Shown here: in pieces, positions 1-64,000 of the stretch | How the letters are laid out: every line of letters starts with the position of its first letter | Position numbering within the stretch: position 1 is the stretch's first letter | Source of the DNA: a virus | DNA length: 64,000 nt | Virus record (IMG/VR): IMGVR_UViG_3300045988_128110 | Span: 1-64,000 of that record | Strand: one strand, 5' to 3' | The notes under the pieces: model-generated | The model's input: the letters and a program-made list of their open reading frames with translations, nothing else | Database searches by the model: none | Told to the model about the DNA's origin: nothing | Translations under genes and position numbers: made by a program

Positions 1-48
1 CGAGATTACTACGCGTCTCGTGGGCTCGGAGATGTGTATAAGAGACAG
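1..48. other. Illumina Nextera i7 adapter remnant (CGAGAT + 8-nt index TACTACGC + GTCTCGTGGGCTCGG + Tn5 mosaic end AGATGTGTATAAGAGACAG); non-biological sequence at the contig terminus
   Basis: Exact match to the Nextera read-2 transposase adapter and mosaic-end sequence at positions 7-48, preceded by the P7 primer tail CGAGAT. Confidence 0.9.
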
Positions 49-107
49 TGTATATTCAGCGTTGAAAGTATGTAACAAGATTCGTGTGTTTAAGGTTAAG
101 TTTTAAT

Positions 108-329
108 ATGGAAGTATTTTGAATAACTGGTAGAGGAGCAATATTAAAAGTTTCTGACCGTAATAAAGAATATAAGGTTGGGGAATCTGTAGAGATTAAA
201 AATCGACTATATGAGATAACTGGAATTGAAGGTATGATGCTGTTAACAGAACCTCCTAAAAAAGTTACTGTAGGATTACGATTGAAAATGACTAAAGAAG
301 AGTATAATCAAATAATTTCTAAATTATAA
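108..329 (+). CDS. small hypothetical protein (73 aa) with an in-frame TGA at codon 5
   Basis: ATG at 108, open to TAA at 327-329 if TGA is read as Trp; no recognisable motif. Confidence 0.3.
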
Positions 330-337
330 TTTTACTG

Positions 338-408
338 GGCCATGTAGTGTAAAGGCGAGCACATTTCCTTTGCAAGGAAATAGAGGGGTTCGAATCCCAC
401 ATGTGTCC
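338..408 (+). tRNA. tRNA-like element, possibly degenerate tRNA-Ala (anticodon UGC)
   Basis: Good D-arm (gtgt/aaaggcga/gcac) and anticodon arm (tttcc-tttgcaa-ggaaa, anticodon TGC) and a GGTTCGAATCC T-loop, but the acceptor stem pairs poorly and the variable loop is only 3 nt. Confidence 0.35.
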
Positions 409-526
409 ACAATCTTCTATAAACTAGAGTTCTATATAGAAAGAGTACTGTAATCTGTTAAGGGCTTATAAATCAGACGTTAAAGAAAAAAGTCATCGGG
501 GCTGAAGAGCCCTGCTATGAACTTAA

Positions 527-551
527 TTCCAGTAGAAATACTGGAATTTTT
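527..551 (+). terminator. rho-independent terminator-like hairpin (ttccagta-gaaa-tactggaa followed by TTTTT)
   Basis: 8-bp perfect stem, GNRA-like loop, then a T5 run. Confidence 0.45.
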
Positions 552-554
552 ATT

Positions 555-627
555 GGGACTGCGGTGTGCGTGGTGCGCTCGTTGGACTGAAAATCCAAAG
601 GTGAACGTTCGACTCGTTCCAGTCCCA
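555..627 (+). tRNA. tRNA-Phe (anticodon GAA)
   Basis: 7-bp acceptor gggactg/cagtccc, anticodon arm ttgga-ctgaaaa-tccaa, T-arm gaacg-ttcgact-cgttc, discriminator A; no encoded CCA. Confidence 0.8.
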
Positions 628-715
628 CTAATAGGCTACATACAGCAATTATCTTCTTAATGTATATTTTTTGGATGATAGCGTAGCCTTTCTTTGAAAT
701 TAATTATTACAAAAT

Positions 716-1204
716 ATGACTTGGTATTTAATTTTATTAGTAATCTCTGCTTGTGTCTTAATTGGACAGACAGTCTTATCCTTTATTGGAGGAGAGATTG
801 ATGTTGATATGGATGCAGACTTAGATTCGAGTGACATGTTATCTTTTAAGGGTATTGTTCACTTTGTATTTGGATTTTCTCTAACATTAACTACAATGGG
901 AGGAGTTTCAGTACTATCTACTTTCGTAGCTGTTTTGGTGGGATTGTTATTTACTGTGATTCTGTTCTATCTTTACAGATACATATATAAACATCTTCGT
1001 CAAGAAATCATCTATCAAGATGAAATTAAGGATACTTCCGCACAGGTTTATTATTGGGACTCCGAGTTAAATAAAGGAGAGGTAGTAGTGAAGCTGGAAG
1101 GAAGATTAGTATATGTGGATGCAACATCTACAAAGAATGTTAACTATCAACCTGGAGAATCAGTTATAGTGGAAGGTACACGACATCAAGTAACAATTAA
1201 ATAA
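716..1204 (+). CDS. NfeD-like membrane protein (N-terminal TM helices plus C-terminal OB-fold), partner of the SPFH protein
   Basis: Hydrophobic N-terminus, C-terminal beta-rich soluble domain, sits immediately upstream of an SPFH/flotillin gene as in bacterial nfeD-SPFH operons. Confidence 0.5.
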   Translation: MTWYLILLVISACVLIGQTVLSFIGGEIDVDMDADLDSSDMLSFKGIVHFVFGFSLTLTTMGGVSVLSTFVAVLVGLLFTVILFYLYRYIYKHLRQEIIYQDEIKDTSAQVYYWDSELNKGEVVVKLEGRLVYVDATSTKNVNYQPGESVIVEGTRHQVTIK

Positions 1205-1211
1205 TTAAAAG

Positions 1212-2825
1212 ATGACTCTATTTATCATTCTCGGTGCAGCACTACTGTTAGTGTTGCTCTCAGTAGTGGGAATTCTCTCACGGTACAGAAAATGTCCTTC
1301 TGACAAGATTCTTGTAATCTTTGGTAAGACGGGGGGCGGAAAATCTGCTAAGTGCATCCATGGAGGAGCGGCTTTCGTGGTGCCTATCGTACAGGGTTAC
1401 AGTTTCATGTCACTTAAACCTTTGCAGTTTGAGTGTAATCTTCAGAAAGCTCTGTCTTCACAGAATATCCGAGTAGATGTTCCAACTACTGTGACTGTAG
1501 GTATTTCTACAGAACCTGAAGTAATGCAAATGGCTGCAGAGCGATTGCTTGGATTGACTACTGACCAGATTGAAGATCTCGTTAAGGATATTGTATATGG
1601 TCAGATGCGTCTAATTGTGTCTAATATGACCATTGAAGAGCTGAACTCTGAACGAGACAAGTTCCTGGAAGAAGTGAAGAATGTTGTTGGTGGAGAGCTC
1701 CGTAAGATTGGCCTGCATCTTATCAACGTCAACATCACTGATATCAGGGATGAAGCAGGTTATATCATCGCATTAGGCCAGAAGGACAAAGCAATTGCTC
1801 TTAATAAGGCAAATGTTGAAATCGCTAAGGCTGAAAAGGACGGTGCAACTCAAACTGCAGAGCAGAACAAAATTAAGAACTCTGAAGTTGCTGCAACTCA
1901 ACGTGAGGAAGCAGTTGCGGTCGCAGTGGCAAATGCTGAGCGAGATTCCAAGGTTGCAGAAACTCAGCGTACTCGTGATATCAATGTGGCAACTGCTAAA
2001 GCAGAAGGTGAGATTGGTAAAATCGAAGCTGAGAAGACTGTAACAAACAAGAATGCTGAGTTGGAAGTTGTGCGAGCAGATGCTGAAAAGGCTGCAAACA
2101 CAGCTCGTGTAAAGGCAGACGCTGAAGTCGCTAAGGAGAAAGAGCTTGCTCAGGTAGAGGTCGTTAAGGCTGAAGCAAAAGTGCTGCAAGAGCAGGAACT
2201 CGCTCAGAAGACTGCAGAAGAAGCTCGTGCTCAGCGTCAAGAAGCAGCCTTACGTGCTGATAAGATTGTACCTGCAGAAATTTCTAAGAAAGAGAGTCTG
2301 CTGCGTGCTGAAGCTTATCAGCTGGAACAGGAAAAAATCGCAGAAACCAATGCTAATAAGACTAAAATCGAAGCTGATGGTAAAGCGCAAGCTGAAGCTC
2401 TCAAGGGTGAAGGTGAGGCTAAAGCCATTACTGCTAAAGGTCTTGCTGAAGCAGAGGTTGTTCGTCAGAAAGGTTTGGCTCAGGCAGAAGCAGAGAAAGC
2501 TTCTCTTAAGGCTCAGGCAGATGGTTTCCGTGAGATGATCGAAGCTGCCAAAACTGATCCTGCGATTGCAATTCAGTTCAAGATGGTTCAAGAAGGAACC
2601 TACGAAAACATTGCTAAGCAACAGGTTGAGGCTTACAAGCACATGAACTTCGGTAATGTGACCATCATGGACACTACGAAGGGTGGAGGCCTCACAAATG
2701 TGATGCAGAGCCTTCTGTCTCAAGTATCCCCCATGCTGAATGTTATGAAAGAAATGAAAATTCCTGGAGTATCAAAGGCATTGGAAGAGAAAACTGAGGA
2801 TGCTAAATTTCCTGAAGTTAAATAA
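1212..2825 (+). CDS. SPFH/band-7 (flotillin-like) protein with a long Ala/Glu/Lys-rich coiled-coil repeat region
   Basis: N-terminal TM segment then a band-7 core, followed by an extended AEAKAxA low-complexity coiled coil; GC-richer, host-like codon usage; no in-frame TGA. Confidence 0.65.
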   Translation: MTLFIILGAALLLVLLSVVGILSRYRKCPSDKILVIFGKTGGGKSAKCIHGGAAFVVPIVQGYSFMSLKPLQFECNLQKALSSQNIRVDVPTTVTVGISTEPEVMQMAAERLLGLTTDQIEDLVKDIVYGQMRLIVSNMTIEELNSERDKFLEEVKNVVGGELRKIGLHLINVNITDIRDEAGYIIALGQKDKAIALNKANVEIAKAEKDGATQTAEQNKIKNSEVAATQREEAVAVAVANAERDSKVAETQRTRDINVATAKAEGEIGKIEAEKTVTNKNAELEVVRADAEKAANTARVKADAEVAKEKELAQVEVVKAEAKVLQEQELAQKTAEEARAQRQEAALRADKIVPAEISKKESLLRAEAYQLEQEKIAETNANKTKIEADGKAQAEALKGEGEAKAITAKGLAEAEVVRQKGLAQAEAEKASLKAQADGFREMIEAAKTDPAIAIQFKMVQEGTYENIAKQQVEAYKHMNFGNVTIMDTTKGGGLTNVMQSLLSQVSPMLNVMKEMKIPGVSKALEEKTEDAKFPEVK

Positions 2826-2843
2826 TTAACTTCTTTGATTTTT

Positions 2844-2869
2844 CTAGTGGGCTGAAATACGCCCACTAG
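2844..2869 (+). terminator. intrinsic terminator hairpin (ctagtgggc-tgaaatac-gcccactag)
   Basis: 9-bp perfect inverted repeat directly after the SPFH stop codon, followed by AT-rich sequence. Confidence 0.55.
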
Positions 2870-2885
2870 AATTTAACTTTATTTT

Positions 2886-3283
2886 ATGTTTTCACATTTA
2901 AAAAATTCTAAACTGCAAGGAAATGTTGGGATGGCATATGCTATCGCATTTTATTCAAAATTAGGGTGAATAGTATCTATTCCTATGACAGATTCTCAGG
3001 ACTACGATTTACTCGTAGATAATGGGAAAATATATTGAAGATTCAAGTTAAAACTACCACGCAGGTAGATAAAAGGACTGGAAATTTCCAAGTAGGATTG
3101 AGAACTTGTGGAGGAAATCGAAAGAATTATTGAGCTAAGACTTTCAATAATAACTCTAGTGATTTTCTATTTGTTGTAACTTCTTTCAAAGAATTTTATT
3201 CAATTCCAGTTAAAGAACTTGAAGGAATTAGAACATCAATTTCCTTATGTGGTAAATATGATAAATATAAAGTAGAGTTATAA
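2886..3283 (+). pseudogene. PD-(D/E)xK nuclease (Hjc/homing-endonuclease-like) disrupted by a 1-nt frameshift in an A4 run near 3027-3030
   Basis: Frame 0 encodes MFSHLKNSKLQGNVGMAYAIAFYSKLGWIVSIPMTDSQDYDLLVDNGK, then frame +2 continues (E)NILKIQVKTTTQVDKRTGNFQVGLRTCGGNRKNYW...KYDKYKVEL. The D..D...E/K-IQVKTT arrangement is the classic PD-(D/E)xK motif, and one extra A in gggaaaa restores a single ORF. Confidence 0.5.
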
Positions 3284-3286
3284 AAT

Positions 3287-3381
3287 CCCGACGTAACACC
3301 GTTTGACTGTAAATCAAATCCCCGTTAATAAATTGGTGTAGTGGACTCTGGGGTAGTGAGGTTCGAATCCTCACGGCGGGA
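3287..3381 (+). tRNA. atypical tRNA-like element; anticodon-like hairpin tttga-ctgtaaa-tcaaa (GUA) plus a canonical T-arm and a 3' acceptor strand; the structure is unresolved
   Basis: Perfect T-arm tgagg-ttcgaat-cctca; 5' cccgacg pairs 6/7 with 3' cggcggg; no normal D-arm can be placed; 95 nt long. Confidence 0.3.
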
Positions 3382-3396
3382 CTAATTTATATTGGT

Positions 3397-3867
3397 ATGA
3401 AAATTGTAGATAATTTTATATTCTTCTGGGGAGGTTGGTTAAGTAACTTTCATCCTTGTAGAATAGTATTTGGCTCTAAAGTTTTTAAATCATCTGAACA
3501 GCTTTTTATGTATCTTAAAGCTTTACATTTTGGTGATGTAGAAACAGCAGAGAAGATTCTATTAGCAGAGACTCCAAAGGAAGCTAAAAACCTTGGTAGG
3601 GAGGTTAGAAACTTTGATGAGAAATCCTGGAATGAGGTTAAGATTCAGAAAATGTATCTTGCCTTGGAAGGTAAGTTTAGCCAAAATAAAGACTTAATGG
3701 ATAAACTTAAAGACCCAGCATTAGACGGGAAATTCTTTGTTGAAGCATCTCCCTTTGATAGAATCTGGGGTATAGGCTATGATCAAGATCATGCACTTCA
3801 AAACCAATCAAATTGGGGAGAAAATCTACTTGGTAAGACTCTTACCTTTTACAGAGGATCTTTATAA
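3397..3867 (+). CDS. NADAR-domain (YbiA-like) protein, a putative ADP-ribose/NAD-derived N-glycosidase
   Basis: FFWGGWLSNF, a following SSEQ.FM..KA motif, EASP.D.IWGIG; these are the diagnostic NADAR (DUF1768) motifs. Confidence 0.7.
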   Translation: MKIVDNFIFFWGGWLSNFHPCRIVFGSKVFKSSEQLFMYLKALHFGDVETAEKILLAETPKEAKNLGREVRNFDEKSWNEVKIQKMYLALEGKFSQNKDLMDKLKDPALDGKFFVEASPFDRIWGIGYDQDHALQNQSNWGENLLGKTLTFYRGSL

Positions 3868-3924
3868 ACAATTTGCGGATATTGACATCGTTCAATATCC
3901 GCTTTATTTTTAAAACTTAATAAG

Positions 3925-5616
3925 ATGTTTGAAGCAAAAAAGAAAACATTATTTGCTGTTGATAACAGTAAATCGGCATCTAAATCAGCCTTTATTCAGG
4001 CAGGATTAAAAACTGCAGCAGAAACCACTACAGGTAACGGTGGCAAAGCCTATTCCAGTACAGGGGATCCCTTCGTTGACCAGTTTGGCAGTACATCTAA
4101 GTACAGAGAGATCCGCCCATTTGCAGAAATTGCAAAAGACTGTGAAATTCTCTGGGCAGAAAATAAAGAAGATACTGTTAAATTTATCTTTTTCTTGCGA
4201 ATGATTTGTCGTAAGATTAATGATAAAAAGTATGGTACCAAAGAAGCACAAAAGGGTTCTGAACTTCGTCATGAAGGTATTATGCGTCTCATCTGGCTAC
4301 ATACCAAAGATAAAGAAGTATTCTGGAAGAATGCTTGGCTGATTCCCTTGGTGGGTTCTTGGAAAGATCTCTTCGTTATGCTTCGTTATGACTTAGTTTA
4401 TAACGGCTGGGAACACCGAGTTCTGGATTGGCGTCGTTTTGCAGATCTGATTACTGCAGGTCTTGGCTCTGATTCTCAAACGAATCTCATTCGTAAGTAT
4501 CTTCCTCAGATCAAGGCACGTTCCAAGTGTACTACAGTAGAGGCACAAGCAAATTGTATGATTGCAAAATGGCTGTGTTCAGAACTTTACGGCGCGTCAG
4601 GAGTAAGGACAGATGCTGAAAAGTATCAAGTATATCGTTCTTATGCAAGGATGAAAGCTGCAGGAACAGCACATAGCTGGCAACAGCTTATTTCAAAGCA
4701 ACGATATACGGAGATTGACTTTGATAAGATTCATGGTCGTGCCTTAAACCTTCTTGTACATTCCAAGTTCTTAGAGAATCATAATCTCAAAGAGAAGTAT
4801 CAGGAATGGATAGGAGCTTCAGAGACAAAGGAGGTGAAGTACACAGGTTTCGTACATGAGCTCTTTAAACCTATTTGTAACACTGCTCCTCGTAATATAG
4901 AGCAGCATATCAAAGATACTATTAACAAGCAATTTATGACCCTTGTTAATAAGTGTAAGGAAGAGGGCAATACTACAGACCTTATCGTAGTACGTGATAC
5001 TTCTGGTTCAATGGGTGCAGAAGCAACTGGAACTTCCATGTCTTGCTACAATGTAGGTAAGGCAATTGCTCTGTATTTCTCTTATTTCTTAAGAGGGAGA
5101 TTCCAAAATGCATGGATTGAGTTTAACTCAAAAGCTATGATGCATGAGTGGAAAGGAGAAACTCCTCTGGAGAAATGGTTTAATGACCATTCGGGGTACT
5201 ATGGAAGTACAAACTTTGAGGGTGTTATTAACCTCTTTGCTCAGTTGAAGCTTGAAGGTGTTCCAGAAGAGGAATTTCCTAAAGGAATTCTTTGTATCAG
5301 TGATTGTGAGTTTGATGCTTCAAGTCTGAATAAGACTTCAGTTGAAAGAGTCCATGATACATTGACAGCTGCAGGATTTTCTAAAGAGTATGTTGACAAT
5401 TTTGTCATTTGCCTTTGGAATTTGAGAAATGATTACTACGGAGATACTGCGCAGAATCGCACTCCATTCCAAACTTATGGTGATGTCAAGAATGTCTACT
5501 ACATGTCTGGATATTCAGCACAGATTGTATCTTTCTTAAATGGAAAGGTACAGACTACACGGGATCTGTTTGATGAGGCTATGAATCAAGAGATTCTGTC
5601 TCTCATTAAGATGTAA
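3925..5616 (+). CDS. large hypothetical protein (563 aa) with a C-terminal vWA-like domain (VVRDTSGSM)
   Basis: DxSGSM MIDAS-like motif at about residue 345; no other recognisable domain. Confidence 0.45.
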   Translation: MFEAKKKTLFAVDNSKSASKSAFIQAGLKTAAETTTGNGGKAYSSTGDPFVDQFGSTSKYREIRPFAEIAKDCEILWAENKEDTVKFIFFLRMICRKINDKKYGTKEAQKGSELRHEGIMRLIWLHTKDKEVFWKNAWLIPLVGSWKDLFVMLRYDLVYNGWEHRVLDWRRFADLITAGLGSDSQTNLIRKYLPQIKARSKCTTVEAQANCMIAKWLCSELYGASGVRTDAEKYQVYRSYARMKAAGTAHSWQQLISKQRYTEIDFDKIHGRALNLLVHSKFLENHNLKEKYQEWIGASETKEVKYTGFVHELFKPICNTAPRNIEQHIKDTINKQFMTLVNKCKEEGNTTDLIVVRDTSGSMGAEATGTSMSCYNVGKAIALYFSYFLRGRFQNAWIEFNSKAMMHEWKGETPLEKWFNDHSGYYGSTNFEGVINLFAQLKLEGVPEEEFPKGILCISDCEFDASSLNKTSVERVHDTLTAAGFSKEYVDNFVICLWNLRNDYYGDTAQNRTPFQTYGDVKNVYYMSGYSAQIVSFLNGKVQTTRDLFDEAMNQEILSLIKM

Positions 5617-5624
5617 ACTCAATA

Positions 5625-5653
5625 GGCTCTAGTAGAAGTACTAGAGCCTTTTT
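5625..5653 (+). terminator. strong rho-independent terminator (ggctctagta-gaag-tactagagcc followed by TTTTT)
   Basis: 10-bp perfect stem, 4-nt loop, T5 run, 9 nt after the stop of the preceding gene. Confidence 0.75.
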
Positions 5654-5799
5654 ATTAATAATCTAATTATGGGTAAGTACCTTAAAGATTATCAAATTCC
5701 TGATTATTGTGAGGAGGATAAACCTAGAATGCCAAAACGGCCTAAGAAGTTTAAAGACCAAGAGGGAGGAAAACCTTTAGTAAAGAAAAAGTTCAAGCG

Positions 5800-6102
5800 A
5801 TGAAGAGATGATTCTTAAGAATATTTAGAAGGTTTAATGAACCATCAACTGATAGTTCAAAAGAATTTCCTAAAAAAGTAATTGACTTAGAACAATTTGA
5901 CGATGTATTTATAATTACTAATAAAAAGGTATATAAGGCCTGGGTTATGAAAAGAACCAGTAGACTTCTACAGATTTTTATTTGGGAGTCTAAAAAGGAG
6001 GTAATTATAAATACAATTGGACAAGCTAATTCTAGTGTTATTCCTTTTGGCAAGGATAGCTATTTAATTATAAATAAAAAAGATATATGCGATTACTTGT
6101 AG
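5800..6102 (+). CDS. hypothetical protein (100 aa) with one in-frame TGA; overlaps the pncA-like start
   Basis: ATG at 5800, open to TAG at 6100-6102 with TGA read as Trp; it competes with a minus-strand shadow ORF 5793-6053. Confidence 0.25.
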
Positions 6103-6668
6103 TAGTTGATATGCAAGAAGACTTCATCAGAGGTGCATTAACGGTTCCTGGTGCTGAAGAAATAATTTCTCCTATAGAGAGATTAGTTAAAGAGTATATA
6201 ACAGCAGATGATGCTGTTCTTTTTACTCGGGATACTCATTATGAGCATAGTGATACTAGGGGATTTGGCTACGCTATGACTCGTGAAGGTAGAAATCTTC
6301 CAATTCTTCATTGCGTTTGTGGAACTGAAGGTCATAAGCTTATTAAGGAGTTTAAGCCTTATCTTCGTTCCTGCTATGTAATGGATAAACTAAATAGGTT
6401 TGGATTTATCCAGGATGAGTTTAATGATGCTAAGACAGGTGATGGAGAATATTTATTCGACATCGCTGATTGCATTACAGAAATTACTTTGGTTGGTGTA
6501 GTAACTAATCTTTGTGTTATTTCATGTGCTGTAAGTTTTCAGCAAACATTCCCTGATGCAGATATCATCATAGATGCTTCCTGCTGTCGTTCTAATAATA
6601 ATGAACTTCATAACAAAGCTTTAGATGTTATGGAGGGTTTACAAATGACTATAATTAATCGTTATTAA
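6087..6668 (+). CDS. pncA: isochorismatase-family hydrolase, probably a nicotinamidase (PncA-like)
   Basis: N-terminal LLVVVDMQ.DF motif of the isochorismatase/nicotinamidase family; located next to nadV and nadE. Confidence 0.6.
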   Translation: MRLLVVVDMQEDFIRGALTVPGAEEIISPIERLVKEYITADDAVLFTRDTHYEHSDTRGFGYAMTREGRNLPILHCVCGTEGHKLIKEFKPYLRSCYVMDKLNRFGFIQDEFNDAKTGDGEYLFDIADCITEITLVGVVTNLCVISCAVSFQQTFPDADIIIDASCCRSNNNELHNKALDVMEGLQMTIINRY

Positions 6669-6669
6669 T

Positions 6670-8154
6670 ATGTTTAAACCTTGTGGAGCTCTACTGACTG
6701 ATTTTTATAAACAATGTCATGCAGAGCAATATGACCCTAGCATCACTAAGGTAGTTTCTTACTATGTACCTCGTAAAACTAGGATTCCTGAATTTGATAA
6801 GGTAGTAGTTTTTGGTATTCAAGCATTTATTGAGGAGTATCTGATTGAATACATGAATGAAACTTTCTTTAGTCGTTCTTTAGAAGAAGTTATTGCAGAA
6901 TATGAATTTGTAATTTCTTCTACTATGGGAGCAGACCGTGTTAATTCGGATAAAATTAAAAAGCTTCATGAGTTAGGATATCTTCCTATCGAGATCTGGG
7001 CACTTCCTGAGGGATATAAAGTAGGAATGAATGTCCCCTGTATCGAGATTTCTAATACTAATCCAGAATTTGCATGGTGTACTAATTTCATTGAAACCTT
7101 GATGCTCTCTGAGCTTTGGTATCCAATGTGTGTTGCAACTGCTGTAACTAAATATCGTAGTATCGTAAATGATTTTTATTCTAAAACTTCTGATATTTCT
7201 GGTCGTTCTGCTATTTCTGAGTTCGGATTTAGAAGTTTAGTTGGACTTCATGGCGCTATTAAAGCTTCATGTGGGTTTTTGCTCTCTTTTAATAAGACTG
7301 CGACTATTCCTGGCATTATATATGCTTCAAAGTATTATCATACCCCAATGTCTGTAGTAGGTGGAGGTATGGCTTCTACTGAGCACTCCGTAATGTGTAG
7401 TTCTGCTGCCATTGATGGGGATGAAAAAGTTATGATTCGACGCCTCCTTACTGAGGTCTACCCTAATGGATCATTCTCTATGGTAAGTGATTCCTATGAT
7501 TACTGGAATATTGTCGATGAAATTCTCCCATCTCTTAAGGAAGAAATTCTCAGTAGAAACGGCACTTTGTATGTTCGTGGTGACTCTGGAGATCCTGTAG
7601 AAATTGTAACTGAGACAGTTTTCTCTCTTTGGGAGACTTTTGGAGGTACTGTCAACTCTAAAGGGTATAAAGTCTTAGATCCTCATGTTCGAGCTTTGTA
7701 TGGTGATGGTATCACTCAGTTACGTGCAAAACAGATTTATCAGATTTTGTACGATACGGGATTCTCTGCAGAAAATGTTGCACTTGGTGCAGGAGGATTT
7801 TCTATGCTTTCTTACATGGACGAGTTTGGAAATGTCGATATGTTCTCTCGTGATACATTTAATGTAGCAATTAAGTGTAGCTATGTAGAACAAACCATTG
7901 ATGGAAAAACTAAATCTATTATGGTTTACAAAGATCCTAAAACAGATTCAGGAATGAAGAAGTCCCATAAAGGATGCTGTGCTGTTTTCTACAACCATGT
8001 AACTGGTGAGTTTGATTGTGATGAGGGTATGACACTGAAAGAAGCTCATAATGAGCCTTTTAATTTACTTCGTCCTATCTTTTCAAATGGAAAAATGAGA
8101 GAGCAAACCACTCTCACAGAAATTCGTAGAACTCTTTGGAACGGAGAATTTTAA
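6670..8154 (+). CDS. nadV: nicotinamide phosphoribosyltransferase (NAMPT/NadV)
   Basis: LLTDFYKQCH N-terminus and the overall length and motifs of type II NAPRT/NAMPT. Confidence 0.75.
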   Translation: MFKPCGALLTDFYKQCHAEQYDPSITKVVSYYVPRKTRIPEFDKVVVFGIQAFIEEYLIEYMNETFFSRSLEEVIAEYEFVISSTMGADRVNSDKIKKLHELGYLPIEIWALPEGYKVGMNVPCIEISNTNPEFAWCTNFIETLMLSELWYPMCVATAVTKYRSIVNDFYSKTSDISGRSAISEFGFRSLVGLHGAIKASCGFLLSFNKTATIPGIIYASKYYHTPMSVVGGGMASTEHSVMCSSAAIDGDEKVMIRRLLTEVYPNGSFSMVSDSYDYWNIVDEILPSLKEEILSRNGTLYVRGDSGDPVEIVTETVFSLWETFGGTVNSKGYKVLDPHVRALYGDGITQLRAKQIYQILYDTGFSAENVALGAGGFSMLSYMDEFGNVDMFSRDTFNVAIKCSYVEQTIDGKTKSIMVYKDPKTDSGMKKSHKGCCAVFYNHVTGEFDCDEGMTLKEAHNEPFNLLRPIFSNGKMREQTTLTEIRRTLWNGEF

Positions 8155-8948
8155 TGGAAAAAGAATATAAAAAAATAATATCCTTCCTTAAGGATTACCA
8201 AACTCACACTAATGCTCGTGGTTATGTTCTGGGCATTAGTGGAGGGAAGGATTCTACTATAGTAGCTAAGCTTCTAGTGGATGCTATAGGAAAAGAAAAT
8301 GTATTAGGTGTTTTAATGCCTGATGGGGAGCAAAAGGATATCAGTGATAGTTTAGAAGTATGCAAATATTTAGATATCAGACATATACTAATAAATATTT
8401 CACATCCTTTTACCTCACTATTGAGTTCTATCGAAAGAACCACTCTAGAAAAATCCATAGATGTAGGAATTCCTAATCTTGTTTCAGATGGTTCCCCAAT
8501 TATAATTTCTGATAAAGCTTTAACTAATATTGCACCTCGCATTCGCATGGCAACTCTATATGCGATTGCTCAGTCTTTGGGTTACGGAGTAGCTGGAACA
8601 GGTAACAAGTCCGAAGCATTTATTGGATGGTGTACAAAATGGGGAGATATGGCTTGTGATATTAATCCAATTGCACACTTGACTTGTACAGAAGTTGTAA
8701 AACTGGGAGACTTCATGGAGTTGCCTTATAATTTAGTTCATAAAGTCCCTGCAGATGGATTAACAGGCAGATCTGATGAAGAAAATTTTGGATTTACTTA
8801 TCAAGAGCTTGATGTTCTCATTGAAAAAATGGAGCGATTAGATCGTACAGGACATCTTACGAGTCCATTTACTGAAATTGAATTACAAATCTTAAAATTA
8901 CATGAAGCTGCGTATCACAAAGATCATGTAATTAAAATACATTATTAA
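8136..8948 (+). CDS. nadE: NH3-dependent NAD+ synthetase (NadE)
   Basis: PP-loop GISGGKDST, then GTGNKSE and TKWGD motifs. Confidence 0.8.
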   Translation: MERRILMEKEYKKIISFLKDYQTHTNARGYVLGISGGKDSTIVAKLLVDAIGKENVLGVLMPDGEQKDISDSLEVCKYLDIRHILINISHPFTSLLSSIERTTLEKSIDVGIPNLVSDGSPIIISDKALTNIAPRIRMATLYAIAQSLGYGVAGTGNKSEAFIGWCTKWGDMACDINPIAHLTCTEVVKLGDFMELPYNLVHKVPADGLTGRSDEENFGFTYQELDVLIEKMERLDRTGHLTSPFTEIELQILKLHEAAYHKDHVIKIHY

Positions 8949-8949
8949 T

Positions 8950-9840
8950 ATGGGAAGCGGATCATGGAGTTCTAGCACATATAAAGCTTTTGCTGATAGC
9001 TATACTAAAAAATCCAGAGAAGAAATCTTTCATCAAAGATCTCTACACGAAGAAATGGATCTTACAAAAAGTAAGACACATATTCGAGAATCTAGAGATT
9101 CTGAGGAACACCCAGAATCTCTTCCAGTTTTCATTGCATTAGATGAAACTGGTTCAATGGGTTCAATTCCTGATAAGATGATCAGGGATTATCTTCCGAA
9201 GTTAATGGATTCTATTATTGATTCTATTGGAGTTAAACACCCTCAAATTCTTTTTATGGGAGTGGGAGATCATGAATGTGATTACTACCCGTGTCAGGTA
9301 GGTCAATTCGAATCTTCAACTGTTGCAATTAATCAGTGTCTCTCTAAAATTTATTTGGAGGGTCGTGGTGGAGGTAATAGTGGAGAATCCTACTTACTTC
9401 CTTGGATTATTGCAGGAAATCATACGTCAATTGATAGTTGGGAAAAGCGAAAGCAAAAAGGATTCCTTTTTACAGTTGGTGATGAACCTACTTTGACAAG
9501 AATAAGTAGGGGAACTTTGGCAGCTCTCACTGGAATGGAGTATGAGCGTGATTATACCTGGCAGGAGGCTTATGAACTTGCCTGTGAGAAATATCATGTG
9601 TTTCATATTCATGTTCGACATGGAAGTGAACATTATGATGAGGTAGTAGCTAAACAAATGAAAGAAATTCTTAGAGAAAACTTTATTGTGTGCAAGCCTG
9701 ATGAAGTTGTAGAAGCCATTTGTGAAGCTATGGGTAAAACTCTAAAAGGTAGCTCTTCAGTAATTGAAGAGATTTCTGCAGAAGGAACTGTAGAAAATAC
9801 AGAATCAAAACCTAATATATTTGACATACATCGACGATAA
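8950..9840 (+). CDS. vWA-domain protein (FIALDETGSMGS)
   Basis: DxTGSM MIDAS motif; a second vWA protein in the window. Confidence 0.45.
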   Translation: MGSGSWSSSTYKAFADSYTKKSREEIFHQRSLHEEMDLTKSKTHIRESRDSEEHPESLPVFIALDETGSMGSIPDKMIRDYLPKLMDSIIDSIGVKHPQILFMGVGDHECDYYPCQVGQFESSTVAINQCLSKIYLEGRGGGNSGESYLLPWIIAGNHTSIDSWEKRKQKGFLFTVGDEPTLTRISRGTLAALTGMEYERDYTWQEAYELACEKYHVFHIHVRHGSEHYDEVVAKQMKEILRENFIVCKPDEVVEAICEAMGKTLKGSSSVIEEISAEGTVENTESKPNIFDIHRR

Positions 9841-10934
9841 TGTATAATATTGTAGTGGGTTGTACGTTTGGCGACGAGGGCAAGGGTCAAGTGACTCATG
9901 CCCTCTGTTGCGACGCTAAAAGAAAACATTTAAAACCTCTAGTTGTTAGATTTTCTGGAGGGCATCAAGCAGGGCACACAGTAGTTACTTCGTCTGGAAC
10001 AATGCATATATTTTCTTGCTTTGGGTCTGGAACATTTGCTAAGGCACCTACTTATTGGACGAAACAATGTGTTATGGATCCACTACAATGGATGCGGGAG
10101 CGAGAGGAGTTAGATTTCCTAGGATGTAATATCCCTATCCAATATTTTGATCCATATGTACAAATAACAACTCCTTTTGATGTAATGTTGAATTCTGAAA
10201 GGGGTAAAGGTTCTACAGTAGGGAAAGGAATATGGGAGACTATTCAGAGACAAAGAGAAGGATTAGCTTTATATGTAAAAGATTTAGCTTTTCCTCAAGT
10301 TGTAAAAATGAAGCTCCGATTAATTAGAGAATGGGCGGAAGATAGACTCCAGTTTAAGGAAACTTATTCAAGATTTGCTCATGTTTTCGATAACTTAGAT
10401 TCTTTAGTACATACTTATTGTAAGATTTTTTATCCCAATATAGTATTGGAGGATACGTTATCTAAATTAGCATGGAAAGAAAAGACTTCTGTGATATTTG
10501 AGGGTTCTCAAGGAGTACTTTTGGACCCTAATATTGGATTTTCACATGAATATACTACCCCACTTCCATGTTGTCCATCGTGGAACAATCTCCCATTCTT
10601 TTTAACTGATGATCAACTAATATTTAATTTTGTATATAGATCTTATTTAACAAGACATGGTAAAGGGCCTGTTGGAGATTCTATATTTAAGGAGATTAAT
10701 AACCCTTATGAAACAAATTTAAATAATCCTTTTCAAGGAGAATTTCAAACTTATGAATTCAATAAGGAATTAGTCTTATATGGAATTGATCATGTTAAAT
10801 CACACTTTAATCCTGAATATAAAGTAAGGTTGATTGAAACATGTTGTGACATATGTGTAGGACATGACTTAGGAATTCCTTATAATTACTCTATCAAAAC
10901 CTGCAAAAAGAATTTTGACTCTGTATGCAAATAA
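9840..10934 (+). CDS. purA: adenylosuccinate synthetase-like protein (PurA family)
   Basis: GDEGKGQ P-loop and a SGGHQAGHT motif, matching the PurA GDEGKGK / GGHNAGHT signatures. Confidence 0.6.
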   Translation: MYNIVVGCTFGDEGKGQVTHALCCDAKRKHLKPLVVRFSGGHQAGHTVVTSSGTMHIFSCFGSGTFAKAPTYWTKQCVMDPLQWMREREELDFLGCNIPIQYFDPYVQITTPFDVMLNSERGKGSTVGKGIWETIQRQREGLALYVKDLAFPQVVKMKLRLIREWAEDRLQFKETYSRFAHVFDNLDSLVHTYCKIFYPNIVLEDTLSKLAWKEKTSVIFEGSQGVLLDPNIGFSHEYTTPLPCCPSWNNLPFFLTDDQLIFNFVYRSYLTRHGKGPVGDSIFKEINNPYETNLNNPFQGEFQTYEFNKELVLYGIDHVKSHFNPEYKVRLIETCCDICVGHDLGIPYNYSIKTCKKNFDSVCK

Positions 10935-11731
10935 TTAACTTTTTATACCCAGAAAAGTCAGAAATAAAGTATCGAATTGATACTTATCCTGATTCCCAAT
11001 CCCATCTTGTACTTGAGTCTGAAATGGATAGACGAAAGTCCCTGCTGATCTATACTAGATTATCCAATTTGAATGATATTTGGATTCTAATGCAATTAGC
11101 GGATATTTGTCATCGTCAAGGTATCCAGATTTCCTATCTACAAATAGCTTATTTGTTTGCAGCGCGAACTGATAGATTATTTTCTTTTAATGAGGCATTA
11201 GATTTGGAGCTTGTTAAAAAATGTCTTATCTTTGTACAAGCACAGCAAATTCTAGTACTGGATCCTCATTCTAAGCGTTTGATTACAGAAGGGGTAATTG
11301 ATAATGACTGGCCTGCATTCTTTGCTTTAAAACCAGGTTCTAATATTCCAGAGAATGTTTTATTCCCTGACGAAGGTGCCTATCATCGTTACAGTGAGCT
11401 TTTTGACTTTGATACGACATACTATGCTACAAAGCATAGGATTTCAAGAGATAAGTTAGAGGTAAAATTACCTTCTAGAATAAAGCCAAATACTTCTATT
11501 CTAGTTTTTGATGACTTATGTGATGGTGGAGGAACTTTCTTTGCAATTTATAAAGCATTACAAGACATGGGAGTAACTGATGTGCATTTACGTGTCACAC
11601 ATGCTATCCAAAAAGAACCTTTAGTAAAGTTGTCAGAACTTTACAAAACAATAACAATTACCAATTCTTATAAGGATTGGGATAAAGAAGAACTTCCAAA
11701 CAATATAAAAGTAATAAAAGTTTATGAATAA
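10925..11731 (+). CDS. prs: phosphoribosyltransferase-domain protein, probably ribose-phosphate pyrophosphokinase (PRPP synthetase)-like
   Basis: VFDDLCDGGGTF PRPP-binding motif; sits next to nadV as in phage NAD salvage cassettes. Confidence 0.5.
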   Translation: MQIINFLYPEKSEIKYRIDTYPDSQSHLVLESEMDRRKSLLIYTRLSNLNDIWILMQLADICHRQGIQISYLQIAYLFAARTDRLFSFNEALDLELVKKCLIFVQAQQILVLDPHSKRLITEGVIDNDWPAFFALKPGSNIPENVLFPDEGAYHRYSELFDFDTTYYATKHRISRDKLEVKLPSRIKPNTSILVFDDLCDGGGTFFAIYKALQDMGVTDVHLRVTHAIQKEPLVKLSELYKTITITNSYKDWDKEELPNNIKVIKVYE

Positions 11732-12074
11732 ATTTAATGAAATTCTGAGTGCTACTGGAACTGCAGTACTCAAGAAACGTGCTGAAATCATCAATGCTGA
11801 TGCCCGCGAAGCAGCTAAGGATCAGGTTAATCTCATTGAGAAAGAGATTCGTCAGATTAAGTCCAAGATTATGAATCTGGAGGATCTGTCGATTAAATCG
11901 ACCGAATCACTGGTTGTAGGTACGGACTTTAAGGCAGATGAGTGGGTAACTCAGATGTTCAAGCTTCGTGATGACCTGCGCAACGCTGAAATCTGTCTGG
12001 AAATTGCTCAGAATATTTATAATGAGTATTTCACAGAACTTCCTGAAGTAGACTGTGATAAGAAAGCAGAATAG
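11724..12074 (+). CDS. hypothetical coiled-coil protein (116 aa), GC-richer codon usage
   Basis: Complete ORF followed directly by a strong terminator. Confidence 0.4.
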   Translation: MNKFNEILSATGTAVLKKRAEIINADAREAAKDQVNLIEKEIRQIKSKIMNLEDLSIKSTESLVVGTDFKADEWVTQMFKLRDDLRNAEICLEIAQNIYNEYFTELPEVDCDKKAE

Positions 12075-12080
12075 CTTTAC

Positions 12081-12102
12081 AGGCGGAGTAAATCCGCCTT
12101 TT
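12081..12102 (+). terminator. rho-independent terminator (aggcgga-gtaaa-tccgcct followed by TTTT)
   Basis: 7-bp GC-rich stem plus a T run, 7 nt after the stop codon. Confidence 0.75.
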
Positions 12103-12174
12103 GGTTCTATAGTTTAATTGGAAAAATTTTAGAATACGAATCTAAAGATGAGAGTTCGAATCTTTCTAGAACCT
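12103..12174 (+). tRNA. tRNA-Arg (anticodon ACG)
   Basis: Acceptor ggttcta/tagaacc, anticodon arm ttaga-atacgaa-tctaa, T-arm gagag-ttcgaat-ctttc; no CCA. Confidence 0.8.
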
Positions 12175-12191
12175 CAAATATTATTAATGCT

Positions 12192-12512
12192 ATGAAAACA
12201 AATTCTTTTTTTGTTGTTTATTATAATAATGGGGAATTAAAAAAATATGATATAATTCCTTACTTAGTTGATAAGTATGAATCTTTGTCTAGAAAAAATC
12301 GTCCAAATCTTAGACTTTATAACTCGGTGAAGGAATTTATTGTTAAAGAATGCCGTTATCAATTTTGGTCTCGATGTGAGTATGAAATTATTATATCTTC
12401 ATGGCCTAATGAGATCAATAAGAAAAAGATAGATGTTTATGATCAGATAGTACTAAATATTGATATTATTACTAAAATATTAACCTCCTATCTTACTATG
12501 TTAGGTTATTAA
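12192..12512 (+). CDS. hypothetical protein (106 aa)
   Basis: Complete ORF between two tRNA genes. Confidence 0.35.
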   Translation: MKTNSFFVVYYNNGELKKYDIIPYLVDKYESLSRKNRPNLRLYNSVKEFIVKECRYQFWSRCEYEIIISSWPNEINKKKIDVYDQIVLNIDIITKILTSYLTMLGY

Positions 12513-12520
12513 TTTATTTT

Positions 12521-12594
12521 AGGGAGTTGGCGCAATTGGTTAGCGCAGGAATCTTATACATTCAAGGTTATGAGTTCGAGTCTCATATTCCCTA
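12521..12594 (+). tRNA. tRNA-Ile (anticodon UAU, reads AUA)
   Basis: Acceptor agggagt/attccct, D-arm gcgc-aattggtta-gcgc, anticodon loop cttatac, T-arm atgag-ttcgagt-ctcat. Confidence 0.65.
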
Positions 12595-12787
12595 CCTATG
12601 AAAACTGTTTTATATAGAATACAATCAATTGAAGCTCCCGAAGGAGAGGGGTTTCGATATAATTCATTAAGAACATTATCTGATACAAAAGTGAATGAAG
12701 AAATGTGCTTAAGGAATGAATTTGGAGATCATTATTTAATTAATGATCCTGATTACTGAATTTGTGAGATTTTAAAGGAAATAGAAG

Positions 12788-13849
12788 ATGATGTATAGTT
12801 TAGATGAAATAGGTATTTTACCTAGTTCAAAAGCCACGGATATTACAAGTCGTAGTGAGTGTAGTCCTTTAGGAGACTTAGGAACATATCCTATTTTCGT
12901 TTCTCCTATGACATCCGTTATTGATGAATCAAATTATCAATTTTTTACAAAGGCTAATGTTCTTCCAATTATTCCAAGACGTGTAGATAATTTACAGTTT
13001 AGACTTAATGCATGTAACCATGTTTGGTGTGCCTTTAGTTTAAAGGAATTTGAAATGTACTTTTGTGAAGGAGAAGTCTCTGATGAATGTCCTTTAGTAC
13101 TTATTGATCTGGCTAATGGTCATATGAAGAAAATTTATGATTTAGTTAAAAAAGCTAAAGAAAGATGGAGTACTATTATCATAATGGTTGGAAATATCGC
13201 ACACCCAGATATTTATTGGGAATGTTGTGACGCAGGAGTAGATTATGTTCGTGTAGGTATTGGAACAGGTAGTGTATGTACTACAGGTGTAAAAACTGGA
13301 ATACATGCTTCGATGGAATGGTTACTACGAAAGTTATCCACCTGTAAGACACTAATTAATGCTTCTCCTAAACCTATGAAAGCTCCTAAAATTATTGCAG
13401 ATGGAGGCATTTCTACAATAGATAGAGCTATAAAGTGTTTAGCTTTAGGTGCTGATTATGTTATGATGGGCAAAATGTTTGCACAATGTGAGGAGGCTTG
13501 CGGGCAAACTCGGACAAAAGGACTAGATGATAATCCTGAGACGCTTAGATATTTTATGTCTCTAACTAAAGCAGACAGAGAACGAGTTATTGGACTGTAC
13601 CCCAAAGAAAGACTATACTACGGAATGGCAAGTGAACGTGGTCAAAAGGACATTTCTGATACTAAAAAGGCTGAAGAAGGAATCAAGATTTGGGTTCCTG
13701 TTGAATGTACTCTTGAGTCTTTACTTTCTCAATTTGATTCCGCATTAAGATCTGCTATGTCTTATACTGGATGTAGAACTCTTCAAGAGTTTAAGAATGT
13801 AGAATGGGAATATATGTCTCCTTCTGAAAGAAATGCTTATTACAAATAA
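12788..13849 (+). CDS. IMP dehydrogenase/GMP reductase family protein
   Basis: GIGTGSVCTTG catalytic-loop motif (compare GIGPGSICTT) and a TIM-barrel layout. Confidence 0.65.
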   Translation: MMYSLDEIGILPSSKATDITSRSECSPLGDLGTYPIFVSPMTSVIDESNYQFFTKANVLPIIPRRVDNLQFRLNACNHVWCAFSLKEFEMYFCEGEVSDECPLVLIDLANGHMKKIYDLVKKAKERWSTIIIMVGNIAHPDIYWECCDAGVDYVRVGIGTGSVCTTGVKTGIHASMEWLLRKLSTCKTLINASPKPMKAPKIIADGGISTIDRAIKCLALGADYVMMGKMFAQCEEACGQTRTKGLDDNPETLRYFMSLTKADRERVIGLYPKERLYYGMASERGQKDISDTKKAEEGIKIWVPVECTLESLLSQFDSALRSAMSYTGCRTLQEFKNVEWEYMSPSERNAYYK

Positions 13850-14027
13850 AATGAATAATCTTGGTTTATACACAGTAATAGTTTTTGGAATCTTTGTTTT
13901 ATGTTTATTATTAGGACTTGGATTTGCATTAACTATGTGGTCTGCTCCTTGGGGAATATTCTACTTTGGAGGAATGATCGTACTTACTATTTATTATCTT
14001 AATATATTAAAAGATAGAATAGAGTAA
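13833..14027 (+). CDS. small membrane protein (64 aa)
   Basis: Two hydrophobic helices. Confidence 0.3.
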   Translation: MLITNKMNNLGLYTVIVFGIFVLCLLLGLGFALTMWSAPWGIFYFGGMIVLTIYYLNILKDRIE

Positions 14028-14037
14028 TTAAAGGTTT

Positions 14038-14122
14038 GCGGAGGTGACCAGAATGGATAATGGACCAGTCTTCTAAACTGGCGGCTGAATAGTCATTGTG
14101 GGTTCGAGTCCCACCCTCCGTA
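14038..14122 (+). tRNA. class II (long variable arm) tRNA with anticodon UCU (nominally Arg, AGA) and discriminator A73
   Basis: Acceptor gcggagg/cctccgt, anticodon arm ccagt-cttctaa-actgg, a 16-nt variable region with a ggct/agtc hairpin, T-arm gtggg-ttcgagt-cccac; 85 nt. Confidence 0.55.
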
Positions 14123-14138
14123 CTAATAACATTATAAT

Positions 14139-14513
14139 ATGGCATGGATATATAGAGATAAAAATGGAGACCTAATGTTCTCCAAAGTAAAACCTGAAAA
14201 AGTTTATATTTTCAGGTTTAAAAATTGTGAAATTCATAAAGAATCAGAAAGTACATGGTCTCCATTTCTGGACTACAACCATATTATAACAGCTAGGATA
14301 CCTGAAAGTTATTTTGAAACTCCTGGTTATTATGAAGTGAATGATTATGGAGATGACAATGTGCTTAGAAAGGTTTATAAAAATGAATGTGTTTTTGAAG
14401 GAGACTACACTATGGGTTTTCCTGTAGAATTTAAACCTGAGACTATTTCTGCTTTAAAACCTATTGTTGATTTAGAAAATCTTACTATTGAGGATGGATT
14501 AATTGAACTATAA
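14139..14513 (+). CDS. hypothetical protein (124 aa)
   Basis: Complete ORF. Confidence 0.35.
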   Translation: MAWIYRDKNGDLMFSKVKPEKVYIFRFKNCEIHKESESTWSPFLDYNHIITARIPESYFETPGYYEVNDYGDDNVLRKVYKNECVFEGDYTMGFPVEFKPETISALKPIVDLENLTIEDGLIEL

Positions 14514-14776
14514 TGAAAGAGATTAAAATTAACAATAACATTGAAGAAGATCATGTTCCTTTATATAATCCTGAAGGTAAGTTAGTTGGAATTATAGAAA
14601 ATGAACTAGCTTTTAATGATGTTCGTATTCAAATCATGGAAAACAAACTAAGAGGGTACTATATTGTATATAAAGGTCAGGTATGTCGAATAGATATTCA
14701 TGGAGAATTAGATATTTGGCCTAATGACTTATATAGGACAAATGTAGACCAACTATCAAAATTATTATGCTTTTAG
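14513..14776 (+). CDS. hypothetical protein (87 aa)
   Basis: Complete ORF with an ATGA start/stop overlap. Confidence 0.35.
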   Translation: MKEIKINNNIEEDHVPLYNPEGKLVGIIENELAFNDVRIQIMENKLRGYYIVYKGQVCRIDIHGELDIWPNDLYRTNVDQLSKLLCF

Positions 14777-14777
14777 T

Positions 14778-14966
14778 ATGAAACAAATAAAAACATACTG
14801 TCCAAATTGTGGTAGGGAAACTATTCATGTTATTTATACAGAAGATGGATATGGGGCTTCTGGTGTAGCAAGAATTTTTTCAAGTTTACTTTCCCTTGGA
14901 ACGTCTAATTTAGCTTGTACTACATACAGTAAATGTATTAGTTGTGGAAAGACTAAAGAATTATAA
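14778..14966 (+). CDS. small zinc-ribbon protein (CPNCG...CISCG)
   Basis: Two CxxC pairs. Confidence 0.35.
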   Translation: MKQIKTYCPNCGRETIHVIYTEDGYGASGVARIFSSLLSLGTSNLACTTYSKCISCGKTKEL

Positions 14967-15231
14967 AATGATTAATGACCAAATTAAAAAGTTAGCTAAT
15001 AAAAAGATTCCATTATATAATAACTCTTCTAGTTTATATGATATTTTGGATTGGCTACGGGAGAAAAAATTCCTACATGTAGAGATACAATGGTATCCTC
15101 ATGGTTGGATGTTTGTTATTTATAAAATTGATTCTCAAGAGGATGAACCATATGATACTTTCTCTGAAGTATATACTAGTTATCTAGATTGTTTAGAAGC
15201 TGGAATTATAAGAGCATTAAATCTTATATAG
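14944..15231 (+). CDS. hypothetical protein (95 aa)
   Basis: Complete ORF. Confidence 0.3.
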   Translation: MERLKNYKMINDQIKKLANKKIPLYNNSSSLYDILDWLREKKFLHVEIQWYPHGWMFVIYKIDSQEDEPYDTFSEVYTSYLDCLEAGIIRALNLI

Positions 15232-15421
15232 TAAGTTAAAGTACAATGACAAAATGAGAATACAAGGAAGATACTTTTACTCCATATCAAGGTGAGGATT
15301 TTATTGATTGGCTAAATTTACACGGAGATCAAGGATGGGAACTTATACAAGAAGTTGTTATACCTCAATTTGCACCTTTATATAAATACCTCTGTATATT
15401 TAAAAGAAAAATTCAGGAATA

Positions 15422-15853
15422 ATGAGAACACTTCTTTGGGTAGATGATGCTCGTAATCCAATGGAAGATGATTGGATGAATTTTAGTCCAATTGGTAGAA
15501 ATTGTAAAGTAATATGGGCTCAATCTTACCAAGAAGCAATTGATTTTCTTGAGAAAGAATGGCCTGATGCAATTTGTCTAGATCATGATTTAGGGGAAGA
15601 GAAATCTGGATATGATATAGCTAAGTATATTGTGGATCGGTGTATTGATGAGGGTAAAAAACTTCCTGAGTTTGCTAGTCAGTCTGCTAATCCTGTTGGA
15701 AGGGAAAATATTATTACATTATTGAGCAATTATAAGAGACATGAACTTCTAGATCATATTCAAAAAGTTATTGATTATAAACATGATTGGCGGAAAGCAG
15801 TACAAGAAGGAAAAAGTTTGCCAAAATGGAATGGAAAAATTAAAGTCAATTAA
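15422..15853 (+). CDS. hypothetical protein, possibly a CheY-like receiver-fold domain (LLWVDD ... LDHDLG)
   Basis: Acidic N-terminal DD pair and an LDxD motif at about residue 55, as in receiver domains; weak. Confidence 0.3.
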   Translation: MRTLLWVDDARNPMEDDWMNFSPIGRNCKVIWAQSYQEAIDFLEKEWPDAICLDHDLGEEKSGYDIAKYIVDRCIDEGKKLPEFASQSANPVGRENIITLLSNYKRHELLDHIQKVIDYKHDWRKAVQEGKSLPKWNGKIKVN

Positions 15854-15856
15854 TTT

Positions 15857-16069
15857 ATGACACAGTATATTTATATACATACAAACAAATTTTCTAGGTG
15901 GTTCCTTTTAAGATATCTTAAAAAGAAAGGTTATACTTTTAGAAATAACATGACTCAGGAGCATATTTTTATTCATCCTTATGGCAGATATGCTTTTTGC
16001 ATGTGTGAGAAAATCATAGCTTATGAGGAAGTATGGGCTTGGGTTGTTTTTAACAGTATATTTAAATAA
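15857..16069 (+). CDS. hypothetical protein (70 aa)
   Basis: Complete ORF. Confidence 0.3.
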   Translation: MTQYIYIHTNKFSRWFLLRYLKKKGYTFRNNMTQEHIFIHPYGRYAFCMCEKIIAYEEVWAWVVFNSIFK

Positions 16070-16198
16070 TTTTAACAATGCTTTACTGTAATATATGTGG
16101 ATCTCCTTTACGATATATAGGAGAAACTAAGGATGCTAATGGAAATGTTATAAGCATCTATTCGTGTCCAAAATGTAACAAGCTAGTTTATATTTAGT

Positions 16199-16579
16199 AT
16201 GTTCTTTCTTAATTTAGCTGTATTAATTTTTTGTGGAGCAGTTCTTGGATATGAAAGACAAAAAACTAACAAGGTAATTGGAATTCGTTCCGTTGTTCTA
16301 CTGATGTTAGGATCTTTTATATTTACATATATCTCTACAAGAATAGGTGGAGACCCTTCTAGAGTAGCTGCCCAGATAGCTTCTGGAGTTGGCTTTATTG
16401 GTGCTGGAATCATTTGGAAGGACAAATCCACTAATATAGCTAACTTAACAACAGCAATTCTCATTTGGGTTATTGCAGCTCTAGGAAGTATGATTTCTAT
16501 TGGATTACTTGCTGAAGCAATAGTAATAACAGGAATAATTTACATTGTCCTTAGATTTAATTTTTTAAAGGACGTCTAA
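16199..16579 (+). CDS. mgtC: MgtC/SapB-family membrane protein
   Basis: GYERQ, a following GIRS motif, ASGVGFIGAG, NLTTA..IW..AA.G; these match the MgtC N-terminal domain signatures. Confidence 0.65.
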   Translation: MFFLNLAVLIFCGAVLGYERQKTNKVIGIRSVVLLMLGSFIFTYISTRIGGDPSRVAAQIASGVGFIGAGIIWKDKSTNIANLTTAILIWVIAALGSMISIGLLAEAIVITGIIYIVLRFNFLKDV

Positions 16580-16585
16580 AGGTTT

Positions 16586-16670
16586 GGAGAGTAATCCTTG
16601 ATGGTGATAGGGCTTGCCTGCTAAGCAATGTGTGCCTTTCTGGCATGTGGTTCGATTCCACTGCTCTCCG
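16586..16670 (+). tRNA. tRNA-Ser (anticodon GCU), class II
   Basis: Acceptor ggagagt/gctctcc, discriminator G, anticodon loop ctgctaa, long variable arm (tgcc/ggca), T-arm with ttcgatt. Confidence 0.7.
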
Positions 16671-16694
16671 CAAATAAATTAATATTAAAAGGAT

Positions 16695-16889
16695 ATGGAA
16701 TTTAAAGTAATCAGAATCACTTTTGATAACGGAACAGAACAGGTTTTTAATTTTCAACATGTAAGAGATTTCAGTTATAATGAAAAAAATAAATCTGCAA
16801 CTATAACTATAAAAGGAAACGGACCAAATTGGGATACTCAGATATTTACTAATAATATTACTGAATTATATGTTTCGAATCTAGAGTAA
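16695..16889 (+). CDS. hypothetical protein (64 aa)
   Basis: Complete ORF between tRNA genes. Confidence 0.3.
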   Translation: MEFKVIRITFDNGTEQVFNFQHVRDFSYNEKNKSATITIKGNGPNWDTQIFTNNITELYVSNLE

Positions 16890-16897
16890 TTAAGAAT

Positions 16898-16980
16898 GCC
16901 TCTGTGGTGGAATTGGTAGACACGTGTGCCTTAGGAGCACATGGACCTAGTCCATGCAGGTTCGAGTCCTGTCAGGGGTA
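16898..16980 (+). tRNA. tRNA-Leu (anticodon UAG), class II
   Basis: Acceptor gcctctg/caggggt, D-arm gtg-gaattggtaga-cac, anticodon arm tgtgc-cttagga-gcaca, variable arm tggac-cta-gtcca, discriminator A. Confidence 0.7.
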
Positions 16981-17007
16981 CTTAATAATATTTAAAACTA
17001 ATATAAA

Positions 17008-17592
17008 ATGAATATTGAAAATTTTTCAACGGCAAATCTTCCTGGTCTAGCAGACCTAGGAGATACTAAAAATTGAGCGAGTATTAAAGGGGATGATCCA
17101 GGGCCTAAAGGGCCTATAGGTACTGCGGGATGTTCAGCAACAGGTGTAGGCAGTGGAAATCTTACTTCTACTACCTCAAATTGATACATCCCTTCAACTG
17201 GAATCTATACTAATAATATCATTGTAGGCTCTAGTAATCCGTATGCATATGGAACAATTAAAACAGAAAGACTTCCTATGAGTGAAGAACTTTATTTATA
17301 TATAACTGGAGGTAAATCCTGTATTTCTACAGCACCTCCTACTTGGAATAGTCAGGAGAACTGTCTTTGGCATGCAAAAGGTTCCCGAGTACTTTCTATA
17401 GAAGGTGATTATGGACTATCTCGTCTTATAAAATCTTATATTGGTTCTGAATTAGATATAATTTACACATATCTTACTATAAATGGATTTAATGTTTATG
17501 CTACTATTTTAGGGCCTTCTGGAGAACTATTTGTAGAAAAGGCACCTATTAAAGGTAAAGAGGATCTAATTCATAGAAATCGAAAGAAATAA
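17008..17592 (+). CDS. hypothetical protein with a short collagen-like Gly-X-Y repeat (KGDDPGPKGPIGTAG); two in-frame TGA codons
   Basis: ATG at 17008 lies in frame with tracked ORF 17278-17592 through two TGAs (90 codons upstream, counted); the minus-strand ORF 16998-17189 is a shadow. Confidence 0.45.
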
Positions 17593-17603
17593 TAGAAAGA
17601 ATT

Positions 17604-17693
17604 GCGCCTGACCCGAGGCGGGGGGGAGGTCTTCAAAACCTCTATGCTGTTGGTCCATCTTCAGCCCTGTGGGATCGTTACCTACCAGGCGTG
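17604..17693 (+). tRNA. candidate TGA suppressor tRNA (anticodon UCA) with an atypical 90-nt architecture (long variable region, short D-region, A54/U58-swapped T-loop, discriminator G)
   Basis: Acceptor gcgcctg/caggcgt (7 bp incl. one GU), anticodon arm (g)gaggt-cttcaaa-acctc(t) with UCA at 17633-17635, T-arm gtggg-atcgtta-cctac, 25-nt variable region; no standard 76-nt tRNA can be fitted. Confidence 0.5.
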
Positions 17694-17709
17694 CAAATAA
17701 GAAGTAAAT

Positions 17710-18294
17710 ATGACTATTAAGGAACAATGTATACATTTACGGGAAGAAGGAAAAACTTATAACGAAATTTGTACTATTCTACACTGTTCTAAAAGTACAG
17801 TTGCATATCATTTGAATACGACTACTAAGATAGCAGCTACAAAATGACAAAGCGAAAACAAATGTAAGGATTGAAAGTACAAATTTATGCATAGTTGTTC
17901 CAACTTTCTAAATCGAAGAGATAGATCTAAACATATCAGAACAATGTGTTCAGATTGAAATAAAAAGTTTAGAACTCACGTATCAGAGTTCAATAATAGA
18001 TATAAAAACAAAGGAAATTTGGCTAATAAATGTTATTACAAGGATGTGTTAACATATCTTAATGGAACTAATGTTAAATGTTATTTAACAGGTACACCTA
18101 TTGATTTGACAAAAGATGATTATTGTTTTGATCATATAGTTCCTGTATCAAAAGGAGGAACTAATGAATTATCAAATCTAGGAGTAACTATTCCCTCAGC
18201 TAATTATTCTAAACATGATTTAACTATAGAGGAATATTTGTCTTTATGTAAACAGGTTTTAGAACACCATGGGTATACTGTAAGTAAAACTTAA
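17710..18294 (+). CDS. HNH homing endonuclease with an N-terminal helix-turn-helix; three in-frame TGA codons
   Basis: HTH GKTYNEICTILHCSKSTVAYHL; HNH motif CYLTG...DHIVPVSKGG...N; ATG at 17710 is in frame with tracked ORF 18019-18294 (103 codons, counted). Confidence 0.65.
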
Positions 18295-18298
18295 AGAT

Positions 18299-18802
18299 AT
18301 GACTTATAAACAAATTTTTATTGGAGGGATTACTATTCTGGGTATGTATATGCTACTGGGTTTGATGTTAAATTTCCCATGTAAATCAGAAGTGCCTCCA
18401 GTAAACTCTCCTGTAATTATTACAGAAGATTGTGATTCTCTTACAGAGTGGCAAGTTTTTATCATGGCACTTGTTGAAGTAGAATGTGAGAGAAATCCAA
18501 AAGTAAAATCTAGTAAAAATGCAATAGGCCCATTCCAAATCACTAAAATTTATGTTGATGAAGTTAATAACTTATATAACACTAGTTTTGTGTTAGAAGA
18601 TGCTTGGGATCTTGATAAAGCTTTAACTATGTTCGAAATGATGAATGACCATTATAATCCAACTAGAGATATTGATAGAGCAATTAAACTACATAATCCT
18701 GGGGCTGGTAAATGGTATGGGAAAAGAATAAAAGATCGTATGGAACTAATTCGATTTAGTGAAGCACTAAGATTCAAAATTGTTGAACTTTACGATAATT
18801 AA
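18299..18802 (+). CDS. lytic transglycosylase (SLT-domain) endolysin with an N-terminal signal-anchor
   Basis: N-terminal TM helix, then VECERNPK...SKNAIGPFQI, matching the SLT E...GLMQ(I) catalytic motif. Confidence 0.55.
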   Translation: MTYKQIFIGGITILGMYMLLGLMLNFPCKSEVPPVNSPVIITEDCDSLTEWQVFIMALVEVECERNPKVKSSKNAIGPFQITKIYVDEVNNLYNTSFVLEDAWDLDKALTMFEMMNDHYNPTRDIDRAIKLHNPGAGKWYGKRIKDRMELIRFSEALRFKIVELYDN

Positions 18803-18803
18803 T

Positions 18804-18905
18804 ATGTGGTGGTTGATTGGATTACTATTAGCTATTGCTATCATACTTAGTCCTATGTTATGGGCTATTTATAAACATATAACGTATGAGAAGTTGAATA
18901 ACTAA
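18804..18905 (+). CDS. small membrane protein (33 aa), possibly a holin- or antiholin-like lysis cassette component
   Basis: MWWLIGLLLAIAIILSPMLWAIYKH, a single TM helix directly after the endolysin. Confidence 0.3.
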   Translation: MWWLIGLLLAIAIILSPMLWAIYKHITYEKLNN

Positions 18906-19497
18906 AATTTTAAGTGGAGTTGCAATTATTTTAGGAATAACTGTTTACTTCATGAATGTAAGGATAAATGATTTAAATAAATCATTAGACATATCCGTTA
19001 ATAATGAAAAAGCATACTCGGCTGAAAATTCAGCTTTAAAGGAAAGTAATATAGTTTTCAAATCTGAGTTAGCTCAAATGACCCACATGAATGATTCAAT
19101 TCTTGTGAAAATGCGAGAAGTAGCCCAAGAACTCAAAATAAAGGATAAGAAATTAGAATCTTTACAATATCAGTTAGAACATATTTCTAAGTCAGATACT
19201 ATTTTTATTAGAGATACTATATTTAAAGATCCTGGTTTTAAACTTGATACGTGTATTCAAGATAAATGGGCTAAAACTTGTCTACATCTTGAATATCCAA
19301 ATGAAGTAGGAGTGTCAAGCGAGTTTAACAATGAAAAGTATATTATTACTTCTTGGAAAAAAGAACCAATTAAGCAAAGGAAGTGGTTCCTTCCAAGATG
19401 GTTTACGAAAAAACAAAAAATTGTAACTGTTGACGTAGTAGATAAGAATCCTTATGTAACTACAGAAAGACAGAGATTTGTACAAATTGTAGATTAA
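18886..19497 (+). CDS. i-spanin-like protein (N-terminal TM helix plus periplasmic coiled coil); one in-frame TGA
   Basis: MRSWITKILSGVAIILGITVYF precedes the tracked ORF 18952-19497 in frame via a TGA (22 codons); the remainder is coiled-coil rich. Confidence 0.4.
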
Positions 19498-19764
19498 ATG
19501 ATTACAACAATACCTACAAAATATGATATAGGGCAGAAAGTATATTTAAAGAAAACTGCTCTTGACTTTTCTCGAGGATATTTCATTGATGTTGAAGTTC
19601 CAGATCCAACTCCTTACATAATTACATCTATTAGAATTCATGTATATCCTGATTATACAAGTATTTATTACCGTATCGATGGAAAACAGGAATCTATTAG
19701 GGAGGATAAAGTATTTAGTTCTTTAGAAGAGGTAGAAGCCCATTGTAAGCATGATTCAGAATAG
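19498..19764 (+). CDS. hypothetical protein (88 aa)
   Basis: Complete ORF; TAAATG junction. Confidence 0.35.
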   Translation: MITTIPTKYDIGQKVYLKKTALDFSRGYFIDVEVPDPTPYIITSIRIHVYPDYTSIYYRIDGKQESIREDKVFSSLEEVEAHCKHDSE

Positions 19765-20245
19765 CTTTTTGGAAAAAGGTAAAGAGAAAGAATTAGAATT
19801 TGCCTTAGCTCTTTGCAAAGCTAAAAGTCTTTCGTCCTCTATAATAGAAGAAGCTAGCAAGGAAGATGACATTTATCGTCATATTGATATCTGGGTAGGA
19901 GCAAATAGTTTCGATGTTAAAGCTGCAAAGAAAACTAACCGCTCTGATTTACTTCCTAATTATGATATTCATTGGATAGAACTTAGAAACGTTCATGGAG
20001 ACAAAGGTTGGCTATTCGGGCAGGCTGATTATATAGCCTTTGAGTTGGGAACTACTTGGTGCATCTGTCCAAGAATTTCTTTAATACGGTCTCTAAAGGG
20101 CAGAATTGATTTTTCCAATTTTACTACTAATAGAGATGATATGTTTAGAGTATATAGACGTAAAGATAGATTAGATGCTATTGTTAAAGTCGATAGTGAT
20201 TTTTTGACCAAGGTTACGTCTAGTTTTTTAATTCCTAAAGAATAG
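19751..20245 (+). CDS. hypothetical protein (164 aa); terminates at TAG
   Basis: Complete ORF; the TAG stop is followed 3 nt later by the next ATG, which argues that TAG is a genuine stop. Confidence 0.35.
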   Translation: MIQNSFLEKGKEKELEFALALCKAKSLSSSIIEEASKEDDIYRHIDIWVGANSFDVKAAKKTNRSDLLPNYDIHWIELRNVHGDKGWLFGQADYIAFELGTTWCICPRISLIRSLKGRIDFSNFTTNRDDMFRVYRRKDRLDAIVKVDSDFLTKVTSSFLIPKE

Positions 20246-20248
20246 ACT

Positions 20249-20431
20249 ATGATTTTCTCTTTAGTGTATTACTTGATTTGTGCAGGTATTATTTTTGGTT
20301 CTGATGACGGAAAACCTTGGAAGTTTTCAGATTATATACTTTTATTGTTTGCAGGTATTTATGCTCCTTTAAGTGTAGGAGTTTATATTGGTAAACATTT
20401 AAGGGAACACAAGGTATATAAGGAGGATTAA
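20249..20431 (+). CDS. small membrane protein (60 aa)
   Basis: Two hydrophobic helices; followed by an aggagg/cctcct hairpin. Confidence 0.3.
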   Translation: MIFSLVYYLICAGIIFGSDDGKPWKFSDYILLLFAGIYAPLSVGVYIGKHLREHKVYKED

Positions 20432-20441
20432 CCTCCTATAT

Positions 20442-20517
20442 GGTGTATATAGCTCAGTTGGTTTAGAGCGCCAGATTGTGGCTCTGGAGGTCACCGATTC
20501 GAATTCGGTTATACACC
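20442..20517 (+). tRNA. tRNA-His (anticodon GUG) with encoded G-1
   Basis: G-1 plus acceptor gtgtata/tatacac, discriminator C, canonical D-arm tagctcagttggtttagagc, anticodon loop ttgtggc, T-arm accga-ttcgaat-tcggt. Confidence 0.85.
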
Positions 20518-20531
20518 CTAAAATATGAATT

Positions 20532-20855
20532 ATGATTGAACAAAAACTATATCTTAAGAATGGATTCTTATTTGCAAATGGTTTTGAAAGAGTAGTTCAT
20601 GGAGGTAGAGGAGATTATATTGAGTTAACAAGAGCACAAATTAAATTACCTTTACTATCTAGATTTGGAAATAAGAATTGGGAAACTACTAATTCTGAGG
20701 ATATTTACTATTACTGGTTGTTTCCTGTAGGGTTTCCTGATGTTAAAATTTATAAACAGTGTAAAACCGTAAAATATGCTGATTATAAGGTAGGATATTA
20801 TTATATTTCTCCTAATGAGTTACTTAATTTTAAAGATCCAGAAGAATTATTTTAA
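20532..20855 (+). CDS. hypothetical protein (107 aa)
   Basis: Complete ORF. Confidence 0.35.
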   Translation: MIEQKLYLKNGFLFANGFERVVHGGRGDYIELTRAQIKLPLLSRFGNKNWETTNSEDIYYYWLFPVGFPDVKIYKQCKTVKYADYKVGYYYISPNELLNFKDPEELF

Positions 20856-20857
20856 AT

Positions 20858-21346
20858 ATGAAAAAATTAAACATTGCACTTGTTGCACATGATGCAAGGA
20901 AAAAGGAATTAATTGATTGGGTTAAATTCAATAAACAGTCATTATATAATCATCATATTATTGCTACAGGCACTACAGGTAAGTTACTTGGCAATATCAT
21001 GGTTAAACAAGTTGCAGAAACAGACTGGAAAGGAAATGAATATTTTGTAAATAAATATTTAAATGTAACCTCTGTTCTTTCTGGACCTCTTGGAGGAGAT
21101 CAAATGATTGGTGCAATGATTGCACAAGGTCAAATTGATGTATTAATCTTCTTCTGTGATAATCTTATTACACAAGGACATCAAACAGATATTTCTGCAT
21201 TAACTCGATTGGCATCCTTATATAATATTGCATTTGCAACAAATAGAACTACAGCAGACATGATTCTTACTTCGTCATTATTTGCGAATGAAGAATATTG
21301 TCCTGTAAAAGCAGATTTTAGTAGTTATTTAAATCGCAAACTTTAG
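20858..21346 (+). CDS. mgsA: methylglyoxal synthase-like (MGS domain) protein
   Basis: IALVAHDARK...IIATGTTG...GPLGGDQMIGAMI...IDVLIFFCD.L matches the MgsA motifs, including the catalytic His-Asp region. Confidence 0.55.
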   Translation: MKKLNIALVAHDARKKELIDWVKFNKQSLYNHHIIATGTTGKLLGNIMVKQVAETDWKGNEYFVNKYLNVTSVLSGPLGGDQMIGAMIAQGQIDVLIFFCDNLITQGHQTDISALTRLASLYNIAFATNRTTADMILTSSLFANEEYCPVKADFSSYLNRKL

Positions 21347-21348
21347 TT

Positions 21349-21606
21349 ATGTCAAAAAGTCGCAAACTTCCAATTTTTAAAGATAAAGGTCTTAAAGGCA
21401 TTTATCACAGAATCGTTAAAAGGAGAATAAAAAATTATTTAAAGAGTAATTTTTTAAGATTACAAGATGAGGATTTTGATTGTAATATTCCAAATCCTAA
21501 AACAATAGTTAGCGACTACAATTATAGCGATTATACAATCGATTTACGTTATGAAAAAGGTAAAAGATGGGGAGAAGAGTGGAAAGCTAAATTCTCTAGA
21601 AAATAA
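21349..21606 (+). CDS. hypothetical basic protein (85 aa)
   Basis: Complete ORF. Confidence 0.3.
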   Translation: MSKSRKLPIFKDKGLKGIYHRIVKRRIKNYLKSNFLRLQDEDFDCNIPNPKTIVSDYNYSDYTIDLRYEKGKRWGEEWKAKFSRK

Positions 21607-21668
21607 ACGTATCTTAGATTACATAAAGGCTGTAAGGAAGAAATCAAGGGAAGAGGAGATCCAATTGT

Positions 21669-23105
21669 ATGGAAAACCTCTTCCTAAAACTAAGATTAAA
21701 GAATCAAAAAAGATATATAAGAGAAATAAAAAATGACTGCATTAGATTTTTTTATGATGAGTTTGTTGCATTTTGCAATAAGTATGATCTAGTGGAACAA
21801 TTTAATAAAGGGTTGCAGATAAAAGGTTTTCCTTACGAGTTAAGCTGTAAACCCTTTATTTTATCTAGGTTATCTCCAGAAATATTTAATTACTCTTTAC
21901 ATTGGGCAGAGACTCCCACCCCAAAATCACATTCATGGAGAGAAATTCATGATCTTTGGGTAGAAAAAAGTGTAGAGATAGAAAATAGCTTCAAGAAGAA
22001 ATCAAAAGTATTTGAATCATTTCCAGTATACTACTTTAAGTATGAAGATGATTATTTAGACTATGTTTCCGATCATATTAGGCAGTTATACTATGCAGAT
22101 CAGTTAATTCCAGTAAGAGTTAAAGATGCAGAACAAGTAGATGTAAAAAATGGATGCCCAAAAGGTGTACATATTATTTCAAATATGTCCATGTGGGCAT
22201 TAGAAATGGTAACTAAGTATAAGGGTGTTGTTGAATATAAGGAGTATGACTTAGGAAAGAACATTATTAGAATGTTTGATAAGTTTACATCTATTATGAA
22301 AGCATTCCCAGCTGGATTATCTGCCATTCTAGAACTAAATCCTTCTAAAAAGGTCAATTATCTAGATATTGACTATAATACAGGCAAAGTTTCTTATCTT
22401 CCTATAGAGAAAACTCTTAAAAAGGATTTTGAGCCCACACGTGCATATATAGATAGTAATAGGAAAACAACTACTATAGGACGATTACTCAATAAGTTCA
22501 ATTGGGCCCTTTATCTGGATAGATGTGATATCGAAAGGATATCCAATTTTGTTTCTGGATATGGAGAAACTCTTAGTGTAGAAATTTGGGAACCTGAAAA
22601 AATACGTATAGCATATTTAGAAGATAATTATGCAGAAGAATTAAGATGTATAAAATCTACATTACATAATTCTTGTATGCGACATGCTGAGTGTCAAGAT
22701 TTTTTTGAGTTTTATGAAAAAGCTGATGTAAAGATTGCTGTAGCACTTGATGAAAAAGGCAAAGTTTGTGCCAGAGCAATACTTTGGCAAATCAATGATT
22801 CTTTATACTTTCTGGATAGAATTTACTCAATTAGTCCTTTTTACTATGTAAAGTTCGCAAAAGCTGTTGCAAGTAAGGTTCCTATAGACTTTTATAAAGT
22901 AGATAGAACTATATACAGTATAAAGACTCTCACTGAAGTAGAAATGCCAGTTTATAGATTATTTAGACCGAAGTTAATAAATTATGAAGGATTGGTTCCC
23001 TATGTAGATACTTTCTATATATTTGATTCTACTTGTGGAGAACTATCGACTGATGCAAAAATTTTTAGACTTCAAACTACCGAAGGAAATTTAATACATA
23101 TATAA
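21669..23105 (+). CDS. large hypothetical protein (478 aa), paralog of 38008-39408 (shared NSCM.H.EC ... ARA(I/L)(L/V)W ... DR(I/V)Y region)
   Basis: Clear motif-level similarity to the second large protein; no known domain recognised. Confidence 0.45.
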   Translation: MENLFLKLRLKNQKRYIREIKNDCIRFFYDEFVAFCNKYDLVEQFNKGLQIKGFPYELSCKPFILSRLSPEIFNYSLHWAETPTPKSHSWREIHDLWVEKSVEIENSFKKKSKVFESFPVYYFKYEDDYLDYVSDHIRQLYYADQLIPVRVKDAEQVDVKNGCPKGVHIISNMSMWALEMVTKYKGVVEYKEYDLGKNIIRMFDKFTSIMKAFPAGLSAILELNPSKKVNYLDIDYNTGKVSYLPIEKTLKKDFEPTRAYIDSNRKTTTIGRLLNKFNWALYLDRCDIERISNFVSGYGETLSVEIWEPEKIRIAYLEDNYAEELRCIKSTLHNSCMRHAECQDFFEFYEKADVKIAVALDEKGKVCARAILWQINDSLYFLDRIYSISPFYYVKFAKAVASKVPIDFYKVDRTIYSIKTLTEVEMPVYRLFRPKLINYEGLVPYVDTFYIFDSTCGELSTDAKIFRLQTTEGNLIHI

Positions 23106-23106
23106 T

Positions 23107-23472
23107 ATGAAAAATGCACGTTTTTATTACAGTGTTCCGCTGAGCACTGTAAAGGCTTTAGTTGTAGGAACTCAAGATTTTACTCTTGATGATGTTGTTG
23201 GTTTTTACAAATCTTCAATTCAGCCTATGCCTCGAATTACTATTTGTAGTCTGCTTAACGAAGATCGTACAAAATTATCTTTTGGAGTAGCTGTATGTTC
23301 AGCTAAAGATCGTTTCGTAAAGAAGGTTGGTCGTGAGTTAGCTTACAAAAGAGCCCTTGAACATCCTTTCAAAGTAGCTGAAGTTACTAAAGATAATATT
23401 CGTGAAGTACGAATGAATGTATCTCAGGCTATTGAAGAAGAAATATGGGCAATGAATCCTAAGAAATTCTAA
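23107..23472 (+). CDS. hypothetical protein (121 aa)
   Basis: Complete ORF. Confidence 0.35.
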   Translation: MKNARFYYSVPLSTVKALVVGTQDFTLDDVVGFYKSSIQPMPRITICSLLNEDRTKLSFGVAVCSAKDRFVKKVGRELAYKRALEHPFKVAEVTKDNIREVRMNVSQAIEEEIWAMNPKKF

Positions 23473-23622
23473 TGGAGTACGAAGTTATAATTCATGGTAA
23501 AGTTTCTACTAAAAATGTAGATAAATTTAAAGAATGCTTTTTCAAAGCATTAACAGATAGTGAATCCACCTTTAGGGGGAATACTTATATCTATGAATTT
23601 ACAGAATACGAAGAGGTAAAAG

Positions 23623-24036
23623 ATGATACAGAAAGCTAGGGAATTTACTGTTCCTATTCTTAATGTTAAAGTGTCAATCCTAATTGGAAGTCCACTATCC
23701 GTAGAAAGTTACCTTCAGGATGTTCATAACAAAGTATTCGGACATAGTGCACCAAATGTAGTTGCAGAAACCTTTTATTCTACTGAATCAGATGCTGATG
23801 AGTTTTTGTATATTGCATTATACGATGATACAGATATAAAAGATTCTGCATATAACGTTATACATGAATGTCTTCATGCTGCTCATAAAATCTGCACTTT
23901 CAGAGGAGTTGAGTTAGATGAAGAGTTTCTATGTTATTTGCAGGAATTCTTAATTAACGAGGTATTTAAATGTTTGAATGCTGAACTGATGGTAGTTACA
24001 AACCATCAATTAACTGCGGAGGATACTCTGCAATAA
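23623..24036 (+). CDS. hypothetical protein (137 aa)
   Basis: Complete ORF; overlaps the RNase H start by about 66 nt. Confidence 0.35.
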   Translation: MIQKAREFTVPILNVKVSILIGSPLSVESYLQDVHNKVFGHSAPNVVAETFYSTESDADEFLYIALYDDTDIKDSAYNVIHECLHAAHKICTFRGVELDEEFLCYLQEFLINEVFKCLNAELMVVTNHQLTAEDTLQ

Positions 24037-24413
24037 TAACTCAAAATGGCAAAGTTATAAAAAAGCTTTACAGGGGTTATAAAAACACTACTAACAACCG
24101 TATGGAGCTTCTAGGGGTTTTAGAATGTCTTAGATATTTTACAAATCCTGAACAAATAACCATATATTCGGATTCTCAATATGTAGTATCGAGTATTAAC
24201 AACAAGCATCTTACCAAGTGGGTTGAAGACAATGATCAATCCAAAAAGAATCTTGATTTGTGATATCCGATTTATGAATTATTGAAGTTTCATACGGTTA
24301 CTTTTGTGTGAGTAAAAGGCCACAATAATAACAAATTTAATGAGTTAGCGGATTTATTTGCAACTCATGCAAGTGATTGTTTAGATCTACCAGAAGATAA
24401 TGGTTCATTTTAA
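23970..24413 (+). CDS. rnhA: ribonuclease H (RNase HI) with three in-frame TGA codons read as Trp
   Basis: MFECWTDGSY...YRGYKNTTNNRMEL...IYSDSQYV...KKNLDLWYPI...VTFVWVKGHNNNKFNELADLFA; the TGAs fall exactly on the conserved W of TDGS-proximal, DLW and WVKGH motifs; TAA stop at 24411-24413. Confidence 0.85.
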
Positions 24414-24765
24414 GATTAAAAAAGTCGGAAATCACTGGTATCCATGTGTTAATCATGAATATGACAGTGATATATCGTTGGATCCAAAAATTGAGAAATA
24501 TCTCAATAACTACTCTGTAAAATCTGGATATGTGGATGAAGTTACAATAGAGTTGGAAGAGATTCCAATGATAACAGAAGATATTAACTTAATCTTCTTT
24601 AACGAGTCTGATATTACAAGATATTATACTACTGATGACGATTTCAATCTTAGGTTTGAAATCAATGACCATGAATTTGAGATTGATGCATATTTATTTG
24701 GATGCTTTGAATTGCAATTCAATTTAAATTTCCATGAAAATCTCTATAAATTACATATCTGGTAA
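24400..24765 (+). CDS. hypothetical protein (121 aa)
   Basis: Complete ORF. Confidence 0.35.
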   Translation: MVHFKIKKVGNHWYPCVNHEYDSDISLDPKIEKYLNNYSVKSGYVDEVTIELEEIPMITEDINLIFFNESDITRYYTTDDDFNLRFEINDHEFEIDAYLFGCFELQFNLNFHENLYKLHIW

Positions 24766-24912
24766 TGAAATATGAAATCAGAATAGTGCAGATTACTCCC
24801 AATGGTTGTTGTTTAGTATATGCTAAAGATTGTGAAACCGATGAGGAAATTAAAGAGATGACAGCGTATAATAAGAAATTACGCTGTTTCATGACAAAGG
24901 AATGCAAAGACA

Positions 24913-25488
24913 ATGAAATTAAAAACTGAGGCACAGGAATCAACAGAGAAATTAGATATTAAGAGAAGGAAGTGTACTTTATCTGAGAATATTCAAAAAC
25001 TTTTACTGCGGCAATTAAAGCACGAACTGTATAATCATAATCTCTATATGAGTTTTTCTAACTTTTATGGAGTGCAAGGATTAGCTGTTCTAGAACAGTA
25101 TTATAAAGAACGTGCAGATGAAGAATATCATCATCATTCATGGATTCGTACATATATGAATGAGAATGATGCAGCATATATTTACCCTGATATTCCTGCC
25201 ATTAGTGAAACTTTTGAAGATAATGTAACGCCATTTAAGTTAACTGTAGATAAGGAGATTCAAACAACTCAACTTATTTATGAAATTGTGGATGCAGCTC
25301 TTGAAGAGGGGGACTGGGCCACTTTTAATTGGCTAAATGGAGATAACGATGAAACTGGACGACTTGTTCAAGAACAAGTTGAAGAAGAATCAATTTCACG
25401 TACTGCTCTAGATATTGCTATGGAGGAAGGTTCTTGGCTTCGTAAGGAGAAATCCATTATGAATGCTTATAAAGGAGATGTTGATTAA
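24913..25488 (+). CDS. ferritin-like superfamily protein
   Basis: LKHELYNHNLYMSFSNFY...EEYHHHSW pattern of helical di-iron ligand residues (E, ExxH). Confidence 0.45.
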   Translation: MKLKTEAQESTEKLDIKRRKCTLSENIQKLLLRQLKHELYNHNLYMSFSNFYGVQGLAVLEQYYKERADEEYHHHSWIRTYMNENDAAYIYPDIPAISETFEDNVTPFKLTVDKEIQTTQLIYEIVDAALEEGDWATFNWLNGDNDETGRLVQEQVEEESISRTALDIAMEEGSWLRKEKSIMNAYKGDVD

Positions 25489-26218
25489 GTTACCCGAAGA
25501 CATTAATGATCTATATTTCTGTGGTGATATTCATGGTAATTTAGATTATTTAAAGTATTTTATAAATACAGGAGTTGGATTCCCACAAAAGATATCTAAC
25601 TCCTGTATTGTTTTATGTGGAGATGTAGGATTAGGATTTTCTCCTGATCTTGAAAGTATGAAGATCTCTTTCTTAAATAAGCTCTGCGAAAAAACTAATA
25701 ATTATATTATCGCCATAAGAGGGAATCACGATGATCCTCAACAGTTTAAAAACCTTTATAACAAGAGATTCAAAGCGGTTGAAGATTATTCTGTAATTCA
25801 ATATAAAGATAAAAATATCTTGTGTATTGGAGGTGGAACTTCTATAGATAGAATCTATAGAAAAAATAATAAATGGGGATATTGGGAAGATGAAAAGATT
25901 GTTGAGTTGGACAATTTTGATTCAATTCCATATTGTCAAATTATTGCGTCCCATTGTGCTCCTACCTGTGCATACCCTTATGGAATAGGAAAGTTAGTAA
26001 TGGAATTCTGTGATGGAGATGATTCATTACTGGAAGAATTACTTTGGGAGAGAAATTATCTTCAAACTTGCTACGAAGAAATGTCTAAAAAAGGACCAGT
26101 AGAAGATTGGTATTATGGGCATTACCATAGTACTATGGATACTACTGTAGATAATACGAGGTTTCATTTACTTGGTATTAATTACCTTTCTAGATATTGT
26201 TATAATGATTACAATTAA
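25463..26218 (+). CDS. Ser/Thr protein phosphatase-like metallophosphoesterase
   Basis: GDIHGN, GDVGLG, GNHDDP motifs (GDxHG / GDxxDRG / GNHE family). Confidence 0.6.
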   Translation: MLIKEMLIKLPEDINDLYFCGDIHGNLDYLKYFINTGVGFPQKISNSCIVLCGDVGLGFSPDLESMKISFLNKLCEKTNNYIIAIRGNHDDPQQFKNLYNKRFKAVEDYSVIQYKDKNILCIGGGTSIDRIYRKNNKWGYWEDEKIVELDNFDSIPYCQIIASHCAPTCAYPYGIGKLVMEFCDGDDSLLEELLWERNYLQTCYEEMSKKGPVEDWYYGHYHSTMDTTVDNTRFHLLGINYLSRYCYNDYN

Positions 26219-26522
26219 ATGTTGTTTAGTTGCAGTTCAGACTGGACAATATTCTAAATTGGTGTTTGAGGACCTTAATAGAGATCCTTGCGATGATTTA
26301 AAATATGTCACTGTTGTAATGCTTCCAAATTGAGACTATAAAGACACTCTCAAAATTGGAGATACTGGATATCTGCAATTTGAAAGTGTGAAAGCTGGAG
26401 AAACTCAGTGATATAATAGAGAAATACAAGATTTTGCAGTTTATAAATTTAATGCTAATTATTTTATAAACTTCATTAAACACAAAGAGATAAATAATAT
26501 GAAAGAATTTAAGTTTGATTAA
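26205..26522 (+). CDS. hypothetical protein (105 aa) with two in-frame TGA
   Basis: ATG at 26205, open to TAA at 26520-26522 if TGA is read as Trp; overlaps the minus-strand shadow ORF 26298-26483. Confidence 0.3.
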
Positions 26523-26524
26523 AT

Positions 26525-27355
26525 ATGGATACAGAATTTGGAGCTAAGTTAAAGGAAGCTATAACGGCTAAAGACAATGATATTAATAGCTTGGTATGAA
26601 AAGACAAAACTGGTGTAAACATTCGTTTAATGGATATTTCCCAGAATGAACTAAAGCGATATCATCGTCATTGCGAACAAATGCTAACTAACAGGGACAT
26701 TTACAAACCTGGTAAATTAGTAATTCGCGAAAACATCCAAAAATGTTGAGATTCTTGTAATGCTGAATTGTTTGCAAGATATTTAATGCATGATTGTGAG
26801 ACAGATATTAAAACTAATAAAGATCTACTTGACTTTATCAATGTCCAAAGAAAAGCAAATAACGTAGATGTGGAAGACAGTATTTCAGTTTTATTTACTG
26901 GACTTCCTCCTATCTATGAGAAAGTTACTGTAGGGAAGTTAATGGATGTATGTTTTGATAAGCTTGATGTACTTAACAAAAAGATGATTACAGACAAGTT
27001 TATTATTGCGCAGGGAATCTGACTCACAGACGAAGAAAAACAAGAGCTTACAGAATTAGAAACAGGAGGTAAAATTAGAAATCGAATGGAAGTTATCAAG
27101 GAAAGACTTTGTCTTAATCCTGATATTAGACTGCGTGTAAGTCCTACAGGACTTTCATTTGCTGAGTTTAGAGCTTTAATTCAACTTTCTGATCTCCCTA
27201 AAATATCTTCCTTGTCTACAATTGCTCTTAAAACTCTTAGAGACAAAGTTTTACTACTTTTGGACAATGATCTTGATTATCATATCAATAAATGGATGAA
27301 AATTAAGAAGGATATTGAACGAGTAGCAGAATATAAAAATTGGAATTTAGATTAG
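26525..27355 (+). CDS. hypothetical protein (276 aa) with three in-frame TGA
   Basis: ATG at 26525 lies 81 codons upstream of tracked ORF 26768 in frame; ORFs 26768-27022 and 27086-27355 are joined by a TGA; terminates at TAG. Confidence 0.5.
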
Positions 27356-27380
27356 GTTCTGAAAATTAATTTTAGTAATT

Positions 27381-28319
27381 TTGGAACAAGTAAATACAAC
27401 ACTATTAAAAGCTCTATGCGAAATAGTACATCCTTCTAGACAGGAACAGTCCATGATAACTTATATACTTAACTTCTGTTATACAATAGAAGGTATACAA
27501 TTTGAAATGGATGATGAAAATAATCTTTTTATTACAAAAAATACTACTAATCCAGCAGTATATCCTTGTCTAGTAGCACATCTTGATGAAATCTTACATT
27601 ATACAGGTGTAAAATGTGCAAAAATTAAAGGGAATAAAATTTATGGCTATTATAAGAAGACAGGAAAACAATGTGGACTTGGATTAGATGACTGTTTTGG
27701 TATCTATATTTGTCTACATTGTTTATATTGTCTGCCAGACCTAAAGGTTTGTTTCACAACTCAAGAAGAAATGGGTTGTATAGGAGCAGAAATTGCAGGT
27801 TTAAATATTGATTTCTTTGATAATTGCAGATTCCTGTTACAAGCTGATAGAATGGGAGGTCAAGATTTGATTACACATACTAATGGCATAGACATTACTT
27901 CAGATGAGTTTCTAGAAGATATAGATAGTCTTTTAGAAAAATATAAGTACAAAGAGGCATGAGGTACAATGACAGATGTTGGAACTTTAAAAGAAAACAT
28001 TAATCTGTCTGCAGTTAATATTTCGTGTGGATATTATTGTGCTCATACACACAAAGAATATGGAAATTTAACGGAGTTAAATAATTGTTTAAATTTTATC
28101 TTAGAGATTATTAGGCTTAATGATAAAGTTTATGAACATACAGCTGATCTTTCTGGATCATATGCAAGGTATTCAGATTTTGATTGGCCTCCTGGAGAAT
28201 CTAAGCATGTTTATGCTTACCAAGATTCTGATGAAGCTTTCTATGAAAATCTTGCAGATAAGTGTTCCAACTGTAAGACTTATAGATGTGATGAGTGCGG
28301 TTACTATTGACGTGACTAA
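27381..28319 (+). CDS. metallopeptidase-like protein (M20/M28/M42-type metal-ligand pattern) with a C-terminal Cys-rich tail; TGA-joined
   Basis: HLDEI, GLGLDDCFG, TQEEMGCIGA spacing resembles a co-catalytic zinc peptidase; ORFs 27381-27962 and 27969-28310 are joined by TGA; true stop TAA at 28317-28319. Confidence 0.4.
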
Positions 28320-29539
28320 TGGACAAAACTCAACGTCAACGATTAGGCGTTCAAAAATGAATTAATAATAAAGGAAATGGGATTTGGGTTTGAAGTACTG
28401 GTGTTGGTAAATCATTTGGAGCTTTAATGGCTTGTGTGAAATTACTAAAAATTAGACCAGATGCTAAAATTCTAATTTCTGTACCTACAACAATTCTCAA
28501 GGAACAATGACTAAGGGACGTAGCTAAAACTAAATTCTTTGGAAATGTTACTGTTGAGGTTATTAATTCTATTTTAAAAAAATCTTGAGAAGTTGATTTT
28601 CTAATAATTGATGAGCTTCATACTGCGGTATCGGAGCAGTCGATAAAAATATTTGATCAAGTTAAATATGATTTCTTTCTGGGGCTTACAGCTACTTTAG
28701 AAAGACTTGATGGAAGAGAGGAATTACTATCTTTATATACTAAAGTAATCGATGTCATTACAACTGAAGAAGCAATAAAAAATGGATGATTATCGCCATT
28801 TAGGTATTACAAAGTTCTTGTGGAGGTTGATGACATGGATACTTATTATGTAATGAACCAAAAGTTTAATTCAGTCTTTGCGTTCTTTAATTTTGATTTC
28901 AATTCTGCAATGAAATGTGCAACTAATTGAAAGTTCCGTAATAATTATGCTTATAAGATGGGATATGATAGAAAGCAGGTTTTAAATGCTGCTATGGCGT
29001 GGATGCAATTAATGCAGAAGCGCAAAAAATTTGTTATGTCTCACCCTAAAAAGTTTGAAATAGCGAAAAAAATTATAGAAGCAAGAAAAGATAAAAAAAT
29101 TATTACTTTTTCAGCCACTATTAAGGATGCGGAATCTTTAAAAGTTGGATATACTCTTCATAGCAAAAAGAAAAAACAAGAAAACTCAGAAACTATTGCA
29201 TTGTTTAAGTCTCAATCTTCAGGGGTTCTTAATACATCTAAAGCAGCTAATGCAGGATTAGATTGCCCTGATATAAATTGTGAGATTAGAATTAGTGGAA
29301 CTAGTTCTGGAATTGATGCAAGGCAGATTTTGGGAAGGGGATTGCGTTATGTTAATAATAAGATAACTGAAGTTTTTACTTTGGTTGTTAAAGGCACTAA
29401 CGAAGAATCCTGGTTTAATAAGGCCCATCAAGGAATTTCATATATTACTATCACTGAAGATCAACTTGACTTAGTTTTAAAAGGAGAAGAAGTAATCACA
29501 AGAAAACGAGATGATGTAATTACTAACTATAGATTTTAA
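28319..29539 (+). CDS. SF2 DEAD/DEAH-box-like DNA/RNA helicase with seven in-frame TGA codons
   Basis: Walker A STGVGKS, LKEQW (TGA at the conserved QW), IIDELH (DExH), TAT, a GWL(S)P motif, QILGRGLRY (motif VI); TAATG overlap with the upstream gene. Confidence 0.8.
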
Positions 29540-29604
29540 ACAGTACTAAGTATCGTAATAACCGTAGGTACTTAGATTTGAATTTAACTTCCAAAACTAT
29601 ATAA

Positions 29605-30204
29605 ATGGAGTTAAATACCATACTTAACATAATGGCTGAATATCATATTAGTGCAGACGAACTGTTACTAATATGATTAACTCTCTATGCTCGGGATGAA
29701 GAAGGCCATTCTGAGCTTTTCTTAAAGTGGTGGACAGATTGTGAGGGAAAACAGAAACTGAAAACCATGTTTGAGAGCCTAAAAGAAAAATCCATAATCA
29801 AGAAAAATTATAATCCAGAATCTTATGTTCCTAATGATATCGAATTTAATAAAAATTTTCTAAAGAAGTATTATAAACAATCAGGAGTTCTTGGAAAGGA
29901 ACTATTTGATAACTATGAACCATTTATCCAAATTAATGGAAAGATGGCTAGTCTTAGGAATATTGCTAAGAAATTTTATACTTTAGAGGAATTTTACTTT
30001 TATTATTCTTCTCAAATAGGGCATAATCCAGAAAAGCATAAAGAGGTGATGGAAATTTTACGATGGGCTCGTGAAAACAAGCTTTGTAAGGTTTCTATTC
30101 TTGAGTTCGTTGCTTCTCATAAATGGAATGAATTTGCACAGATGAAGGCTGAAGGATTTAGTCCTGATGTTGGTACTTCTTTTGATGTTTATCAGGATTT
30201 TTAA
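29605..30204 (+). CDS. hypothetical protein (199 aa), possibly a helicase-associated N-terminal partner; one TGA
   Basis: ATG at 29605 lies 54 codons upstream of tracked ORF 29767 in frame via a TGA. Confidence 0.4.
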
Positions 30205-31298
30205 TGGAGGATCTAAATTTACTTTGGCATTTAATTGAGCAAGGTAGAAAAGGGGAAAATAAAGGTTTGTCTGTAGGATTACCTAAATTAGACAAGATTA
30301 TAGGTGGAATACAACCCTCAAGATACTATTGTATATCTGGAGCATCTTCTGCAGGTAAAACTGCTTTAGTTCTGTATTTTATATATCGGCTTTTTAAGGA
30401 TTATCCTAAAGAACCTATATATCTTGTTTATTTTAGTTTGGAGATTGGTTCTGAAGTGCTACTAGCGAAGCTTATGGCTTTGTATTGTGCAGAAGAATTT
30501 GGAGTATATCTTACTATAAATGATATCCTTTCCTTTGATTCTATTCTCAGTGATTCTGATTATCAGTATCTAAAGAAGGCAAGAGACTGGATTGCAACTC
30601 TTGGTTCCAGGTTAATTATTCTTGATAAGGGTCTTAATGCTCGCATTCTATATAAAGAGATCTGTGAGCTTATGAAGAAATTAGGTTCTATAGAAAATGT
30701 AGGAAATAAAGAAGTTTATGTTCCAAAACATCCTAGGCAAAGAGTAATTGGAGTTATTGATCATATGTCATTAATTAGACCAGAAGAAGGAAGAACCTTA
30801 AAAGCTGAAATTGATTTAACTTCGTCTTTTATGGTTACACTAAAACGTAAGTTTTATCTTTCTTGAATGGCTTTAATGCAGCAGAATAGAGAATCTTCTT
30901 CTATGGATAGAAGAAAAGCAGAACTTAATGAACCAGGTTTAAATGACGTAAAGGATTCAGGAGGACCTGTTCAAGATAGTGATGTAGTTCTTCAACTATA
31001 TTATCCTGCAAGAGACAAAATTCCAACATACCGAGAGTATAAAATTCTCGGACCTCATAGTTTAGCTGGAAGATTTAGAAGTATTATTGTATCTAAGAAT
31101 AGATATGGTATTGCAGACAGAGTAATAGGATGTGGATTTTATGGAGAAGTTGGGTGGTTTAAAGAGCTTCCACTAGGAAGAGATATTACTGACTTCACAA
31201 AATATTTGGACATTAACGCTAACATTAGAGGTATAGATACAACTGTAGTAGGTACAGTAGAAATAGATAAGAACAACATCGTATATAGTTTATCATAA
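30204..31298 (+). CDS. DnaB-like replicative helicase (RecA-fold C-terminal domain); TGA-joined
   Basis: GLSVGLPKLDKIIGGIQPSRYYCISGASSAGKTALVLYF matches the DnaB C-terminal Walker A region; ORFs 30204-30866 and 30867-31298 are joined by a TGA. Confidence 0.6.
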
Positions 31299-31299
31299 T

Positions 31300-32037
31300 A
31301 TGTCTATTGTATTACCAACAGCGAAGGTTCCCGCTGAAACTCAGGATCCTAAAAACTTAATTCTATTTGGACTTCCTAAAGTAGGAAAAACTACCATTCT
31401 TAGTACACTGGAAAATAATCTTATTCTTGACTTTGAAAATGGTTCTACATATGTAGATGCTCTTAAAGTTAAGGTTTCTAGTTTAAAAGAGCTGAAAGAG
31501 GTTATTAAAGCTATCAAGGATGCAGGAAAGCCATATACTTATATTACAATTGATACAATCACAGCCTTAGAAGAAATGACCAAAGATATGGCTCTTAAAA
31601 TGTGGCAAAATTCTCCTCAGTTTACTACAAAGTATGAAATTAAGGACGTTACACAAATTCCCAATGGAGCTGGATATAGTTTTTGAAGACAGGCACTGGA
31701 AGCAGTTATTGACTTAATTGCCTCTGCTGCTCCTAACTTAATTATTTGTGGTCACGTTAAAGATACAGCATTATCTGAAGGTCTTGATGGATCTGTAAAA
31801 GATCTTGATCTTGTAGGTAAAACTAAAAGAGTATTATCTGCTAAATCTGATGCAATTGGATTTGTTCATCGTGATGAAGAGTCTAATTTGTGTATCAATT
31901 TTGGTATGAATGGAGAAGTACTTTGTGGTGCTCGTCCTGCTCATTTGGCAAATAAAGATATCATTGTAGCTGAGTATCAAGAAGATGGTACATTTGTATC
32001 TCATTGGGAGAGAATCTATCCCTCTCTGTCTAAATAA
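31300..32037 (+). CDS. Sak4-like RecA-family ATPase (putative single-strand annealing/recombination protein); one TGA
   Basis: Walker A LILFGLPKVGKTT, DTITALEE Walker B-like motif; the tracked ORF ends at TGA 31684-31686 and continues to TAA 32035-32037. Confidence 0.5.
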
Positions 32038-32042
32038 ATCAT

Positions 32043-32543
32043 ATGTTTAAAGTAACATTTGAATTTGATGAAACAACCAAGTCTATTAGTAACTTAAAGT
32101 GTGAAGAAATTAAATCTTCAAAACCAAAGGTTAACTCTAATGGACAACCAATCATTGAAGTAGGAGAAAATAAGTTAATTATTTCCCCTGAAGCAGCCGC
32201 TCTAATCGGAGCAACTGCTGGAGATAGAATCTCAATTGCTTATTCTCAAAAATCTAATGAGGTAACTATTCCTCTTATTGGCAAATCTGAAATGTTTGCG
32301 GATAAAGATGCTGGGAACAAGTTAACTAAATCAAATACTGTTTCTTTTAAAGGTAAGCAAAGAACTATGCTATTACAATATGGTTCTATATTCAAACTAG
32401 AGCAAAGTACTAGAGATCAGGTATTTGACCTGATAGCAGTTACTGAAGATTCTAGTACAGAATTGGCTTCAGAGGAATTAAAAGAGGAGACCCTTGATTT
32501 AGATATAACAAATTTTGAAGAATTAGATAAATTACCTTTTTAA
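32043..32543 (+). CDS. hypothetical protein (166 aa)
   Basis: Complete ORF. Confidence 0.35.
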   Translation: MFKVTFEFDETTKSISNLKCEEIKSSKPKVNSNGQPIIEVGENKLIISPEAAALIGATAGDRISIAYSQKSNEVTIPLIGKSEMFADKDAGNKLTKSNTVSFKGKQRTMLLQYGSIFKLEQSTRDQVFDLIAVTEDSSTELASEELKEETLDLDITNFEELDKLPF

Positions 32544-32558
32544 TAAAAAATAAATAAT

Positions 32559-33248
32559 ATGGGAATGTATGATGCTACCAGCGCGGCTCGTGCTGAGGTT
32601 AAACCCGCAGCGAGTTATTTGCGTGCAGGTATTCACAATGTAAGATTCACTGGTGTTGAGAAAGGAACTAGCGAATATTCAACAATTGATTTTTCCTTTG
32701 AGGGTGTTGATGAAGGAGAAGTAGGTGCTCTTCATAATGAGCGTATGTTCGAGCCTAAGTCCTCAGAACGTATGCCTAATCGTTTCAATTCAGCTATTAC
32801 TGATCCTTCTCAGGCAGAACAGTTTATGTGTAAACTTATGCATATTATTGCTGCACTAAATCCTGCTGCACATAAAAAGATTCAGGATGGGACTGCCAAG
32901 TTTGCACCAAGTGATTTTGACACTCTTATTAAACTGGTTAAGAAGATTCTCGATCCAGTAGTTGGTACAGAGGTTCAGATTAAACTTCTGCCTAATGGTC
33001 GTTTCTGTGGTTTTCCAGGATTTCCTGCAAGAATCAGCAAGAATGGAGATCTCTTCTTGAGTACTTCATTCATTGGGCAGGATCTAACTTTATCTGCCTA
33101 TGAAAAGGCACAAATTGATAAAGCAAACGCTGCTCAGCCTACTAATATGGCTAATACTGGTTCTGAACTCGACAGCATGCGTCGTGATATTGATGAATTG
33201 GAAGAAGAGAGTTCCAGTTCAATTGATGACGACGATTTGCCTTTCTAA
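32559..33248 (+). CDS. ssb: single-stranded DNA-binding protein (acidic C-terminal tail DDDDLPF)
   Basis: C-terminal D-D-D-D-L-P-F tail is the hallmark of the SSB partner-binding tip; GC-richer codon usage; follows the Sak4-like gene. Confidence 0.55.
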   Translation: MGMYDATSAARAEVKPAASYLRAGIHNVRFTGVEKGTSEYSTIDFSFEGVDEGEVGALHNERMFEPKSSERMPNRFNSAITDPSQAEQFMCKLMHIIAALNPAAHKKIQDGTAKFAPSDFDTLIKLVKKILDPVVGTEVQIKLLPNGRFCGFPGFPARISKNGDLFLSTSFIGQDLTLSAYEKAQIDKANAAQPTNMANTGSELDSMRRDIDELEEESSSSIDDDDLPF

Positions 33249-33262
33249 ATTTAGAAGTTTAA

Positions 33263-34306
33263 ATGCAATTTACATTAGGACCGACCACTGTTACTAAAGA
33301 ACTAATTCTGAACAGTGTAAGTGAAGAAACTTTAATGGAGCATTATTTAGGAGTCCCTGTGAAAAAGGGGCTCCTAAAATCTCCGTTAAGACAAGATAAT
33401 AAACCCACTTGTGCTTTTTATAGAAACAAGAAAGGAGATCTTATATTTAAGGACTTCCGTGGTGATTTTTCAGGTAATTTCATTTCGGTTGTAATGTATA
33501 AATTTCAATGCTCTTACGGAAAAGCCTTAAATATTATTGCTAATGACTTTGGAATAGTCTCTCGACCTAAGCTGCAAGTTAATCCCCCTCTTATTAAATA
33601 TACAAATAAAAAGTTTGAGGAAACACAAGAAGCTATTATACAAATAGAAGTGAAGGATTTTGAGCAGTATGAGTTAGATTGATGGCTAAAATTTGGAGTT
33701 ACTAGAAAGATATTAAGGAAATTTAGAATATTTTCCTGTAAGAACGTTTTTCTAAATGGAAACATATTTCATCTTCATAAAGATAAACAATTAGTTTTTG
33801 GGTATTTTGGAGGTATTCGAGAAGATATTGAACGCTGGAGAATATATTTTCCTGGCAATACAAAGTATAAATTTATATCTAATTGAAAATCTTTTAGGTT
33901 GCAGGGAGCACATGCTCTTCCCAAAGAGGGAGGAGAATATCTTGCAATTACTAAATCTTTAAAAGATGTTGCATGTTTATATAGTTGTGGTATTACAGCT
34001 ATAGCCCCAATTTCTGAGAACTGTTTTGTTACAGAGGCTCAATTTGAAAGGCTAAGTAAAAAATTTAAAAAAATTATTCTTTTTTACGATAATGACTCTG
34101 CTGGAATAACTCACATGAATAAGTTTAGAAAACAATTTCCAGATGTTTATGTGTTATGAATCCCCCGTCATTTTGGCGCGAAAGATATTTCTGACTATTA
34201 TAAGAAGTATGGTAGGGAAAAAACATTGAACTTAATCGAACAAGCTAAACTTAAGGTTAATGCCGAAGAAGAAAGAAGAAGAAAGTCCAAAGAAGAAGAG
34301 GTCTAA
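33263..34306 (+). CDS. DNA primase (TOPRIM, DnaG-like) with five in-frame TGA codons
   Basis: TOPRIM KIILFYDNDSAG, an N-terminal Cys/His putative zinc-binding region; ORFs 33263-33682 and 33899-34159 are joined only by TGAs; TAA at 34304-34306. Confidence 0.65.
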
Positions 34307-34655
34307 ATCATACTCTAGAACTAAAGGACATTCATATGAAACTAAAATAGCTAAGGAACTTAGGGAATTAGGATATGAAGGAATTGTTACCTCCAGGTCT
34401 GAGTCTAAATCTACTGATGATAAGAAAGTAGATTTGATTGATACTCAAAACCAGTTTCCTTACTATGTTCAGTTAAAGTGTACTCAGAATACTCCAGCAT
34501 ATCATCAAATAAGTGCAGAGTGTCCATTAAAGGATAAACCATTTATTTTAATCTGAAATAAACAAGTTAAAAAGCAAACTAATATTTGCTCAGCTGGAGA
34601 AGTTGTTATTATTCCTAAAGAAGAATTTTATAAATTAATTAAATTGAAAGAGTAG
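34260..34655 (+). CDS. PD-(D/E)xK Holliday-junction-resolvase-like nuclease (Hjc/RecU-like); one TGA
   Basis: HSYETKIAKELRELGYEGIVTSRS...VDLIDTQ...YVQLK; the tracked ORF continues through a TGA to TAG at 34653-34655. Confidence 0.45.
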
Positions 34656-34679
34656 AAGAGGGATCTTCTACTCTTTTTT
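34651..34679 (+). terminator. rho-independent terminator (agtagaag-agggat-cttctact followed by T6)
   Basis: 8-bp perfect stem plus a T6 run at the end of the replication gene block. Confidence 0.65.
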
Positions 34680-34684
34680 GTTAT

Positions 34685-35191
34685 ATGAAAACATTATTTG
34701 TATTTCAAATTCAATCATTTACTAATGTGGTTACAAATAGTTCTAGTGAGCTGTTTGTATTTACTGGAACCACTGGAGTTGTAAGTGATATGTTAGATTC
34801 TAATGTTCCAGGATGGGAGCACGAATATGATGACCCACAGTCAGTACAGGATTTAAGTCCCAACTCTTTAGAAACGTATCTTTCTTATGCTTACGACAAT
34901 TATGATCGGAACTGGGACAATAAGCGAATAACTAGAGAGACAAGTAGACAAACTCGTTGGGCTAGAGAATTTAATATTGACCCAAATGAACTTTACAAAA
35001 ACTATAAAGAATGGGATCCAAATTCTGAAAAATGGGAAATTTCTCAATTACAACTTAAAGAAGGTTGGGATAAACTCATTAAACAAAAACTTAATTCAAA
35101 CTTAGTTTTTGTTTTCTCAAAGGGGGAAAATCCAGATTGGGAGCGACAAGAAAAGATGATGACCTTTGGTTCCCGCTATCATTTAGGATAA
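34685..35191 (+). CDS. paralog 1 of a tandem small-protein family (conserved VTNSSSELF motif)
   Basis: Shares (V/I)(V/I)TNSS(S/T)E(I/L)(F/Y) near the N-terminus with the two downstream ORFs. Confidence 0.45.
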   Translation: MKTLFVFQIQSFTNVVTNSSSELFVFTGTTGVVSDMLDSNVPGWEHEYDDPQSVQDLSPNSLETYLSYAYDNYDRNWDNKRITRETSRQTRWAREFNIDPNELYKNYKEWDPNSEKWEISQLQLKEGWDKLIKQKLNSNLVFVFSKGENPDWERQEKMMTFGSRYHLG

Positions 35192-35192
35192 T

Positions 35193-35525
35193 ATGAAAAT
35201 AAAAATAAATATACAATCTGAATCGGATTTAATTACAAATTCATCTAGTGAGATCTTTTGTGCTATATCTTCTTTATCTGAAGATTCAATAAAGATGGTT
35301 CAGGAATATCTTAATTCATTCCTTCCTGATGGTGTTAAGTATTCAAGTCCTTCTGATATCTTTACAATTGATGAATCTAGATATGTTATTACGTTTCAAA
35401 TTAGTTACTCAGAAGACCATGAAAAGACTGGAAGACAGATGTACACTTTAATAAAACAATTATTAAAGGAGCATTTTCCAGGGGATAATTCATTTACTGT
35501 TGAAGATGGAGAGAATTATAATTAA
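35193..35525 (+). CDS. paralog 2 of the tandem small-protein family (ITNSSSEIF)
   Basis: Same motif; IQSESDLITNSSSEIF. Confidence 0.45.
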   Translation: MKIKINIQSESDLITNSSSEIFCAISSLSEDSIKMVQEYLNSFLPDGVKYSSPSDIFTIDESRYVITFQISYSEDHEKTGRQMYTLIKQLLKEHFPGDNSFTVEDGENYN

Positions 35526-35787
35526 AATACAATCTGTTTCTGATGTAATTACAAACAGCAGTACAGAGATTTATACGGTTTGTACAGAATATACTTTAGA
35601 TAGATTAAAAGATATTGTTAATAGTATCTTAAAAATCGCTGATTCTACACTTACAGCAGATGACTTATTTACCTTTGAGTTAGAGGAAGAACCTGATGAG
35701 TACTATAACTATTATGATAGAGGTTATAAAGTTATCCCAAAAAAAAAGAAAACTACACTGAAGCTGCCAAATATTTATCTAATATAA
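35500..35787 (+). CDS. paralog 3 of the tandem small-protein family (ITNSSTEIY)
   Basis: Same motif; IQSVSDVITNSSTEIY; the exact start is uncertain (overlaps paralog 2). Confidence 0.4.
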   Translation: MKMERIIIKIQSVSDVITNSSTEIYTVCTEYTLDRLKDIVNSILKIADSTLTADDLFTFELEEEPDEYYNYYDRGYKVIPKKKKTTLKLPNIYLI

Positions 35788-35830
35788 TGGATATATTTGA
35801 ACAAAATGCTTCTTTTGATTCTTAATAAAA

Positions 35831-36739
35831 ATGAAAGATTGGAAAGCATGGGGAATTAAGAAAAGAGTATTCCCAGATAAGAATTATAATGCAATTTGGC
35901 ATGATTTAAAGACTGTTCGATTAGGTTCTGGGCAAGCTAAAGAATTAGATTACCCAGAATTCTACGATGTTGGAATTAATACTCTTTGTAATCTAGGATG
36001 CCCATTTTGTTATGTTGGAGCCACATCTAAAGGAGTAAATCATGATCATATATGTGAAAAGGCTAAATTTTTCTTTGGCAACATGACTGAGAATGAGAAA
36101 CCTTTTCAGATTGCAATTGGTTCTACAGGAGAACCTACAATTCATCCTGAGTTTTGTGAGTTTCTCAAAACAATATATAGTTTGGGGATCGTTCCTAACT
36201 ATACAACTAATGGAATCTCAATAGCCAAATATGATGGTAATGCAGAAGAAATTTTAGCAGCCACTTCCAAATATGTAGGAGGAGTTGCTGTTTCAGCAAA
36301 TACATGGAATCCAGAAATAGATTCTGCTTGGAGAAGTGCTGTAGTACTTCTGCATGAATTTGGGAACACTAATATCAATATTCATTATATAATTAGTGAT
36401 AAAAAGTCTGTTGATGACTTTATTAAAATTTATAATCAATATAAAGATATTGTTCTATACTTTGTACTACTTCCTTTGATGCCTTCTGGTCGGTCATCAA
36501 ATAAATACTCGCAAGAAGCATTTGAATATCTTCTTGAACAAGATATAGACTTTAAACAAGTTGCATTTGGAGCACATTTCTATGACTCTTTATGTAATCA
36601 AAATAAGTTAGGATGCTATTTATATCCTCCTGAAAGTCTATCTAAAAACCTTATTTTAGGAGAGAAGATTATGGTTACTCCAAGTTCCTTTAATCTTACT
36701 CCTATTAAGGAAATTAATTTCAATTATGAAAACTTGTAA
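35831..36739 (+). CDS. radical SAM enzyme (CxxxCxxC), possibly with a partial SPASM/twitch-like C-terminal Cys motif
   Basis: CNLGCPFCY cluster-binding motif, IGSTGEPTIHPEF SAM-binding GGE-like motif, C-terminal CNQNKLGCYLYP. Confidence 0.7.
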   Translation: MKDWKAWGIKKRVFPDKNYNAIWHDLKTVRLGSGQAKELDYPEFYDVGINTLCNLGCPFCYVGATSKGVNHDHICEKAKFFFGNMTENEKPFQIAIGSTGEPTIHPEFCEFLKTIYSLGIVPNYTTNGISIAKYDGNAEEILAATSKYVGGVAVSANTWNPEIDSAWRSAVVLLHEFGNTNINIHYIISDKKSVDDFIKIYNQYKDIVLYFVLLPLMPSGRSSNKYSQEAFEYLLEQDIDFKQVAFGAHFYDSLCNQNKLGCYLYPPESLSKNLILGEKIMVTPSSFNLTPIKEINFNYENL

Positions 36740-36917
36740 AGTAATTTTTAGAGATGAAACTTTAGCACAAGACAGTATCGTGGATTGTTGATTAAACGAT
36801 GTTGGAGATTTAGAGTTTAAATTGTACTTTGATCCTCCAGTAACAGAAACTTCTGACCTTGGTTCATTAGCTGGACAGTTATGCTATAGTTTCTGTAAAG
36901 CTTTAAAGGATGAATAA
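36726..36917 (+). CDS. small hypothetical protein (63 aa) with one TGA
   Basis: ATG at 36726 to TAA at 36915-36917. Confidence 0.3.
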
Positions 36918-38007
36918 AATCATATTGTTAAATGCAATTGTTGGAAGTCAGGCGTATGGAACAAATACGCCTGACTCTGACATTGATACAAAGGGAGTAT
37001 ATCTTCAGGATCCTATGGAAGTCTTAGGGATGGAATATAAGGAACAGATTAACCTGGATAAGGATGCCTGCTTATATGAAGTTAGAAGATTTTTGCAACT
37101 ACTTTGTAGTGGAAATCCTACAATGTTGGAACTTTTGTATATTCCTGAAGATTGTATTCTAGAAAAGCACCCTTTGTGGGATATTATATCGAAACATAGA
37201 AGTGCATTTCTAACTAAACAATGCTACTTTAGTTTTGCTGGTTATGCATACCAACAAGTAGAAAAGGCTAAAGGGCTAAATAAGAAAATGAATTGGGAGG
37301 CTGATAAAGTAAAAAGAAAAAGGCCAATTGATTTTCTAAAAGTTATTGATAACTGTAAAACATATCCTCTTGCTGAATGGTTAAAGCGTAATCAGATGCA
37401 TGAGGATTGCTGTGGACTTGCTAAAGTCAATGATTCAGAGAATCTTTATGCTTTGTGGTATGATGACATTAAAGAAATGTCTAAGACCAAAGACTTGTCT
37501 AATCCTAGATATAAAGATTGGAAAGATTTTGGATATAAAGGAGTTTGTAATGATGTTGAATTACTACTTTCAGAGATTCCAGAATGGCAAATTCCTATGT
37601 GTAGGTGCAACCTTTACTACAATAGGAATGGTTGGGGAGAGCATTGTAAAGACTATAATTCCTACCAAACTTGGCTGAAAGAAAGAAACACACAAAGATA
37701 TGTAGATATTCAAAATCATGGACAAAAGATCGATGGCAAAAATATGTTACATTGTATAAGATTATTACAATGTGCTAATGATATCTTAGATCTTAAAACT
37801 ATTAATGTTAGAGTTAAGAACCCTGAATATTTACTATCTATTAGACATGGAAAAGTATCCTTAGAAGAATTACTTGAATCAGCAAGAAATCAAATTAAAG
37901 GGTTGAAGCAAAAATTTGAAGACAGTGATTTACCACATTCAGTAGATCCAGATTTAGTCAAATCAATATTGAATGAAATAAGAAAAGAATCATTAAATTT
38001 GTTTTAA
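36910..38007 (+). CDS. Pol-beta-superfamily nucleotidyltransferase (GS-x5-G...SDxD motif), 365 aa
   Basis: VGSQAYGTNTPDSDIDTKGVY is the hG[GS]x9-13Dh[DE]h NTase signature seen in class-I CCA-adding enzymes, SMODS and CD-NTase-like families; the rest of the protein is unassigned. Confidence 0.5.
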   Translation: MNKIILLNAIVGSQAYGTNTPDSDIDTKGVYLQDPMEVLGMEYKEQINLDKDACLYEVRRFLQLLCSGNPTMLELLYIPEDCILEKHPLWDIISKHRSAFLTKQCYFSFAGYAYQQVEKAKGLNKKMNWEADKVKRKRPIDFLKVIDNCKTYPLAEWLKRNQMHEDCCGLAKVNDSENLYALWYDDIKEMSKTKDLSNPRYKDWKDFGYKGVCNDVELLLSEIPEWQIPMCRCNLYYNRNGWGEHCKDYNSYQTWLKERNTQRYVDIQNHGQKIDGKNMLHCIRLLQCANDILDLKTINVRVKNPEYLLSIRHGKVSLEELLESARNQIKGLKQKFEDSDLPHSVDPDLVKSILNEIRKESLNLF

Positions 38008-39408
38008 ATGAAATCGGAATTTATTACATTACAATTACTCTCAGAGAGTTTTGAGGATAAATTGGCATGACTAGTTGCAAATAATGAAGATAAAGTGTCT
38101 AAGTATCTTCTGGAAGCTAATCAATTAATTAAAATTTATACTAAGACAAAAGCAGAGAACTCTGAAAGTTTGTTTCCAATTCCCGATACTGTTTTAGAAG
38201 GGTTTATAAATGCAATTAAGGAAAAATTGTCAGACTATGGACGGCAACTAACTCTTAAAACTGATGCTTTCGAAGTTTCATTTCTTCCTAAAGGCTGTAC
38301 TCCTGAATATACTAAAAGTGGTAAATGGGCAAAAAAGAACAGACAATCAGGAAAACCTGGTAAAATTATACAAAAAGTAATTGGAACTGGTGTCTTTTCT
38401 AACTCTGATTATGAAAAATTTGTATATGCTCTTAAAGCACTCTGGTCTTATGGTGGATATGAAATTAAATTGGTAGAAGGAGAAGACATTAGATACTGGT
38501 ATGATTCGGAAAATTATTATGCCATTACTAATACTTTGGGTAATTCATGTATGTCTCATAAAGAATGTAGTGGTTATTTTGATCTCTATTGTACACAACC
38601 AGAGTGTCGAATGCTGGTCGCATTAAAGGAGGACAAATTAGCAGCGAGAGCTTTAGTATGGACCATTGGGGATAAAACCTTTATGGATCGTGTTTATTAC
38701 ATAGAAGATTCTTTATATAATATCTTTATTAACTATGCTAAAGAAAATAAATGGTATATCCGAGAGAGTAATTGCCCTCTTAGTGATGGTGACGATCAAG
38801 TATTTTTATCTCCAAAGGATAACTATACTGAACCTGTAACTGAACACTTTGTTTTGAACTTAGTTAAGATTTATCCTGAATGGCCTTATATTGATAGTTT
38901 TAGATATTTAGATCTTGAGGAGAAGGTCTTAACAACATATCGAAGACGTAATACCTACACATGCTCGTTTACAGATGGAAATTACGAAGATTCAGAGGAT
39001 TGGGATGAAGAATATCAATGTGAGAATTGTGGATGCCAATATAGTGACGAGGATGAGTTAGTATATTCAGAATACTTTGATACACCAGGATGTACTTCTT
39101 GTATGTCATGGTCAGAAATTATGCAAGATTGGATTCCAGATAACAAAGTTGTCTACGTTAAAACTGATTACGCATGTCACAATGGTGAGGTTTGTTGTAG
39201 TGAATATCTAGCATCGTGTCCAGAAGAATATGTCTATATTGAAGGTTCCTGGTACTCAACAGAATTCAAAGGGATTTGTAAAAATCAGGATGGGGATTGG
39301 GTAGTTATACATCTGGATAAAGCATCCACTTCATCAGATATGTTTAGTGTGACTTCGTCTATTTCTGCAGCATCTGGAATTATGTTATTTGATCCTAGAA
39401 CATATTAA
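38008..39408 (+). CDS. large hypothetical protein (466 aa), paralog of 21669-23105, with a Cys-rich C-terminal region; one TGA near the N-terminus
   Basis: ATG at 38008 directly after the TAA of the upstream gene, in frame with tracked ORF 38095; shared NSCMSHKEC...ARALVW...DRVYY motifs with the paralog. Confidence 0.45.
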
Positions 39409-39411
39409 ACA

Positions 39412-40176
39412 ATGAAAGAAAAAATTAGATATGATTTAGTTCCAGCACATGGGATTAAAGAAATATCTCGTGTCCTAACTAGAAAGTTGGACACATATGA
39501 AGAAAATCAGTGGAAAAAAGGGATGAAATGGACAGAAGTTCTTTCATCTCTTAAGAAGCATCTCAACGAATTTGAGATGGGAAATGATTACACTGAAGAA
39601 GGACTGCTCAATATAGCAGAGGTAGCCAATAATGCATTAATTCTATGCGAATTCTATCATATTTATCCCCAAGGGGATGATAGAATTATGGCTCCCACAA
39701 CAAAACCAATAGTTGCCTTAGACTTAGATAATGTCATCTTTGATTTCAATGGTGCATATGAAGCTAAGTTTGGCACTAAAATGAATCCTTATTGGAAAGC
39801 TAATTATGAAATGTCAGAGCATTTAAAGCAGTTAGAAAAAGATAAGGATTTTTGGGTAAATATCCCAATTCTACATAAACCTTGTTTCGAAGTAGATTAT
39901 TATATAACTGCTCGGAATATTCCAGTTGAATGGATTGAAGAAAGTTTACAAAAGAATGGCCTTCCATGTGCTCCAGTTCATGTTGTCCCTTGGGATCAAA
40001 GTAAATTGGCACATTTACGTGATTTAAAAATTGATATATTTATCGACGATAAATATGAAAATTATAAGGAAGCAACTGATGCTGGAATCTTTTGCTACTT
40101 AATGGATGCTCCTCATAATCAATACTATAATGTTGGTCATAGGAGAATTTATAACCTTGATATACCAATTAAATAG
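39412..40176 (+). CDS. 5'(3')-deoxyribonucleotidase (HAD, NT5C family) with an N-terminal helical extension
   Basis: VALDLDNVIF DxDxV phosphatase motif I and IFIDD motif; the N-terminal 90 aa is unassigned. Confidence 0.5.
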   Translation: MKEKIRYDLVPAHGIKEISRVLTRKLDTYEENQWKKGMKWTEVLSSLKKHLNEFEMGNDYTEEGLLNIAEVANNALILCEFYHIYPQGDDRIMAPTTKPIVALDLDNVIFDFNGAYEAKFGTKMNPYWKANYEMSEHLKQLEKDKDFWVNIPILHKPCFEVDYYITARNIPVEWIEESLQKNGLPCAPVHVVPWDQSKLAHLRDLKIDIFIDDKYENYKEATDAGIFCYLMDAPHNQYYNVGHRRIYNLDIPIK

Positions 40177-40674
40177 ATGGAAGAATTTTTATTAGACATC
40201 CTTGGGTGGGATCGCTCTGAAGCAACCTGGTTGCTTAGGTTATTTACTAGATTTAATTCCAATGGGGATAGTTTTCCTATTATGTGTGAAGAAGCTGAAT
40301 TAGATCCTTCTGATTGCATCTATGGTGATAGAGTTGAACCAGAGGCTCTAGAAACGATATTCTTACAGAATTTATTTGCAAGGAAATTAGATAGAGAGGA
40401 TTTTAAATTTTCTGATAACATTCTTACTGTTAAGGATGTTATAGTAGAAACGAATCATGGTGAGAATGTAGAAAATATATACGATGACTATTATTGTACA
40501 TTGTCATTTGCAGAACTTACTGTGATAAAGCCACTTATTTTAGAACTTGAAGAGTTTTATACTAAGGAACATTCAGAGATTACACATAAACAGACCAGTA
40601 TTCCTGAAAGTTCTACTCCTATTGCAAAATCTATATTTGAAAGAATCTATGGAAGTAAGACTAGCCGACGTTAA
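40177..40674 (+). CDS. hypothetical acidic protein (165 aa)
   Basis: Complete ORF. Confidence 0.35.
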   Translation: MEEFLLDILGWDRSEATWLLRLFTRFNSNGDSFPIMCEEAELDPSDCIYGDRVEPEALETIFLQNLFARKLDREDFKFSDNILTVKDVIVETNHGENVENIYDDYYCTLSFAELTVIKPLILELEEFYTKEHSEITHKQTSIPESSTPIAKSIFERIYGSKTSRR

Positions 40675-41686
40675 ACTTACTCCATTACTACACACTGTTC
40701 AGAGATTAAAGATTTCTGACGAGGAGTATTTTTCAAGTAAGTATAGAGAATACATCTCTAACTCTAGATTAAAATACATCAACCCTGACCAAGATGGTAG
40801 TCCTTCGAAGTATAAAAATGGTATACAACAAGAAACTACACGGTCATTGCAGTTAGGTTCAGCTATTCATGAGGTCTTTTTACAACCAGAATCCTTCTCA
40901 TTAGAGGAGGATCTGGGAAGGCCTTCTGCTAAACTTGGTGATGTATGTGATTATGCAATGAAGCAAAGAGCTGAAGGAAAGGGTATATATGACTCAATAG
41001 TTTTAGCTTGCAATGAAATTGGTTACTATGCAAATAGTTTAACCGCTAATAGAGTTAAACAAATTATCTCTAAAGGATTTCCTTACTATGTAAAGAGTAA
41101 GATTGCTGGAAATACAGATAAGATTGTATTATCCAGTAAAGATAGAGAAGTTTGTGTTAACTGCCTAAACTCTTTAAATTCCCATAGAGGAGCAATGAAA
41201 CTTATACGTCCAACTGATATATTTGGTGATGCTATTGCTTCTTATAATGAAGATGCAATTTTTATGGATGTCAAGTGTGAATATAATGGGAAGAGTACAA
41301 TTCTCAAGTTAAAGATGAAAGCAGACAACTGGACTATAGATGAGGATTCTAAAAAGTTAGTTTTGAATGATCTCAAGACAACTGGAAAACCAATAGGATT
41401 TTTTATGCAAGATTATGGTTCATTTGTGCATTATCATTATGCCCGTCAGATGGGTATGTATATGTGGATGTTGTTTCATCTATGTAAGAAGGAGTTTAAC
41501 GTGGACAAAACCTGGAATATTTCGTCTAATATCATTGCTGTAGAAACAGTAGGTGAGAATAGAGCTGGAGTATTTAGAGTGTCCAAAAGTCAGCTTACTG
41601 CTGGCAAAAAAGAATTCCAACGTCTATTGAAGATGGTTGGTGTCTGCCAGATTGAAGGATTCGATGATAATATAAAATTTAGTTAA
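40649..41686 (+). CDS. RecE-like PD-(D/E)xK exonuclease (exodeoxyribonuclease VIII family)
   Basis: LGSAIHEVFLQPESF resembles the RecE/PDDEXK_8 GTA.HA..LEP..F motif; ATG at 40649 lies inside the tracked ORF 40547-41686. Confidence 0.45.
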   Translation: MEVRLADVKLTPLLHTVQRLKISDEEYFSSKYREYISNSRLKYINPDQDGSPSKYKNGIQQETTRSLQLGSAIHEVFLQPESFSLEEDLGRPSAKLGDVCDYAMKQRAEGKGIYDSIVLACNEIGYYANSLTANRVKQIISKGFPYYVKSKIAGNTDKIVLSSKDREVCVNCLNSLNSHRGAMKLIRPTDIFGDAIASYNEDAIFMDVKCEYNGKSTILKLKMKADNWTIDEDSKKLVLNDLKTTGKPIGFFMQDYGSFVHYHYARQMGMYMWMLFHLCKKEFNVDKTWNISSNIIAVETVGENRAGVFRVSKSQLTAGKKEFQRLLKMVGVCQIEGFDDNIKFS

Positions 41687-41754
41687 TCTGCAAATATTTT
41701 TAAGAGTAAATTTAGAATTTATTTTCTTAAAATTTTATGGAGAATTTGCAGATT
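41685..41754. promoter_or_regulatory. perfect 11-bp inverted repeat (aatctgcaaat ... atttgcagatt) separated by a 48-nt AT-rich spacer, upstream of gene 41819
   Basis: Exact reverse complement arms in an intergenic region preceding a codon-optimised gene that ends in a strong terminator. Confidence 0.35.
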
Positions 41755-41818
41755 CATAATTTTAGTATTATCTTTGTATCACAATCGGAAGAATAATATG
41801 AACTAATGTTTAATTTTA

Positions 41819-42361
41819 ATGTTTTTTAAAATGAAGAAATTTGAAGTTTCGGCTTATAGCCTTGAGGAAGCAAAAGCAACTGCACTGAGTGAGTATGGTC
41901 TCAAAGTAACGCAGAATGTATCACAGTCATGGAAGAATGCAGGTTCGCCTGTTTCAGGTAAAGAATTTGAAGGATTCTGCATTGACATGCTGGATAAGAA
42001 ACGTCTGACTGGCGTAGAGGGTGTTGGTCTGGTAATTGCAATTACCCCAGGATCAAAGGATACTCGCGAGCGTCCTTACAAGTACAAGAATGTAACCAAT
42101 GAGGGTAAACGTCAGATGGAGCGTGTTGTTGAGATTCGTCTGAAGGCAACTGATGAAGTAGTTGGTACTGCTAAGAACAAGGGTGAAGCTGAGAAGCTTG
42201 CTAAGAAACTTATGCTTACCTATAAGCAGGATATGGTAGCAGTTATTGTCTATCATGTTAAGGACGGTAAGGAAACAGCTTTTGAGCTGGATTATGCACC
42301 TTCGCAGTCCGCACAAAAGGGTCGTTACATTGTCTTTGGTAACGAAAAGAGTGGTTTTTAA
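41819..42361 (+). CDS. hypothetical protein (180 aa) with GC-rich, translationally optimised codons; likely highly expressed
   Basis: Codon usage differs from the neighbours (gct/aag/ggt-rich); flanked by an IR-containing upstream region and a strong terminator. Confidence 0.45.
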   Translation: MFFKMKKFEVSAYSLEEAKATALSEYGLKVTQNVSQSWKNAGSPVSGKEFEGFCIDMLDKKRLTGVEGVGLVIAITPGSKDTRERPYKYKNVTNEGKRQMERVVEIRLKATDEVVGTAKNKGEAEKLAKKLMLTYKQDMVAVIVYHVKDGKETAFELDYAPSQSAQKGRYIVFGNEKSGF

Positions 42362-42380
42362 TTAAACTATATTTAGAGAA

Positions 42381-42419
42381 AGCAGGGTTGGATTAAATTC
42401 CAATCCTGCTTATTTTTTA
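42381..42419 (+). terminator. strong rho-independent terminator (agcagggttgg-attaaatt-ccaatcctgct followed by T-rich)
   Basis: 11-bp stem with one GU, then TTATTTTTT. Confidence 0.75.
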
Positions 42420-42425
42420 AGATTT

Positions 42426-42923
42426 ATGACAGTAGATATATTCAAGCATCCATTATTCACATCTTGTGGATTCTTAGGAGTATGACCAGGAGATAATTCC
42501 TCTTTTATTGATCAATTCCATTTAGGAGGAGAATATTGTGTTTATGTATTACTAGATTCATGATGTAAACATGATACAACCCTTTGTGGATGATCCTTTC
42601 CCTATGCTATTAAGTATATAGGAATGGGCCCCTACCCAGTAGGGTGAGGAAAAACAGGTAAGCGTCCACTAAATCATAAAAATGACTTATTTAGTGACCA
42701 TCTTAAATTAGACCCAAATCGTTATATATTGACCTTTCCATCAACATGCTTAGACAAACAGTCTGCCTTTGATTTAGAATCAATATTAATAGATGCTGCA
42801 TTGAAGGATTCTTATACATTATCCCCTAGAGGTTTAAGAAATGTTAGAACTCCAGATTTTCAGTTAATAAACAAAATAAGAGGTCATAAGATTAATGGAA
42901 GTTACCTTAGACAAGCTGCTTAG
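42426..42923 (+). CDS. GIY-YIG-like homing endonuclease with four in-frame TGA codons
   Basis: EYCVYVLLDSWCKHD...AIKYIGMG resembles the GIY-x10-YIG core; ATG at 42426 is in frame (101 codons) with the tracked ORF 42729-42923; ends at TAG. Confidence 0.5.
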
Positions 42924-43653
42924 TGGCAAATCAACACGAATTAATTCAAAAGATTTTCTTTCAACAGAAGACTATGTAAAGCCTTTTATTGAAGAAATGA
43001 GTAAATTCACTTCTACTTATAGAATAGAAGCTATCCCTCCCTCTCAAGTTACTACAGATAAAGAAGGAGAGGATATTACCTATAACAGGGTATTAGTGCA
43101 GGCAATCATGCCTACTCAAATAGATGAGTATAATGAAATATATACTTTGGCATATTCTTTAGACATAAGAAGACCTATTTATAAAGTATATAAAGCAATG
43201 TTTAATAATACTACTAATTCAATAATTGCATTTGATCCAAATTGATTGGTAGTTAATGAGATTAAACCAGCAGAGACCTTTACACTTCCAATTCAAAACT
43301 TAATGAGTTTTACAAGTGACTTTGAAGTTAAACTCAAGAAATATAAAAACGATACTTTATCTACTAAAGAAAATGATCGTTATGTAAGACTAGGTTCTTG
43401 GATTGAAAAATGTCAGTTTGCAGTATGGCAAAATGACTTTGGAGGAAAGGTTAAATGGTCTCCAACAAATGTTGTTAAGGCTTATAATAACATTTATATA
43501 AATACATCAAGTGATTATTATGTTGGTGATAAGGACTCATCTGTAATTAATACATATAATTCATTTGCACAGTTAATTGCAGATGATAAAAAAGATATTT
43601 GCAATAAGTTTGAGAAAACTATGCTAATTAATTTATTATTAGAATTAAAGTAA
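42895..43653 (+). CDS. hypothetical protein (252 aa); TGA-joined
   Basis: ORFs 42895-43245 and 43246-43653 share a frame and are separated only by a TGA. Confidence 0.4.
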
Positions 43654-45896
43654 TGACAGTTGAGCAATGGTTAAATAATGACGAATTAGCTATTACTATC
43701 TGGAAGAATAAATATAGGTTTGAAGATGAATCGCTAGACGATTGGTTCAAAAGAGTTTCTGGAGGTAATGAAATCGTAGAAGAACAGATTAGAGCTAAAA
43801 AATTTATTTTTGGAGGCAGAATCCTTGCTAATAGAGGGTTATCTGATAAAAATAGAAAAATAACATATTCAAACTGTTATGTAGTTGCTCCTCCTGAAGA
43901 TAATCTTGAATCTATTTTTGAGTGTGGGACAAAGTTAGCAAGAACATTCAGCTACGGGGGAGGTTGTGGAATTGATATTTCTAATTTGAGACCTTCTGGA
44001 GCAAAAGTTAATAATGCTGCAAAAACTACTTCTGGGGCTGTAAGCTTTATGGATTTCTATTCATATATTACTGGACTAATCGGTCAGAGTGGTCGTAGGG
44101 GAGCACTAATGATTTCTATTTCTTGCGATCATCCAGATCTTGAAGAGTTTATTGAGATTAAGTCTGACTTAGATAAAGTTACAAAAGCTAATATCTCTGT
44201 TAGAGTTAGTGACAAATTTATGGAAGCAGTTATTAAAGGTGAAACTTTAATATTGAAATTCGTAACTGATACTGGTGAAACAATTACTAAAGAGGTAGAA
44301 GCATATCCTATTTTTAGGAAGCTTGCTCAAATGAACTGGGATTATGCTGAACCTGGTATATTGTTTTGGGATAGAATAACTAGCTGGAACTTATTATCAA
44401 ATAATAAAGAATTTTCTTATGCAGGAGTAAATCCCTGTGCTGAAGAACCTCTGCCAGCTGGAGGGAGCTGTCTTCTTGGAAGCATAAACCTTGCAGAATT
44501 TGTTACAAAAGAAAGAAAACTTGATCTTATCTCCTTAAGAGAAACTATTCGAGTTGCAGTTATTGCTTTGAATGAAGTTCTTGATGAGGGTCTTCCTTTA
44601 CATCCTTTACAAGAACAAAGGGATTCCGTAGCAGAGTGGAGACAAATTGGTCTTGGTGTTATGGGTTTGGCTGATATGCTTATCAAATTAAGAGTCAAAT
44701 ACGGTAGTGCTACTTCTAGATCCGTTTTAGAGTCAATTGGACATGAATTAATCATGACTGCTCTGGAAACTTCTTCTATGTTAGCTGCTAACTATGGACC
44801 ATATCCTAAATTTAATCGCGATTGTGTTATACAAACTCCTTTCTTTAAGAATTTAGATTCTGGGGATATGAATGATTTGCGTTTCCAAAGTTTGCACGAT
44901 GTTATATGTAAGTATGGTTTACGCAATTCTCAATTACTTACTTGTGCTCCAACTGGCAGTATTGCAACCATGCTAGGAGTGTCTACAGGTTGTGAACCAA
45001 TTTTTGCAACCTCTTATACACGTAAGACTGAATCTTTAGTAAATGAGGAAAAGTATTATAAAGTATATACCCCAATTATAAAGAAGCTTATTGATGAAGG
45101 ATTTTCTGAAGAAGCTTTACCCGAGTATGTGGTTACATCAGAACAGATTCCATATAGAGAAAGAATTAAGGTTCAAGCAACTTTACAGGAGTTTATTGAT
45201 GCTTCTATTTCTTCTACTATAAATCTTCCAGAGTCAGCTACTGTTGATGATGTAGAAACTATTTATAGATTAGCTTGGGAGGAAGGTTTAAAGGGTGTTA
45301 CAGTTTATCGTTCTGGATGCAAAAGGGGTGCAGTCTTATCAAAGAATCCCGTAATTAAAGAATGCCTAAAACGTCCTGAATCTGTTGAAGCTAAACTAAT
45401 TAGATTTAAGAATGGTTTTGAGAATTGGATTGCATTTGTAGGTCTCATTGATGGAAGGCCTTATGAAATTTTTACTGGTATTAACAATATAGAAGATTTT
45501 CCAATTCCCACCTCAATCACTGAGGGAGAAATTATTAAAGTAAAAGACTCTTTAGGCAAACGATATGATTTTCAATATACTGATAAATACGGGTATACTA
45601 ACCGTTTAGGAGGATTGTCTCGCATCTTTAATCAAGAATACTGGAATTACGCTAAATTAATATCTGCTTTATTAAGAGGTGGTATTGAATTAGATAAGGT
45701 AGTTAAGATTATTGATGGAATGCATTTTGAGTCAGATACTCTAAATACTTGGAAGAATGGTGTAAAGCGTGCTATTAAAACTTTTATAGTTGATGGAGTT
45801 GCTTCACATGAAGTTTGCCCAGATTGTGGTGAGCATTTGATATACGAAGGGGGATGTACTATATGTAAAAATTGTGGGTTTAGTAAATGTGGATAG
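43653..45896 (+). CDS. ribonucleotide reductase catalytic subunit (probably class II, B12-dependent) with a C-terminal zinc ribbon
   Basis: KFIFGGRILANRG N-terminal RNR motif, a CGT/SNC active-site region, C-terminal CPDCG...CTICKNCG; no NrdB-like gene nearby. Confidence 0.65.
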   Translation: MTVEQWLNNDELAITIWKNKYRFEDESLDDWFKRVSGGNEIVEEQIRAKKFIFGGRILANRGLSDKNRKITYSNCYVVAPPEDNLESIFECGTKLARTFSYGGGCGIDISNLRPSGAKVNNAAKTTSGAVSFMDFYSYITGLIGQSGRRGALMISISCDHPDLEEFIEIKSDLDKVTKANISVRVSDKFMEAVIKGETLILKFVTDTGETITKEVEAYPIFRKLAQMNWDYAEPGILFWDRITSWNLLSNNKEFSYAGVNPCAEEPLPAGGSCLLGSINLAEFVTKERKLDLISLRETIRVAVIALNEVLDEGLPLHPLQEQRDSVAEWRQIGLGVMGLADMLIKLRVKYGSATSRSVLESIGHELIMTALETSSMLAANYGPYPKFNRDCVIQTPFFKNLDSGDMNDLRFQSLHDVICKYGLRNSQLLTCAPTGSIATMLGVSTGCEPIFATSYTRKTESLVNEEKYYKVYTPIIKKLIDEGFSEEALPEYVVTSEQIPYRERIKVQATLQEFIDASISSTINLPESATVDDVETIYRLAWEEGLKGVTVYRSGCKRGAVLSKNPVIKECLKRPESVEAKLIRFKNGFENWIAFVGLIDGRPYEIFTGINNIEDFPIPTSITEGEIIKVKDSLGKRYDFQYTDKYGYTNRLGGLSRIFNQEYWNYAKLISALLRGGIELDKVVKIIDGMHFESDTLNTWKNGVKRAIKTFIVDGVASHEVCPDCGEHLIYEGGCTICKNCGFSKCG

Positions 45897-46237
45897 ATCC
45901 GTACTTTAGACAACAAGGTATTGCCAAGTATAAAGAATTAAAAGATGATGGCAAGTTTGAAGGGCTAACTAGAGTACAAATTATTAAATTACTACGTAGT
46001 GAAACTGGACTTGGTTTAGCAGAATGTTCATCTATCTATAGAGAATTAAATACTATGACTATTCTATTAGATAAACTAACTGATGATAAAACTGTTATAG
46101 GTAATATTCTCACTGGGCTTAAAAAGAAAGGCGGCTATTGCCCATGTAAAATTGGGAAAGAAGACGAAAATCTCTGCCCTTGTAAAGAATATCGTGATAC
46201 AGGACATTGTCATTGTACATTATACAAGAATGCCTAA
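45887..46237 (+). CDS. ferredoxin-thioredoxin-reductase catalytic-subunit-like Cys-rich protein (CPCK...CPC...HCHC)
   Basis: GGYCPCKIGKEDENLCPCKEYRDTGHCHCTLY matches the FTR beta-chain CPC/CHC signature; adjacent to the RNR. Confidence 0.45.
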   Translation: MWIDPYFRQQGIAKYKELKDDGKFEGLTRVQIIKLLRSETGLGLAECSSIYRELNTMTILLDKLTDDKTVIGNILTGLKKKGGYCPCKIGKEDENLCPCKEYRDTGHCHCTLYKNA

Positions 46238-46414
46238 ATATACATTACACGTTCCTGTTTATGGATCATTAGATCTTGTAATTACAGCAGAGAACGAACA
46301 AGAAGTACTAGAGAGGTACTTAGAAGAAAGAGATAACTTATTAAAGTTTAATGATGGAAAACTGCAAGATGATTTAGATATATCATATGTAGTTCAAATT
46401 AATGATAAGACACA

Positions 46415-46612
46415 ATGTTAAAAATTATTATCCTTATCTTTTTAGGGTTGGAAATTCTTTCACGTGCAATGGCGTTAGGGAATGATGACCTCAGAAATAA
46501 AATGGCAACGATGCTGGAAGATTCTGCAAAAGATTTCAGACTGAATGGTTCTAAAACCAAAATGAGCCTTGCAGTATGGATATTATTCTTTATTGCAGTT
46601 CTTTTATGCTAG
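46415..46612 (+). CDS. small membrane protein (65 aa)
   Basis: Two hydrophobic helices. Confidence 0.3.
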   Translation: MLKIIILIFLGLEILSRAMALGNDDLRNKMATMLEDSAKDFRLNGSKTKMSLAVWILFFIAVLLC

Positions 46613-47115
46613 TAAATATAAAGAAATTAGTTCCTGAGGCTGTACTTCCACTATATGCTAAAGTGGGGGATGCTGGAATGGATTTAGTTGCTACTTCAGT
46701 TGATTATAGTAATGAGTACTATATCGAATATGGAACTGGGTTAGCTGTTGAAATCCCTGAAGGCTATGTTGGTTTGATCTTTCCTAGAAGTTCTAATAGT
46801 AAAAAAGATTTACAGCTTTGTAATTCAGTGGGTGTAATAGACTCTGGTTATAGAGGAGAAATCAAATTACGTTATCGGAGAATTATTAACCCTACTCCTA
46901 AAAGAAATTTTGTAGTAACTGACGTACAATGACAAGAAGAACTAGATAGTAATACGCCTATACAACGTATAAAAGCGGATTTCTCTTGTTATGGCATCGG
47001 AGATAAGGTAGGACAAATTATAATTATGCCAATTCCATTTATTACCTTTATAGAAGTTCAGGAATTATCCGAGACTGTTAGAGGTGATGGTGGGTTTGGT
47101 TCAACAGGAAAATAA
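46576..47115 (+). CDS. dut: dUTPase with one in-frame TGA before motif V
   Basis: AKVGDAGMDL, PRSS, GVIDSGYRGEI, and after the TGA at 46933-46935 a C-terminal RGDGGFGSTGK (motif V); TAA at 47113-47115. Confidence 0.85.
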
Positions 47116-48563
47116 TGACCTCAGAAGAAATAACACAAACTCTACGAGACGATTTAGTGCAAACTATCTATAATTTACAAGATAAATTTCTTAATTTTGA
47201 ACTTGGAGATGAACAAGTAGATGTACTAGTCTCAATCTTCGCCTTCTTACATAAGAAAGGGTTTGATGAGTTAGTTCTTTCTGGCCCTGGAGGAAGTGGA
47301 AAATCTGCTATAACCAAATTAATCGTTCTATACCTTGAGAAGCAATGTATTCCTTACATTTTAGCAACTCCAACAAATAAAGCTTGCGGAGTACTTCATA
47401 ATTATACAGAACGTGACGTTGTAACACTTCATAAACTTCTAACTTTAAAACCTACTATTGATATAATTAATCTTGACTTTAAAGACCTTCAATGGAATGC
47501 TGATTCAATCTCTTCAGGCATTCCATTGAATGGGGTTTTAATTATTGATGAGTGTTCTATGATTAACTCCGATTTATATGAGTTTATCAAAGAGAGAGCT
47601 AAGATTAAGCAATGTAAAGTAATTTATACTGGAGATGATAAACAACTATATCCAGTTAAAGAAAAGGAACTATCTAAACCTTTTCAATGCAATCATCAAT
47701 ATTATTTAAGTAAAGTTTATAGACAGCAGGAAAATAATCCTCTATTGGATATTTTAAACACACTTAGAGATCATTCAATTAAACAATTTTATGAAATTCG
47801 TTCTCCTGAAGGTAATCTTGTAATATTCCATCATTGGAGAAAGTTTGTGTCTTCTGCCTCACATTTATTTAAAAAATCAGTAGATTTAGGTAATCCAGGG
47901 ATTGTGAAATTACTTGCCTATACAAATAAGCGAGTAGAAGCTTTTAATCATATTCTTCGAGATTCTATATTTCAGAATGAATCTGAATATAATGTTGGAG
48001 AAATTTTAATGGGTTATGATACTTGTAGTTACAAAGACAAACGAGTATTCAAATCTATGGAATTTGAAATTATAAACTCTGCAGAATACATTGTGACGAA
48101 TATAGTTCCTGGACATTGTCAATTAGGATACATTACATATAAAGGATATTATTTAACCCTTCGTCCAATTAACACAGAATATTCAGAGGATGAAATATTT
48201 ATTATTTCAAGAGATACTAATGAGAAAGACTTAACTGCTTTAGCTGCATATATAGAACTAATGCGTTTAGATGCAATTCAAGCGCGTTCAAAAATAGCAG
48301 CATCAAAATTATGGAAAGAGTATTTTCGAGTTATGGAATCTTTTACTACCCCTGTTGATTTAGTCTATGGAAATAGAACCGTAAGAAAGAAAACTCTTGA
48401 CTATGGTTACTGTTTATCTGTCCATAAATCTCAGGGTTCAAATTATGATAACATATTAATAGATATGGGTAATTTATTTACCTGTAAAAATAAAGAAGAG
48501 TTAAGGCAGCTACAATATGTAGCTTTATCCAGAACTCGTAATAATATTAGTATGCTTATTTAA
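47115..48563 (+). CDS. SF1 Dda/RecD-like DNA helicase
   Basis: Walker A LSGPGGSGKSAI, DEAQM-like IIDECSMI, C-terminal helicase motifs. Confidence 0.7.
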   Translation: MTSEEITQTLRDDLVQTIYNLQDKFLNFELGDEQVDVLVSIFAFLHKKGFDELVLSGPGGSGKSAITKLIVLYLEKQCIPYILATPTNKACGVLHNYTERDVVTLHKLLTLKPTIDIINLDFKDLQWNADSISSGIPLNGVLIIDECSMINSDLYEFIKERAKIKQCKVIYTGDDKQLYPVKEKELSKPFQCNHQYYLSKVYRQQENNPLLDILNTLRDHSIKQFYEIRSPEGNLVIFHHWRKFVSSASHLFKKSVDLGNPGIVKLLAYTNKRVEAFNHILRDSIFQNESEYNVGEILMGYDTCSYKDKRVFKSMEFEIINSAEYIVTNIVPGHCQLGYITYKGYYLTLRPINTEYSEDEIFIISRDTNEKDLTALAAYIELMRLDAIQARSKIAASKLWKEYFRVMESFTTPVDLVYGNRTVRKKTLDYGYCLSVHKSQGSNYDNILIDMGNLFTCKNKEELRQLQYVALSRTRNNISMLI

Positions 48564-49730
48564 ATGCATGATATATTAATTTCTAGAGATTCTAGAGGAA
48601 AGGTTAGAGTTGTTGATATTTCTTACGAATGAAATGATACAACTCATAGCTTTCTAATTATTAGGAAAACATCTCAATGAGGAGGCAAAGTAACTAATCA
48701 GCCTATTATTGAAGTTAAAAGAGGAAAGGCACAGCGTACAGCTGCAGAACAAGTTAAGTTGGAATATAACAGTAATGTTAAAAAATATCTTGATAAAGGA
48801 TATAAAAATATTCGAGATTTTAAAATCGAATCACTGGATGATATAGATGATCCAGGAAAACTACTTGGAGATATAACCACAGACCAATCTGGTGCTCCCA
48901 AACCAATGTTGGCTAAAAGCTTTGATGGTGTGGCCACCTCAACATTTGAGCATGAATTTTATGGCTCAACAAAAATAGACGGAACACGATGCCTTATGCA
49001 TTGGAATGGTTCTGAAGTTGTGACTTCTTCAAGGGGAGGAAATAACTATGATGTCGCAGCTAACTATATTAGGAAGGATCCAAAAGTGATGAAGTGACTT
49101 AAAGAGAATCCAAATATATGATTAGATGGAGAATTATATGTGCATGGACTGCCCTTATCATATATTTCTGGTATTGTTAGACTTCAAACCTTAGATGATA
49201 AGCACAAGCAATTAAAGTATTATGTTTACGATTTAGCTATCCCTGATGTAAAATTTAAGGATAGATTAAAGATTTTAGAGGATTTTGAGAAAGCTGTTTC
49301 TGATTCTGACAAAATTGTAATGGTTAAACATGTAAAAATATCAGGTTGGCTAAATATGAAAGCTCTTCACGATCAATATGTTAATGATGGTTGGGAAGGT
49401 TTAGTGATCAGAAATCCAGATAAAGAATACAAGTTTGGCACACGAGATAATCGTATGATTAAACTTAAAATGTTTGAAGATCACGAATATAAAATTCTAG
49501 ATTTAGTAGATGGCCTCAGAGATGAGGATTTATGTTTCTTAATGGAAACTAAAGAAGGATATCAATTCAAGGCTAAGCCTATGGGAGATAGAGCTTTAAA
49601 ACAATGATATCGTGATCACATTGAAGAATTAAAAGGTCAAATGGGTACTGTAAAACATTTTGGAATGACTAAAACAAATACTCCAGTACCTAATCTCCCT
49701 GTATTTAAAGCAGTTCGAAATTATGAATAA
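48564..49730 (+). CDS. ATP-dependent DNA ligase with five in-frame TGA codons
   Basis: Motif I KIDGTR, motif III LDGELYV, motif IV EGLVIRNP, motif V R.IKLK; ATG at 48564 lies 65 codons upstream of tracked ORF 48759; ORFs 48759-49097 and 49140-49607 are TGA-joined; TAA at 49728-49730. Confidence 0.8.
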
Positions 49731-50295
49731 AAATTTAGAAAACATTATTAATCAACTAATTGATTATTACAAGGAAGTAAATGATCTAAAAGAATCAGGA
49801 ATAGATATATCTAAATTAGCTGCTCACAAAGTATTATATAATTTATATACTCAAATGCTAATTGATTCTGTTGGATTAAGTAGAGCTTTAGCAATTCAAA
49901 GATATGCAGAATATCCTACATGTTCTATAGAAGACTTTAATATTTATCTTGATGATCAATATCCAGAAAGGAAAATAGTAGATCGTCCTGATGTAAAAGA
50001 GTTTGAAGAGGATGCTAAAGAAAAGTTTGTCAGAGAACGAATTGAATCTGGAGATTATATACGTGAATCAGGCTCGGGACAGGTTGTTAATTCCGTTACA
50101 GGAAATATCATGGAGTCTGATATACTGGAGAAACTATCTGAAGCAACAAAGGATGAGAAAGTTGTTAAAGATGTATGTCAAAAACTTCCTGAATATTATA
50201 TAAATGGGAAGAAAGTAGCTAAAGAAGCATATGATGAAGCTATGCTTAAAGTAGATAAAATTATTGAAAAATTATTTAAAATAATCGATGAATAA
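49723..50295 (+). CDS. hypothetical protein (190 aa)
   Basis: Complete ORF. Confidence 0.35.
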   Translation: MNKNLENIINQLIDYYKEVNDLKESGIDISKLAAHKVLYNLYTQMLIDSVGLSRALAIQRYAEYPTCSIEDFNIYLDDQYPERKIVDRPDVKEFEEDAKEKFVRERIESGDYIRESGSGQVVNSVTGNIMESDILEKLSEATKDEKVVKDVCQKLPEYYINGKKVAKEAYDEAMLKVDKIIEKLFKIIDE

Positions 50296-50704
50296 CATTT
50301 CTTTTATTGATTTTGTAAATTCAAATATTGAAAAGTATATGAAAGAACAAAATCACAAAATGCTTATTGCATCTAGAAACATCAAATCTGAGTATGTTTA
50401 TATGAAGGAGAAATCTGGAGAAACTGATACTGAGATTATTAAAAAGATGTTTAATAAACGAAAGGAAACTTGTGAGATTTACAAGGATAAGAACCTGGAA
50501 CTCTTTGAAGCTGAAAATCGAGAGATGGTTATTCTTCATCCCTTCCTTCCTGTAAGTGTTCCTAAGAATGTCGTTCTACAATACCTTAATAGGCTTTCTA
50601 TTACAAAAGACAAGAAAAACTTTAAAGCTTTTCAAGATGCTTGTATGGAAGAATTTGGAGAAAAAGTTGAGTCTTCGATTATCTTAGAACACATAAATTC
50701 GTAA
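50288..50704 (+). CDS. hypothetical protein (138 aa)
   Basis: Complete ORF. Confidence 0.35.
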   Translation: MNNISFIDFVNSNIEKYMKEQNHKMLIASRNIKSEYVYMKEKSGETDTEIIKKMFNKRKETCEIYKDKNLELFEAENREMVILHPFLPVSVPKNVVLQYLNRLSITKDKKNFKAFQDACMEEFGEKVESSIILEHINS

Positions 50705-50711
50705 TTTTCAT

Positions 50712-50782
50712 GCCTCAAATTTTGATTAAATTATTATTTTGAAGAGGTAGTTCCAATTAAAATTATAATCGAAATTTGAGGC
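50712..50782. promoter_or_regulatory. perfect 11-bp inverted repeat (gcctcaaattt ... aaatttgaggc) with a 49-nt AT-rich spacer
   Basis: Same architecture as the 41685-41754 repeat, with different arm sequence; intergenic. Confidence 0.35.
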
Positions 50783-50796
50783 TTATTTTTAATATT

Positions 50797-51401
50797 ATGT
50801 CACTATATACAGATTTACAAAGTTGTAAGGTAGAATCAGATGTAGCTATCGTTTACAATAATTTATTCAAGTCACAGTTTGGAATTACTCCTGAACAGAA
50901 AAATAACTGTGATTCATACTTCTATTTGGGGGGGGGATCCCTGTTTTAGTGGAATTCAAATATAATGAAAACTTTAATAATAGAGTTAGCTTAGTTAAGG
51001 TTTTTATTCAAGTTTTATTTTACTTAAAATCTTTTAAGGAACCACCTTTGGTTACAATTATTGCTGATTTAAATGAATTTATTATAATTAATAATTCAGT
51101 ATTGTTTGACTATCTAGAAGAAGATCTAGATTGGAGCGTAAATCCCTCTATTGCTCCTAAATGTAATCAGGGTTTAATAGATAAGATGCTATTAGATTCT
51201 AATCTAATGAAAACGATTGTATACCCAATTAAAGAGACTACTGCTGATGAAGAACTTTCCTCTTTAATTTTGGCAAAAAGTAAGGAATCAATTATCTATT
51301 ATATTTATGATTGTGTAAACAAATTTAAAAGTTCTAAAGCTAAAGGGCTCGATAAACAGATCTCAAAGCTATTTAAGAATCTAAGTATATATTGTAAGTA
51401 A
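50797..51401 (+). pseudogene. hypothetical gene split by a frameshift at a G9 homopolymer (50928-50936); one extra G fuses ORF 50797-50949 (frame 1) with tracked ORF 50949-51401 (frame 0)
   Basis: Codon-by-codon reading shows frame 1 reaches TAG at 50947-50949, 11 nt after the G-run, while frame 0 is open from 50907 through 51401; G10 gives one 201-aa protein. Confidence 0.4.
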
Positions 51402-51537
51402 ATTATGTTAAAAATAATATTTAATAAGGAGGATTTAGGGTGTCGCAAGGTGTTTTTCACCAGCGACACTCATTAGTTACTTTCGTCATGGTAACATAAT
51501 TAAGTATTGTGATCGTCCATTTAATAGTATTCAAGAA

Positions 51538-52053
51538 ATGGATCATGCATTGATTCAAAACTGGAATAAAGTGGTTAGTGAGGATGATATAGTTTTTCAT
51601 TTGGGCGATTTTGCTTTTGCAGATAAAAGTAAATGGCGCCAAATAGCTAATGCTCTTAAAGGTAGAAAATATCTTATTCAAGGCAATCATGATAGAAGTG
51701 ATGATATTCCTACTGAGTGTTTTGAAGCTGTAGGAGACATGATGCAAGTATCTATTTATGATACAGAATTAGAAGACTACTCAACTTTTATCATGACTCA
51801 TTATCCTTTAGCTACATGGGCAGGAATCAACAGAAGTATTTGTAACTTGCATGGGCATATTCATAGCACTCCTGATTTAAAAGGAACAGGATTTGACATT
51901 GTAATTGCTAAAAATGCACCATGGAATCAGTACGATGTAGGAGTAGACAGAAATAATTTTACTCCAGTTAGCTATGAAGATTTGAAAACTATCTTTACAA
52001 AACGAATGCTTTATGGAAATAAATCAATTAAGGGTTCACGAAAGAGTGATTAA
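51538..52053 (+). CDS. metallophosphoesterase (calcineurin-like)
   Basis: HLGDFAF and GNHD motifs; the frame is open upstream without an ATG, so the start is uncertain. Confidence 0.55.
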   Translation: MDHALIQNWNKVVSEDDIVFHLGDFAFADKSKWRQIANALKGRKYLIQGNHDRSDDIPTECFEAVGDMMQVSIYDTELEDYSTFIMTHYPLATWAGINRSICNLHGHIHSTPDLKGTGFDIVIAKNAPWNQYDVGVDRNNFTPVSYEDLKTIFTKRMLYGNKSIKGSRKSD

Positions 52054-52182
52054 CTTTCTTTATAGAAATTTTGAACAGGGAGTGTTCAGAGTTGATGAAG
52101 AAGGGTACGAATATGTGGATGAAAAATATATTAATTTATATGATTCATTAGCATCTAAAATTTGGGAAACCGAATCTCTAAT

Positions 52183-52614
52183 ATGGATTTAAATATTTAT
52201 GTAGAGAAATTGTATCAGGCTTGAATTAAATATAAAGGAGTTAGAATTCTTGTAGACTATGATGATACAATTAAACCGTATAATACAGCTTCTGAAGCTC
52301 TTTGTAAAGACATAATTAATACTTTAATTGAAGCCCAAGAACTAGGAGCTACGGTAGTTCTATGGACCTGTAGATCTGGGACCCGTTTAAAGGAAGCTGT
52401 AAATTATTGTAAATCTGTAGGATTAGAATTTACTGATATCAATCCTGTAGAACCTTTCTTACCAGGGTATTCTATGAAAGCCTATGGTAATATACTACTT
52501 GATGATAAAGCTGGATTAGAACAAGCTTTAATTACATTAAAATTAGCATTATACAAATATAAAAAGTTCGTTTATGAAATTAACGAGAAGCAAAGATTGC
52601 AATCCTAACTACCT
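52183..52614 (+). CDS. hypothetical protein (143 aa) with one TGA
   Basis: ATG at 52183 to TAA at about 52612-52614; overlaps the start of the RNA ligase gene. Confidence 0.3.
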
Positions 52615-53953
52615 TGCTAAGATTGTACAAATTGATTCATTTAGACCTCACCCTAATGCTGAGCGTCTAAAGTTAGCAACTGTTGATGGATATATAATTT
52701 CCACATCAATTGATTCTGCAGAGGGAATCTATGTATATTTTCCTGTTGAATGTGTTATCAATTCCGACTTTTTGAAGGTTAATAATCTTTACAGAAAAGC
52801 AGACCTTAATCTTGATCCTACTAAACAAGGATTTTTTGAAGAGTCTGGTCGAGTAAAATGTATTAAACTAAGAGGACTTGCATCAGAAGGGCTTATCATG
52901 CCTATCTATGAGTTGTGTAAATTTGCTGGAGAAGGAATTGCAGAACCTATAGATTCTGTTGAAATGTCAAAATTAGTAGGAACAGAATTTGATACTGTAA
53001 ATGATAAATTGTTTGTCTGGAAGTATGTAATTCCTACTAAAACTTCTGGTGGAGGAATTAATGGCTCAGCTAAAGAAAAGAAGAAAGTTCTTAATATAGT
53101 TGACGATCAATTCCATTTTCACATTGATACAGAACAGCTACAGAAAAATATTCATAAGGTTCAGCCAACTGACATCATTAATATCTCTTGGAAAGAGCAT
53201 GGAACAAGTTTGATCCTATGTAACCTACTTACTAAGAAAAATCTTTCTCTGAAGGAAAAAATTGCTAAATTCTTTGGAGTTCCTGTATCTGAAAGTGAAT
53301 ATAAGAAATTCTGTTCATCTAGAAAGGTTATCAAAAACCCTGAACTAAATCCTGGTATGACCAAAGGATATTACGATTGTGATATTTGGAATCTTGCCTT
53401 CGAAGTATTAAAGGATTACTTATCTAAGGGGCTTTCTATCTACGCAGAAATTGTGGGATATATGCCTACAGGATCTATGATTCAATCTGGATATGATTAT
53501 CAATGTATCTATGATCCTAAAACTTATGAGTATTCAAAAATGACTCCTAAACAAATGTATGATGCAAAACTGTTTGACATTATTGTTTACAGAATTACAT
53601 ACACTAATGTAGAGGGAAGAGTTTTTGAATTCTCTACTCAACAAATGAAGACCTTCTGTGAAAAGTATGGAATTCATTGTATTAAAGAGCTCTACTATGG
53701 AACAGCACAACAACTATTCCCTGAGTTGAATCCCAATGAGCATTGGCATGAAAATTTCTTGCAAGCATTGAGAGATAAATATTTAGAGAGAGAGTCTGTT
53801 CTTTGTAACAACAAAGTTCCCGAAGAGGGAATTGTACTTCGTAGAGAAGTAAGTGAAATTGATGTTTATAAACTTAAGTCAGTAGCATTCCTTGAGAGAG
53901 AAACTAAGATGCTCGATAAGGGGGAAGCTGACATTGAATCAGGACAAGAATAA
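52574..53953 (+). CDS. RNA ligase (Rnl2-like nucleotidyltransferase) with an N-terminal extension
   Basis: Motif I KEHGTS (KxHGT), motif IV EGIVLR, motif V YKLK. Confidence 0.6.
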   Translation: MKLTRSKDCNPNYLAKIVQIDSFRPHPNAERLKLATVDGYIISTSIDSAEGIYVYFPVECVINSDFLKVNNLYRKADLNLDPTKQGFFEESGRVKCIKLRGLASEGLIMPIYELCKFAGEGIAEPIDSVEMSKLVGTEFDTVNDKLFVWKYVIPTKTSGGGINGSAKEKKKVLNIVDDQFHFHIDTEQLQKNIHKVQPTDIINISWKEHGTSLILCNLLTKKNLSLKEKIAKFFGVPVSESEYKKFCSSRKVIKNPELNPGMTKGYYDCDIWNLAFEVLKDYLSKGLSIYAEIVGYMPTGSMIQSGYDYQCIYDPKTYEYSKMTPKQMYDAKLFDIIVYRITYTNVEGRVFEFSTQQMKTFCEKYGIHCIKELYYGTAQQLFPELNPNEHWHENFLQALRDKYLERESVLCNNKVPEEGIVLRREVSEIDVYKLKSVAFLERETKMLDKGEADIESGQE

Positions 53954-54468
53954 TGAGGTCGTTTTCTAAAGAAGAAATTCAGGCACTCAAAGAAAACAAG
54001 GAAGTTTTATATTTTTATAAGCTTCCTTGTTCTTTATTTGATTCTGGATTTCAATATATTATTGTTACTGATGCTCTAGAACCTCCTGAAAAATATGATA
54101 ATGTAAAATATCTTTCTTCTCAGTGTTGGTTTCAAAGAATGCAAAATGGGAGTTTACTCCCAATAGTTTGCACATCACTTGGAAAATCCTATAAGATAAA
54201 AGAATATGTATCTGTCTATGTAAAGCCAGATATTATAAAGCTTAGAAAATTACTGGAAAACAGTTTATTAGGAGCTTGTAAATATCCTTGAAGTTTATCT
54301 GATGATGAAATTATACAAGAATCTTTATGGGGAATCCAAGTAATTAAAGAGGGAAGAGTGAATAGAATTGATGTATTTAAATCAATTTATAAGGTGACTG
54401 AAGCTTTTAGTGAATTTTTAGAAGTATCTGCACCAATGTATCAAATGTGGAGGGAGAATAATGAGTAA
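53953..54468 (+). CDS. hypothetical protein (171 aa); one TGA
   Basis: The tracked ORF ends at a TGA and continues to TAA at 54466-54468. Confidence 0.35.
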
Positions 54469-55360
54469 GATGATCGTACTTCAAGGCTGTCCTGCTTCAG
54501 GTAAAAGTACCTGGGCTAAAGAGTTTATAAAGGATAAGCCTAACTGGGTAATTGTATCCAGAGATGAAATTAGAGAGGGAACTGGTAAATATTGAGTTCC
54601 ATCTCGTGAAAATTATATTTCTGATATTGAAGAATTTTCTATTAGAGCAGCTATTAATCATAACTTAAACGTTATTGTAGATGCCACTAATCTTAATCAG
54701 AAAACTATTGATAAGTTAACTAAACTCGCTACTGAACTAAAGGTAGACATAGAGTTTAAAAAGTTTGTTATTTCATTTAATGAAGCGTACTGGCGTGATA
54801 CGAAAAGAACTCGTAAAGTAGGACTGGCAGTATTACGTAGGTTCTTTAATACATATTTTCCTGATATGTCTCAGGAAATTGTAAACCAAGAAAAGGAATC
54901 TTCAGCTAAAGAAAGATTTATTCTTAAACAAGATGAAACTCTTCCTCATGCTATTATTTGTGATATTGATGGAACTTTATCATTAATGAATGGAAGAGGT
55001 CCGTTTGAGTATCATCGAGTAAATGAGGATCTTCCAAATAATCCTGTCATTGATTTAGTTAACTCTTTATCAAAGATGTATCAAATTATTATTGTTACAG
55101 GTCGTGAAGATACCGAAGTATGTAGGAAAGAAACTCTTAAATGGCTGAATAGATATTTAACATGTAGCGATTTTTTATTCTATATGAGAAAAGAAAAAGA
55201 TTATAGAAAGGATGCTATTGTTAAGACTGAAATTTATAATGAACACATTAAAGATAAATATTGTGTAGCTGCGGTATTCGACGATCGAGACCAGGTTGTG
55301 AACGATTGTTGGAGAAAGCTAGGATTACTATGCAATCAGGTTTGGAAAGGAGATTTTTAA
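54461..55360 (+). CDS. pnk: polynucleotide 5'-kinase/3'-phosphatase (T4 Pnk-like) with two in-frame TGA
   Basis: Kinase P-loop GCPASGKST at the N-terminus; HAD phosphatase ICDIDGTL; ATG at 54461 lies 135 codons upstream of tracked ORF 54866 in frame. Confidence 0.8.
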
Positions 55361-55361
55361 T

Positions 55362-55625
55362 ATGACTGTTGATGAATTTAATGATAAATGGAAGAACCAT
55401 TTAGAAGAAGGATTTGAAGGATTGGAGTTTAGTGATGCTGAAGGGAAGGTTGTGGATTGGTTAGATAAACATTTTGTTTTATTTGAATTAATAAATCCAG
55501 AGTTTACTTATGTGCAAATTAAACTCAAATTTGGAATGGCTAGAGTATATCTTCAAGGGCTTCCTAGTACATGTGCACAAATAGCAGAAGATGCAATAAA
55601 TAAAATTATGAAATGCGAACTTTAA
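55362..55625 (+). CDS. hypothetical protein (87 aa)
   Basis: Complete ORF. Confidence 0.3.
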   Translation: MTVDEFNDKWKNHLEEGFEGLEFSDAEGKVVDWLDKHFVLFELINPEFTYVQIKLKFGMARVYLQGLPSTCAQIAEDAINKIMKCEL

Positions 55626-56352
55626 TTAAATTATATCAGATGCTTTATATAGGAGTATGTAGGATGAATTACTGCATTACTCCTATATATGAGCCTATTC
55701 TATTATTTATTAGTTCTTATGTCTAAGAATATTCCTGATAGCTGTTGAGATAATGATCCTTCAGCACCTTGGAATGATATACAAGTAACTTATAATTATA
55801 GGTTATATGTAAATCTCGATGGTATTCTATTTGCTTCCGAAATTATAAGAGAAGTAACTACATTTGGCCACTTTGAAATCAAATCTCCAGATGATTGGTC
55901 TTTTCTTGAAAATGATATCTATCAAGTTATAGAAGATAATCTTGGGGATGAAATTAAGGAATGTAACTACAAGATTGACTTACTAAACTGAAGCTATAAT
56001 GAATAAATATGTAATTGTAGAATGACCAGATATTCAATTTTTAATGACTGAATCTGGTTTTAACGAACATGCCTGTCTCATTAATGATGATGAATGAGTG
56101 TCTAAATATGGTTCTTCTGCATACTTTGTTGAAGAAGAATGATTAAATAGAATATCATATGAAAGCTAAAGTTAAAGGATTTGATCTTGAAGTTGAACCA
56201 ATGACAAAATATGATTATAATGATCGTATTTTGAAACTTCAAGTACAACATAGAGAAAATAAGAGAATCAATGGATTCTATTGCAACTGGAATGGTTATA
56301 AGTTCTGAATAGATGAAATTGATTTTAACAAGATATATACTATTGAAGAATA

Positions 56353-58344
56353 ATGATATACTTAGTCACTAACGCTCCAGCCTTAATAAAACCCACTAAA
56401 TATACTTGTATTTCTGTTAAAGAAGCTTTAAGTATGTTGGAAAGGTTAAAGATTGTTGGTGTGGATACTGAAACTGAGGGTTTCGATGTCTATACTAAAA
56501 AACTGTTATCTCTTCAGCTAGGATGCTTTGATTTTCAGGTAGTTATTGATTGTACAACAGTTAATGTTTTGTTATTTAAAGATTATCTTGAATCTGAGCG
56601 ATTATTTCTTTTTTGAAATGCAAAATTTGACTTAAAATTTTTATACTACTATGGAATTATTCCAAGATATGTATGGGATGGGTATCTTGCAGAGAAGCTT
56701 ATGTGGCTCGGATATCCTTCTGGTATGCATGGAATGGGTCTTAAAGATGCAGGAATAAATTATCTTGGAGTAGAACTGGATAAGACTGTTCGAGGTCAAA
56801 TTATAAATAAGGGTTTAACAGAAGATGTTATAGTTTATGCTGGAACAGATGTTAAATACCTAGAACCTATAATGGAGAAGCAAAAAGAAAAACTTAAAGA
56901 ACAAGGACTTCTTGATGCTATCCGTGTTGAAAACACATTTGTTAGATGTTTAGCTTATATTGAATTCTGTGGAGCTAAAATTGATCCAGAGAAATGGAAA
57001 AAGAAACTGGAGAATGATTCTAACTTATGTGAAGATTTAATCTGTCAACTCAATAAATGAGTTGAAGATAATATGGGAGGTAAGTATACAACTGTAAATA
57101 GACAAGGTGATCTGTTTGATGGATTTGATACTCGTCCCAGATGTCATATTAATTGAAAGAGTGCACAACAAGTGATTCCTCTTTTTGAAGATCTTGGTTT
57201 AAATCTTTCAGTAATTGATCCTAAGACCAAACGTCCAAAAAAGTCTACTGATATTAAAGTTATAGGACCGCAAGCTTCTAAAAGTCCATTAATTTCTATA
57301 TTTATGGAGTATAAGAAAGCTGCGATTTTAGTAGATACCTTCGGAGAAAAGTTTTTAGATCTTATAAATCCAAAGACTAAACGCATTCATGCTAATTTTA
57401 ACCAGTTAGGCACTGATACAGGCCGATTGAGTTCAACTAATCCGAATCTTCAAAATCTCCCAAGTGATGCTTTAACACGTTCTTGTTTCATTGCAGAGCC
57501 AGGCAATAAATGGATTTCAGCTGACTATTCTGGCCAAGAAAGTTTTTTAATGGCATCCATTGCCAATGATAAAGCTATGCTTGACGAATTAGTGAATGGT
57601 TCAGGAGACTTACATAGCCTAACTGCTAAAATGGTATTCCTTGAAATTCCAAGAGACACTCCACTTAAAGCAATTAAAACAGAGTATCATCATCTAAGAA
57701 AAGAAGCAAAGGGCTATGAATTCTGTTTTAATTATGGAGGAATGGATAATACTCTTGTTAGAAATTATGGAATTTCTGAAGAGCGGGCCAAAGAAATCTA
57801 TACTAACTACATGGAGGGTTTCTCAGGACTGAGAGACTATCAAAAGTTTAGAAGAAAGGATGTAATGGAAAAAGGATATATACTTTTAAGTCCAATTACT
57901 GGGCATAAAGCATATATCTATGACTTTGCTGAACTTAAACGCCTCTGGAAAAAACAATGTGAGAAAGGATTCTGGGAGTATTATAGAGAAATGAAACGAG
58001 ATGCCCCAGATTGTGAAACTGTACAAAATGTTAGAAAATTAGCAAAAAGACGTGCAGAGTCCGAGAAACAGTCAATCAACTACCCTATTCAGGCCGCTGG
58101 CGCCCTTACATTCAAGTATGCGTCTATTTTTCTATTTAAATATTTACAGGAACATAATTTATTGTTTAAAGTAAAGTATTGTATACCTGTGCACGATGAA
58201 ATTAATCTTGAGGCTCCTGCGGAGATTGCAGAAGAGATAGGAAAAGTTCTTGTACAATGTATGGAGAAGGCTGGTGCAGTATTTTGTAAAAGAGCTAAGC
58301 TTAGTGCTGATTTGACTATTGGAGATTATTGGATACATGAATAA
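56353..58344 (+). CDS. polA: family A DNA polymerase (Pol I-like, with 3'-5' exonuclease domain); three tracked ORFs joined by three TGA codons
   Basis: Exo motifs VGVDTETEG and NAKFDLKFL; motif A DYSGQE; KEAKGYEFCFNYGG; motif C VHDEI; ORFs 56353-56616, 56701-57060 and 57172-58344 are in one frame with only TGAs between them. Confidence 0.85.
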
Positions 58345-58352
58345 TTATAAAT

Positions 58353-58613
58353 ATGATAAAATTAATTAAATTTGGAGCATCATGGTGCGGTCCTTGCCGT
58401 GCCATGATGCCTATTCTTGAAGAACTCAAAAATAAAATAGAAATAGAAGATATTGATGTGGATGAAGTGGATCCTATTGTGTTAACTAACTATAAAATTA
58501 GAAATATTCCTGTACTTATTTTACTACAGGATAATAAGGAAGTTTGGAGGCATGTAGGAAGTATTTCTAAAGTAGAATTAGAAGATAAAATTAAAGAATA
58601 TGAGGCTAATTAA
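58353..58613 (+). CDS. trx: thioredoxin
   Basis: WCGPC active site. Confidence 0.8.
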   Translation: MIKLIKFGASWCGPCRAMMPILEELKNKIEIEDIDVDEVDPIVLTNYKIRNIPVLILLQDNKEVWRHVGSISKVELEDKIKEYEAN

Positions 58614-59526
58614 ATCATCTTTTGAAATACTTGAACAGGAACCAGGTATTCAAGGAATATATAAACAAATTGAACGAGCAGGGAGAACGTGCTACAAATC
58701 AGAGGATCGTATTACAGAGGATTCTGCAGAGAAGTTTGTTAATATGATTAAGGATAGACAGCACACAGCTATGCTAGAACATGGTACTGTATATTTAGAA
58801 ACAGAAAACCCCAGAGTGTATTATAAGTATGTTAATAAGCAGTACAGTAAAGTTAATATTATTAAATACACTAAAACTGGTTCTGATATAATTACTCCAC
58901 AAAATCCTTTATATGAAAGAGGACATGTTACCACTAATTACCGAGTTTTATATGAAAATAACTGGCTTGATGATCTAAAATATCTCTGTGAACCTACTGA
59001 GCATCATGAAAAACGAATTACAGTAAAGTTCCTTCTTCCAATTTCTATAAGTCGTGAATTTTGTCGTCATCGCGTGTTCTCATTTGCGGAAATGAGCACT
59101 AGGTACTGTAATTATAACGCTGATAAATTTAATAATGAACTTACTTTTATTATCCCCTATTGGTCCTCTTTAAAGGAAGCTAGATATGTTTATTGGGATG
59201 GAGATTATGTAGAAAATACTACTCCAGAATCTTTACCACATAAGATTTTAAAACATGTTGTTGGTGATGAAGATGATATGTTTTTATCTGTATGTGAACA
59301 ATCTGAATTAACTTACAGATTTTTGACTAATAAAGGAATGAAAGCACAAGAAGCTAGAGAAGTTCTTCCTCTATGCACAAAAACAGAACTAATTATGACT
59401 GGAACTGTTGAACAATGGAAAGGGTTTTTCAAACTACGATGTGATAAAGCTGCACATCCCCAAGCTCGCGAACTAGCTGTTCCTTTAAAAGAGGAATTCA
59501 TAAAAAGAAACTTAATAAATAGTTAA
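58600..59526 (+). CDS. thyX: flavin-dependent thymidylate synthase (ThyX)
   Basis: RHR motif REFCRHRVFSFAEMSTRY and an upstream LEHGT. Confidence 0.8.
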   Translation: MRLIKSSFEILEQEPGIQGIYKQIERAGRTCYKSEDRITEDSAEKFVNMIKDRQHTAMLEHGTVYLETENPRVYYKYVNKQYSKVNIIKYTKTGSDIITPQNPLYERGHVTTNYRVLYENNWLDDLKYLCEPTEHHEKRITVKFLLPISISREFCRHRVFSFAEMSTRYCNYNADKFNNELTFIIPYWSSLKEARYVYWDGDYVENTTPESLPHKILKHVVGDEDDMFLSVCEQSELTYRFLTNKGMKAQEAREVLPLCTKTELIMTGTVEQWKGFFKLRCDKAAHPQARELAVPLKEEFIKRNLINS

Positions 59527-59690
59527 TATATGGAAGAAATTTGTGGAGATAATAGGTTCGAAATAATTGCTAAAGCTAAAGAAGATATAATGTCAAGTAC
59601 TAATATTAAATCATCTTCAGATGAGATGAAAGTACTTGATAATTTTCTATTTAGATGTTGGCAAATGGGATGGTTAAATAAATATGAATA

Positions 59691-59981
59691 ATGACTAGAT
59701 TAGAATTTTCAGAAATGTATCCCTACGCTGTAGATGGTTCCAGAAGAAGTGCAATTTTTGGAGAAAAGAGAGCACTTCTTGTTAAAATTTTACAGCAAGG
59801 ATCCCCAATATATCAAGATACTTTTTATTATGGTCATGCAGAAAAATCAGACCATTTTAAGGAAGTAACAGTTGATGATATTGATAGTATAGCTGGATGG
59901 AGAGATTGCCATTATTACACTCTATATACAGATAGACAAGGTAATAGTGCTTGGATTTTATCAGGAGGAAGATACGATTAA
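59691..59981 (+). CDS. hypothetical protein (96 aa)
   Basis: Complete ORF. Confidence 0.3.
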   Translation: MTRLEFSEMYPYAVDGSRRSAIFGEKRALLVKILQQGSPIYQDTFYYGHAEKSDHFKEVTVDDIDSIAGWRDCHYYTLYTDRQGNSAWILSGGRYD

Positions 59982-59998
59982 TATGGAGATAAATAAAT

Positions 59999-61120
59999 AT
60001 GGATCTGATTAAAGCTTGTAAACAACTTGTAGTTAAAGATCCTTTTTATGGTTTATTTCTATTATCTTTAAATAAATATTATTCTAAAGATGATGCAACA
60101 GCATGAGTTACAAGAAACGGGATTAACTATGAATTATGTGTTAATCCCGATTTTTGAAATACTTTAACTGATGACGAACAGTTAGGAATATTAAAACATG
60201 AGCTGTTGCATATTGCATTTAAACATTTGTTAATGCAAGAATCTTTTAATGATAAAAAAGTATTTAATATTGCCGCTGACGCAGAAGTAAATCAATATAT
60301 TGATGTTCTTCCAAAAGATGCTATTGATATCAAAGATATTGATCCCATGCTTCCCCCGAAAGCAGGAACCAAATACTATTATGAATACCTTTATAAAGAT
60401 AAGAAAGACTCTTCTGGGGGGCCGAAAAACCATAATCACTGAAAGGATTTTTCTGATTTATCAGATGCAGAAAAAACTTTAATTAACAATCAAACTGACC
60501 ACATTGTAAAACAGGTTGCAACTCAAGTAATTAAATCTAGAGGAACTATTCCTTCCGAGCTAAAAGCATATGTGGATAAATTGTTTAAAATAAAACCTTC
60601 TATATTTAACTGGAAGGCCTATTTTAGACGACTTTTAGGATTTGCTATTGATGTCTTTGTAAAAAAGACACATCGCAAAGTATCTAAACGGTTTGAGGGA
60701 GCTGCGGGTATTAAACTAAAACATAAACATGATATTTTAGTTGCTATTGATACCTCTGGTTCTGTTAGTACTAAGGAGTTAAAAGATTTTATTAGTGAGA
60801 TTTATCACATCTGGAAAGCTGGGGCAGGTGTTGATGTAATTGAGTGCGACGCTAGAATACATAGGATATATCCATTCAAAGGGACTTTTGATGGTACATT
60901 CACTGGTAGAGGAGGTACAGACTTCAAACCTGTTATTGACTACTACAATCAATGTAGAAAACAATACTCTACTTTAGTATTCTTTACAGATGGCTATGCA
61001 CCTACAGATACTTTTAAAGTAATGAAGCAGATGATCTGGGTAATTACCTCTAATGGTAATAGAAATAATCATTATCCAGGTTACAGTATGTTTATCCCAT
61101 CTGATAATGGAGCTGAATAA
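59999..61120 (+). CDS. vWA-domain protein with an N-terminal HExxH putative metallopeptidase domain (DUF2201-like, MoxR-associated); three in-frame TGA
   Basis: ILKHELLHIAFKH (HExxH), VAIDTSGSV MIDAS motif; ATG at 59999 lies 69 codons upstream of tracked ORF 60206; ORFs 60206-60442 and 60572-61120 are TGA-joined. Confidence 0.6.
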
Positions 61121-62318
61121 AGTTAATTTAGAAGAATTTAAAACTATATTTCAATATATTATTGAGAATAACAAACGTTTAGTGGAAGTTGGAAAAATTC
61201 CCACTGCAATCTCATTGGAAGCCGATTCAGGAATTGGAAAGACTTCTACAATTTTACAAATAGCTGAAGAACTGAATATGGGATTCATCAAATTGAATCT
61301 TTCTCAGTGTGAAGAATTGGGTGACCTAATTGGATTCCCCATAAAAGAGTATTATGTATGTTCTGATGAAGGTGAATGTCAATGAGTTTCAAGTGATTTG
61401 CTGGCATACTATCTTCAAAATGGATACAAGGTTCAGAACTTAACTCGAATGTCTTATGCGCCCCCTACGTGGATGCCGAAAGAGGATAATGAAAATGGAT
61501 GTATACTTCTTCTTGATGACTATTCAAGAGCACTTCCTATGTTCTTGCAGGCAACTATGGAGCTTATTGATAGAGGTGAATATATTTCTTGGAAACTTCC
61601 AAAGAACTGTACTATAGTATTAACTTCTAATCCTGATAATGGAGACTATAATGTTAGTACTATGGATAATGCTCAGAAAACTCGATATATTAACTTTGAA
61701 ATTGATTTTGATGTTAATGTATGGGCACGTTGGGCTGAAACTGACAAATTAGATTCCAGAGCTATTAACTTTGCATTATTATATCCTGAAATATTTGAAA
61801 AAGAGGGAAATGTGCAGAAGATTAATCCAAGAAGTTATGTTACCTTCTGTAATGCTATTTCTGGTTTAAAGGATTGGAGCACCTCAGCAAATCTAGCAAT
61901 GATTCTTAATATTGCTAAAGGATGTTTTACATCTAAAGAAAATATTGTTGGAAACTTATTTACTACGTTTATTGCTAATAAACTGGATAAGCTAATTGCT
62001 CCTAAAGATATGCTGTTTGAACCTTGGGATACTGTAAAAACTAAAATTAAAAGTTGTGTATATGATAGTAATGGATATCGTCCAGATATAGCTTCTGTAT
62101 TATCTACACGATTACTTAATTATAGTCTTTTATATTTCGGAGAAAAGGGAGCTAAAACGGAAGTAGTTCAAGATCGATTACTTGAATTTATCAATTCTCC
62201 TGAACCTTTACTAACTGAAGACTTATTGTTTCATTTAATTAAAACGATTACTACAAAGTTTTCAGGAAGGGCAAATAAGTTAATTATGAATCCTAAAATC
62301 AGAGCTAAAATTTTATAA
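61107..62318 (+). CDS. MoxR-like AAA+ ATPase; one in-frame TGA
   Basis: Walker A DSGIGKTST, Walker B LLLDD; ORFs 61053-61385 and 61398-62318 are TGA-joined; likely start ATG at 61107. Confidence 0.65.
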
Positions 62319-62319
62319 T

Positions 62320-63372
62320 ATGAAATTAAACGGAATTAATATTGCATTTCTCGTTCCTTATAGGAGAAATAGTGGGTCAGCAAATTTATGTAAATGGTCT
62401 TCATATCATTCAGAAAATATACATTTTCCAGTTAGAACTTCAATGGTGCTACATACCCCTGAAGAAGTAAATACTGCGCTAACTAATAAACTTACAGATC
62501 TATCGGATGTAACTAAGCTATATTTTGACTCTAGTTCAACCTATCCACGGTTCAAAATTAGGGATACAAAATTTCAAAGAGTTATTAAGGTAGCAAGATG
62601 TGATGCTGCTATAATTCCAGATTCTCTTAACTATTATCCTAGTAGTGGAGAGTATTATTTATTTGAATATGTTAAAGAGGATCAAACTAAAATAATTTAT
62701 AGTATTTGTCCAAAATTGTTTAAAGATAGTGATTCATTTATTTATAATGATGTTTGCTCTCAGGGAACAGACTTTATAGATGGCGTCAAAACTATAAATA
62801 CCTTACCTAAAGGTTCCACTTTGATTTACAGTGGAAAGTTAGTATTTTGTGATGAAACCTATGTAGAAATAATTAATAACATAGTTTCTGTATATCCAAA
62901 ATATGCAAAAGAAAGTACTCTAGATAAACTAGTTAATGGCACATTGGAAAAGATTACCGAAGAAAGTATCTTGTCATTAAATGATATGCTAGCATCAACC
63001 GATAATACTACTGTGGAACTGGGATTAAAAATTTTACAAGGAATGAATGTTACAGAAAGCCCTGCTGCAGTAACATGTTTATTATATGGGAATTTCGATA
63101 ATATATCTAAGAATAAAGCCATGGGAACAACAGGAGTATCTCAAGTTTTTAAGTCCTTAAATGTAAATACAAGATATGCTCCTTATGATCCCATTACTGG
63201 AATAGCTAAAGCGTTAGAGTCAAACACTTGGAAAAATGCAACATCTGAGGATAAATCTTTAACATATACTTTATGTAGGGGTATCCTTTCTAATTTTTAT
63301 AGAGAAAAAGATAGACAAGTTATGGATACTCTTCATAACCTCCCATTTAAAATCAAAACATATGTCGACTAG
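62320..63372 (+). CDS. hypothetical protein (350 aa) downstream of the MoxR/vWA pair
   Basis: Complete ORF ending in TAG. Confidence 0.35.
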   Translation: MKLNGINIAFLVPYRRNSGSANLCKWSSYHSENIHFPVRTSMVLHTPEEVNTALTNKLTDLSDVTKLYFDSSSTYPRFKIRDTKFQRVIKVARCDAAIIPDSLNYYPSSGEYYLFEYVKEDQTKIIYSICPKLFKDSDSFIYNDVCSQGTDFIDGVKTINTLPKGSTLIYSGKLVFCDETYVEIINNIVSVYPKYAKESTLDKLVNGTLEKITEESILSLNDMLASTDNTTVELGLKILQGMNVTESPAAVTCLLYGNFDNISKNKAMGTTGVSQVFKSLNVNTRYAPYDPITGIAKALESNTWKNATSEDKSLTYTLCRGILSNFYREKDRQVMDTLHNLPFKIKTYVD

Positions 63373-64000
63373 AAATATTTTATGTATAGCTGGTTTAAAG
63401 GGGAGTGGTAAGGATGAGAGTGCTAAAATGCTTCAATTTTGTTTGAATTCTCCAAGATGAATGCAAACATATTGAATGTATAAACATTGTAATATCTTTA
63501 CAGAGGGAAAGTTTAAGATTTGTAGATTTGCTGATACTTTAAAATGTCTTCTTTCAATACTCCTTAATGTTAGTGTTGAAAGATTTGAAGATAGACAATT
63601 TAAAGAGGACTATTACGTAGATTTCAGTACTTTAACAATTCATCATAAGAATTTTGTAGAAAGAGAAAAAATTCTAGTAGATAATAAGTTTTCAAAGTTA
63701 GCCAAGGATCTTAATCCTTCTTTAACTGAAGATTACTGACTTTCTATTAGGCAGGTTTTGCAATACTTTGGAACTGAAATAATGAGATATTATTTTGGGG
63801 ATAAATTATGGATTTTAACTACATATGAGCAAGAGTGCAAAAATATGATTATCTCAGATCTGCGATTCCAGATTGAATTTGAAGAATCAAAGAAACGAGG
63901 AGGGAAAGTTATTTATATCCATAGACCAGAGTGTAAGGCAGGCTCCCATGCCTCAGAAAGAGAGCTTTTAACGTTATATGGAAATGGAGACTATGACTAT
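63362..64000 (+). CDS. dNMP kinase-like P-loop protein (T4 gp1-like), truncated by the window end; several TGA
   Basis: GLKGSGKDES P-loop; ATG at 63362 is in frame with tracked ORF 63476-63739 (38 codons) and continues through TGAs to position 64000. Confidence 0.5.

What the first reader, a model, noticed from the sequence alone, without database searches (positions are those of the whole stretch)
1..64000. TGA is reassigned to tryptophan (code 4) across the whole window
Many annotated genes are broken in the standard-code ORF track only at TGA. Where family knowledge allows, the TGAs sit on invariant Trp positions: RNase H DLW and WVKGH (24241-24330), SF2 helicase LKEQ-W and NG-W-LSP (28480-28810), dUTPase, ligase, PolA, primase. 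TGG is still used for Trp (thioredoxin WCGPC). Genes terminate at TAA or TAG. A Gly reading (code 25) does not fit the aligned positions. Recoding this extensive, together with a dedicated suppressor tRNA, means every protein prediction here must use table 4. It places this phage among stop-codon-recoded phages.
Basis: partly seen in the sequence, partly recalled or inferred. Interest (0 to 1): 0.85.

Follow-up and report, generated by a model that had tools for sequence, protein, structure and literature searches.

The report
TGA-to-tryptophan recoding in crAss-like phage
This phage fragment reads the stop codon TGA as tryptophan in about 40% of its genes, so it must be translated with table 4; that is already well known for this group of gut phages, but its TGA-reading tRNA has an unusual shape worth a closer look.

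Summary
Reading TGA as sense raises + strand ORF coverage from 0.82 to 0.94. It restores full-length RNase H, XPB-like helicase, DnaB, primase, dUTPase, ligase, PolA and others. There are 64 in-frame TGAs in 32 of 83 ORFs, and 48 are clearly mid-gene. All ORFs end in TAA (70) or TAG (13).

The amino acid is tryptophan. In 151 related IMG/VR loci the commonest sense codon at these sites is TGG (109 of 225 distinct contexts; Gly 3). Standard-code crAss001 and cr111_1 have W at the PolA and kinase sites.

Two claims are overstated. Only some TGAs sit on invariant Trp positions. A 16-kb tRNA/NAD-salvage block (716-16579) has almost no TGA, in the window or in relatives.

The 'dedicated suppressor tRNA' (17604-17694, anticodon UCA) is real DNA but structurally deviant, and Rfam's tRNA model misses it. 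Relatives carry at the same locus a clean tRNA-Trp-like UCA tRNA split by an intron-like insert.

The window is a crAss-like, probably Zeta-group, phage. TGA->Trp recoding with suppressor tRNAs is already published for that group, so the main finding is correct but known.

The possibly new part is that these UCA tRNAs carry a co-varying extra arm that copies the tRNA-Trp CCA anticodon loop.

The parts
716..16579 (+). TGA-poor block of 21 ORFs plus 6 of the window's tRNA genes. It holds an NAD-salvage module: NADAR, nicotinamidase, NAMPT and NAD synthase. It is compatible with both table 11 and table 4.
   Evidence: The block has 2 TGA against 70 TGG; the rest of the window has 62 against 169. 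Orthologues in relatives have almost no TGA: none among the large genes up to 10934, and up to 9-25% TGA only in three small ORFs. Functions come; tRNAs.
17604..17694 (+). Putative opal-suppressor tRNA (anticodon UCA; loop CUUCAAA). It is 91 nt long, with a deviant D arm, the T loop AUCGUUA and a long extra arm whose loop contains UCCA.
   Evidence: ARAGORN calls it and its MFE fold is a cloverleaf. Rfam gives no hit at E<=10. It is identical in 16 loci. Two contigs (L064/L071 and L065) show the compensatory change G26-C36 -> A26-U36. It shares G1.U72, C2-G71, C4-G69, C5-G68, G73 and the anticodon-loop flanks with the phage tRNA-Trp(CCA).
17710..18294 (+). Free-standing HTH + HNH endonuclease gene immediately downstream of the tRNA(UCA). 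It has 3 TGA and 0 TGG. It is present or absent together with the window-type tRNA.
   Evidence: Weak Pfam HNH_4/HNH_5/HTH_23 matches, E about 1e-4 and below the curated cutoffs. Relatives have TGA:TGG = 60:2. Cassette presence or absence is shown.
23970..24413 (+). RNase H with TGAs at 23982, 24261 and 24309.
   Evidence: Pfam RNase_H 8-140/141. 24261 aligns with the W of DLW in all four aligned solved RNases H. 24309 aligns with W (E. coli), K or F. 23982 aligns with Y or F.
28319..29539 (+). XPB/Rad25-like SF2 helicase with TGAs at 28358, 28391, 28508, 28586, 28787 and 28928.
   Evidence: Pfam ResIII/Helicase_C/DEAD. 28508 aligns with the W of 'LITQW' in XPBII. 28787 aligns with H or Y in solved structures, but relatives carry TGG at both 28508 and 28787.
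30204..34306 (+). DnaB-like helicase (TGA 30864), AAA_24 ATPase (TGA 31684), two TGA-free ORFs, and a Toprim primase (TGAs 33680, 33884, 34157).
   Evidence: Pfam. Relatives carry TGG at 31684 and 33680, and TTT at 34157.
27960..27962 (+). A window-specific TGA where every relative has CGA (Arg). It is a C->T change that is a missense (R->W) under table 4.
42426..42923 (+). ORF of unknown function whose Trp codons are all TGA (4 TGA, 0 TGG).
   Evidence: relatives have TGA:TGG = 71:0. Replacements are Tyr codons.
46576..47115 (+). dUTPase with one TGA (46930) in a non-conserved insert.
   Evidence: Pfam. Relatives mostly have TTT at this site.
48564..49730 (+). ATP-dependent DNA ligase with 5 TGAs (48630, 48678, 49095, 49119, 49605).
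   Evidence: Pfam DNA_ligase_A_M 1-204/204. Relatives carry TGG at 4 of the 5 sites. Solved ligases have A or Y at 49119.
54461..55360 (+). Kinase/phosphatase-like gene with TGA at 54593.
   Evidence: All 26 distinct relative contexts have TGG. crAss001 has W in 'GKYWVPSRE'.
56353..58344 (+). Family A DNA polymerase with TGAs at 56614, 57058 and 57154.
   Evidence: Pfam. cr111_1 has W at all three sites. crAss001 has W at two of them. The distant apicoplast polymerase has Q and V at 56614 and 57154.
58353..58613 (+). Thioredoxin. The W of WCGPC is TGG (58383-58385), which shows TGG is still used for Trp.
59999..62318 (+). DUF2201 metallopeptidase/VWA protein (TGAs 60104, 60155, 60440) and an AAA ATPase (TGA 61383).
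   Evidence: Pfam. Relatives carry TGG at 60155, 60440 and 61383.

Best explanation
The window is part of the replication and auxiliary-gene arm of a large crAss-like phage, probably Zeta-group, with relatives up to about 180-190 kb. In this phage UGA is a tryptophan codon and only UAA and UAG terminate.

Shown:
- TGA interrupts otherwise full-length conserved genes.
- It interchanges freely with TGG among relatives.
- It aligns with Trp in standard-code homologues.
- It is never needed as a terminator.

Inferred:
- The host is a standard-code Bacteroidota bacterium.
- UGA is decoded by a phage-encoded tRNA with anticodon UCA (17604-17694). This tRNA derives from tRNA-Trp and is charged by the host TrpRS, out-competing RF2.
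- The TGA-free tRNA/NAD-salvage block can be translated before the suppressor accumulates. TGA-containing genes (replication and others) depend on it. TGA content would then act as a gene-specific expression gate, as proposed for other recoded phages.
For: ORF statistics come and full-length Pfam matches across TGAs.

Codon table over 151 related loci, deduplicated by context:
- At window TGA sites, relatives have TGA 351, Trp 109, Phe 18, Tyr 15, Leu 15 and Gly 3.
- At window TGG sites, relatives have TGG 2006 and TGA 164, which is the top alternative.

Of the 37 sites that have a sense codon in some relative, 21 have TGG. BLOSUM62 sums are W 1036, Y 248 and F 126.

W is present at the PolA and kinase sites in cultured, standard-code Bacteroides phage crAss001 and in cr111_1. 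TGA aligns with the invariant W of RNase H DLW and with the helicase QW. There is no special +4 context. Stops are TAA 70 and TAG 13.

TGA use is gene-specific and conserved, with a TGA-free block.

For the tRNA(UCA), all 18 relatives that cover the locus carry a UCA tRNA-like gene there: 11 have the window type, 1 has the window type with an insert, and 6 have a canonical tRNA-Trp-like form split by an insert. One compensatory change occurs in the anticodon stem. A more distant relative (L188) has an intronless long tRNA(UCA) scoring 57 bits with the Rfam tRNA model.

crAss-like placement rests on PolA and primase hits and on synteny. Published precedent: PMC7886860, 10.1101/2021.08.26.457843 and PMC12386605.
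Against: There is no protein-level evidence. The amino acid is inferred from conservation only.

The window's own tRNA(UCA) is not recognised by Rfam's tRNA or tRNA-Sec models, and its fold energy is not exceptional (z = -0.8). Its 100% identity across contigs could reflect recent spread with the adjacent HNH gene rather than selection.

The canonical allele in relatives has G3.U70, the classical AlaRS determinant, and a long extra arm, which is a class II, Ser-like feature. Charging specificity is therefore not certain from sequence.

Host and timing of expression are not observed. Unlike the published 'late genes only' pattern, TGAs here sit in replication genes.

Two TGAs (28308 and 55989) lie 3-5 codons before a TAA and could still be stops.
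Confidence: 0.9

Rival explanations
1. The phage infects a host that itself uses table 4 (a Mollicutes-like or endosymbiont-like host). On this view TGA = Trp simply mirrors the host code, and no phage-imposed switch or gating exists.
For: TGA is a sense codon and never a stop. The genome is AT-rich at 33% GC.
Against: The replication genes and their order are crAss-like. The closest cultured relative grows on Bacteroides, which uses the standard code.

A 16-kb block and many single genes avoid TGA completely, and they do so in relatives as well. That is not expected if TGA were a free synonym from the start of infection.

The phage carries its own UCA tRNA as well as a tRNA-Trp(CCA).
Confidence: 0.04
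2. TGA is decoded as an amino acid other than Trp, set by the identity elements of the suppressor tRNA. Candidates are Gly (table 25), Ala (via G3.U70 in the canonical allele), Ser (via the long extra arm) or Sec/Cys.
For: ARAGORN labels the tRNA 'SeC'. The tRNA has a long extra arm. The allele in six relatives has G3.U70. Ala codons occur at a few orthologous sites, 11 of 225 contexts, mainly at 60104.
Against: Orthologous residues are W 109, G 3, S 4, C 4 and A 11. The BLOSUM sum favours W by a wide margin. W is invariant at the RNase H and helicase sites and in standard-code crAss PolA. There is no Rfam tRNA-Sec match at 17604. The window's own allele has G3-C70, not G3.U70.
Confidence: 0.04
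3. TGA is still a stop. On this view the broken genes are pseudogenes, assembly errors, or are rescued only by low-level read-through.
For: One TGA (27960) is a window-specific C->T change from CGA.
Against: There are 48 clearly mid-gene TGAs in essential replication genes. They are conserved as TGA across many independent contigs and interchange with TGG. No gene needs TGA as its terminator. There is no read-through context.
Confidence: 0.01

Closest known systems
Zeta-group crAss-like phages with TGA->Trp reassignment (Yutin et al. 2021, PMC7886860; phage Lera, Babkin et al. 2025, PMC12386605)
   Same: - Human-associated, with genomes of about 145-192 kb (relatives' contigs here reach up to about 180-190 kb).
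- A tRNA block at one end of the genome.
- tRNA-SUP-TCA, and in relatives a CTA tRNA.
- Table 4 is needed to restore conserved genes.
- Many homing endonucleases and introns.
- A crAss-type replication module.
   Different: No GenBank phage record matches the window at megablast level. TerL and MCP lie outside the window, so group membership is not proven. Here TGAs are frequent in replication genes, whereas the papers stress late and structural genes. The shape of the suppressor tRNA is not described in those papers.
TGA-recoded Agate/Jade phages and the 'recoding gates late genes' model (Borges et al., 10.1101/2021.08.26.457843)
   Same: A standard-code host is inferred. A suppressor tRNA(UCA) is present. 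Recoding is partial, with standard-code-compatible blocks. Those authors also note that suppressor tRNAs go undetected in about 65% of code-4 genomes.
   Different: This is a different phage lineage. The window contains no RF1 or TrpRS gene. The TGA-free genes here are auxiliary and tRNA-block genes rather than the replication genes.
Table 4 in Mollicutes and some endosymbionts
   Same: UGA = Trp is read by a tRNA-Trp with anticodon UCA. UGG is still used.
   Different: There the whole cell is recoded and RF2 is lost. Here the reassignment is carried by a virus, and part of the genome avoids the codon.
Table 25 (UGA = Gly) phages of Absconditabacteria and Gracilibacteria
   Same: In-frame TGA occurs in phage genes.
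   Different: Gly is almost never found at orthologous positions here (3 of 225 contexts).
Class II tRNAs (Ser, Leu, Tyr, Sec) and allo-tRNAs with unusual cloverleaves (Mukai et al., PMC5389517)
   Same: A long extra arm lies between the anticodon and T arms. ARAGORN files such UCA tRNAs as 'SeC'.
   Different: The acceptor/T geometry is 7/5. The body of the tRNA is tRNA-Trp-like (A1-U72 or G1.U72, G73). The extra arm carries a conserved NUCCAAA loop, a copy of the Trp anticodon loop. I did not find this described in the papers searched.

Membership tests
Stop-codon-recoded phage using table 4 (TGA = Trp) | In-frame TGAs in conserved genes; full-length homologues are restored when TGA is read as sense | tested here: met
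Stop-codon-recoded phage using table 4 (TGA = Trp) | TGA positions correspond to Trp in homologues | tested here: met
   for two invariant Trp sites. Not every site is a conserved Trp.
Stop-codon-recoded phage using table 4 (TGA = Trp) | TGA is not used as a terminator; genes end in TAA or TAG | tested here: met
   (TAA 70, TAG 13). Two TGAs lie 3-5 codons before a TAA and remain ambiguous.
Stop-codon-recoded phage using table 4 (TGA = Trp) | Phage-encoded suppressor tRNA with anticodon UCA | tested here: inconclusive
   A tRNA-like gene is called by ARAGORN at 17604-17694. It is conserved and shows one compensatory pair. Rfam's models miss it. Clean tRNA(UCA) alleles sit at the same locus in relatives.
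Stop-codon-recoded phage using table 4 (TGA = Trp) | Trp actually incorporated at UGA (proteomics or aminoacylation) | not testable with these tools
   This needs mass spectrometry or biochemistry.
Stop-codon-recoded phage using table 4 (TGA = Trp) | Host uses the standard code, so the recoding is imposed by the phage | tested here: inconclusive
   The host is not identified. It is inferred from crAss-like affiliation and from conserved TGA-free genes.
Table 25 (TGA = Gly) phages | TGA aligns with Gly in homologues | tested here: not met
   Gly appears in 3 of 225 orthologous contexts.
Selenocysteine decoding | tRNA-Sec (Rfam RF01852) is present and TGA aligns with Cys or Sec | tested here: not met
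   There is no RF01852 match at 17604. Cys appears in 4 of 225 contexts. SECIS elements were not searched.
crAss-like phages (Crassvirales), Zeta-like | crAss-type replication module (DnaB, ATPase, primase, RNR, dUTPase, PolA, thioredoxin, ThyX) with crAss-like best hits | tested here: met
crAss-like phages (Crassvirales), Zeta-like | TerL/MCP/portal phylogeny within the Zeta group | not tested
   The structural genes lie outside the window and outside the fetched flanks.
Group I intron in a tRNA anticodon loop (the inserts in relatives' tRNA(UCA)) | Insertion in the anticodon loop after a U, last base G, and a homing-endonuclease ORF inside | tested here: met
   the insert lies between U34 and C35, ends in G, and holds a PD-(D/E)xK or HNH ORF.
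Group I intron in a tRNA anticodon loop (the inserts in relatives' tRNA(UCA)) | Recognisable group I catalytic core (Rfam RF00028) | tested here: not met
   There is no match at E<=1 in L052 or at E<=10 in L047. I therefore call it intron-like only.

The most novel reading that the evidence does not exclude
The opal-suppressor tRNAs of these phages belong to a widespread, apparently undescribed family of tRNA-Trp-derived UCA tRNAs of 93-97 nt. In this family the anticodon arm looks tandemly duplicated. The first copy reads UGA (loop CUUCAAA). The second copy persists as a co-varying extra arm that displays the wild-type Trp anticodon loop (NUCCAAA, with UCCA invariant).

The extra arm may keep recognition by host TrpRS, which reads C34-C35-A36. 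Alternatively it may act as a decoy for anticodon-directed host factors.

The gene is also a hot spot for intron-like inserts and homing endonucleases. This would explain why suppressor tRNAs go 'missing' in many recoded phage genomes.
Probability: 0.3. Interest if true: 0.7.

Novelty: already known. Interest (0 to 1): 0.33.

Why it matters
Practically, any annotation of this window with table 11 truncates or splits about 40% of its genes, including the polymerase, primase, helicases and ligase. Table 4 must be used.

Biologically, it adds one more lineage to a published picture: crAss-like and other gut phages that reassign UGA to Trp and carry suppressor tRNAs. By itself it is not surprising.

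Two details may matter more:
1. TGA avoidance is sharply gene-specific and conserved. It is absent from the tRNA/NAD-salvage block and exclusive in some small genes. This gives a concrete gene list for testing the 'recoding as expression gate' idea.
2. The suppressor tRNA exists in deviant and intron-split forms that standard tRNA finders miss. It carries an extra arm that mimics the Trp anticodon loop, which may bear on how a host synthetase is made to charge a stop-codon reader.

Tried and rejected
- Megablast of 24 kb against GenBank phages found no match.
- A look-up of phage Lera (PV725988) failed because it is not in the collection.
- Rfam at gathering and at E<=10 did not find the window's tRNA(UCA).
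- Rfam did not find a group I core in the inserts of L052 or L047. I therefore do not file the inserts as group I introns.
- The fold z-score of the tRNA region is unremarkable.
- A pattern scan for variants of the window-type tRNA found only the same clade, with no extra variation.
- ORF-coverage tests on loci carrying the long-arm tRNAs were uneven and not decisive for whether those phages are all TGA-recoded.
- The distant solved structures of PolA and ligase do not have Trp at the TGA sites. 'Invariant Trp' is therefore rejected for those, although crAss-like PolAs do have W.
- Gly, Sec/Cys, pseudogene and read-through readings were considered and rejected.
- The large protein-database searches, structure prediction, and the genome and metagenome scans were not used. 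The codon-level comparison already settled the question.

Full report
**Observation**

The window has 33% GC and all its genes lie on the + strand. With the standard code, ORFs of at least 60 aa cover 0.82 of the + strand. Treating TGA as sense raises this to 0.94, and ORFs of at least 200 aa rise from 24 to 37. Treating TAG as sense gains almost nothing.

I listed 83 table-4 ORFs (gene list fixed). They contain 64 in-frame TGAs in 32 ORFs. Of these:
- 48 are unambiguously internal.
- 14 lie near the 5' end, where a later start codon is possible.
- 2 (28308 and 55989) lie 3-5 codons before a TAA.

Every ORF ends in TAA (70) or TAG (13). In-frame TGA is ten times rarer than off-frame TGA (0.33 against 3.53 per 100 codons). 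Counting TGA as Trp brings Trp content from 1.22% to a normal 1.55%.

Pfam profiles run through the TGAs from end to end for RNase H, an XPB-like helicase, DnaB_C, AAA_24, Toprim, dUTPase, ATP-dependent ligase, PolA with its exonuclease, and DUF2201. The thioredoxin WCGPC tryptophan is TGG at 58383.

**Which amino acid**

I fetched 151 related loci from IMG/VR with four TGA-free anchor proteins. For every window codon I read the orthologous codon, counting each distinct 93-nt context once.
- At window TGA sites, relatives have TGA 351 times, TGG 109, Phe 18, Tyr 15, Leu 15, Ala 11, Glu 11, Arg 8 and Gly only 3.
- At window TGG sites, the commonest alternative is TGA (164), ahead of Tyr (99).

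Of the 37 TGA sites with a sense codon in some relative, 21 have TGG, and W is the top alternative at 17. A BLOSUM62 sum gives W 1036, Y 248 and F 126.

Independent standard-code references agree. Cultured Bacteroides phage crAss001 and cr111_1 have W at the PolA sites (RLFLFWNAKFD, INWxS; cr111_1 also NSWVE) and at the kinase site GKYWVPSRE. In solved structures the RNase H TGA at 24261 is the W of DLW in all four aligned homologues. The helicase TGA at 28508 is the W of LITQW in XPBII.

Not all sites are conserved Trp:
- RNase H 24309 is W, K or F.
- Helicase 28787 is H or Y in solved homologues.
- The apicoplast polymerase has Q and V at two PolA sites (56614 and 57154).
- Ligase 49119 is A or Y.
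- The dUTPase site is mostly Phe in relatives.

The base after TGA has the same distribution as after TGG. One TGA (27960) is CGA in every relative, a C->T change that is only a missense under table 4.

**Distribution**

TGA use is not uniform. ORFs from 716 to 16579 have 2 TGA against 70 TGG. Both TGAs are in small ORFs, one of which is a truncated PD-(D/E)xK endonuclease. The rest of the window has 62 against 169 (Fisher p = 1.7e-6).

This block holds six tRNA genes and an NAD-salvage set: NADAR, nicotinamidase, NAMPT and NAD synthase. It also has a cREC receiver-domain gene and an MgtC gene.

The pattern is conserved. Orthologues of the large genes in this block have no TGA among several hundred Trp codons. 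By contrast, some genes use TGA almost exclusively: 17710-18294 at 60:2, 26172-26522 at 40:0, 34260-34655 at 27:0 and 42426-42923 at 71:0.

In an AT-rich genome where TGA and TGG otherwise interchange freely, such conserved avoidance implies selection. The simplest reading is that these genes must be translatable while UGA still terminates.

**The suppressor tRNA**

ARAGORN calls a 91-nt 'tRNA-SeC(tca)' at 17604-17694. It exactly fills the gap between two ORFs. It has 61.5% GC in a 33% GC genome and a canonical anticodon stem-loop (CUUCAAA).

Its D arm is odd, its T loop is AUCGUUA and it has a long extra arm. Rfam's tRNA and tRNA-Sec models do not find it even at E<=10.

It is identical in 16 related loci. 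Two contigs carry a G26-C36 to A26-U36 double change that keeps the anticodon stem paired. It shares G1.U72, C2-G71, C4-G69, C5-G68, G73 and the loop flanks with the phages' own tRNA-Trp(CCA), which lies just upstream of the window in relatives.

Six relatives lack this tRNA and the adjacent HNH gene (17710-18294). At the same place they have AGGGGTGTAGTGTAATGGTAGCACAGCGGTCTT, then a 640-660-nt insert, then CAAAACCGT...GGGTTCGAGTCC...CTCTG. Joined at U34|C35, this gives a clean cloverleaf with anticodon UCA, A1-U72 or G1.U72, and G73. From my own recollection of the E. coli tRNA-Trp sequence, the 5' half is very similar to it; no tool tested this.

One relative (L052) has the window-type tRNA split at the same position. 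The inserts follow a U, end in G and carry a PD-(D/E)xK or HNH ORF that itself contains TGA. But no group I core is detected, so I call them intron-like.

All 18 relatives covering the locus therefore carry a UCA tRNA gene in one form or another.

**A wider tRNA family (beyond the finding)**

The 17-mer of the canonical anticodon arm occurs in 32 IMG/VR contigs from many metagenomes. About 20 of them carry 93-99-nt tRNA(UCA) genes. Rfam's tRNA model scores intronless members at 57-62 bits, with the UCA arm as the anticodon arm. One of these (L188) is on a 76%-identical relative of this phage.

In an alignment of 17 such sequences, 97% of cells pair. The extra arm shows changes on both sides at 4 of 5 pairs. 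Its loop is NUCCAAA, with UCCA invariant, including in the window's tRNA.

The part from the extra arm to the 3' end matches ordinary annotated tRNA-Trp genes of unrelated phages. No GenBank phage record covers the whole molecule. The simplest origin is a tandem duplication of the tRNA-Trp anticodon arm, with C34->U in the first copy.

I found no description of this in the papers searched. Its function is unknown. Keeping TrpRS recognition is my leading guess, and it is only a guess.

**Placement and precedent**

PolA is 64.6% identical to cr111_1 and 54.5% to crAss001. The primase hits only crAss-like, Bacteroides and Flavobacterium phages. Gene order matches the crAss001 replication module. 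Relatives' contigs reach about 180-190 kb and come from human-associated samples.

This fits the Zeta group of crAss-like phages. For that group TGA->Trp or TAG->Gln reassignment, suppressor tRNAs, dense introns and 145-192-kb genomes were reported in 2021 (PMC7886860) and again in 2025 (PMC12386605). The general phenomenon, and the idea that recoding gates expression, are in Borges et al..

Those papers also note that suppressor tRNAs are often not detected. The deviant and split forms seen here offer one concrete reason.

**Mechanism: shown and inferred**

Shown:
- TGA is a sense codon equivalent to TGG.
- TGA is not used as a stop.
- A UCA tRNA-like gene is universally present at one locus.
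- TGA use is gene-specific.

Inferred:
- The host uses the standard code.
- Host TrpRS charges the tRNA.
- The tRNA competes with RF2.
- TGA-free genes are translated early, before TGA-containing genes.

**Verdict**

The interest lies mainly in the side observation on the tRNA.

Noticed in passing
L047 5492-6190; L050, L053, L054, L057, L061 (same locus); L052 5336-6026: In 7 of 18 relatives the tRNA(UCA) gene is split between U34 and C35 by a 600-660-nt insert. The insert ends in G and carries a PD-(D/E)xK endonuclease ORF (an HNH ORF in L050) with in-frame TGA. It is intron-like, but Rfam detects no group I core.
   Followed up: partly
L172 290-382, L193 1374-1467, L188 6850-6942 and about 17 other loci among L165-L196; window 17604-17694: A family of 93-97-nt phage tRNA(UCA) genes has a tRNA-Trp-like body. 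A co-varying extra arm carries the loop NUCCAAA, which copies the Trp anticodon loop, and UCCA is invariant. It looks like a tandem duplication of the anticodon arm. No full-length match exists in 50,697 GenBank phage records.
   Followed up: partly
window 17604-18294 versus L047/L050/L053/L054/L057/L061: The window-type tRNA(UCA) and the downstream HNH endonuclease gene are present or absent together. They stay 98-100% identical where flanking genes are only 60-90% identical. This suggests a mobile cassette that competes with the intron-bearing allele.
   Followed up: partly
window 27960-27962: A TGA in the window where all relatives have CGA (Arg). It is a recent C->T change that would be a nonsense mutation under the standard code.
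   Followed up: yes
window 3397-8948 (also 9840-11731): An NAD-salvage module sits inside the TGA-free block: NADAR domain, isochorismatase-type nicotinamidase, NAMPT and NAD synthase.
   Followed up: partly
window 3035-3283: A truncated PD-(D/E)xK (PDDEXK_5) endonuclease ORF with an in-frame TGA. It is of the same kind as the ORFs inside the tRNA inserts and is possibly a decayed homing endonuclease.
   Followed up: no
L066, L067, L072, L073, L074, L076, L077 (upstream of the window start): ARAGORN calls an 81-nt 'tRNA-Pyl(cta)' with weak stems. It is probably the amber-type suppressor tRNA reported for Zeta crAss-like phages, although no in-frame TAG use was evident in this window. A normal tRNA-Trp(CCA) lies in the same upstream block.
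   Followed up: no
L013 10001-13213, L037 10001-13020, L045 and L046: The ribonucleotide reductase gene is about 340-970 nt longer in some relatives than in the window (43653-45896). This suggests an intein or intron insertion.
   Followed up: no
window 23970-24036: The RNase H ORF must start at or before 23970, because its catalytic TDGS motif follows immediately. It therefore overlaps the preceding conserved ORF (23623-24036) by 67 nt.
   Followed up: no
window 28308 and 55989: Two conserved TGAs lie only 3-5 codons before the TAA of their ORFs. It cannot be decided whether they are Trp codons or residual stops.
   Followed up: partly
L193 714-1153: A tmRNA gene (Rfam 77 bits) lies next to a tRNA cluster on an unrelated 127-kb phage contig that also carries a long-arm tRNA(UCA).
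   Followed up: no
window 15422-16579: A cREC_REC receiver-domain protein and an MgtC-family membrane protein are encoded in the phage's TGA-free block.
   Followed up: no

Follow-up and report, generated by a model that had tools for sequence, protein, structure and literature searches.

All NADAR enzymes tested, drawn from four families, remove ADP-ribose from guanosine in both DNA and RNA, and the Glu-type enzymes also clear cytidine-ADPr (PMC11125620, PMC11833690, PMC12945103). Thymidine-ADPr is reversed by no NADAR (PMC11125620, PMC11833690, PMC11257639). The superfamily is divided by the residue at the position of E125 in the P. nicotianae enzyme: a Glu marks the general NADAR and YbiA families, an Asp the DarT1-linked DarG1 proteins, and a His the T4-type phage NADARs (AdfN) (PMC11543638, PMC12945103). 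Enzymes of the general NADAR family hydrolyse G-ADPr and C-ADPr (PMC11543638, PMC12945103); AdfN acts on G-ADPr only and is most effective during T-even infections (PMC11257639, PMC12945103). In the complex of P. nicotianae NADAR with ADP-ribose (PDB 8BAU) the ligand is contacted by E43, K50, R79, W89, E125, D130 and W133 (PMC11543638). Of these, E43 and K50 correspond to the catalytic E88 and K95 of E. coli C7 DarG1 (PMC11543638), while E125 serves as the catalytic Glu in Glu-type enzymes, equivalent to E167 in SCO5665 (PMC11543638, PMC12945103).

Among medium and jumbo phages ~48% are reported to have NADAR domains, as are 27% of myoviruses (PMC9503650), and DarTG1 is countered by three different phage NADARs (PMC11257639). 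With NADAR-Bas60, DarT1 is neutralised and phages regain growth on DarTG1 hosts (PMC11257639). The core-only enzymes E. coli YbiA and T4 gp30.3 are active in vitro and give no rescue from DarT1 in uninfected cells (PMC11125620).

Here we describe a NADAR gene in a 64,000-nucleotide stretch of viral DNA (positions 1 to 64,000 of IMG/VR record IMGVR_UViG_3300045988_128110; hereafter the window). The use of a phage NADAR as an anti-DarTG1 gene is already published (PMC11257639), and the gene leaves current understanding unchanged; since NADARs are common in large phages and their role has been described, it is an ordinary find.

Identity of the NADAR ORF

The ORF is a genuine, intact member of the NADAR superfamily, displaying every defining feature that was tested. 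The search with the Pfam NADAR profile (PF08719) that the first-pass annotation had proposed gives a significant match (E=3e-41, 141.8 bits against a gathering threshold of 35.1 bits) covering profile positions 11-160 of 163. The NCBIfam model TIGR02464, a domain-level equivalog named 'riboflavin biosynthesis intermediates N-glycosidase', is matched at 134 bits (cutoff 73.7) and PHROG 1017 at E=1e-45. A search of 5.8 billion clustered metagenome proteins returned 543 homologues, with PF08719 present in 120 of the 120 listed. Taken together, the Pfam, TIGR02464, PHROG 1017 and metagenome matches place the identity of the ORF far beyond chance. The gene lies exactly where the first-pass annotation had put it, and both signature motifs quoted there are present (Table 1); the assignment of the product as a NADAR/YbiA-like N-glycosidase is borne out by the HMM match, by the fold and by the catalytic Glu, Lys, Asp and Trp positions.

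Homologues are widespread in cultured phages, where 818 records carry one, among them Staphylococcus Kayvirus, Listeria, Bacillus and Enterococcus phages as well as Vibrio and Erwinia jumbo phages and Lak phages. Many of the phage homologues bear the wrong label 'GTP cyclohydrolase II', and the label 'ribA/ribD-fused' is also frequent.

Neither TGA nor TAG occurs within the ORF, whose stop codon is TAA; the gene call is thus independent of the genetic code. Other genes in the window are interrupted by in-frame TGA codons, which are signs of TGA read-through.

Predicted structure and active site

Structure prediction, likewise proposed by the earlier annotation, gave an AlphaFold2 model (64 homologues) with a mean pLDDT of 98.1 that adopts the NADAR/YbiA fold, an alpha-helical core with small flanking beta-hairpins. 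Foldseek aligns the model with P. nicotianae NADAR (8BAU; TM 0.87, E=1e-11, 34% identity) and with E. coli YbiA (2B3W; TM 0.78), and no further PDB fold match was found at E<1.

The residues E34, K41, R68, W78, E116, D121 and W124 align with the 8BAU ADP-ribose contacts E43, K50, R79, W89, E125, D130 and W133, respectively. The 64 homologues, whose identity extends down to 44%, show no variation at E34, K41, W78, E116, D121 and W124, and at least 90% of them conserve R68. The catalytic Glu and Trp positions, on whose retention the first-pass assignment had been made to depend, are therefore kept (E34, E116, W78 and W124). In the FFWGG motif of the first beta-hairpin every homologue has F10 and at least 90% keep W11, while E116, D121 and W124 are all held within the second motif, EASPFDRIWGIG. 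With the 8BAU contact residues all aligned and conserved among the homologues, the predicted catalytic apparatus is intact.

The phage and the NADAR locus

The window is phage-like, with its large ORFs all on one strand, a G+C content of ~33% and nine tRNA genes. It also encodes a ribonucleotide reductase (RNR), Dda-like and DnaB-like helicases, a PolA-type polymerase and ThyX, together with an RNA ligase, a PNKP phosphatase, an RlaP-type nucleotidyltransferase and a cREC domain protein (cyclic-phosphate-processing). The same locus with an identical NADAR is present on IMG/VR viral contigs of 140-179 kb, and the source is an uncultured phage of roughly 140-180 kb whose lineage is probably gut-associated. 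No cultured relative was found at the DNA level by megablast of window positions 1-20000 against 50,697 phage records. The sole megablast matches fall in the first ~55 bases of the window, a Nextera adapter remnant.

The NADAR gene sits in an early, one-strand region, with a tRNA array on one side and a terminator on the other (Table 1).

Table 1. Features of the NADAR locus, in window coordinates
Feature	Position	Strand	Remarks
tRNA-Tyr(GUA)-like gene, last of a long tRNA array	3287..3381	+	Ends 15 nt upstream of the NADAR ATG
Indel unit, 476 bp	3394..3869		Missing exactly in L092, L093, L096, L098 and L101
NADAR-domain CDS	3397..3867	+	156 aa, ATG at 3397 to TAA at 3865-3867; ORF list and translation
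FFWGG motif, aa 9-13	3421..3435	+	First beta-hairpin of the NADAR core
EQLFMYLK, E34...K41	3496..3519	+	Alignment to 8BAU
EASPFDRIWGIG motif, aa 116-127	3742..3777	+	Alignments; holds E116, D121 and W124
Terminator-like hairpin, 11-bp stem and T-run	3875..3910	+	8 nt after the NADAR stop
Ro60/TROVE-like and vWA protein, DUF2828/DUF7788, PHROG 850	3925..5616	+	Next gene downstream of NADAR
NAD+ salvage/nucleotide cassette	6087..11731	+	~2.2 kb downstream of NADAR

The window copy of the tRNA-Tyr(GUA)-like gene has no D-arm and is called by neither ARAGORN nor Rfam; an Rfam scan of positions 2700-4000 returned nothing credible for this element, and its fold energy is not better than that of shuffles. 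On the other side of the gene, the segment forming the terminator-like hairpin is kept in relatives without NADAR. For the product of the next gene a Ro60-like fold is predicted: the AlphaFold2 model (pLDDT 80.7) has a TROVE domain and the Ro autoantigen Ro60 as top Foldseek matches (E=9e-7 to 4e-4), with the full length aligned.

The NAD+ salvage/nucleotide cassette comprises genes for an isochorismatase-family (nicotinamidase-like) protein, a NAMPT-like protein, an NAD synthase, a PHROG 2971 protein, a PurA-family protein and a Prs/Adps-like protein. The Prs-like protein, a candidate Adps of NARP1, has just 25-27% identity to the phage Prs/Adps group. For the PurA-family protein, a candidate PurZ, the PDB matches are all adenylosuccinate synthetase (PurA, E ~1e-13), with none identifiable as PurZ.

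NADAR as an accessory gene

Among the 16 scorable loci of the phage lineage, the NADAR HMM is present in 11 and absent in 5. Blastn of the five NADAR-minus loci against the window shows positions 3253-3393 joining straight to 3870-4225, with flanks that are 94-99% identical, so the missing segment is exactly the NADAR gene. NADAR is a single-gene presence/absence polymorphism among near-identical relatives, as expected of an accessory gene.

The downstream cassette varies separately. One relative, L012/L095, carries a 99% identical NADAR and lacks the block that begins with the isochorismatase-family gene and ends with the PurA-family gene; conversely, the cassette is present and NADAR absent in L092, L093, L098 and L101. 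Each being gained or lost without the other, NADAR and the NAD+ cassette are independent accessory modules. Of 74 distant phage loci with NADAR, 10 have a NAMPT homologue within 10 kb of it, compared with 4 of 63 Ro-centred control loci, a difference that is not significant (Fisher p=0.26). A functional tie between NADAR and the cassette is unsupported on both counts.

The Ro-like gene was considered as an obligate partner and rejected: NADAR is found within 8 kb of it at only 3 of 63 distant Ro-like loci, and five close relatives retain the Ro-like gene without NADAR. In other phages the neighbours are related to ADPr or NAD, with a macrodomain two genes from NADAR in Bacillus phage FADO, Nudix and HD proteins nearby in a Vibrio jumbo phage, and DUF4326 directly downstream in jumbo-phage-like contigs from Hadza gut. 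The context supports an accessory gene in an early, conflict and metabolism region, not a fixed multi-gene system.

Proposed function and alternatives

We favour the reading that the window NADAR removes base-linked ADP-ribose from phage nucleic acids and so acts against host ADP-ribosyltransferase toxins, to which we assign a probability of roughly 60% on the grounds of homology, the intact active site and the accessory behaviour of the gene. In this reading the substrate, the efficacy in the cell and the host toxin countered are what we infer. In DNA or RNA, the enzyme would hydrolyse the N-glycosidic bond by which the distal ribose of ADP-ribose is attached to an exocyclic nitrogen of a base; it would target guanine N2 and possibly, by analogy with other Glu-type enzymes, cytosine. 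The distal ribose would be positioned and activated by E34, K41 and E116 acting together, ADP-ribose would be held by D121, W124, W78 and R68, and the reaction would free ADP-ribose and restore the base. Expression would be early, from the same strand as the tRNA array and beside the NAD+ salvage genes, and the toxins countered may be DarT1-like or pierisin/ScARP-like, allowing phage replication and translation to proceed.

The first-pass annotation had suggested that such enzymes remove ADP-ribose from guanine modified by DarT-type toxins. This stands for DarT1 (PMC11543638), but not for DarT2, whose thymidine modification is not reversed (PMC11125620, PMC11257639). Its further suggestion that the phage copy is a plausible anti-defence gene agrees with the published action of phage NADARs against DarTG1 (PMC11257639) and with the homology to NADAR-Bas60 (bas60_0111; 35% identity over 169 columns, E=7e-23, 94% of the query). 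Against the counter-defence reading, however, the window NADAR is without the basic N-terminal extension that is thought to bind ssDNA in DarT1-linked NADARs, and it also passes TIGR02464, the riboflavin-intermediate model. It is moreover core-only, as are YbiA and T4 gp30.3, which give no rescue from DarT1 in uninfected cells (PMC11125620). In addition, Iyer et al. 2022 argue that the substrates of most phage NADARs are ADPr derivatives that are small and soluble, and not macromolecules (PMC9503650).

Applied to the window, that argument would have the enzyme blunt signalling and feed ADP-ribose to NAD+ salvage by acting on NAD-derived immune signals or toxic by-products, for example cADPR-type molecules or the base- or amino-acid-ADPr conjugates of TIR, Sir2 and ART effectors. 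The proposal came from a genome-wide context analysis that itself noted NADAR adjoining NAD+ salvage (PMC9503650), and the window offers a comparable setting in the nicotinamidase-like/NAMPT-like/NadE/Prs-like cassette ~2.2 kb downstream and in its cREC protein, as do other phages in their DUF4326, Nudix and macro neighbours. We nevertheless judge a soluble substrate unlikely, for cleavage of signals of this kind has yet to be demonstrated for any NADAR, published activity being confined to base-linked ADPr in DNA or RNA and to riboflavin intermediates, and the cassette to which the freed ADP-ribose would pass is gained and lost independently of NADAR and shows no significant NAMPT proximity at distant loci. 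The YbiA-like activity among these, in which the enzyme would serve metabolite damage control during infection by hydrolysing riboflavin intermediates (N-glycosides of the 5-amino-6-ribosylamino-uracil type), is highly improbable here. It would account for the TIGR02464 score and is in keeping with the riboflavin-related labels of many homologues and with the detectable homology to E. coli YbiA (32% identity), but the label 'GTP cyclohydrolase' has been carried over from plant fusion proteins and no riboflavin-pathway gene is present in the ~58 window ORFs scanned. The window NADAR is also nearer to the non-YbiA enzyme of P. nicotianae (PDB sequence searches score 8BAU against YbiA at 68 versus 30 bits with the single sequence and 128 versus 79 bits with the clade profile), and presence or absence in near-identical phages suits a conflict gene more than it does a housekeeping gene.

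A different alternative keeps the base-linked substrate and places it mainly on RNA instead of DNA, NADAR then belonging to an RNA quality-control or repair toolkit with the adjacent Ro60-like protein and reversing base ADP-ribosylation on tRNA and other RNAs, the phage's own large tRNA set included. NADARs do reverse guanosine- and cytidine-ADPr on RNA (PMC11833690, PMC12945103), the gene is flanked by the tRNA array and the Ro60/TROVE-like gene, and the RNA ligase, PNKP-type phosphatase, RlaP-type nucleotidyltransferase and cREC protein of the window would suit such a toolkit. Set against this, the adjacency to the Ro-like gene is lineage-specific, as its rarity at distant loci and the five NADAR-less relatives indicate, and an anti-phage defence that ADP-ribosylates RNA bases and is reversed by a NADAR has yet to be described; we hold this alternative to be quite unlikely. 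A stronger version of it, in which NADAR is not an anti-DarT1 DNA eraser but a broad base-ADPr eraser on RNA, guarding the tRNA pool and other RNAs from undescribed RNA-base ADP-ribosylating defences in concert with the Ro60/TROVE-like protein while the NAD+ cassette recycles the freed ADP-ribose, would be very unlikely.

Should the favoured counter-defence activity be real, the window would represent one more uncultured large-phage lineage with an enzymatic eraser of ADP-ribosylation on nucleic acids, and its host population would be implied to use base-directed ADP-ribosyltransferase defences. Natural variants that carry or lack NADAR, and that carry or lack the NAD+ cassette, form a convenient comparison set.

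Comparison with known NADAR enzymes

The window NADAR is a core-only, Glu-type, stand-alone enzyme without an N-terminal DNA-binding extension. DarG1 of E. coli C7 and G. lovleyi, the DarT1-associated antitoxin (BC4488 subfamily) of DarTG1, belongs to the same superfamily and its guanine-ADPr hydrolysis chemistry is, by homology, probably shared, but it has an Asp at the E116 position and a basic N-terminal extension, and its gene lies beside DarT1. In the 156-aa window protein (pI 6.8) the first conserved strand begins at residue 2-10. No DarT-like or ART-domain neighbour is present in the scanned window ORFs, the NADAR neighbours being the tRNA-like and Ro60-like genes, and PADLOC gave no DarG-type match, the candidate family PDC-M42C only. 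PDB searches with the single sequence or the clade profile reached no DarG1-type structure at E<=1, the NADAR entries found being 8BAU and 2B3W only. DarG1 identity was thus rejected because the window protein has Glu in place of Asp, lacks both the extension and a DarT neighbour, and does not reach DarG1 by sequence.

AdfN (T4 gp30.3) is likewise a core-only phage NADAR, and its counter-defence use would be common to both, but it differs in having a His at the E116 position, KHSI aligning with VEAS of the window protein. Profile comparison of the window NADAR with gp30.3 (hhalign) gives a marginal probability of 19%. An AdfN-type identity was rejected in view of the Glu in place of His and of this marginal similarity.

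YbiA (2B3W) has in common with the window NADAR the core-only fold and the Glu-type residue, and the window NADAR passes the TIGR02464 cutoff. YbiA differs in the tryptophan context, which is YWGDG in place of IWGIG, in belonging to the LexA-controlled dinG operon and in acting on riboflavin intermediates. YbiA is not the closest relative, the window NADAR being nearer to 8BAU (BLASTP 39% identity and 79 bits, versus 32% and 45 bits for YbiA), and no rib genes occur in the window. The score against NF053876 (DS-32 NADAR family anti-phage protein), 47.1 bits versus a cutoff of 240, shows that the protein is not DS-32. For the sigma70-linked NADAR type, none is annotated beside rpoD in the E. 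coli O157:H7 Sakai record.

P. nicotianae NADAR is the best structural and sequence match, Glu-type and with its ADP-ribose contacts all kept in the window protein. It differs in its length of 189 aa, in a short N-terminal sheet and an insertion beside the active site, both of which the window NADAR lacks, and in the other biological setting of an oomycete. NADAR-Bas60 of Escherichia phage PaulScherrer (MZ501100), a non-AdfN enzyme, is by comparison likewise stand-alone, encoded in a large myovirus-type genome and without a DarT link, and it shares the VEASP.D motif, in which a Glu occupies the catalytic position. It is longer, with 183 aa and two insertions, has a Tyr in place of W124, and is encoded in a phage of E. 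coli among genes for an FtsH-like protease and hypothetical proteins. Judged from sequence, the window NADAR appears closest to NADAR-Bas60 and to the general NADAR family.

Genes adjoining NADAR in the window

The gene immediately 3' of NADAR encodes a DUF2828/DUF7788 protein that is predicted from structural modeling to fold like the Ro60 autoantigen, with a TROVE ring joined to a vWA domain. This Ro60-like protein is very strongly conserved (53-57% identity among over 100 clusters from large phage-like contigs), many of its Trp, Arg and Asp residues are invariant, and it carries a MIDAS-like motif (VVRDTSGSM). No functional literature on DUF2828/DUF7788 proteins was found. On the 5' side of NADAR lies a tRNA-Tyr(GUA)-like gene with an acceptor stem, anticodon stem-loop, long variable arm and T-arm that lacks a D-arm, and that neither ARAGORN nor Rfam called. 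In the copy shared by the related loci L014 and L003, the stems of the acceptor, anticodon, variable and T regions all differ from those of the window gene by paired changes. A conventional tRNA-Tyr occupies the equivalent place in two other relatives, L009 and L012. In relatives without NADAR the tRNA-Tyr-like gene directly precedes the Ro60-like gene, so that a Y-RNA-like role is possible.

Further 5', a block that is variably present or absent among near-identical relatives contains a small ORF and, after it, the gene for a 537-aa flotillin-like protein (SPFH/Band-7) whose long coiled region is rich in Ala, Glu and Lys. The G+C content of this block is 0.445, the window mean of 0.33 being well below it. 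At the contig start, an Illumina Nextera read-2 adapter (GTCTCGTGGGCTCGGAGATGTGTATAAGAGACAG) occupies window positions 15-48, within 1-55; the first bases of the contig are adapter contamination, and this accounts for the 92-100% matches that link the window start to the termini of numerous unrelated phage records.

Coordinates of features in the window and in compared loci
Feature	Sequence	Positions	Remarks
Second presence/absence block	window	710-3252	ORFs 716-1204 and 1212-2825
tRNA-Tyr(GUA)-like gene	window	3287-3381	equivalents in L014, L003
DUF2828/DUF7788 protein, Ro60-like	window	3925-5616	
NAD+ cassette	window	6087-11731	isochorismatase-family (nicotinamidase-like), NAMPT-like, NadE, 296-aa protein, PurA-family enzyme, Prs/Adps-like
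PurA-family protein	window	9840-10934	PHROG 1211, label PurZ-type
Stand-alone cREC (cyclic-phosphate-processing receiver) domain protein	window	15422-15853	Pfam E=6e-21
tRNA, anticodon UCA	window	17604-17694	ARAGORN label 'SeC'
TGA-joined ORF pairs (examples among others)	window	28589-29539, 30204-31298, 33263-34306, 56347-57060, 60158-61120, 61044-62318	
N-terminal domain of dATP/dGTP diphosphohydrolase, MazZ-type	window	39412-40176	Pfam PF18909; separate gene
tRNA, anticodon CUA (amber suppressor)	L009; L013	3695-3775; 8933-9013	ARAGORN label 'Pyl'
Bacterial NADAR locus	L174; L175	888-3760; 889-3761	Rikenellaceae MAGs
NADAR + DUF4326 pair	L171-L173	5001-5885	Hadza gut contigs, 58-296 kb

Suggested NAD+ synthesis route and possible Z-base DNA

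The pairing of a nicotinamidase-like enzyme with NadE suggests that the cassette converts nicotinamide to NAD+ by a route of the Preiss-Handler type, which would differ from the NARP1-3 pathways published for phages. For this route no NMN/NaMN adenylyltransferase could be recognised; the 296-aa cassette protein (PHROG 2971), which has no match in Pfam or the PDB, is a candidate for that step. The pair formed by PHROG 2971 and the PurA-like protein recurs in four distant phage loci (L150, L157, L159 and L160). Together with the MazZ-type domain gene, the PurA-family protein gives a hint of 2-aminoadenine (Z-base) DNA synthesis by the window phage, a reading that is unproven because every PDB match of the PurA-family protein bears the label adenylosuccinate synthetase, and none can be identified as PurZ.

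ADP-ribose processing genes and NADAR neighbours elsewhere

The Rikenellaceae NADAR proteins belong to the clade of the window NADAR (46% identity) and are encoded immediately behind the genes for a reverse transcriptase (RVT_1) and for a 307-aa protein that lacks annotation, with an integrase adjoining. The locus resembles a defence island of retron or DRT type that includes NADAR. On the Hadza gut contigs a DUF4326 protein, for which Iyer et al. 2022 proposed a function in ADP-ribose phosphate processing (PMC9503650), directly follows NADAR, with an NAD-dependent DNA ligase and an AAA_33 kinase close by; NADAR and DUF4326 are a recurring, putative ADP-ribose-processing pair of jumbo-phage-like contigs. 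The cREC protein of the window is predicted to be a further ADP-ribose/RNA-end processing component of the early region that holds NADAR.

Stop-codon recoding

In the window, about 20 same-frame ORF pairs are separated by one TGA; the corresponding counts for TAG and for TAA are about 6 apiece. A DnaB-like helicase is split in this way, with Pfam DnaB_C matched in each half, and the PolA exonuclease motif spans an in-frame TGA (LFLF*NAKFDL). Combined with the UCA-anticodon tRNA, these ORF pairs suggest that TGA serves as a sense codon in part of the genome, in which case table-11 ORF lists break these genes into fragments. The close relatives L009 and L013 carry the CUA-anticodon tRNA in the tRNA array 5' of NADAR, so the lineage may recode TAG in addition to TGA. 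For this possible TAG recoding we offer as comparison the gut Phassvirus group, which is TAG-recoded and has a NADAR protein and a nicotinamidase among its listed genes (PMC10607447).

Follow-up and report, generated by a model that had tools for sequence, protein, structure and literature searches.

A NARP1-type phage operon apparently rewired through nicotinic acid and interrupted by a vWA/PurA-like module

The window analysed here, 64 kb out of a phage genome of about 175 kb, carries an operon that we consider rather likely to be a NARP1 pathway rerouted via nicotinate and deamidated intermediates, with an inserted vWA/PurA-like module that would serve the NAD/ADP-ribose (ADPR) pathway. Gene content, clade membership, pocket substitutions and the association with PncA and NadE were computed, and from these we infer the substrates. 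A sequence-only reading of this DNA had described six genes (PncA-like, NAMPT or NadV, NadE, PurA-like, Prs-like and IMPDH/GMPR-family) as a single, unusually complete nucleotide and NAD replenishment module. All six are present on the + strand at the positions given below, and each has family-level HMM support, but the cluster breaks down into three components: a NARP1 variant that includes PncA and NadE, a vWA/PurA-like triad inserted into it, and a GMPR-like gene transcribed on its own.

Operon layout and the Adps/Namat pair

Positions 6087–12074 form a translationally coupled operon of seven genes, running from PncA to a gene for a 116-aa protein, with internal junctions of the form TAATG or TAATATG or with overlaps. 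The unit is bracketed by terminator-like hairpins, one at 5624–5649 (+ strand, an 11-bp stem and T tract) that ends the upstream unit and sets the left boundary, and one at 12081–12099 (+ strand) at the end of the operon. Further 3′ lie tRNAs and then the GMPR-like gene. The gene set is kept in 18 near-identical metagenomic contigs and also in more distant relatives, in which identity in the PurA-like protein falls to 44–48%. The operon-bearing contigs, about 150–178 kb in length, derive from uncultured phages. Just upstream, in a different transcription unit, is a gene for a NADAR-domain protein (3397–3867, + strand; Pfam NADAR, E 3e-41). The sequence-only reading had passed over the operon boundaries, the 296-aa vWA gene, the 116-aa gene and two small ORFs.

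The 268-aa product of 10925–11731 (+ strand) had been called Prs-like. This holds at the family level, with matches to ribose-phosphate diphosphokinase models at E 1e-18 and to PHROG 619 at E 4e-38, but the model scores are below the curated cut-offs. The protein nests in the Adps (ADPR-pyrophosphate synthetase) clade, where the validated Adps of Bas63, SPbetaL1 and FADO flank it on both sides, and the split of Prs from the rest has 100/100 bootstrap support in neighbour-joining trees of small samples with an actinobacterial Prs outgroup only. The DDLCDGGGTF motif is present, the segments found at the N and C termini of Prs are absent, and the catalytic K162 of SPbetaL1 Adps is conserved as K170. 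The nearest relatives are those of cr85_1, DAC15 and Lak-A2, all three of which are listed with a “Yes” for Namat within ten genes in Table S1 of Osterman et al. 2024 (bioRxiv 10.1101/2024.02.11.579819). In that study no product could be measured when SPbetaL1 Adps was assayed for Prs activity, and the authors read this as evidence against its being a Prs. From its sequence, we assign the window gene as Adps, the first enzyme of NARP1, and not as a PRPP synthetase.

The 494-aa product of 6670–8154 (+ strand) matches the NAPRTase and NAMPT_N profiles, as well as NCBIfam PRK09198 at 435 bits (cut-off 405). It falls inside the Adps-associated Namat clade, separated from NARP2-type Nampt with 100/100 bootstrap support (neighbour-joining, small sample), and scores 372 bits to PDB 9w5x, presumably SPbetaL1 Namat, versus 194 bits to human NAMPT. 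The catalytic R306 of Namat is conserved as R303. We therefore assign this gene by its clade as Namat of NARP1 and not NadV, so the proposed pairing of NadV with a PRPP supplier, as in KVP40, does not hold. Since each of the two clade placements has 100/100 support, we take the pair, whose genes lie three genes apart, to be NARP1 (ADPR to ADPR-PP to NAD+), which was defined by exactly such criteria (Osterman et al. 2024). The earlier suggestion that the cluster counters NAD-depleting defence appears to have been right, but its view of such cassettes as belonging to a few large phages was too narrow, as NARP1 occurs in about 4% of sequenced phages (Osterman et al. 2024).

The Namat base pocket and its association with PncA and NadE

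In human NAMPT numbering, the window Namat carries the substitutions H191S, D192E, G217K, D219A, S241G and A244S. Across this protein and its relatives the changes are H191S/G, G217K/N/R, D219A, S241G and A244S, and D16, Y18, F193, R196, H247, D279, R311, D313, G353 and D354 are retained. In the window protein a Lys is introduced two residues before the Ala equivalent to Asp219. In NAMPT, Asp219 hydrogen-bonds nicotinamide and sets substrate specificity (PMC7096376, PMC9322656). The window enzyme is thus predicted to be a nicotinate ADPR-transferase with NaAD as its product, a reading of substrate use from a single position whose role in specificity is known from human NAMPT and not from Namat.

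Flanking this gene are two that would fit such a change. The first gene of the operon (6087–6668, + strand) encodes a 193-aa PncA-type nicotinamidase (Pfam Isochorismatase, E 1e-20) whose top PDB match is yeast Pnc1; it aligns the full Asp-Lys-Cys triad and the Asp-x-His...His(HCV) metal site and is predicted to convert nicotinamide to nicotinate and NH3. Downstream, 8154–8948 (+ strand) encodes a single-domain NadE of 264 aa (Pfam NAD_synthase, E 9e-54; TIGR00552 at 183 bits, over its cut-off). Its top PDB matches are NH3-dependent NadE enzymes, and it is predicted to make NAD+ from NaAD, NH3 and ATP.

To relate pocket type to gene content, we compared IMG/VR viral loci in which Ala stands in for Asp219 (80 loci) with those in which Asp or Glu occupies this position (80 loci). 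Among the Ala-type loci, a PncA homologue lies within 8 kb in 78/80, NadE is present in 76/80, both in 75/80 and Adps in 78/80; among the Asp/Glu-type loci, PncA and NadE were each found in 0/80, with Adps present in 75/80. PncA, Namat, NadE and Adps stay linked across three gene arrangements and across 8 clusters (70% identity), and all four are likewise found in phage Phass-1 and in MT835544. Apart from the long-branch Phass-1 sequence, the Ala-type sequences fall into one main clade, and monophyly of them all has a support of only 31/100. The link to PncA and NadE is largely clade-level and may reflect only one or two evolutionary events.

If the prediction is correct, PncA would convert the released nicotinamide to nicotinate and NH3, Adps would pyrophosphorylate ADP-ribose to ADPR-PP at the expense of ATP, the Namat homologue would join nicotinate to ADPR-PP to give NaAD, and the NH3-dependent NadE would amidate NaAD to NAD+. 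The NH3 released by PncA would match the NH3 demand of NadE. This model hinges on the specificity switch, because a phage nicotinamidase destroys the substrate of a canonical Namat.

Other readings of these genes have to be weighed against the nicotinate route. We think it doubtful that the Namat homologue keeps nicotinamide or uses both bases, with PncA and NadE as a side branch that could salvage nicotinate produced by host PncA or dispose of excess nicotinamide, for example to relieve product inhibition of phage NAD-consuming enzymes. Loss of Asp219 could widen specificity instead of switching it, and the human NAMPT D219S mutant uses both bases. Canonical NARP1 also runs on nicotinamide (Osterman et al. 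2024). However, the five pocket positions have changed in concert and are fixed throughout the clade, a phage nicotinamidase would draw on the nicotinamide that such a Namat needs, and the all-or-none association (75/80 versus 0/80) suggests obligate coupling. It is likewise improbable, in our estimate, that the Ala-type enzyme makes NaMN from nicotinate and PRPP, with host NadD converting this to NaAD, phage NadE finishing the pathway, and Adps either supplying PRPP or being irrelevant. The D219A change and the PncA and NadE association suit nicotinate use with either ribosyl donor, and Namat and Nampt both take both donors to some extent (Osterman et al. 2024). Nevertheless, Adps accompanies nearly all of the Ala-type loci (78/80) and belongs to an ADPR-specific clade, the Ala-type enzyme is nested within Namat, an ADPR-PP-preferring group, and none of the operons encodes NadD, whereas the ADPR-PP route would need no host enzyme. 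We find it hard to credit generic metabolic boosting, in which PncA, NadV, NadE and a PRPP synthetase would salvage NAD+ in the manner of KVP40 NadV/NatV and PurA and GuaB/C would top up purines. Every family-level HMM assignment does hold, and without ADPR-PP Namat can use PRPP to produce NMN in vitro (Osterman et al. 2024), but the Prs-like and NAMPT-like proteins sit in the Adps and Namat clades and not with Prs or NARP2 Nampt, SPbetaL1 Adps showed no measurable Prs product, a scan of 30 window ORFs (64 kb of the ~175-kb genome) turned up no Nmnat, and the PurA-like protein is without the aspartate and IMP-phosphate ligands.

The vWA/PurA-like triad and the GMPR-like gene

Two members of the triad are inserted between NadE and Adps. 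The gene following NadE (8950–9840, + strand) encodes a 296-aa protein with no Pfam match; its AF2 model (pLDDT 86) matches integrin beta-I and vWA domains in Foldseek, and its DxTGS MIDAS motif is invariant. Next to it, 9840–10934 (+ strand) encodes a 364-aa PurA-family enzyme. Its Adenylsucc_synt match (E 6e-30) supports the family call but covers only profile positions 1–280 of 416, and its AF2 model (pLDDT 90) is closest to bacterial PurA folds (TM 0.68–0.72). The third member, at 11724–12074 (+ strand), is the 116-aa protein, also with no Pfam match. Its gene is usually directly 5′ of the vWA gene, with a homologue less than 0.7 kb upstream in 35/69 viral and 39/80 bacterial loci, and in the window it is displaced 3′ of Adps. 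The vWA gene is immediately followed by the PurA-like gene in 67/69 distant viral and 71/79 bacterial loci, and on this gene order we regard the vWA protein as the obligate upstream partner of the PurA-like one.

The PurA-like protein shares with PurA, and with PurZ of Z-genome phages, the fold, the GDEGKG P-loop, the catalytic Asp13 and His41, and Gln224. It differs from PurZ in keeping Asp13, where PurZ has Ser, and scores 28 bits on the PurZ model (cut-off 300); unlike either enzyme, it is always paired with a vWA protein. Across 77 relatives GDEGKG, H41, Q224 and T239 are retained, and the changes are N38Q, T129V/C, loss of R143, V273H (an invariant His), T301Q, a variable R303 and K331C/H. 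The residues through which PurA binds aspartate (T301, R303) and the phosphate of IMP (T129, R143) are therefore not conserved, and the protein is not the plain adenylosuccinate synthetase it had been taken for. Because the phosphotransfer core is kept and these residues are not, a different substrate is expected; the enzyme would activate a 6-oxopurine-like lactam on another substrate, serving the NAD/ADPR pathway.

Hundreds of loci in phages and bacteria carry the triad by itself, and it is also repeatedly embedded in NAD/ADP-ribose operons. Flavobacterium chromosomes carry it in the order NrtR>Adps>small>vWA>PurA-like>NADAR>Macro>Namat, and it is interleaved with NARP1 genes in the window family and in two further loci (L025 and L271). 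The NADAR family, encoded just upstream of the window operon, recurs beside triad and NARP1 genes in bacteria; it is found in 12/80 bacterial triad loci and adjoins the PurA-like gene in Vibrio phage phiKT1024. PncA, Namat, NadE and Adps were not detected within 10 kb in 66/69 distant viral triad loci, so the link between the triad and NAD is not universal.

The GMPR-like gene (12788–13849, + strand) is a separate transcription unit outside the operon. Its 353-aa product (Pfam IMPDH, E 3e-39) has a GuaC-like architecture with no CBS domain, a GIGTGSVCTT Cys loop and B. anthracis GuaC as its top PDB match, and its top NCBIfam model is GMP reductase PRK05458 (131 bits, below the 344 cut-off). 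It is probably a GMP reductase and most likely serves general nucleotide-pool management; in the crAss-like phage cr108_1 its homologue adjoins thymidylate synthase. Between it and the operon, ARAGORN and Rfam both find the tRNA-Arg(ACG) (12103–12175, + strand) and tRNA-Ile(TAT) (12521–12596, + strand) genes named by the sequence-only reading. Flanking tRNA-Ile are a 106-aa ORF (12192–12512), whose presence varies among related contigs, and a 53-aa ORF (12598–12759), present in all.

The PurA-like and GMPR-like enzymes could instead act together, taking GMP through IMP and adenylosuccinate to AMP and feeding replication of an AT-rich genome, unrelated to NAD. The window GC is low (about 33%), the GMPR-like gene lies directly 3′ of the vWA/PurA-like pair in two loci (L098 and L101), its crAss homologue is among dNTP-synthesis genes, and the PurA-like protein retains D13, H41 and Q224. 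We consider this unlikely, however, since T301Q, the variable R303, T129V/C and the loss of R143 take away residues known to bind aspartate and the IMP phosphate, this reading would not account for the obligate vWA and small-protein partners, the triad is also found in high-GC and bacterial settings inside NrtR/NADAR/Macro/NARP1 operons, and the GMPR-like gene is absent from 66/69 distant viral and 79/80 bacterial triad loci.

Relation to known NAD+ pathways

Both core genes of the window are in the clades that define NARP1, within ten genes of each other and with the catalytic K162 and R306 kept. The variant differs from NARP1 in its remodelled Namat pocket (Ala at the Asp219 equivalent and four other positions), in its obligate association with a nicotinamidase and an NH3-dependent NAD synthetase, in a transferase product predicted to be NaAD and not NAD+, and in the three inserted genes that split the core pair. 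NARP1-AP, with the Macro-domain phosphatase Adpp (bioRxiv 10.64898/2026.01.28.702374), is a precedent for substrate-pre-processing accessories in NARP1 operons, but the window accessories are PncA and NadE on the pyridine side plus the vWA/PurA-like triad, and Macro is absent from the window operon and present in the triad-carrying Flavobacterium versions. NARP2 (KVP40 Nampt and Nmnat) and NARP3 (PnuC and NadR; PMC13464706) are also phage NAD+ restoration pathways, and NARP2 likewise uses a NAMPT-family enzyme; the window enzyme, however, lies outside the Nmnat-associated Nampt clade (28–29% identity), and Nmnat, NadR and PnuC were not found in the 64-kb window. With the bacterial Preiss-Handler pathway (PncA-PncB-NadD-NadE) the variant would share its first step, its last step and its deamidated intermediates, but PncB and NadD are replaced by Adps and the Namat-clade transferase, and the ADP-ribosyl part would come from ADP-ribose and not from PRPP and ATP.

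The role expected is that of NARP1, whose core would rebuild NAD+ from the products of its cleavage by bacterial SIR2, TIR or SEFIR effectors, as counter-defence. The pathway is known, and the variant described here is apparently rewired through nicotinic acid; its four enzymes would close a cycle from ADPR and nicotinamide to NAD+ without any host enzyme.

Layout of the operon and its surroundings

With a low GC content of about 33% and all genes on the + strand, the window resembles a large phage genome. The sequence-only reading had named six genes here, for a nicotinamidase (PncA), a NAMPT-like protein, an NAD synthetase (NadE), a PurA-like enzyme, a Prs-like protein and an IMPDH/GMPR-like enzyme, and we found each of them on the + strand where it had been placed, with HMM support at the family level. 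Both tRNAs near the cluster, tRNA-Arg (12103-12175) and tRNA-Ile (12521-12596), were confirmed with ARAGORN and Rfam, and an Rfam scan of positions 1-22000 returned tRNAs only. Two genes had been overlooked, one for a 296-aa protein (8950-9840) and one for a 116-aa protein (11724-12074). The gene junctions are TAATG, TAATATG or overlaps of 8-10 nt, and terminator-like hairpins at 5624-5649 and 12081-12099 flank the unit. From the coupled junctions and the flanking hairpins, we conclude that there is a seven-gene operon in the order PncA-like (6087-6668), NAMPT-like (6670-8154), NadE (8154-8948), 296-aa protein, PurA-like (9840-10934), Prs-like (10925-11731) and 116-aa protein. The IMPDH/GMPR-like gene (12788-13849) is beyond the terminator and the tRNAs and is not in the operon, and the cluster, which had been taken for a single module, is composite.

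The gene order is preserved in 18 near-identical contigs and also in relatives with as little as 44-48% identity in the PurA-like protein; one of these relatives has homing endonucleases inserted between genes. The NAMPT-like protein occurs with identical sequence in 34 metagenome-collection blocks, on contigs of up to 172 kb; related IMG/VR contigs are 141-178 kb long. Megablast against deposited GenBank phages gave no nucleotide match to the window, and all known sequence of its phage is metagenomic. PADLOC defence models gave no meaningful match to the ten proteins searched.

Some relatives have lost part of the operon. In L123, a locus from the same phage population, PncA and the NAMPT-like gene are followed by the GMPR-like gene, and homologues of NadE, the 296-aa protein, the PurA-like enzyme and the Prs-like protein were not detected; in the related locus L018 only 37 residues of the 296-aa protein and 212 of 364 PurA-like residues are left. 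Among the called proteins of this observation (P0007, P0018, P0129), some are fusions of the NAMPT-like N-terminus to PurA-like or 296-aa protein sequence. The natural deletions in L123 and L018 indicate that some genomes can do without the accessory genes of the operon. The module is also a mosaic across loci L001-L018, where contigs that are otherwise near-identical carry NadE alleles of 62-71% or 96-100% identity and PncA alleles of about 60% or above 92%, which suggests recombination among related phages. A perfect 12/12 sigma-70 consensus (TTGACA, 16 nt, TATAAT) at 9821-9848, in the 3′ end of the 296-aa gene and overlapping the PurA-like start codon, may be an internal promoter for the PurA-like, Prs-like and small genes.

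Outside the operon, the GMPR-like protein (353 aa) has the catalytic Cys loop GIGTGSVCTT and is without a CBS insert, which is a GuaC-like architecture. It best matches GuaC (1ypf, PRK05458), with IMPDH scores close and all curated cut-offs missed; its homologues are in crAss-like phages (beside thymidylate synthase), Lak phages and other huge phages, and the enzyme may plausibly balance purine pools for an AT-rich genome. Upstream, a NADAR-domain gene (3397-3867) is followed by the gene for a 563-aa DUF2828/DUF7788 protein, the two together spanning 3397-5616. The second protein is labelled 'RNA-binding protein' by PHROG; it is TROVE/vWA-like and has the MIDAS motif DTSGSMG. In the window family and in one further locus, L021, this pair immediately precedes the operon. 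ARAGORN called a tRNA-Ser(GCT) at 16586-16671 and a 'tRNA-SeC(TCA)' at 17604-17694, at both of which the Rfam tRNA model scored below its gathering score; the second call may be false, or it may be a tRNA resembling a TGA suppressor. Stop codons are recoded in related gut phages, for example Phass-1. A set of RNA-repair and nucleotide-sanitising genes (15422-15853, 36910-38007, 39412-40176, 52574-53953) encodes a cREC_REC receiver, an RlaP nucleotidyltransferase, a MazZ-like dATP/dGTP diphosphohydrolase with a weak NT5C-like C-terminus, and an RNA ligase. The window also encodes a ferritin-like protein (24913-25488), a radical-SAM protein (35831-36739) and ribonucleotide reductase (43653-45896). 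Its family-A DNA polymerase domain is on an ORF of only 390 aa (57172-58344; profile positions 42-379 of 381), which may mean that the polymerase is split or that a separate gene encodes its exonuclease part.

The Prs-like and NAMPT-like pair and its altered pocket

Phage pairs annotated as "Prs + Nampt" are Adps and Namat, where Adps converts ADPR and ATP to ADPR-PP and Namat joins ADPR-PP to nicotinamide to give NAD+, and NARP1 is defined by clade membership together with a separation of the two genes by no more than ten genes (Osterman et al. 2024, bioRxiv 10.1101/2024.02.11.579819). NARP3 consists of PnuC and NadR (NARP3 paper, PMC13464706). In our own NJ bootstrap trees, the Prs-like protein nests among the Adps proteins of Bas63, SPbetaL1 and FADO, and the split of Prs from the rest is 100/100. 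Its nearest relatives, at 33-37% identity, are in the crAss-like phages cr85_1 and DAC15 and in Lak megaphages, and these relatives have a Namat within ten genes (Table S1 of Osterman et al. 2024). It is without the N- and C-terminal Prs segments, aligns DDLCDGGGTF in place of the Prs motif DDMIDTGGT, and keeps the catalytic Lys, with K170 at the position of SPbetaL1 K162. The NAMPT-like protein groups with Adps-associated Namats and is 35-42% identical to Namats versus 28-29% to NARP2 Nampts. Its best PDB match is 9w5x at 372 bits (human NAMPT, 194), whose termini agree with the SPbetaL1 Namat cloning primers, and its R303 aligns with SPbetaL1 Namat R306. Adps K162 and Namat R306 are essential in experiments (Osterman et al. 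2024). Only three genes separate the two in the window.

The window pair thus agrees with NARP1 in clade, proximity and catalytic residues, and on these comparisons it very probably belongs there. The sequence-only reading had instead pointed to the NadV/NatV cassettes of KVP40; the KVP40 pathway is NARP2, in which Nampt is paired with Nmnat. Clade placement rules this out, with the NAMPT-like protein separated 100/100 from the KVP40-type, Nmnat-associated Nampts; no Nmnat was detected among the 30 window ORFs scanned. What stands from that reading is the relevance to NAD-depleting defence, while the mechanism it proposed gives way to NARP1.

The window Namat differs from the validated ones at the position of human NAMPT Asp219, where these have an acidic residue and the window protein has Ala. 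The protein was aligned to human NAMPT, in whose sequence all 21 literature-numbered residues fit the expected letter. By its numbering, D16, Y18, F193, R196, H247, D279, R311, D313, G353 and D354 are conserved in the window protein, and the changes are H191S, D192E, G217K, D219A, S241G and A244S. In NAMPT, Asp219 hydrogen-bonds nicotinamide and sets substrate specificity (PMC7096376, PMC9322656). The same pocket (Ala 219; Lys, Asn or Arg 217; Gly 241; Ser 244) is present in two further gut-phage lineages with PncA and NadE, MT835544 and Phass-1, the latter with the operon order nicotinamidase, "Prs", "Nampt", x, NadE.

To relate the pocket to its gene neighbours, we used two IMG/VR sets, the 80 loci closest to the Ala-type proteins and the 80 closest to canonical Namats, and counted neighbours within 8 kb. 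Ala is at the Asp219 position in all 80 loci of the first set; 78 of them have PncA, 76 NadE and 75 the two together, and Adps is present in 78. The canonical set has Asp in 63 and Glu in 17 (Bas63 likewise has Asp or Glu), with Adps in 75/80 and neither PncA (0/80) nor NadE (0/80). Three gene orders occur among the Ala-type loci, Adps-Namat-NadE-PncA (35 loci), PncA-Adps-Namat-NadE (32) and the order of the window (7), and the loci fall into 8 clusters at 70% identity. PncA homologues are rare in deposited phages, with 10 of 50,697 records containing one. In the tree, the Ala-type sequences are one main clade inside Namat plus the long-branch Phass-1 sequence, so as few as one or two events in evolution may underlie the association of this pocket with PncA and NadE. 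NARP1 as such is an established pathway; the literature searched, including Osterman et al. 2024, a 2026 Macro-phosphatase preprint and the NARP3 paper, contained no PncA or NadE in NARP1 operons, and the PncA/NadE-coupled form with an altered pocket is undescribed there.

The vWA protein, the PurA-like enzyme and their distribution

The 296-aa protein has no Pfam match and 4,678 homologues. AF2 predicts a vWA/MIDAS domain (pLDDT 86), with a Foldseek probability of 1.0 to integrin and vWA domains, and the MIDAS residues D65-x-T67-G68-S69 are invariant in the family; a sequence search of this family against the PDB gave no match. The PurA-like model (AF2 pLDDT 90) has a TM of 0.68-0.72 to bacterial PurA and a lower one to PurZ in Foldseek. 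The window enzyme shares with PurA the fold, the P-loop GDEGKG, Asp13, His41 and Gln224, and across 77 family members GDEGKG, His41, Gln224 and Thr239 are conserved. The changes across the same 77 are N38Q, T129V/C, loss of R143 (G/H/F), V273H (76/77), T301Q (76/77), a variable R303 (E/T/S/K) and K331C/H. We take Thr301 and Arg303 of E. coli PurA to be its L-aspartate ligands and Thr129 and Arg143 its IMP 5′-phosphate ligands. Both groups are altered in the window enzyme, which we therefore do not file as an adenylosuccinate synthetase; it is also far below the cut-offs of the NCBIfam PurA equivalogs (84 versus 402).

A PurA relative in a window that also has a MazZ-like gene (39412-40176) could also mean PurZ and a Z-genome, with 2-aminoadenine in the DNA. 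We rejected this candidate because Asp13 is kept, the PurZ model NF038379 fails (27.9 bits versus a cut-off of 300) and the structure is nearer PurA. PurZ of S-2L has Ser at the catalytic Asp13 position, in GSTGKG (PMC8342488), whereas the window protein has GDEGKG.

The vWA component is encoded in at least 442 viral and at least 588 bacterial stretches. Among 69 distant viral loci retrieved with the vWA alignment, the PurA-like gene is directly downstream of the vWA gene in 67, the two exceptions stopping at contig edges, and a homologue of the 116-aa protein is directly upstream in 35. Cultured phages with the vWA/PurA-like pair are Vibrio phage phiKT1024, Rhizobium phage RHph_TM30 and Mycobacterium Bixzunavirus Mikro; in phiKT1024, NADAR and a TROVE protein flank the pair. 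Among the best 80 of at least 588 bacterial loci, the PurA-like gene follows vWA in 71, with the small protein as the upstream partner in 39 and a different one of about 290 aa in 28. This substitute (L284-L359: Dyadobacter, Hymenobacter, Niastella, Saprospiraceae) has no Pfam match, and one representative has an 'HPDK' motif recalling a J domain. Genes for SPFH/Band-7 proteins also occur in the vicinity: a 537-aa one at 1212-2825 in the window, 5 kb upstream, and others near the triad of small protein, vWA protein and PurA-like enzyme in L019, L024 and L026. In E. coli K-12 (L277), purA is immediately 3′ of hflK-hflC, which encode SPFH proteins, and this adjacency may be fortuitous or may reflect how the triad arose.

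Most of the distant viral loci (66 of 69) had no detected NAD-salvage genes near the triad, from which it would seem unrelated to NAD. That reading was revised by the bacterial loci, where, in the same best 80, NrtR, an ADP-ribose-responsive regulator of NAD genes, is nearby in 15, NADAR in 12, Macro in 10, Adps in 5 and Namat in 3. Flavobacterium chromosomes have the order NrtR>Adps>small>vWA>PurA-like>NADAR>Macro>Namat, with a canonical, Asp-type Namat and no PncA or NadE in that operon. The triad is thus usually found alone, yet two or more unrelated settings have it as part of a NARP1/ADP-ribose operon. On the metagenomic contig L024, the triad (117 aa, vWA, PurA-like) adjoins a Nudix protein, a NARP2-type Nampt with an Asp-type pocket and a Band_7 gene, so it can accompany NARP2-like genes too. 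We found no vWA/PurA pairing in the literature searched, and the embedded triad is undescribed there.

That the triad works in NAD/ADPR metabolism has, in our estimate, slightly less than an even chance. We hold it rather improbable that the triad is an undescribed enzyme system of the NAD+/ADP-ribose conflict in which a new PurA-type reaction is needed alongside NARP1. Such a reaction would phosphorylate a lactam oxygen and then aminate; its substrate would not be IMP, nor its nucleophile free aspartate. The substrate might be, for example, a dinucleotide that contains hypoxanthine or guanine, or a base bound to a macromolecule. The repeated presence of the triad within operons with NrtR, NARP1, NADAR and Macro makes it a concrete lead to a missing ADP-ribose or NAD-handling step.

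A possible nicotinate route to NAD+

Aligned to yeast Pnc1 (2h0r), the window PncA has VVDMQ(E/N)DF, TRD(T/W)H, HCV, (M/V)DK and the Cys loop (NLCV in the window, EYCV in Pnc1), and so has the complete nicotinamidase Asp-Lys-Cys triad and the Asp/His/His metal site, with a score of 27.5 bits against the NCBIfam PncA cut-off of 174. NadE is a 264-aa protein with a single PP-loop ATP-pyrophosphatase domain and no glutaminase domain; it scores 183 bits with TIGR00552 (cut-off 64), its top PDB matches are NH3-dependent NadE enzymes, and we assign it by these features to the single-domain NH3-dependent type.

In the route that we propose, PncA would convert nicotinamide to nicotinate and NH3, Adps would make ADPR-PP from ADPR and ATP, the altered Namat would join nicotinate to ADPR-PP to give NaAD, and NadE would turn NaAD, NH3 and ATP into NAD+. 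These four enzymes would be self-sufficient, whereas a PRPP-based reading of the same genes would require host NadD. Judged from the residues and gene neighbourhoods, the nicotinate/NaAD route has somewhat better than even odds of operating. Its rationale is speculation: it might suit hosts with high nicotinamidase activity, in which nicotinamide is deamidated fast, or it might serve to retain charged nicotinate in the cell.

NAD+ depletion is among the commonest outcomes of bacterial immunity, and NARP1 is the main known phage remedy. The Asp-to-Ala marker is a simple sequence rule by which the two operon kinds can be told apart in metagenomes. If the nicotinate route is true, the joining of nicotinate and ADPR-PP to NaAD would be a new enzymatic reaction, and phages would be fitting NARP1 to their hosts or to host counter-measures. 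If the triad reaction were true as well, the operon would hold two new biochemical steps, that reaction and a nicotinate-routed NARP1.

Follow-up and report, generated by a model that had tools for sequence, protein, structure and literature searches.

The DNA analysed here (the window) comprises 64 kb of a phage genome of ~170 kb, in the rest of which a phage TrpRS, RF1 or tRNA-Trp(CCA) may lie. The window contains an island of tRNA genes, and within this island a gene for a tRNA with anticodon UCA is situated between two open reading frames (Table 1). Pfam gave no match to the upstream ORF. Matches to the downstream ORF were weak, with HNH E-values of 6e-5 to 1e-3, below cut-offs, and HNH and HTH matches falling mostly under the curated cut-offs. 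The first-pass annotation had placed a candidate UGA suppressor in a tRNA island directly upstream of an HNH endonuclease gene with three TGA codons of its own; the position beside an HNH-like ORF and the three codons were found as described, the Pfam matches to HNH and HTH being weak. A scan of the locus for promoters and terminators gave signals at background level. Elsewhere in the island, the tRNA-Ser(GCU) looks 8/4.

A megablast search with positions 8000-32000 of the window against GenBank phages gave no match, and tblastn with the helicase found unannotated 'Bacteriophage sp.' records only, at 36-39% identity. Judging from the contigs compared, the carrier is a phage of ~170 kb present in human-gut and other metagenomes. 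It is akin to the Zeta-crAss-like phages in size, GC and opal recoding, and may be affiliated with them.

Table 1. Features of the tRNA(UCA) gene and of the surrounding window
Feature	Position	Strand	Evidence or remarks
tRNA island holding the candidate suppressor	12103-20518	+	ARAGORN, Rfam
tRNA-Arg(ACG)	12103-12175		island member
tRNA-Ile(UAU)	12521-12596		island member
tRNA-Arg(UCU), 86 nt	14038-14123		island member
tRNA-Ser(GCU)	16586-16671		island member
tRNA-Leu(UAG)	16898-16981		island member
Upstream ORF, 194 aa	17008-17592	+	2 in-frame TGA; opens the run of genes with TGA
tRNA(UCA) gene, 'type A' twin-arm putative opal suppressor	17604-17693	+	ARAGORN; MFE cloverleaf; CM R1; compensatory changes in relatives
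Acceptor stem, 5′ strand GCGCCUG	17604-17610	+	7 bp, pairs with CAGGCGU at 17686-17692; G1·U72
Miniature D arm CCCG-AGG-CGGG	17612-17622	+	4 bp, 3-nt loop; fold; compensatory pairs in L044/L132
Anticodon arm, 6-bp stem GGAGGU/ACCUCU, loop CUUCAAA	17625-17643	+	includes one G·U pair
Anticodon UCA	17633-17635
Variable region, 25 nt	17644-17668
Extra ('variable') arm, stem GCUG/CAGC, 12-nt loop UUGGUCCAUCUU	17646-17665	+	fold; CM R1; MAFFT
U-CCA of the extra-arm loop	17654-17657
T arm GUGGG-AUCGUUA-CCUAC	17669-17685	+	A54/U58 replaces T54/A58
Discriminator G73	17693
Downstream ORF, N-terminal HTH and HNH-like nuclease motif	17710-18294	+	3 in-frame TGA, no TGG
tRNA-His(GUG)	20443-20518		island member
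Superfamily-2 helicase gene	28322-29539	+	used to read what TGA encodes; 6 TGA in frame after the start

The tRNA(UCA) gene measures 90 nt up to the discriminator G; the CCA 3′ end is not encoded, and the 3′ flank reads CAAAU. The sequence forms a cloverleaf of four canonical helices together with an extra arm, has A8, and carries its anticodon in a 7-nt loop with U33 and a purine at position 37. Every element of the architecture originally described (7-bp acceptor stem, 6-bp anticodon hairpin, 25-nt variable region, compressed D region, AUCGUUA T loop and G73) is present. The anticodon had been thought to be the only UCA, and ARAGORN finds no second UCA tRNA within the 64-kb window.

ARAGORN, one of the programs named in the first-pass annotation, does call a tRNA at this locus, marginally, and labels it tRNA-SeC(tca). 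Covariance models, by which the fold was also to be judged, gave a divided result. Rfam RF00005 (gathering threshold 29 bits) and the tRNA-Sec model produced no match at positions 17500-17800, even at E<=10, and a model built from related phage tRNAs (CM R1) matched the gene over its full length with 31.5 bits. As CM R1 scores ordinary tRNAs about as high, this match is no proof of family membership. The folding energy of the single sequence is unexceptional (z = -0.73). The missing Rfam match is a measure of how far the gene departs from tRNA models, and is no argument against function; ARAGORN itself misses two of the three sequence variants described below.

The search for homologous tRNAs in other phages that had been proposed at the outset yielded identical or near-identical copies in ~30 independent phage contigs of ~170 kb, some of them from the human gut. 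This form, type A, is known in three sequence variants only. One variant (L007, L008 and L122) has a compensatory change from G-C to A-U in the anticodon stem. In another (L044 and L132) the D stem differs by two compensatory pairs, CCCG/CGGG becoming CUCA/UGAG, so that the D arm reads CUCA-AAG-UGAG; in L044 the D loop has changed from AGG to AAG and the T loop is GGCGGUA. The extra arm is identical across all type-A copies, whose carriers include phages with helicases just 47% identical to each other.

In the L027 allele the gene is interrupted between U34 and C35 by an insert of 600 nt, and both exons are intact. The insert is preceded by U, ends in G and encodes a PD-(D/E)XK endonuclease (PF11645, E = 1.5e-10). 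It also contains putative IC3 core motifs. Because of its insertion site, its boundaries, the endonuclease and these motifs, the insert is probably a group I intron; the Rfam model RF00028 did not match it. In L043, the slot that holds the type-A gene in L044 is occupied by a canonical-looking, Trp-type tRNA(UCA) of a second form, type B, and the flanks of the two genes are 95-97% identical. The shared slot suggests that types A and B are functionally interchangeable. On these comparisons we regard the tRNA(UCA) of the window as a real gene under selection.

TGA sense codons had been called pervasive, which overstates their use. There are 59 in-frame TGA against 230 TGG in the window, TGA occurs in 27 of 78 ORFs, and nearly all of these codons lie downstream of position 17000, the TGA-bearing genes beginning at 17008. 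The tRNA(UCA) gene is located where the TGA-using part of the window starts. The helicase gene was used to establish what TGA encodes. Its TGA positions align to Trp in 116/116, 120/120 and 120/120 homologues in three columns, and TGA and TGG exchange in the same columns among the window, L043 and L046. Since TGA stands in invariant Trp columns and swaps with TGG in relatives, the most likely role of the tRNA(UCA) is that of an opal suppressor inserting Trp, the amino acid that had been suggested for it from the first. When PolA and DNA ligase were aligned to PDB chains, their TGA positions were found in variable columns. ORF coverage of the type-B loci under codes 11, 4 and 15, a crude measure, pointed to clear TGA recoding in ~10 loci and was ambiguous in the others.

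The body of the tRNA(UCA) has close counterparts among phage tRNA-Trp genes. The tRNA-Trp(CCA) genes of L031, L030 and L020 share its AUCGUUA T loop, G73 and miniature D arm. G1·U72 together with G73 recurs in L031 and L030, as does the NNNN-AGG-NNNN form of the D arm, and the D loop of L020 is the 5-nt UAGGA. The acceptor stem of the L031 gene is that of the tRNA(UCA) except at pair 3-70, and the T arm of the tRNA(UCA) recurs unchanged in other phage tRNAs (Trp, Lys, Phe and Asn). The opinion that the gene is not a simple CCA-to-UCA derivative of tRNA-Trp is borne out in this sense, that its body matches an unusual group of tRNA-Trp(CCA) with miniature D arms. These genes can be regarded as a class, and would remain one even if the decoy idea put forward below proved wrong.

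The major identity elements for TrpRS are G73 and the CCA anticodon; for the Bacillus subtilis enzyme G2-C71, G3-C70 and G4-C69 count as well, and A1-U72 and G5-C68 make a minor contribution (PMC2965240, PMC9976931). The acceptor pairs of the tRNA(UCA), G1·U72, C2-G71, G3-C70, C4-G69 and C5-G68, represent part of the B. subtilis Trp set, and the type-B consensus AGGGGCU...G73 corresponds to that set exactly. The identity-element anticodon C34-C35-A36 is absent from the decoding arm, which has UCA, and U-CCA is found only in the loop of the extra arm.

Type-B tRNAs, in which both the D arm and the T arm are fully canonical, score 56-62 bits against RF00005. Their parts are arranged in the order D arm, UCA arm, short linker, U-CCA hairpin, 3-5 nt and T arm, and the window gene has the same twin-arm layout, its UCA arm coming right after A26 and its second hairpin lying at the variable-arm position. 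A pattern search for phage tRNA(UCA) genes of this layout gave 27 tRNA-like matches. With the order reversed, so that the CCA arm came first, none of 21 matches was tRNA-like. A twin-arm scan of genome contigs gave at least two tRNA-like matches, one in a Phoenicibacter MAG contig and one in a Parabacteroides goldsteinii bin contig. The second hairpin of type B consists of a covarying stem of 4-8 bp and a 7-nt loop, [C/G]UCCA[A/U]A, in which U33-C34-C35-A36 is invariant while the stem covaries through five pair types. In the type-B alignment 98.7% of cells are paired and three of the four pairs in the extra arm show covariation, and RNAalifold arrives independently at the same set of five helices. 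By sequence and covariation, the second hairpin of type B is a replica of the CCA anticodon arm of bacterial tRNA-Trp. The covarying five-helix tRNAs likewise appear as a family specific to UGA suppressors, a conclusion that would stand whether or not the arm acts as a decoy.

We also carried out an unbiased scan for Trp-like phage tRNA(UCA) genes with a long variable region, leaving the loop sequence unspecified. All 20 genes so found (20/20) have UCCA in the loop. A long arm is present in 20 of 26 UCA tRNAs, the remaining six having a short variable region, as against none of at least 120 CCA tRNAs (Fisher p ~1e-19). Three amber CUA tRNAs were called in the compared loci (two distinct sequences), and all are short.

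The extra arm of the window gene departs from the type-B form. CM R1 places its UCCA opposite that of the type-B extra-arm loop, and in a MAFFT alignment it falls on the CCA anticodon of tRNA-Trp genes with miniature D arms. The nearest type-B loop, GUCCAUA of L108, matches it over GUCCAU. The UCA and CCA arms have near-identical loop-proximal stems, xGGU...ACCx. With a stem of 4 bp instead of 5 bp, a pair of U·U mismatches and a loop of 6-12 nt instead of 7 nt, the window arm seems to be a worn, degenerate copy of the Trp (CCA) anticodon arm and a poor mimic of it.

The best explanation of these results, and one that we consider quite probable, is that the gene encodes a functional opal-suppressor tRNA of Trp identity by which UGA is read as Trp, the division of decoding and identity between two arms being the inferred part. 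The UCA arm would stack on the D stem and, on the ribosome, decode UGA. The CCA arm, placed where type-II tRNAs have their variable arm, would present C34-C35-A36 to the host TrpRS and would restore the identity element lost by the change of C34 to U; with G73 and the acceptor pairs in addition, the tRNA could be tryptophanylated in a standard-code host. We put forward only tentatively the wider proposal that there is a natural class of tRNAs in which the two jobs of the anticodon are split, UCA decoding and a CCA replica being read by the anticodon-binding domain of TrpRS, with a degenerate copy, on a body with a miniature D arm, in the window. The long arm and G73 could attract SerRS too. 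According to work cited in 10.1101/2021.08.26.457843, an opal-suppressor tRNA-Trp is tryptophanylated in Escherichia coli without an extra arm, and six phage tRNA(UCA) genes have a short variable region; the arm is therefore not strictly required.

It is somewhat unlikely, though a serious alternative, that the Trp opal suppressor is real and its extra arm is no identity decoy, but a structural prop, a leftover of duplication or some other binding site. Such a site might be bound, for example, by a modification enzyme, a T-box leader, a protein of the phage or a host anticodon nuclease, the arm being a decoy in the last case. Type A is without normal D-loop and T-loop elements, and the arm might prop up its miniature D arm and odd T loop. 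However, type B retains the extra arm on a body with canonical D and T arms, so compensation for an odd body is not a general reason for it. A role in defence would fit the RNA-repair set of the phage (RlaP, RNA ligase, PNKP and cREC_REC), which suggests tRNA-cleaving defences. The existence of UCA tRNAs with a short variable region, and the reported acceptance of UCA by E. coli TrpRS, also favour an arm without a part in identity, and the near-identical loop-proximal stems of the two arms fit a duplication. A neutral relic, on the other hand, would not hold U33-C34-C35-A36 invariant amid a covarying stem. Moreover, at least 120 CCA tRNAs with this type of body lack the arm, which is tied to the loss of C34 and not to the tRNA body.

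We think it improbable that the product is an ordinary UGG-reading tRNA-Trp or a two-conformer switch, the CCA hairpin being its true anticodon arm and the UCA hairpin having been inserted between nucleotides 26 and 27. The topology is symmetric; a normal variable loop of 3-5 nt and the T arm come after the CCA hairpin, and MAFFT pairs this hairpin with the anticodon of the tRNA-Trp(CCA) genes with miniature D arms. Against this, A26 directly abuts the UCA arm, as in normal tRNAs, the UCA arm always comes first (the reverse order having given no tRNA-like match), and the twin-arm design occurs in settings with UGA as a sense codon and without a second UCA tRNA. An arm at 45/46 occupies the type-II position, and we know of no natural precedent for an arm protruding at 26/27.

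There is very little to recommend tRNA-Sec or a Sec-like tRNA (selC or an allo-tRNA), charged by SerRS through the long arm and G73 and inserting Sec or Ser at UGA. ARAGORN tags the gene tRNA-SeC, and the UCA anticodon, G73, 6-bp anticodon stem and long extra arm are shared with bacterial tRNA-Sec (selC; RF01852); SerRS recognition needs a long variable arm and G73 (PMC5389517). The tag probably reflects the UCA anticodon, as the otherwise Trp-like tRNA of L043 is tagged in the same way. The tRNA-Sec scaffold seen in the first-pass annotation does not hold up. The acceptor/T branch is 7/5, whereas bacterial tRNA-Sec has 8/5 (9/4 being the other Sec form), and the 4-bp D stem, which covariation supports, closes a loop of 3 nt, where tRNA-Sec has 6 bp and 4 nt. 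No Rfam model, tRNA-Sec included, matches at E<=10, and SelA, SelB and SelD were not seen among the Pfam-scanned ORFs of the 64-kb window. The 59 in-frame TGA, spread over 27 genes and standing in Trp columns, form no selenoprotein pattern, in which UGA would be confined to rare sites directed by SECIS elements, Ser at invariant Trp sites would do damage, and the tRNA body is Trp-like. Allo-tRNAs and selC* tRNA-Cys are likewise non-canonical Sec look-alikes from bacteria and phages, some of them UCA suppressors, but their branches are 8/4 or 9/3 and their identity is Ser, Ala or Cys, in contrast to the 7/5 branch and Trp-type features found here (PMC5389517). An ordinary type II tRNA (Ser, Leu or Tyr) was also considered and rejected: the anticodon is UCA, G73 contradicts Leu and Tyr (PMC9976931), and the Trp codon columns exclude Ser. 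We give hardly any credence to a decayed pseudogene or a chance cloverleaf without function, for which the missing Rfam match, the folding z-score of -0.73 and the non-canonical T loop and D arm might speak, in view of the conservation in ~30 contigs, including phages with 47%-identical helicases, three compensatory double changes, the intact exons around the L027 intron and its presence in the slot that in a sister phage holds a canonical-looking tRNA(UCA).

A Trp-inserting suppressor of the proposed kind has several partial parallels. The tRNA-Trp(UCA) of Mycoplasma, Spiroplasma and mitochondria and laboratory opal suppressors also have UCA and G73 and insert Trp at UGA. These tRNAs are ordinary class I, with a variable loop of 4-5 nt, and are served by a U34-tolerant TrpRS, whereas the window gene and 20 of 26 comparable phage UCA tRNAs add the CCA hairpin. 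The nematode nev-tRNAs of Hamashima et al. (2012) reportedly have a long V arm on a tRNA with a class-I anticodon, their charging being redirected to LeuRS. Identity and decoding are uncoupled there too, but the arm changes the amino acid, and here it is proposed to keep Trp. In the anticodon-arm mimics of the E. coli thrS operator and of yeast aminoacyl-tRNA synthetase mRNAs, a hairpin copying the cognate anticodon stem-loop has been shown to be bound by the anticodon-binding domain of the synthetase, and here such binding is proposed; those mimics sit in mRNAs and regulate translation, whereas the present one lies inside a tRNA, at the variable-arm position and beside another anticodon that does the decoding (PMC9976931). 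In the openly accessible literature we found no published description of a CCA-bearing extra arm in a tRNA.

The closest biological setting is that of the code-4 gut phages with tRNA-Sup-TCA, which are low-GC gut phages with the same UCA anticodon and TGA at Trp positions (10.1101/2021.08.26.457843; PMC12386605). As here, their recoding is limited to part of the genome, and charging by the host TrpRS is presumed. The same papers give the suppressor tRNAs by anticodon and isotype only, with no extra arm or CCA hairpin. They report a detectable suppressor in just ~35% of code-4 genomes, and they leave open both the reason for this low share and how phage tRNAs that read stop codons are charged by a host synthetase that checks the anticodon (10.1101/2021.08.26.457843; PMC12386605).

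The present locus bears both on the charging of such suppressors and on their having been found in only about one-third of TGA-recoded phages. Suppressors invisible to standard models exist, as the window gene has no Rfam match and ARAGORN misses two of the three type-A variants; if our reading is right, this gene and the type-B tRNAs may explain some of the suppressors 'missing' from code-4 phages. If the CCA arm is a handle for TrpRS, it would represent a new principle of tRNA identity and a ready pattern on which to engineer suppressor tRNAs for genetic-code expansion and nonsense-suppression therapy. Phages could then give a codon a new meaning in a standard-code host and would need no synthetase of their own to do so.

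The first-pass annotation had proposed that the tRNA(UCA) at 17604-17693 inserts tryptophan at UGA. In-frame TGA was found in 27 of the 78 ORFs of the window, with 59 TGA against 230 TGG codons in frame. In the helicase gene (28322-29539), three columns that hold TGA codons carry W in 116/116, 120/120 and 120/120 homologues. The database homologues are themselves translations of recoded relatives, and the DNA was therefore checked. At those columns one phage has TGG where another has TGA, in both directions. UGA therefore stands for tryptophan in these phages, as had been proposed. PolA and ligase aligned to PDB chains gave no reading of the meaning of TGA. With one exception, TGA-bearing genes begin at 17008, beside the suppressor tRNA. 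In-frame TGA was nearly absent from positions 1-17000 (one ORF only) and common in 17000-64000, and the tRNA lies at this boundary. The TGA-poor 17 kb carry the SPFH, NAMPT, NAD synthase, adenylosuccinate synthetase and IMPDH/GMP-reductase genes; TGA-using genes beyond include a replication set (helicase, DnaB, primase, ligase and PolA). The genes named on both sides are all on the + strand.

The fold originally drawn for the tRNA was borne out in every helix and loop, and ARAGORN gave no second UCA tRNA in the 64 kb, in keeping with the claim that this anticodon is the only one. ARAGORN called the gene tRNA-SeC(tca). Rfam gave neither a tRNA nor a tRNA-Sec match at the locus, even at E<=10, and the folding energy of the single sequence was ordinary (z = -0.73), so that the locus is marginal when taken alone. 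The 7/5 branch, the 4-bp D stem and the failure of Sec models to match all speak against the Sec-like scaffold also proposed for it; the body is Trp-like.

Features of the window and of related phage contigs (L numbers denote loci on the latter)
Feature	Location	Description
tRNA(UCA), acceptor stem	17604-17610 and 17686-17692 (+)	GCGCCUG/CAGGCGU, G1·U72, then A8
tRNA(UCA), D arm		CCCG-AGG-CGGG, tiny
tRNA(UCA), anticodon arm	UCA 17633-17635	6-bp stem, loop CUUCAAA
tRNA(UCA), variable region		25 nt; sole solid pairing GCUG/CAGC, closing a 12-nt loop
tRNA(UCA), T arm		stem GUGGG/CCUAC, loop AUCGUUA; discriminator G
Type-B tRNA(UCA)	L043 2731-2824	canonical body; same intergenic slot as L044
Type-A tRNA(UCA)	L044 2541-2630	mini D arm; same intergenic slot as L043
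Split type-A allele	L027 9888-10577 (minus strand of locus)	contig IMGVR_UViG_3300045988_154597
Mini-D tRNA-Trp(CCA)	L031 ~5551-5632; L030 ~260-330; L020 ~590-660	
tRNA(UCU), Arg codon AGA	14038-14123	86 nt; long type-II-style variable arm, 4-bp stem, loop GAAU; A73
tRNA-Ser(GCU)	16586-16671	ARAGORN: 8-bp acceptor stem, 4-bp T stem
Probable RNA/tRNA-repair toolkit	15404-15853; 36907-38007; 52547-53953; 54422-55360	
Auxiliary metabolic gene block	6655-13849	nicotinamide phosphoribosyltransferase, NAD synthase, adenylosuccinate synthetase, IMPDH/GMP-reductase-like protein

Comparison between phages showed that 17604-17693 is a real, conserved gene. Exact-pattern scans found this mini-D form (type A) in about 30 independent contigs, most of 120-177 kb and several from human-gut assemblies, in only three sequence variants including that of the window. 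The second (L007, L008, L122) differs in the anticodon stem, where a G-C pair has become A-U, a compensatory change. In the third (L044, L132) the D stem changes from CCCG/CGGG to CUCA/UGAG, which amounts to two compensatory pairs, the D loop from AGG to AAG and the T loop from AUCGUUA to GGCGGUA. The two loops thus switch together (window 17615-17617 and 17674-17680 versus L044 ~2541-2630), and may form a covarying 18-55 tertiary contact in which G18·U55 becomes A18·G55 and G19-C56 is kept.

One type-A allele (L027) is split by a 600-nt insert between U34 and C35 that leaves both exons intact; U closes the 5′ exon and G the insert. Within the insert lies the gene for a 163-aa PD-(D/E)XK endonuclease (PF11645, E = 1.5e-10) that has an in-frame TGA at codon 4. 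The insert occupies the classic site in the tRNA anticodon loop and is probably a group I intron that carries a homing endonuclease; the Rfam group I intron model RF00028 gave no match to it, so this class is one that we infer. The adjoining tRNA-Leu(UAG) (~11187-12106, minus strand) is also split after U34, as …CCAGACTT/AAAAATAAAG…TATG/AGGATCTGG…, and the 3′ part of its insert, GUGUAGAGACUAUACACCUACCUCCUAAGUCGAAAGAUAUGG, looks similar to the 3′ core of the IC3 group I intron in Azoarcus tRNA-Ile.

A different tRNA(UCA), type B, occupies the same slot in L043, whose helicase is only 47% identical. Its body, leaving aside the extra arm, is that of a textbook tRNA-Trp (A1-U72, G73, D arm GUGU-AAUGGUA-GCAC, T loop UUCGAGU). 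The UCA arm is followed by a second hairpin, GGAG(C)-CUCCAAA-(A)CUCC, which is the CCA anticodon arm of tRNA-Trp. In the sister phage L044 the flanks match those of L043 at 95-97% identity, yet this slot holds the window-type tRNA, and the two types are interchangeable. L044 has two additional small ORFs adjoining the tRNA. Over its central 46 nt, type A is 100% identical in phages whose helicases share only 47% identity, which points to the tRNA cassette having moved horizontally.

A scan for CTTCAAA..CTCCAAA..GTTCGA gave 57 matches, about 27 of them twin-arm tRNAs. When only a Trp-type D arm, UCA, a long gap and the T loop were fixed, 20 of 21 loci were tRNAs, and all 20 had an extra hairpin with the loop [C/G]UCCA[A/U]A, although the scan left that loop unspecified. 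The long-gap scan with a CCA anticodon found none; normal-gap scans found at least 120 CCA tRNAs versus 6 UCA tRNAs. The UCCA arm is thus specific to UCA tRNAs (Fisher's test, p ~1e-19, with at least 120 CCA tRNAs). Reversing the arm order gave 21 matches, none tRNA-like. RNAalifold predicted five helices from 25 distinct sequences, in which 98.7% of paired cells pair, 19 of 25 pairs show double changes, and five pair types occur at the outermost pair counted in the extra arm; the pairing and covariation values were reached in 0 of 500 shuffles. The type-B acceptor consensus, AGGGGCU...G73, contains the full B. subtilis Trp determinant set (PMC9976931).

A third body type with twin arms, CUUGU-CUUCAAA-ACAAG then GGCCCUCU-CUCCAAA-GGAGGGCU, occurs in L093 and L097 (IMGVR_UViG_3300029911_000248, 3300028779_000045); its acceptor stem and D arm differ, its T stem is 4 bp, and L093 was missed by Rfam. 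The design may therefore have passed from one tRNA scaffold to another, or have originated several times. Two phages with type-B tRNAs also carry a 77-nt CUA (amber) tRNA lacking the extra arm (L086 138-214, L088 3898-3974).

The window tRNA runs D arm, UCA arm, 2 nt, UCCA hairpin, 3 nt, T arm. With CM R1, a covariance model built from related phage tRNAs, and with MAFFT, its UCCA lines up with the CCA of the family or that of tRNA-Trp, and GUCCAU agrees with the L108 loop. The hairpin itself is degenerate (4 bp and two U·U mismatches) and identical in all type-A copies; being invariant, it allows no covariation test. Its homology to the type-B arm is likely, not proven.

The window tRNA has a Trp-type body. 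A T-arm scan also recovered phage tRNA-Trp(CCA) genes with the same odd body. L031 and L030 have the mini D arm NNNN-AGG-NNNN (e.g. GCUG-AGG-CAGC) and G1·U72; the L020 D loop is 5 nt, and all three share a 4-bp D stem, the AUCGUUA T loop and G73. ARAGORN called none of the three, and Rfam, run on L031 and L030, detected neither. These genes seem to form a so far undescribed class of minimal-D-arm tRNA-Trp. The T arm in question recurs in phage tRNAs for Lys, Phe and Asn.

Elsewhere in the window, the tRNA(UCU) scored 52 bits with RF00005 and recalls nematode nev-tRNAs; it may be charged by ArgRS or by LeuRS. L007, L008 and L036 have an unrelated, ordinary 73-nt tRNA-Arg(UCU) at that place in the tRNA order. 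The tRNA-Ser(GCU), missed by Rfam at gathering, agrees with the (8/4) tRNA-Ser from phages of Mukai et al. (PMC5389517), and L007 has a close homologue. The metabolic block covers NAD+ salvage and purine interconversion. The putative repair genes encode a cREC_REC cyclic-phosphate receiver domain, an RlaP nucleotidyltransferase, an RNA ligase (weak matches) and a polynucleotide kinase-phosphatase; such a toolkit suggests that the phage meets tRNA-cleaving host defences.

The side from which class Ic synthetases approach a tRNA is that of the variable arm, and in bacteria TyrRS holds on to a long arm there. TrpRS identity comprises G73 and the CCA anticodon (PMC2965240, PMC9976931). In the mechanism proposed, changing C34 to U would remove one determinant, and the second arm would give back a CCA loop, carried by a stem as long as that of an anticodon arm and joined at the same junction. 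Anticodon-arm mimics in mRNAs are bound by synthetases (PMC9976931). The 6 short-variable-region UCA tRNAs count against the extra arm being necessary. UCA forms are reported, as relayed via 10.1101/2021.08.26.457843, to be charged by E. coli TrpRS, so the arm is not necessarily needed. The 64-kb window, about one third of the genome, showed neither a phage TrpRS nor an RF.

Phage opal suppressors are already known; for the twin-arm design and the mini-D Trp body, no description was found in the full-text literature searched. Borges et al. and the Zeta-crAss study noted that suppressors often escape detection and may be of non-canonical form. RF00005 does detect type-B tRNAs, which therefore probably stand, uncommented, in published tRNA lists. 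The window locus is a phage suppressor tRNA of new structure, with an identity mechanism that is testable and potentially new.
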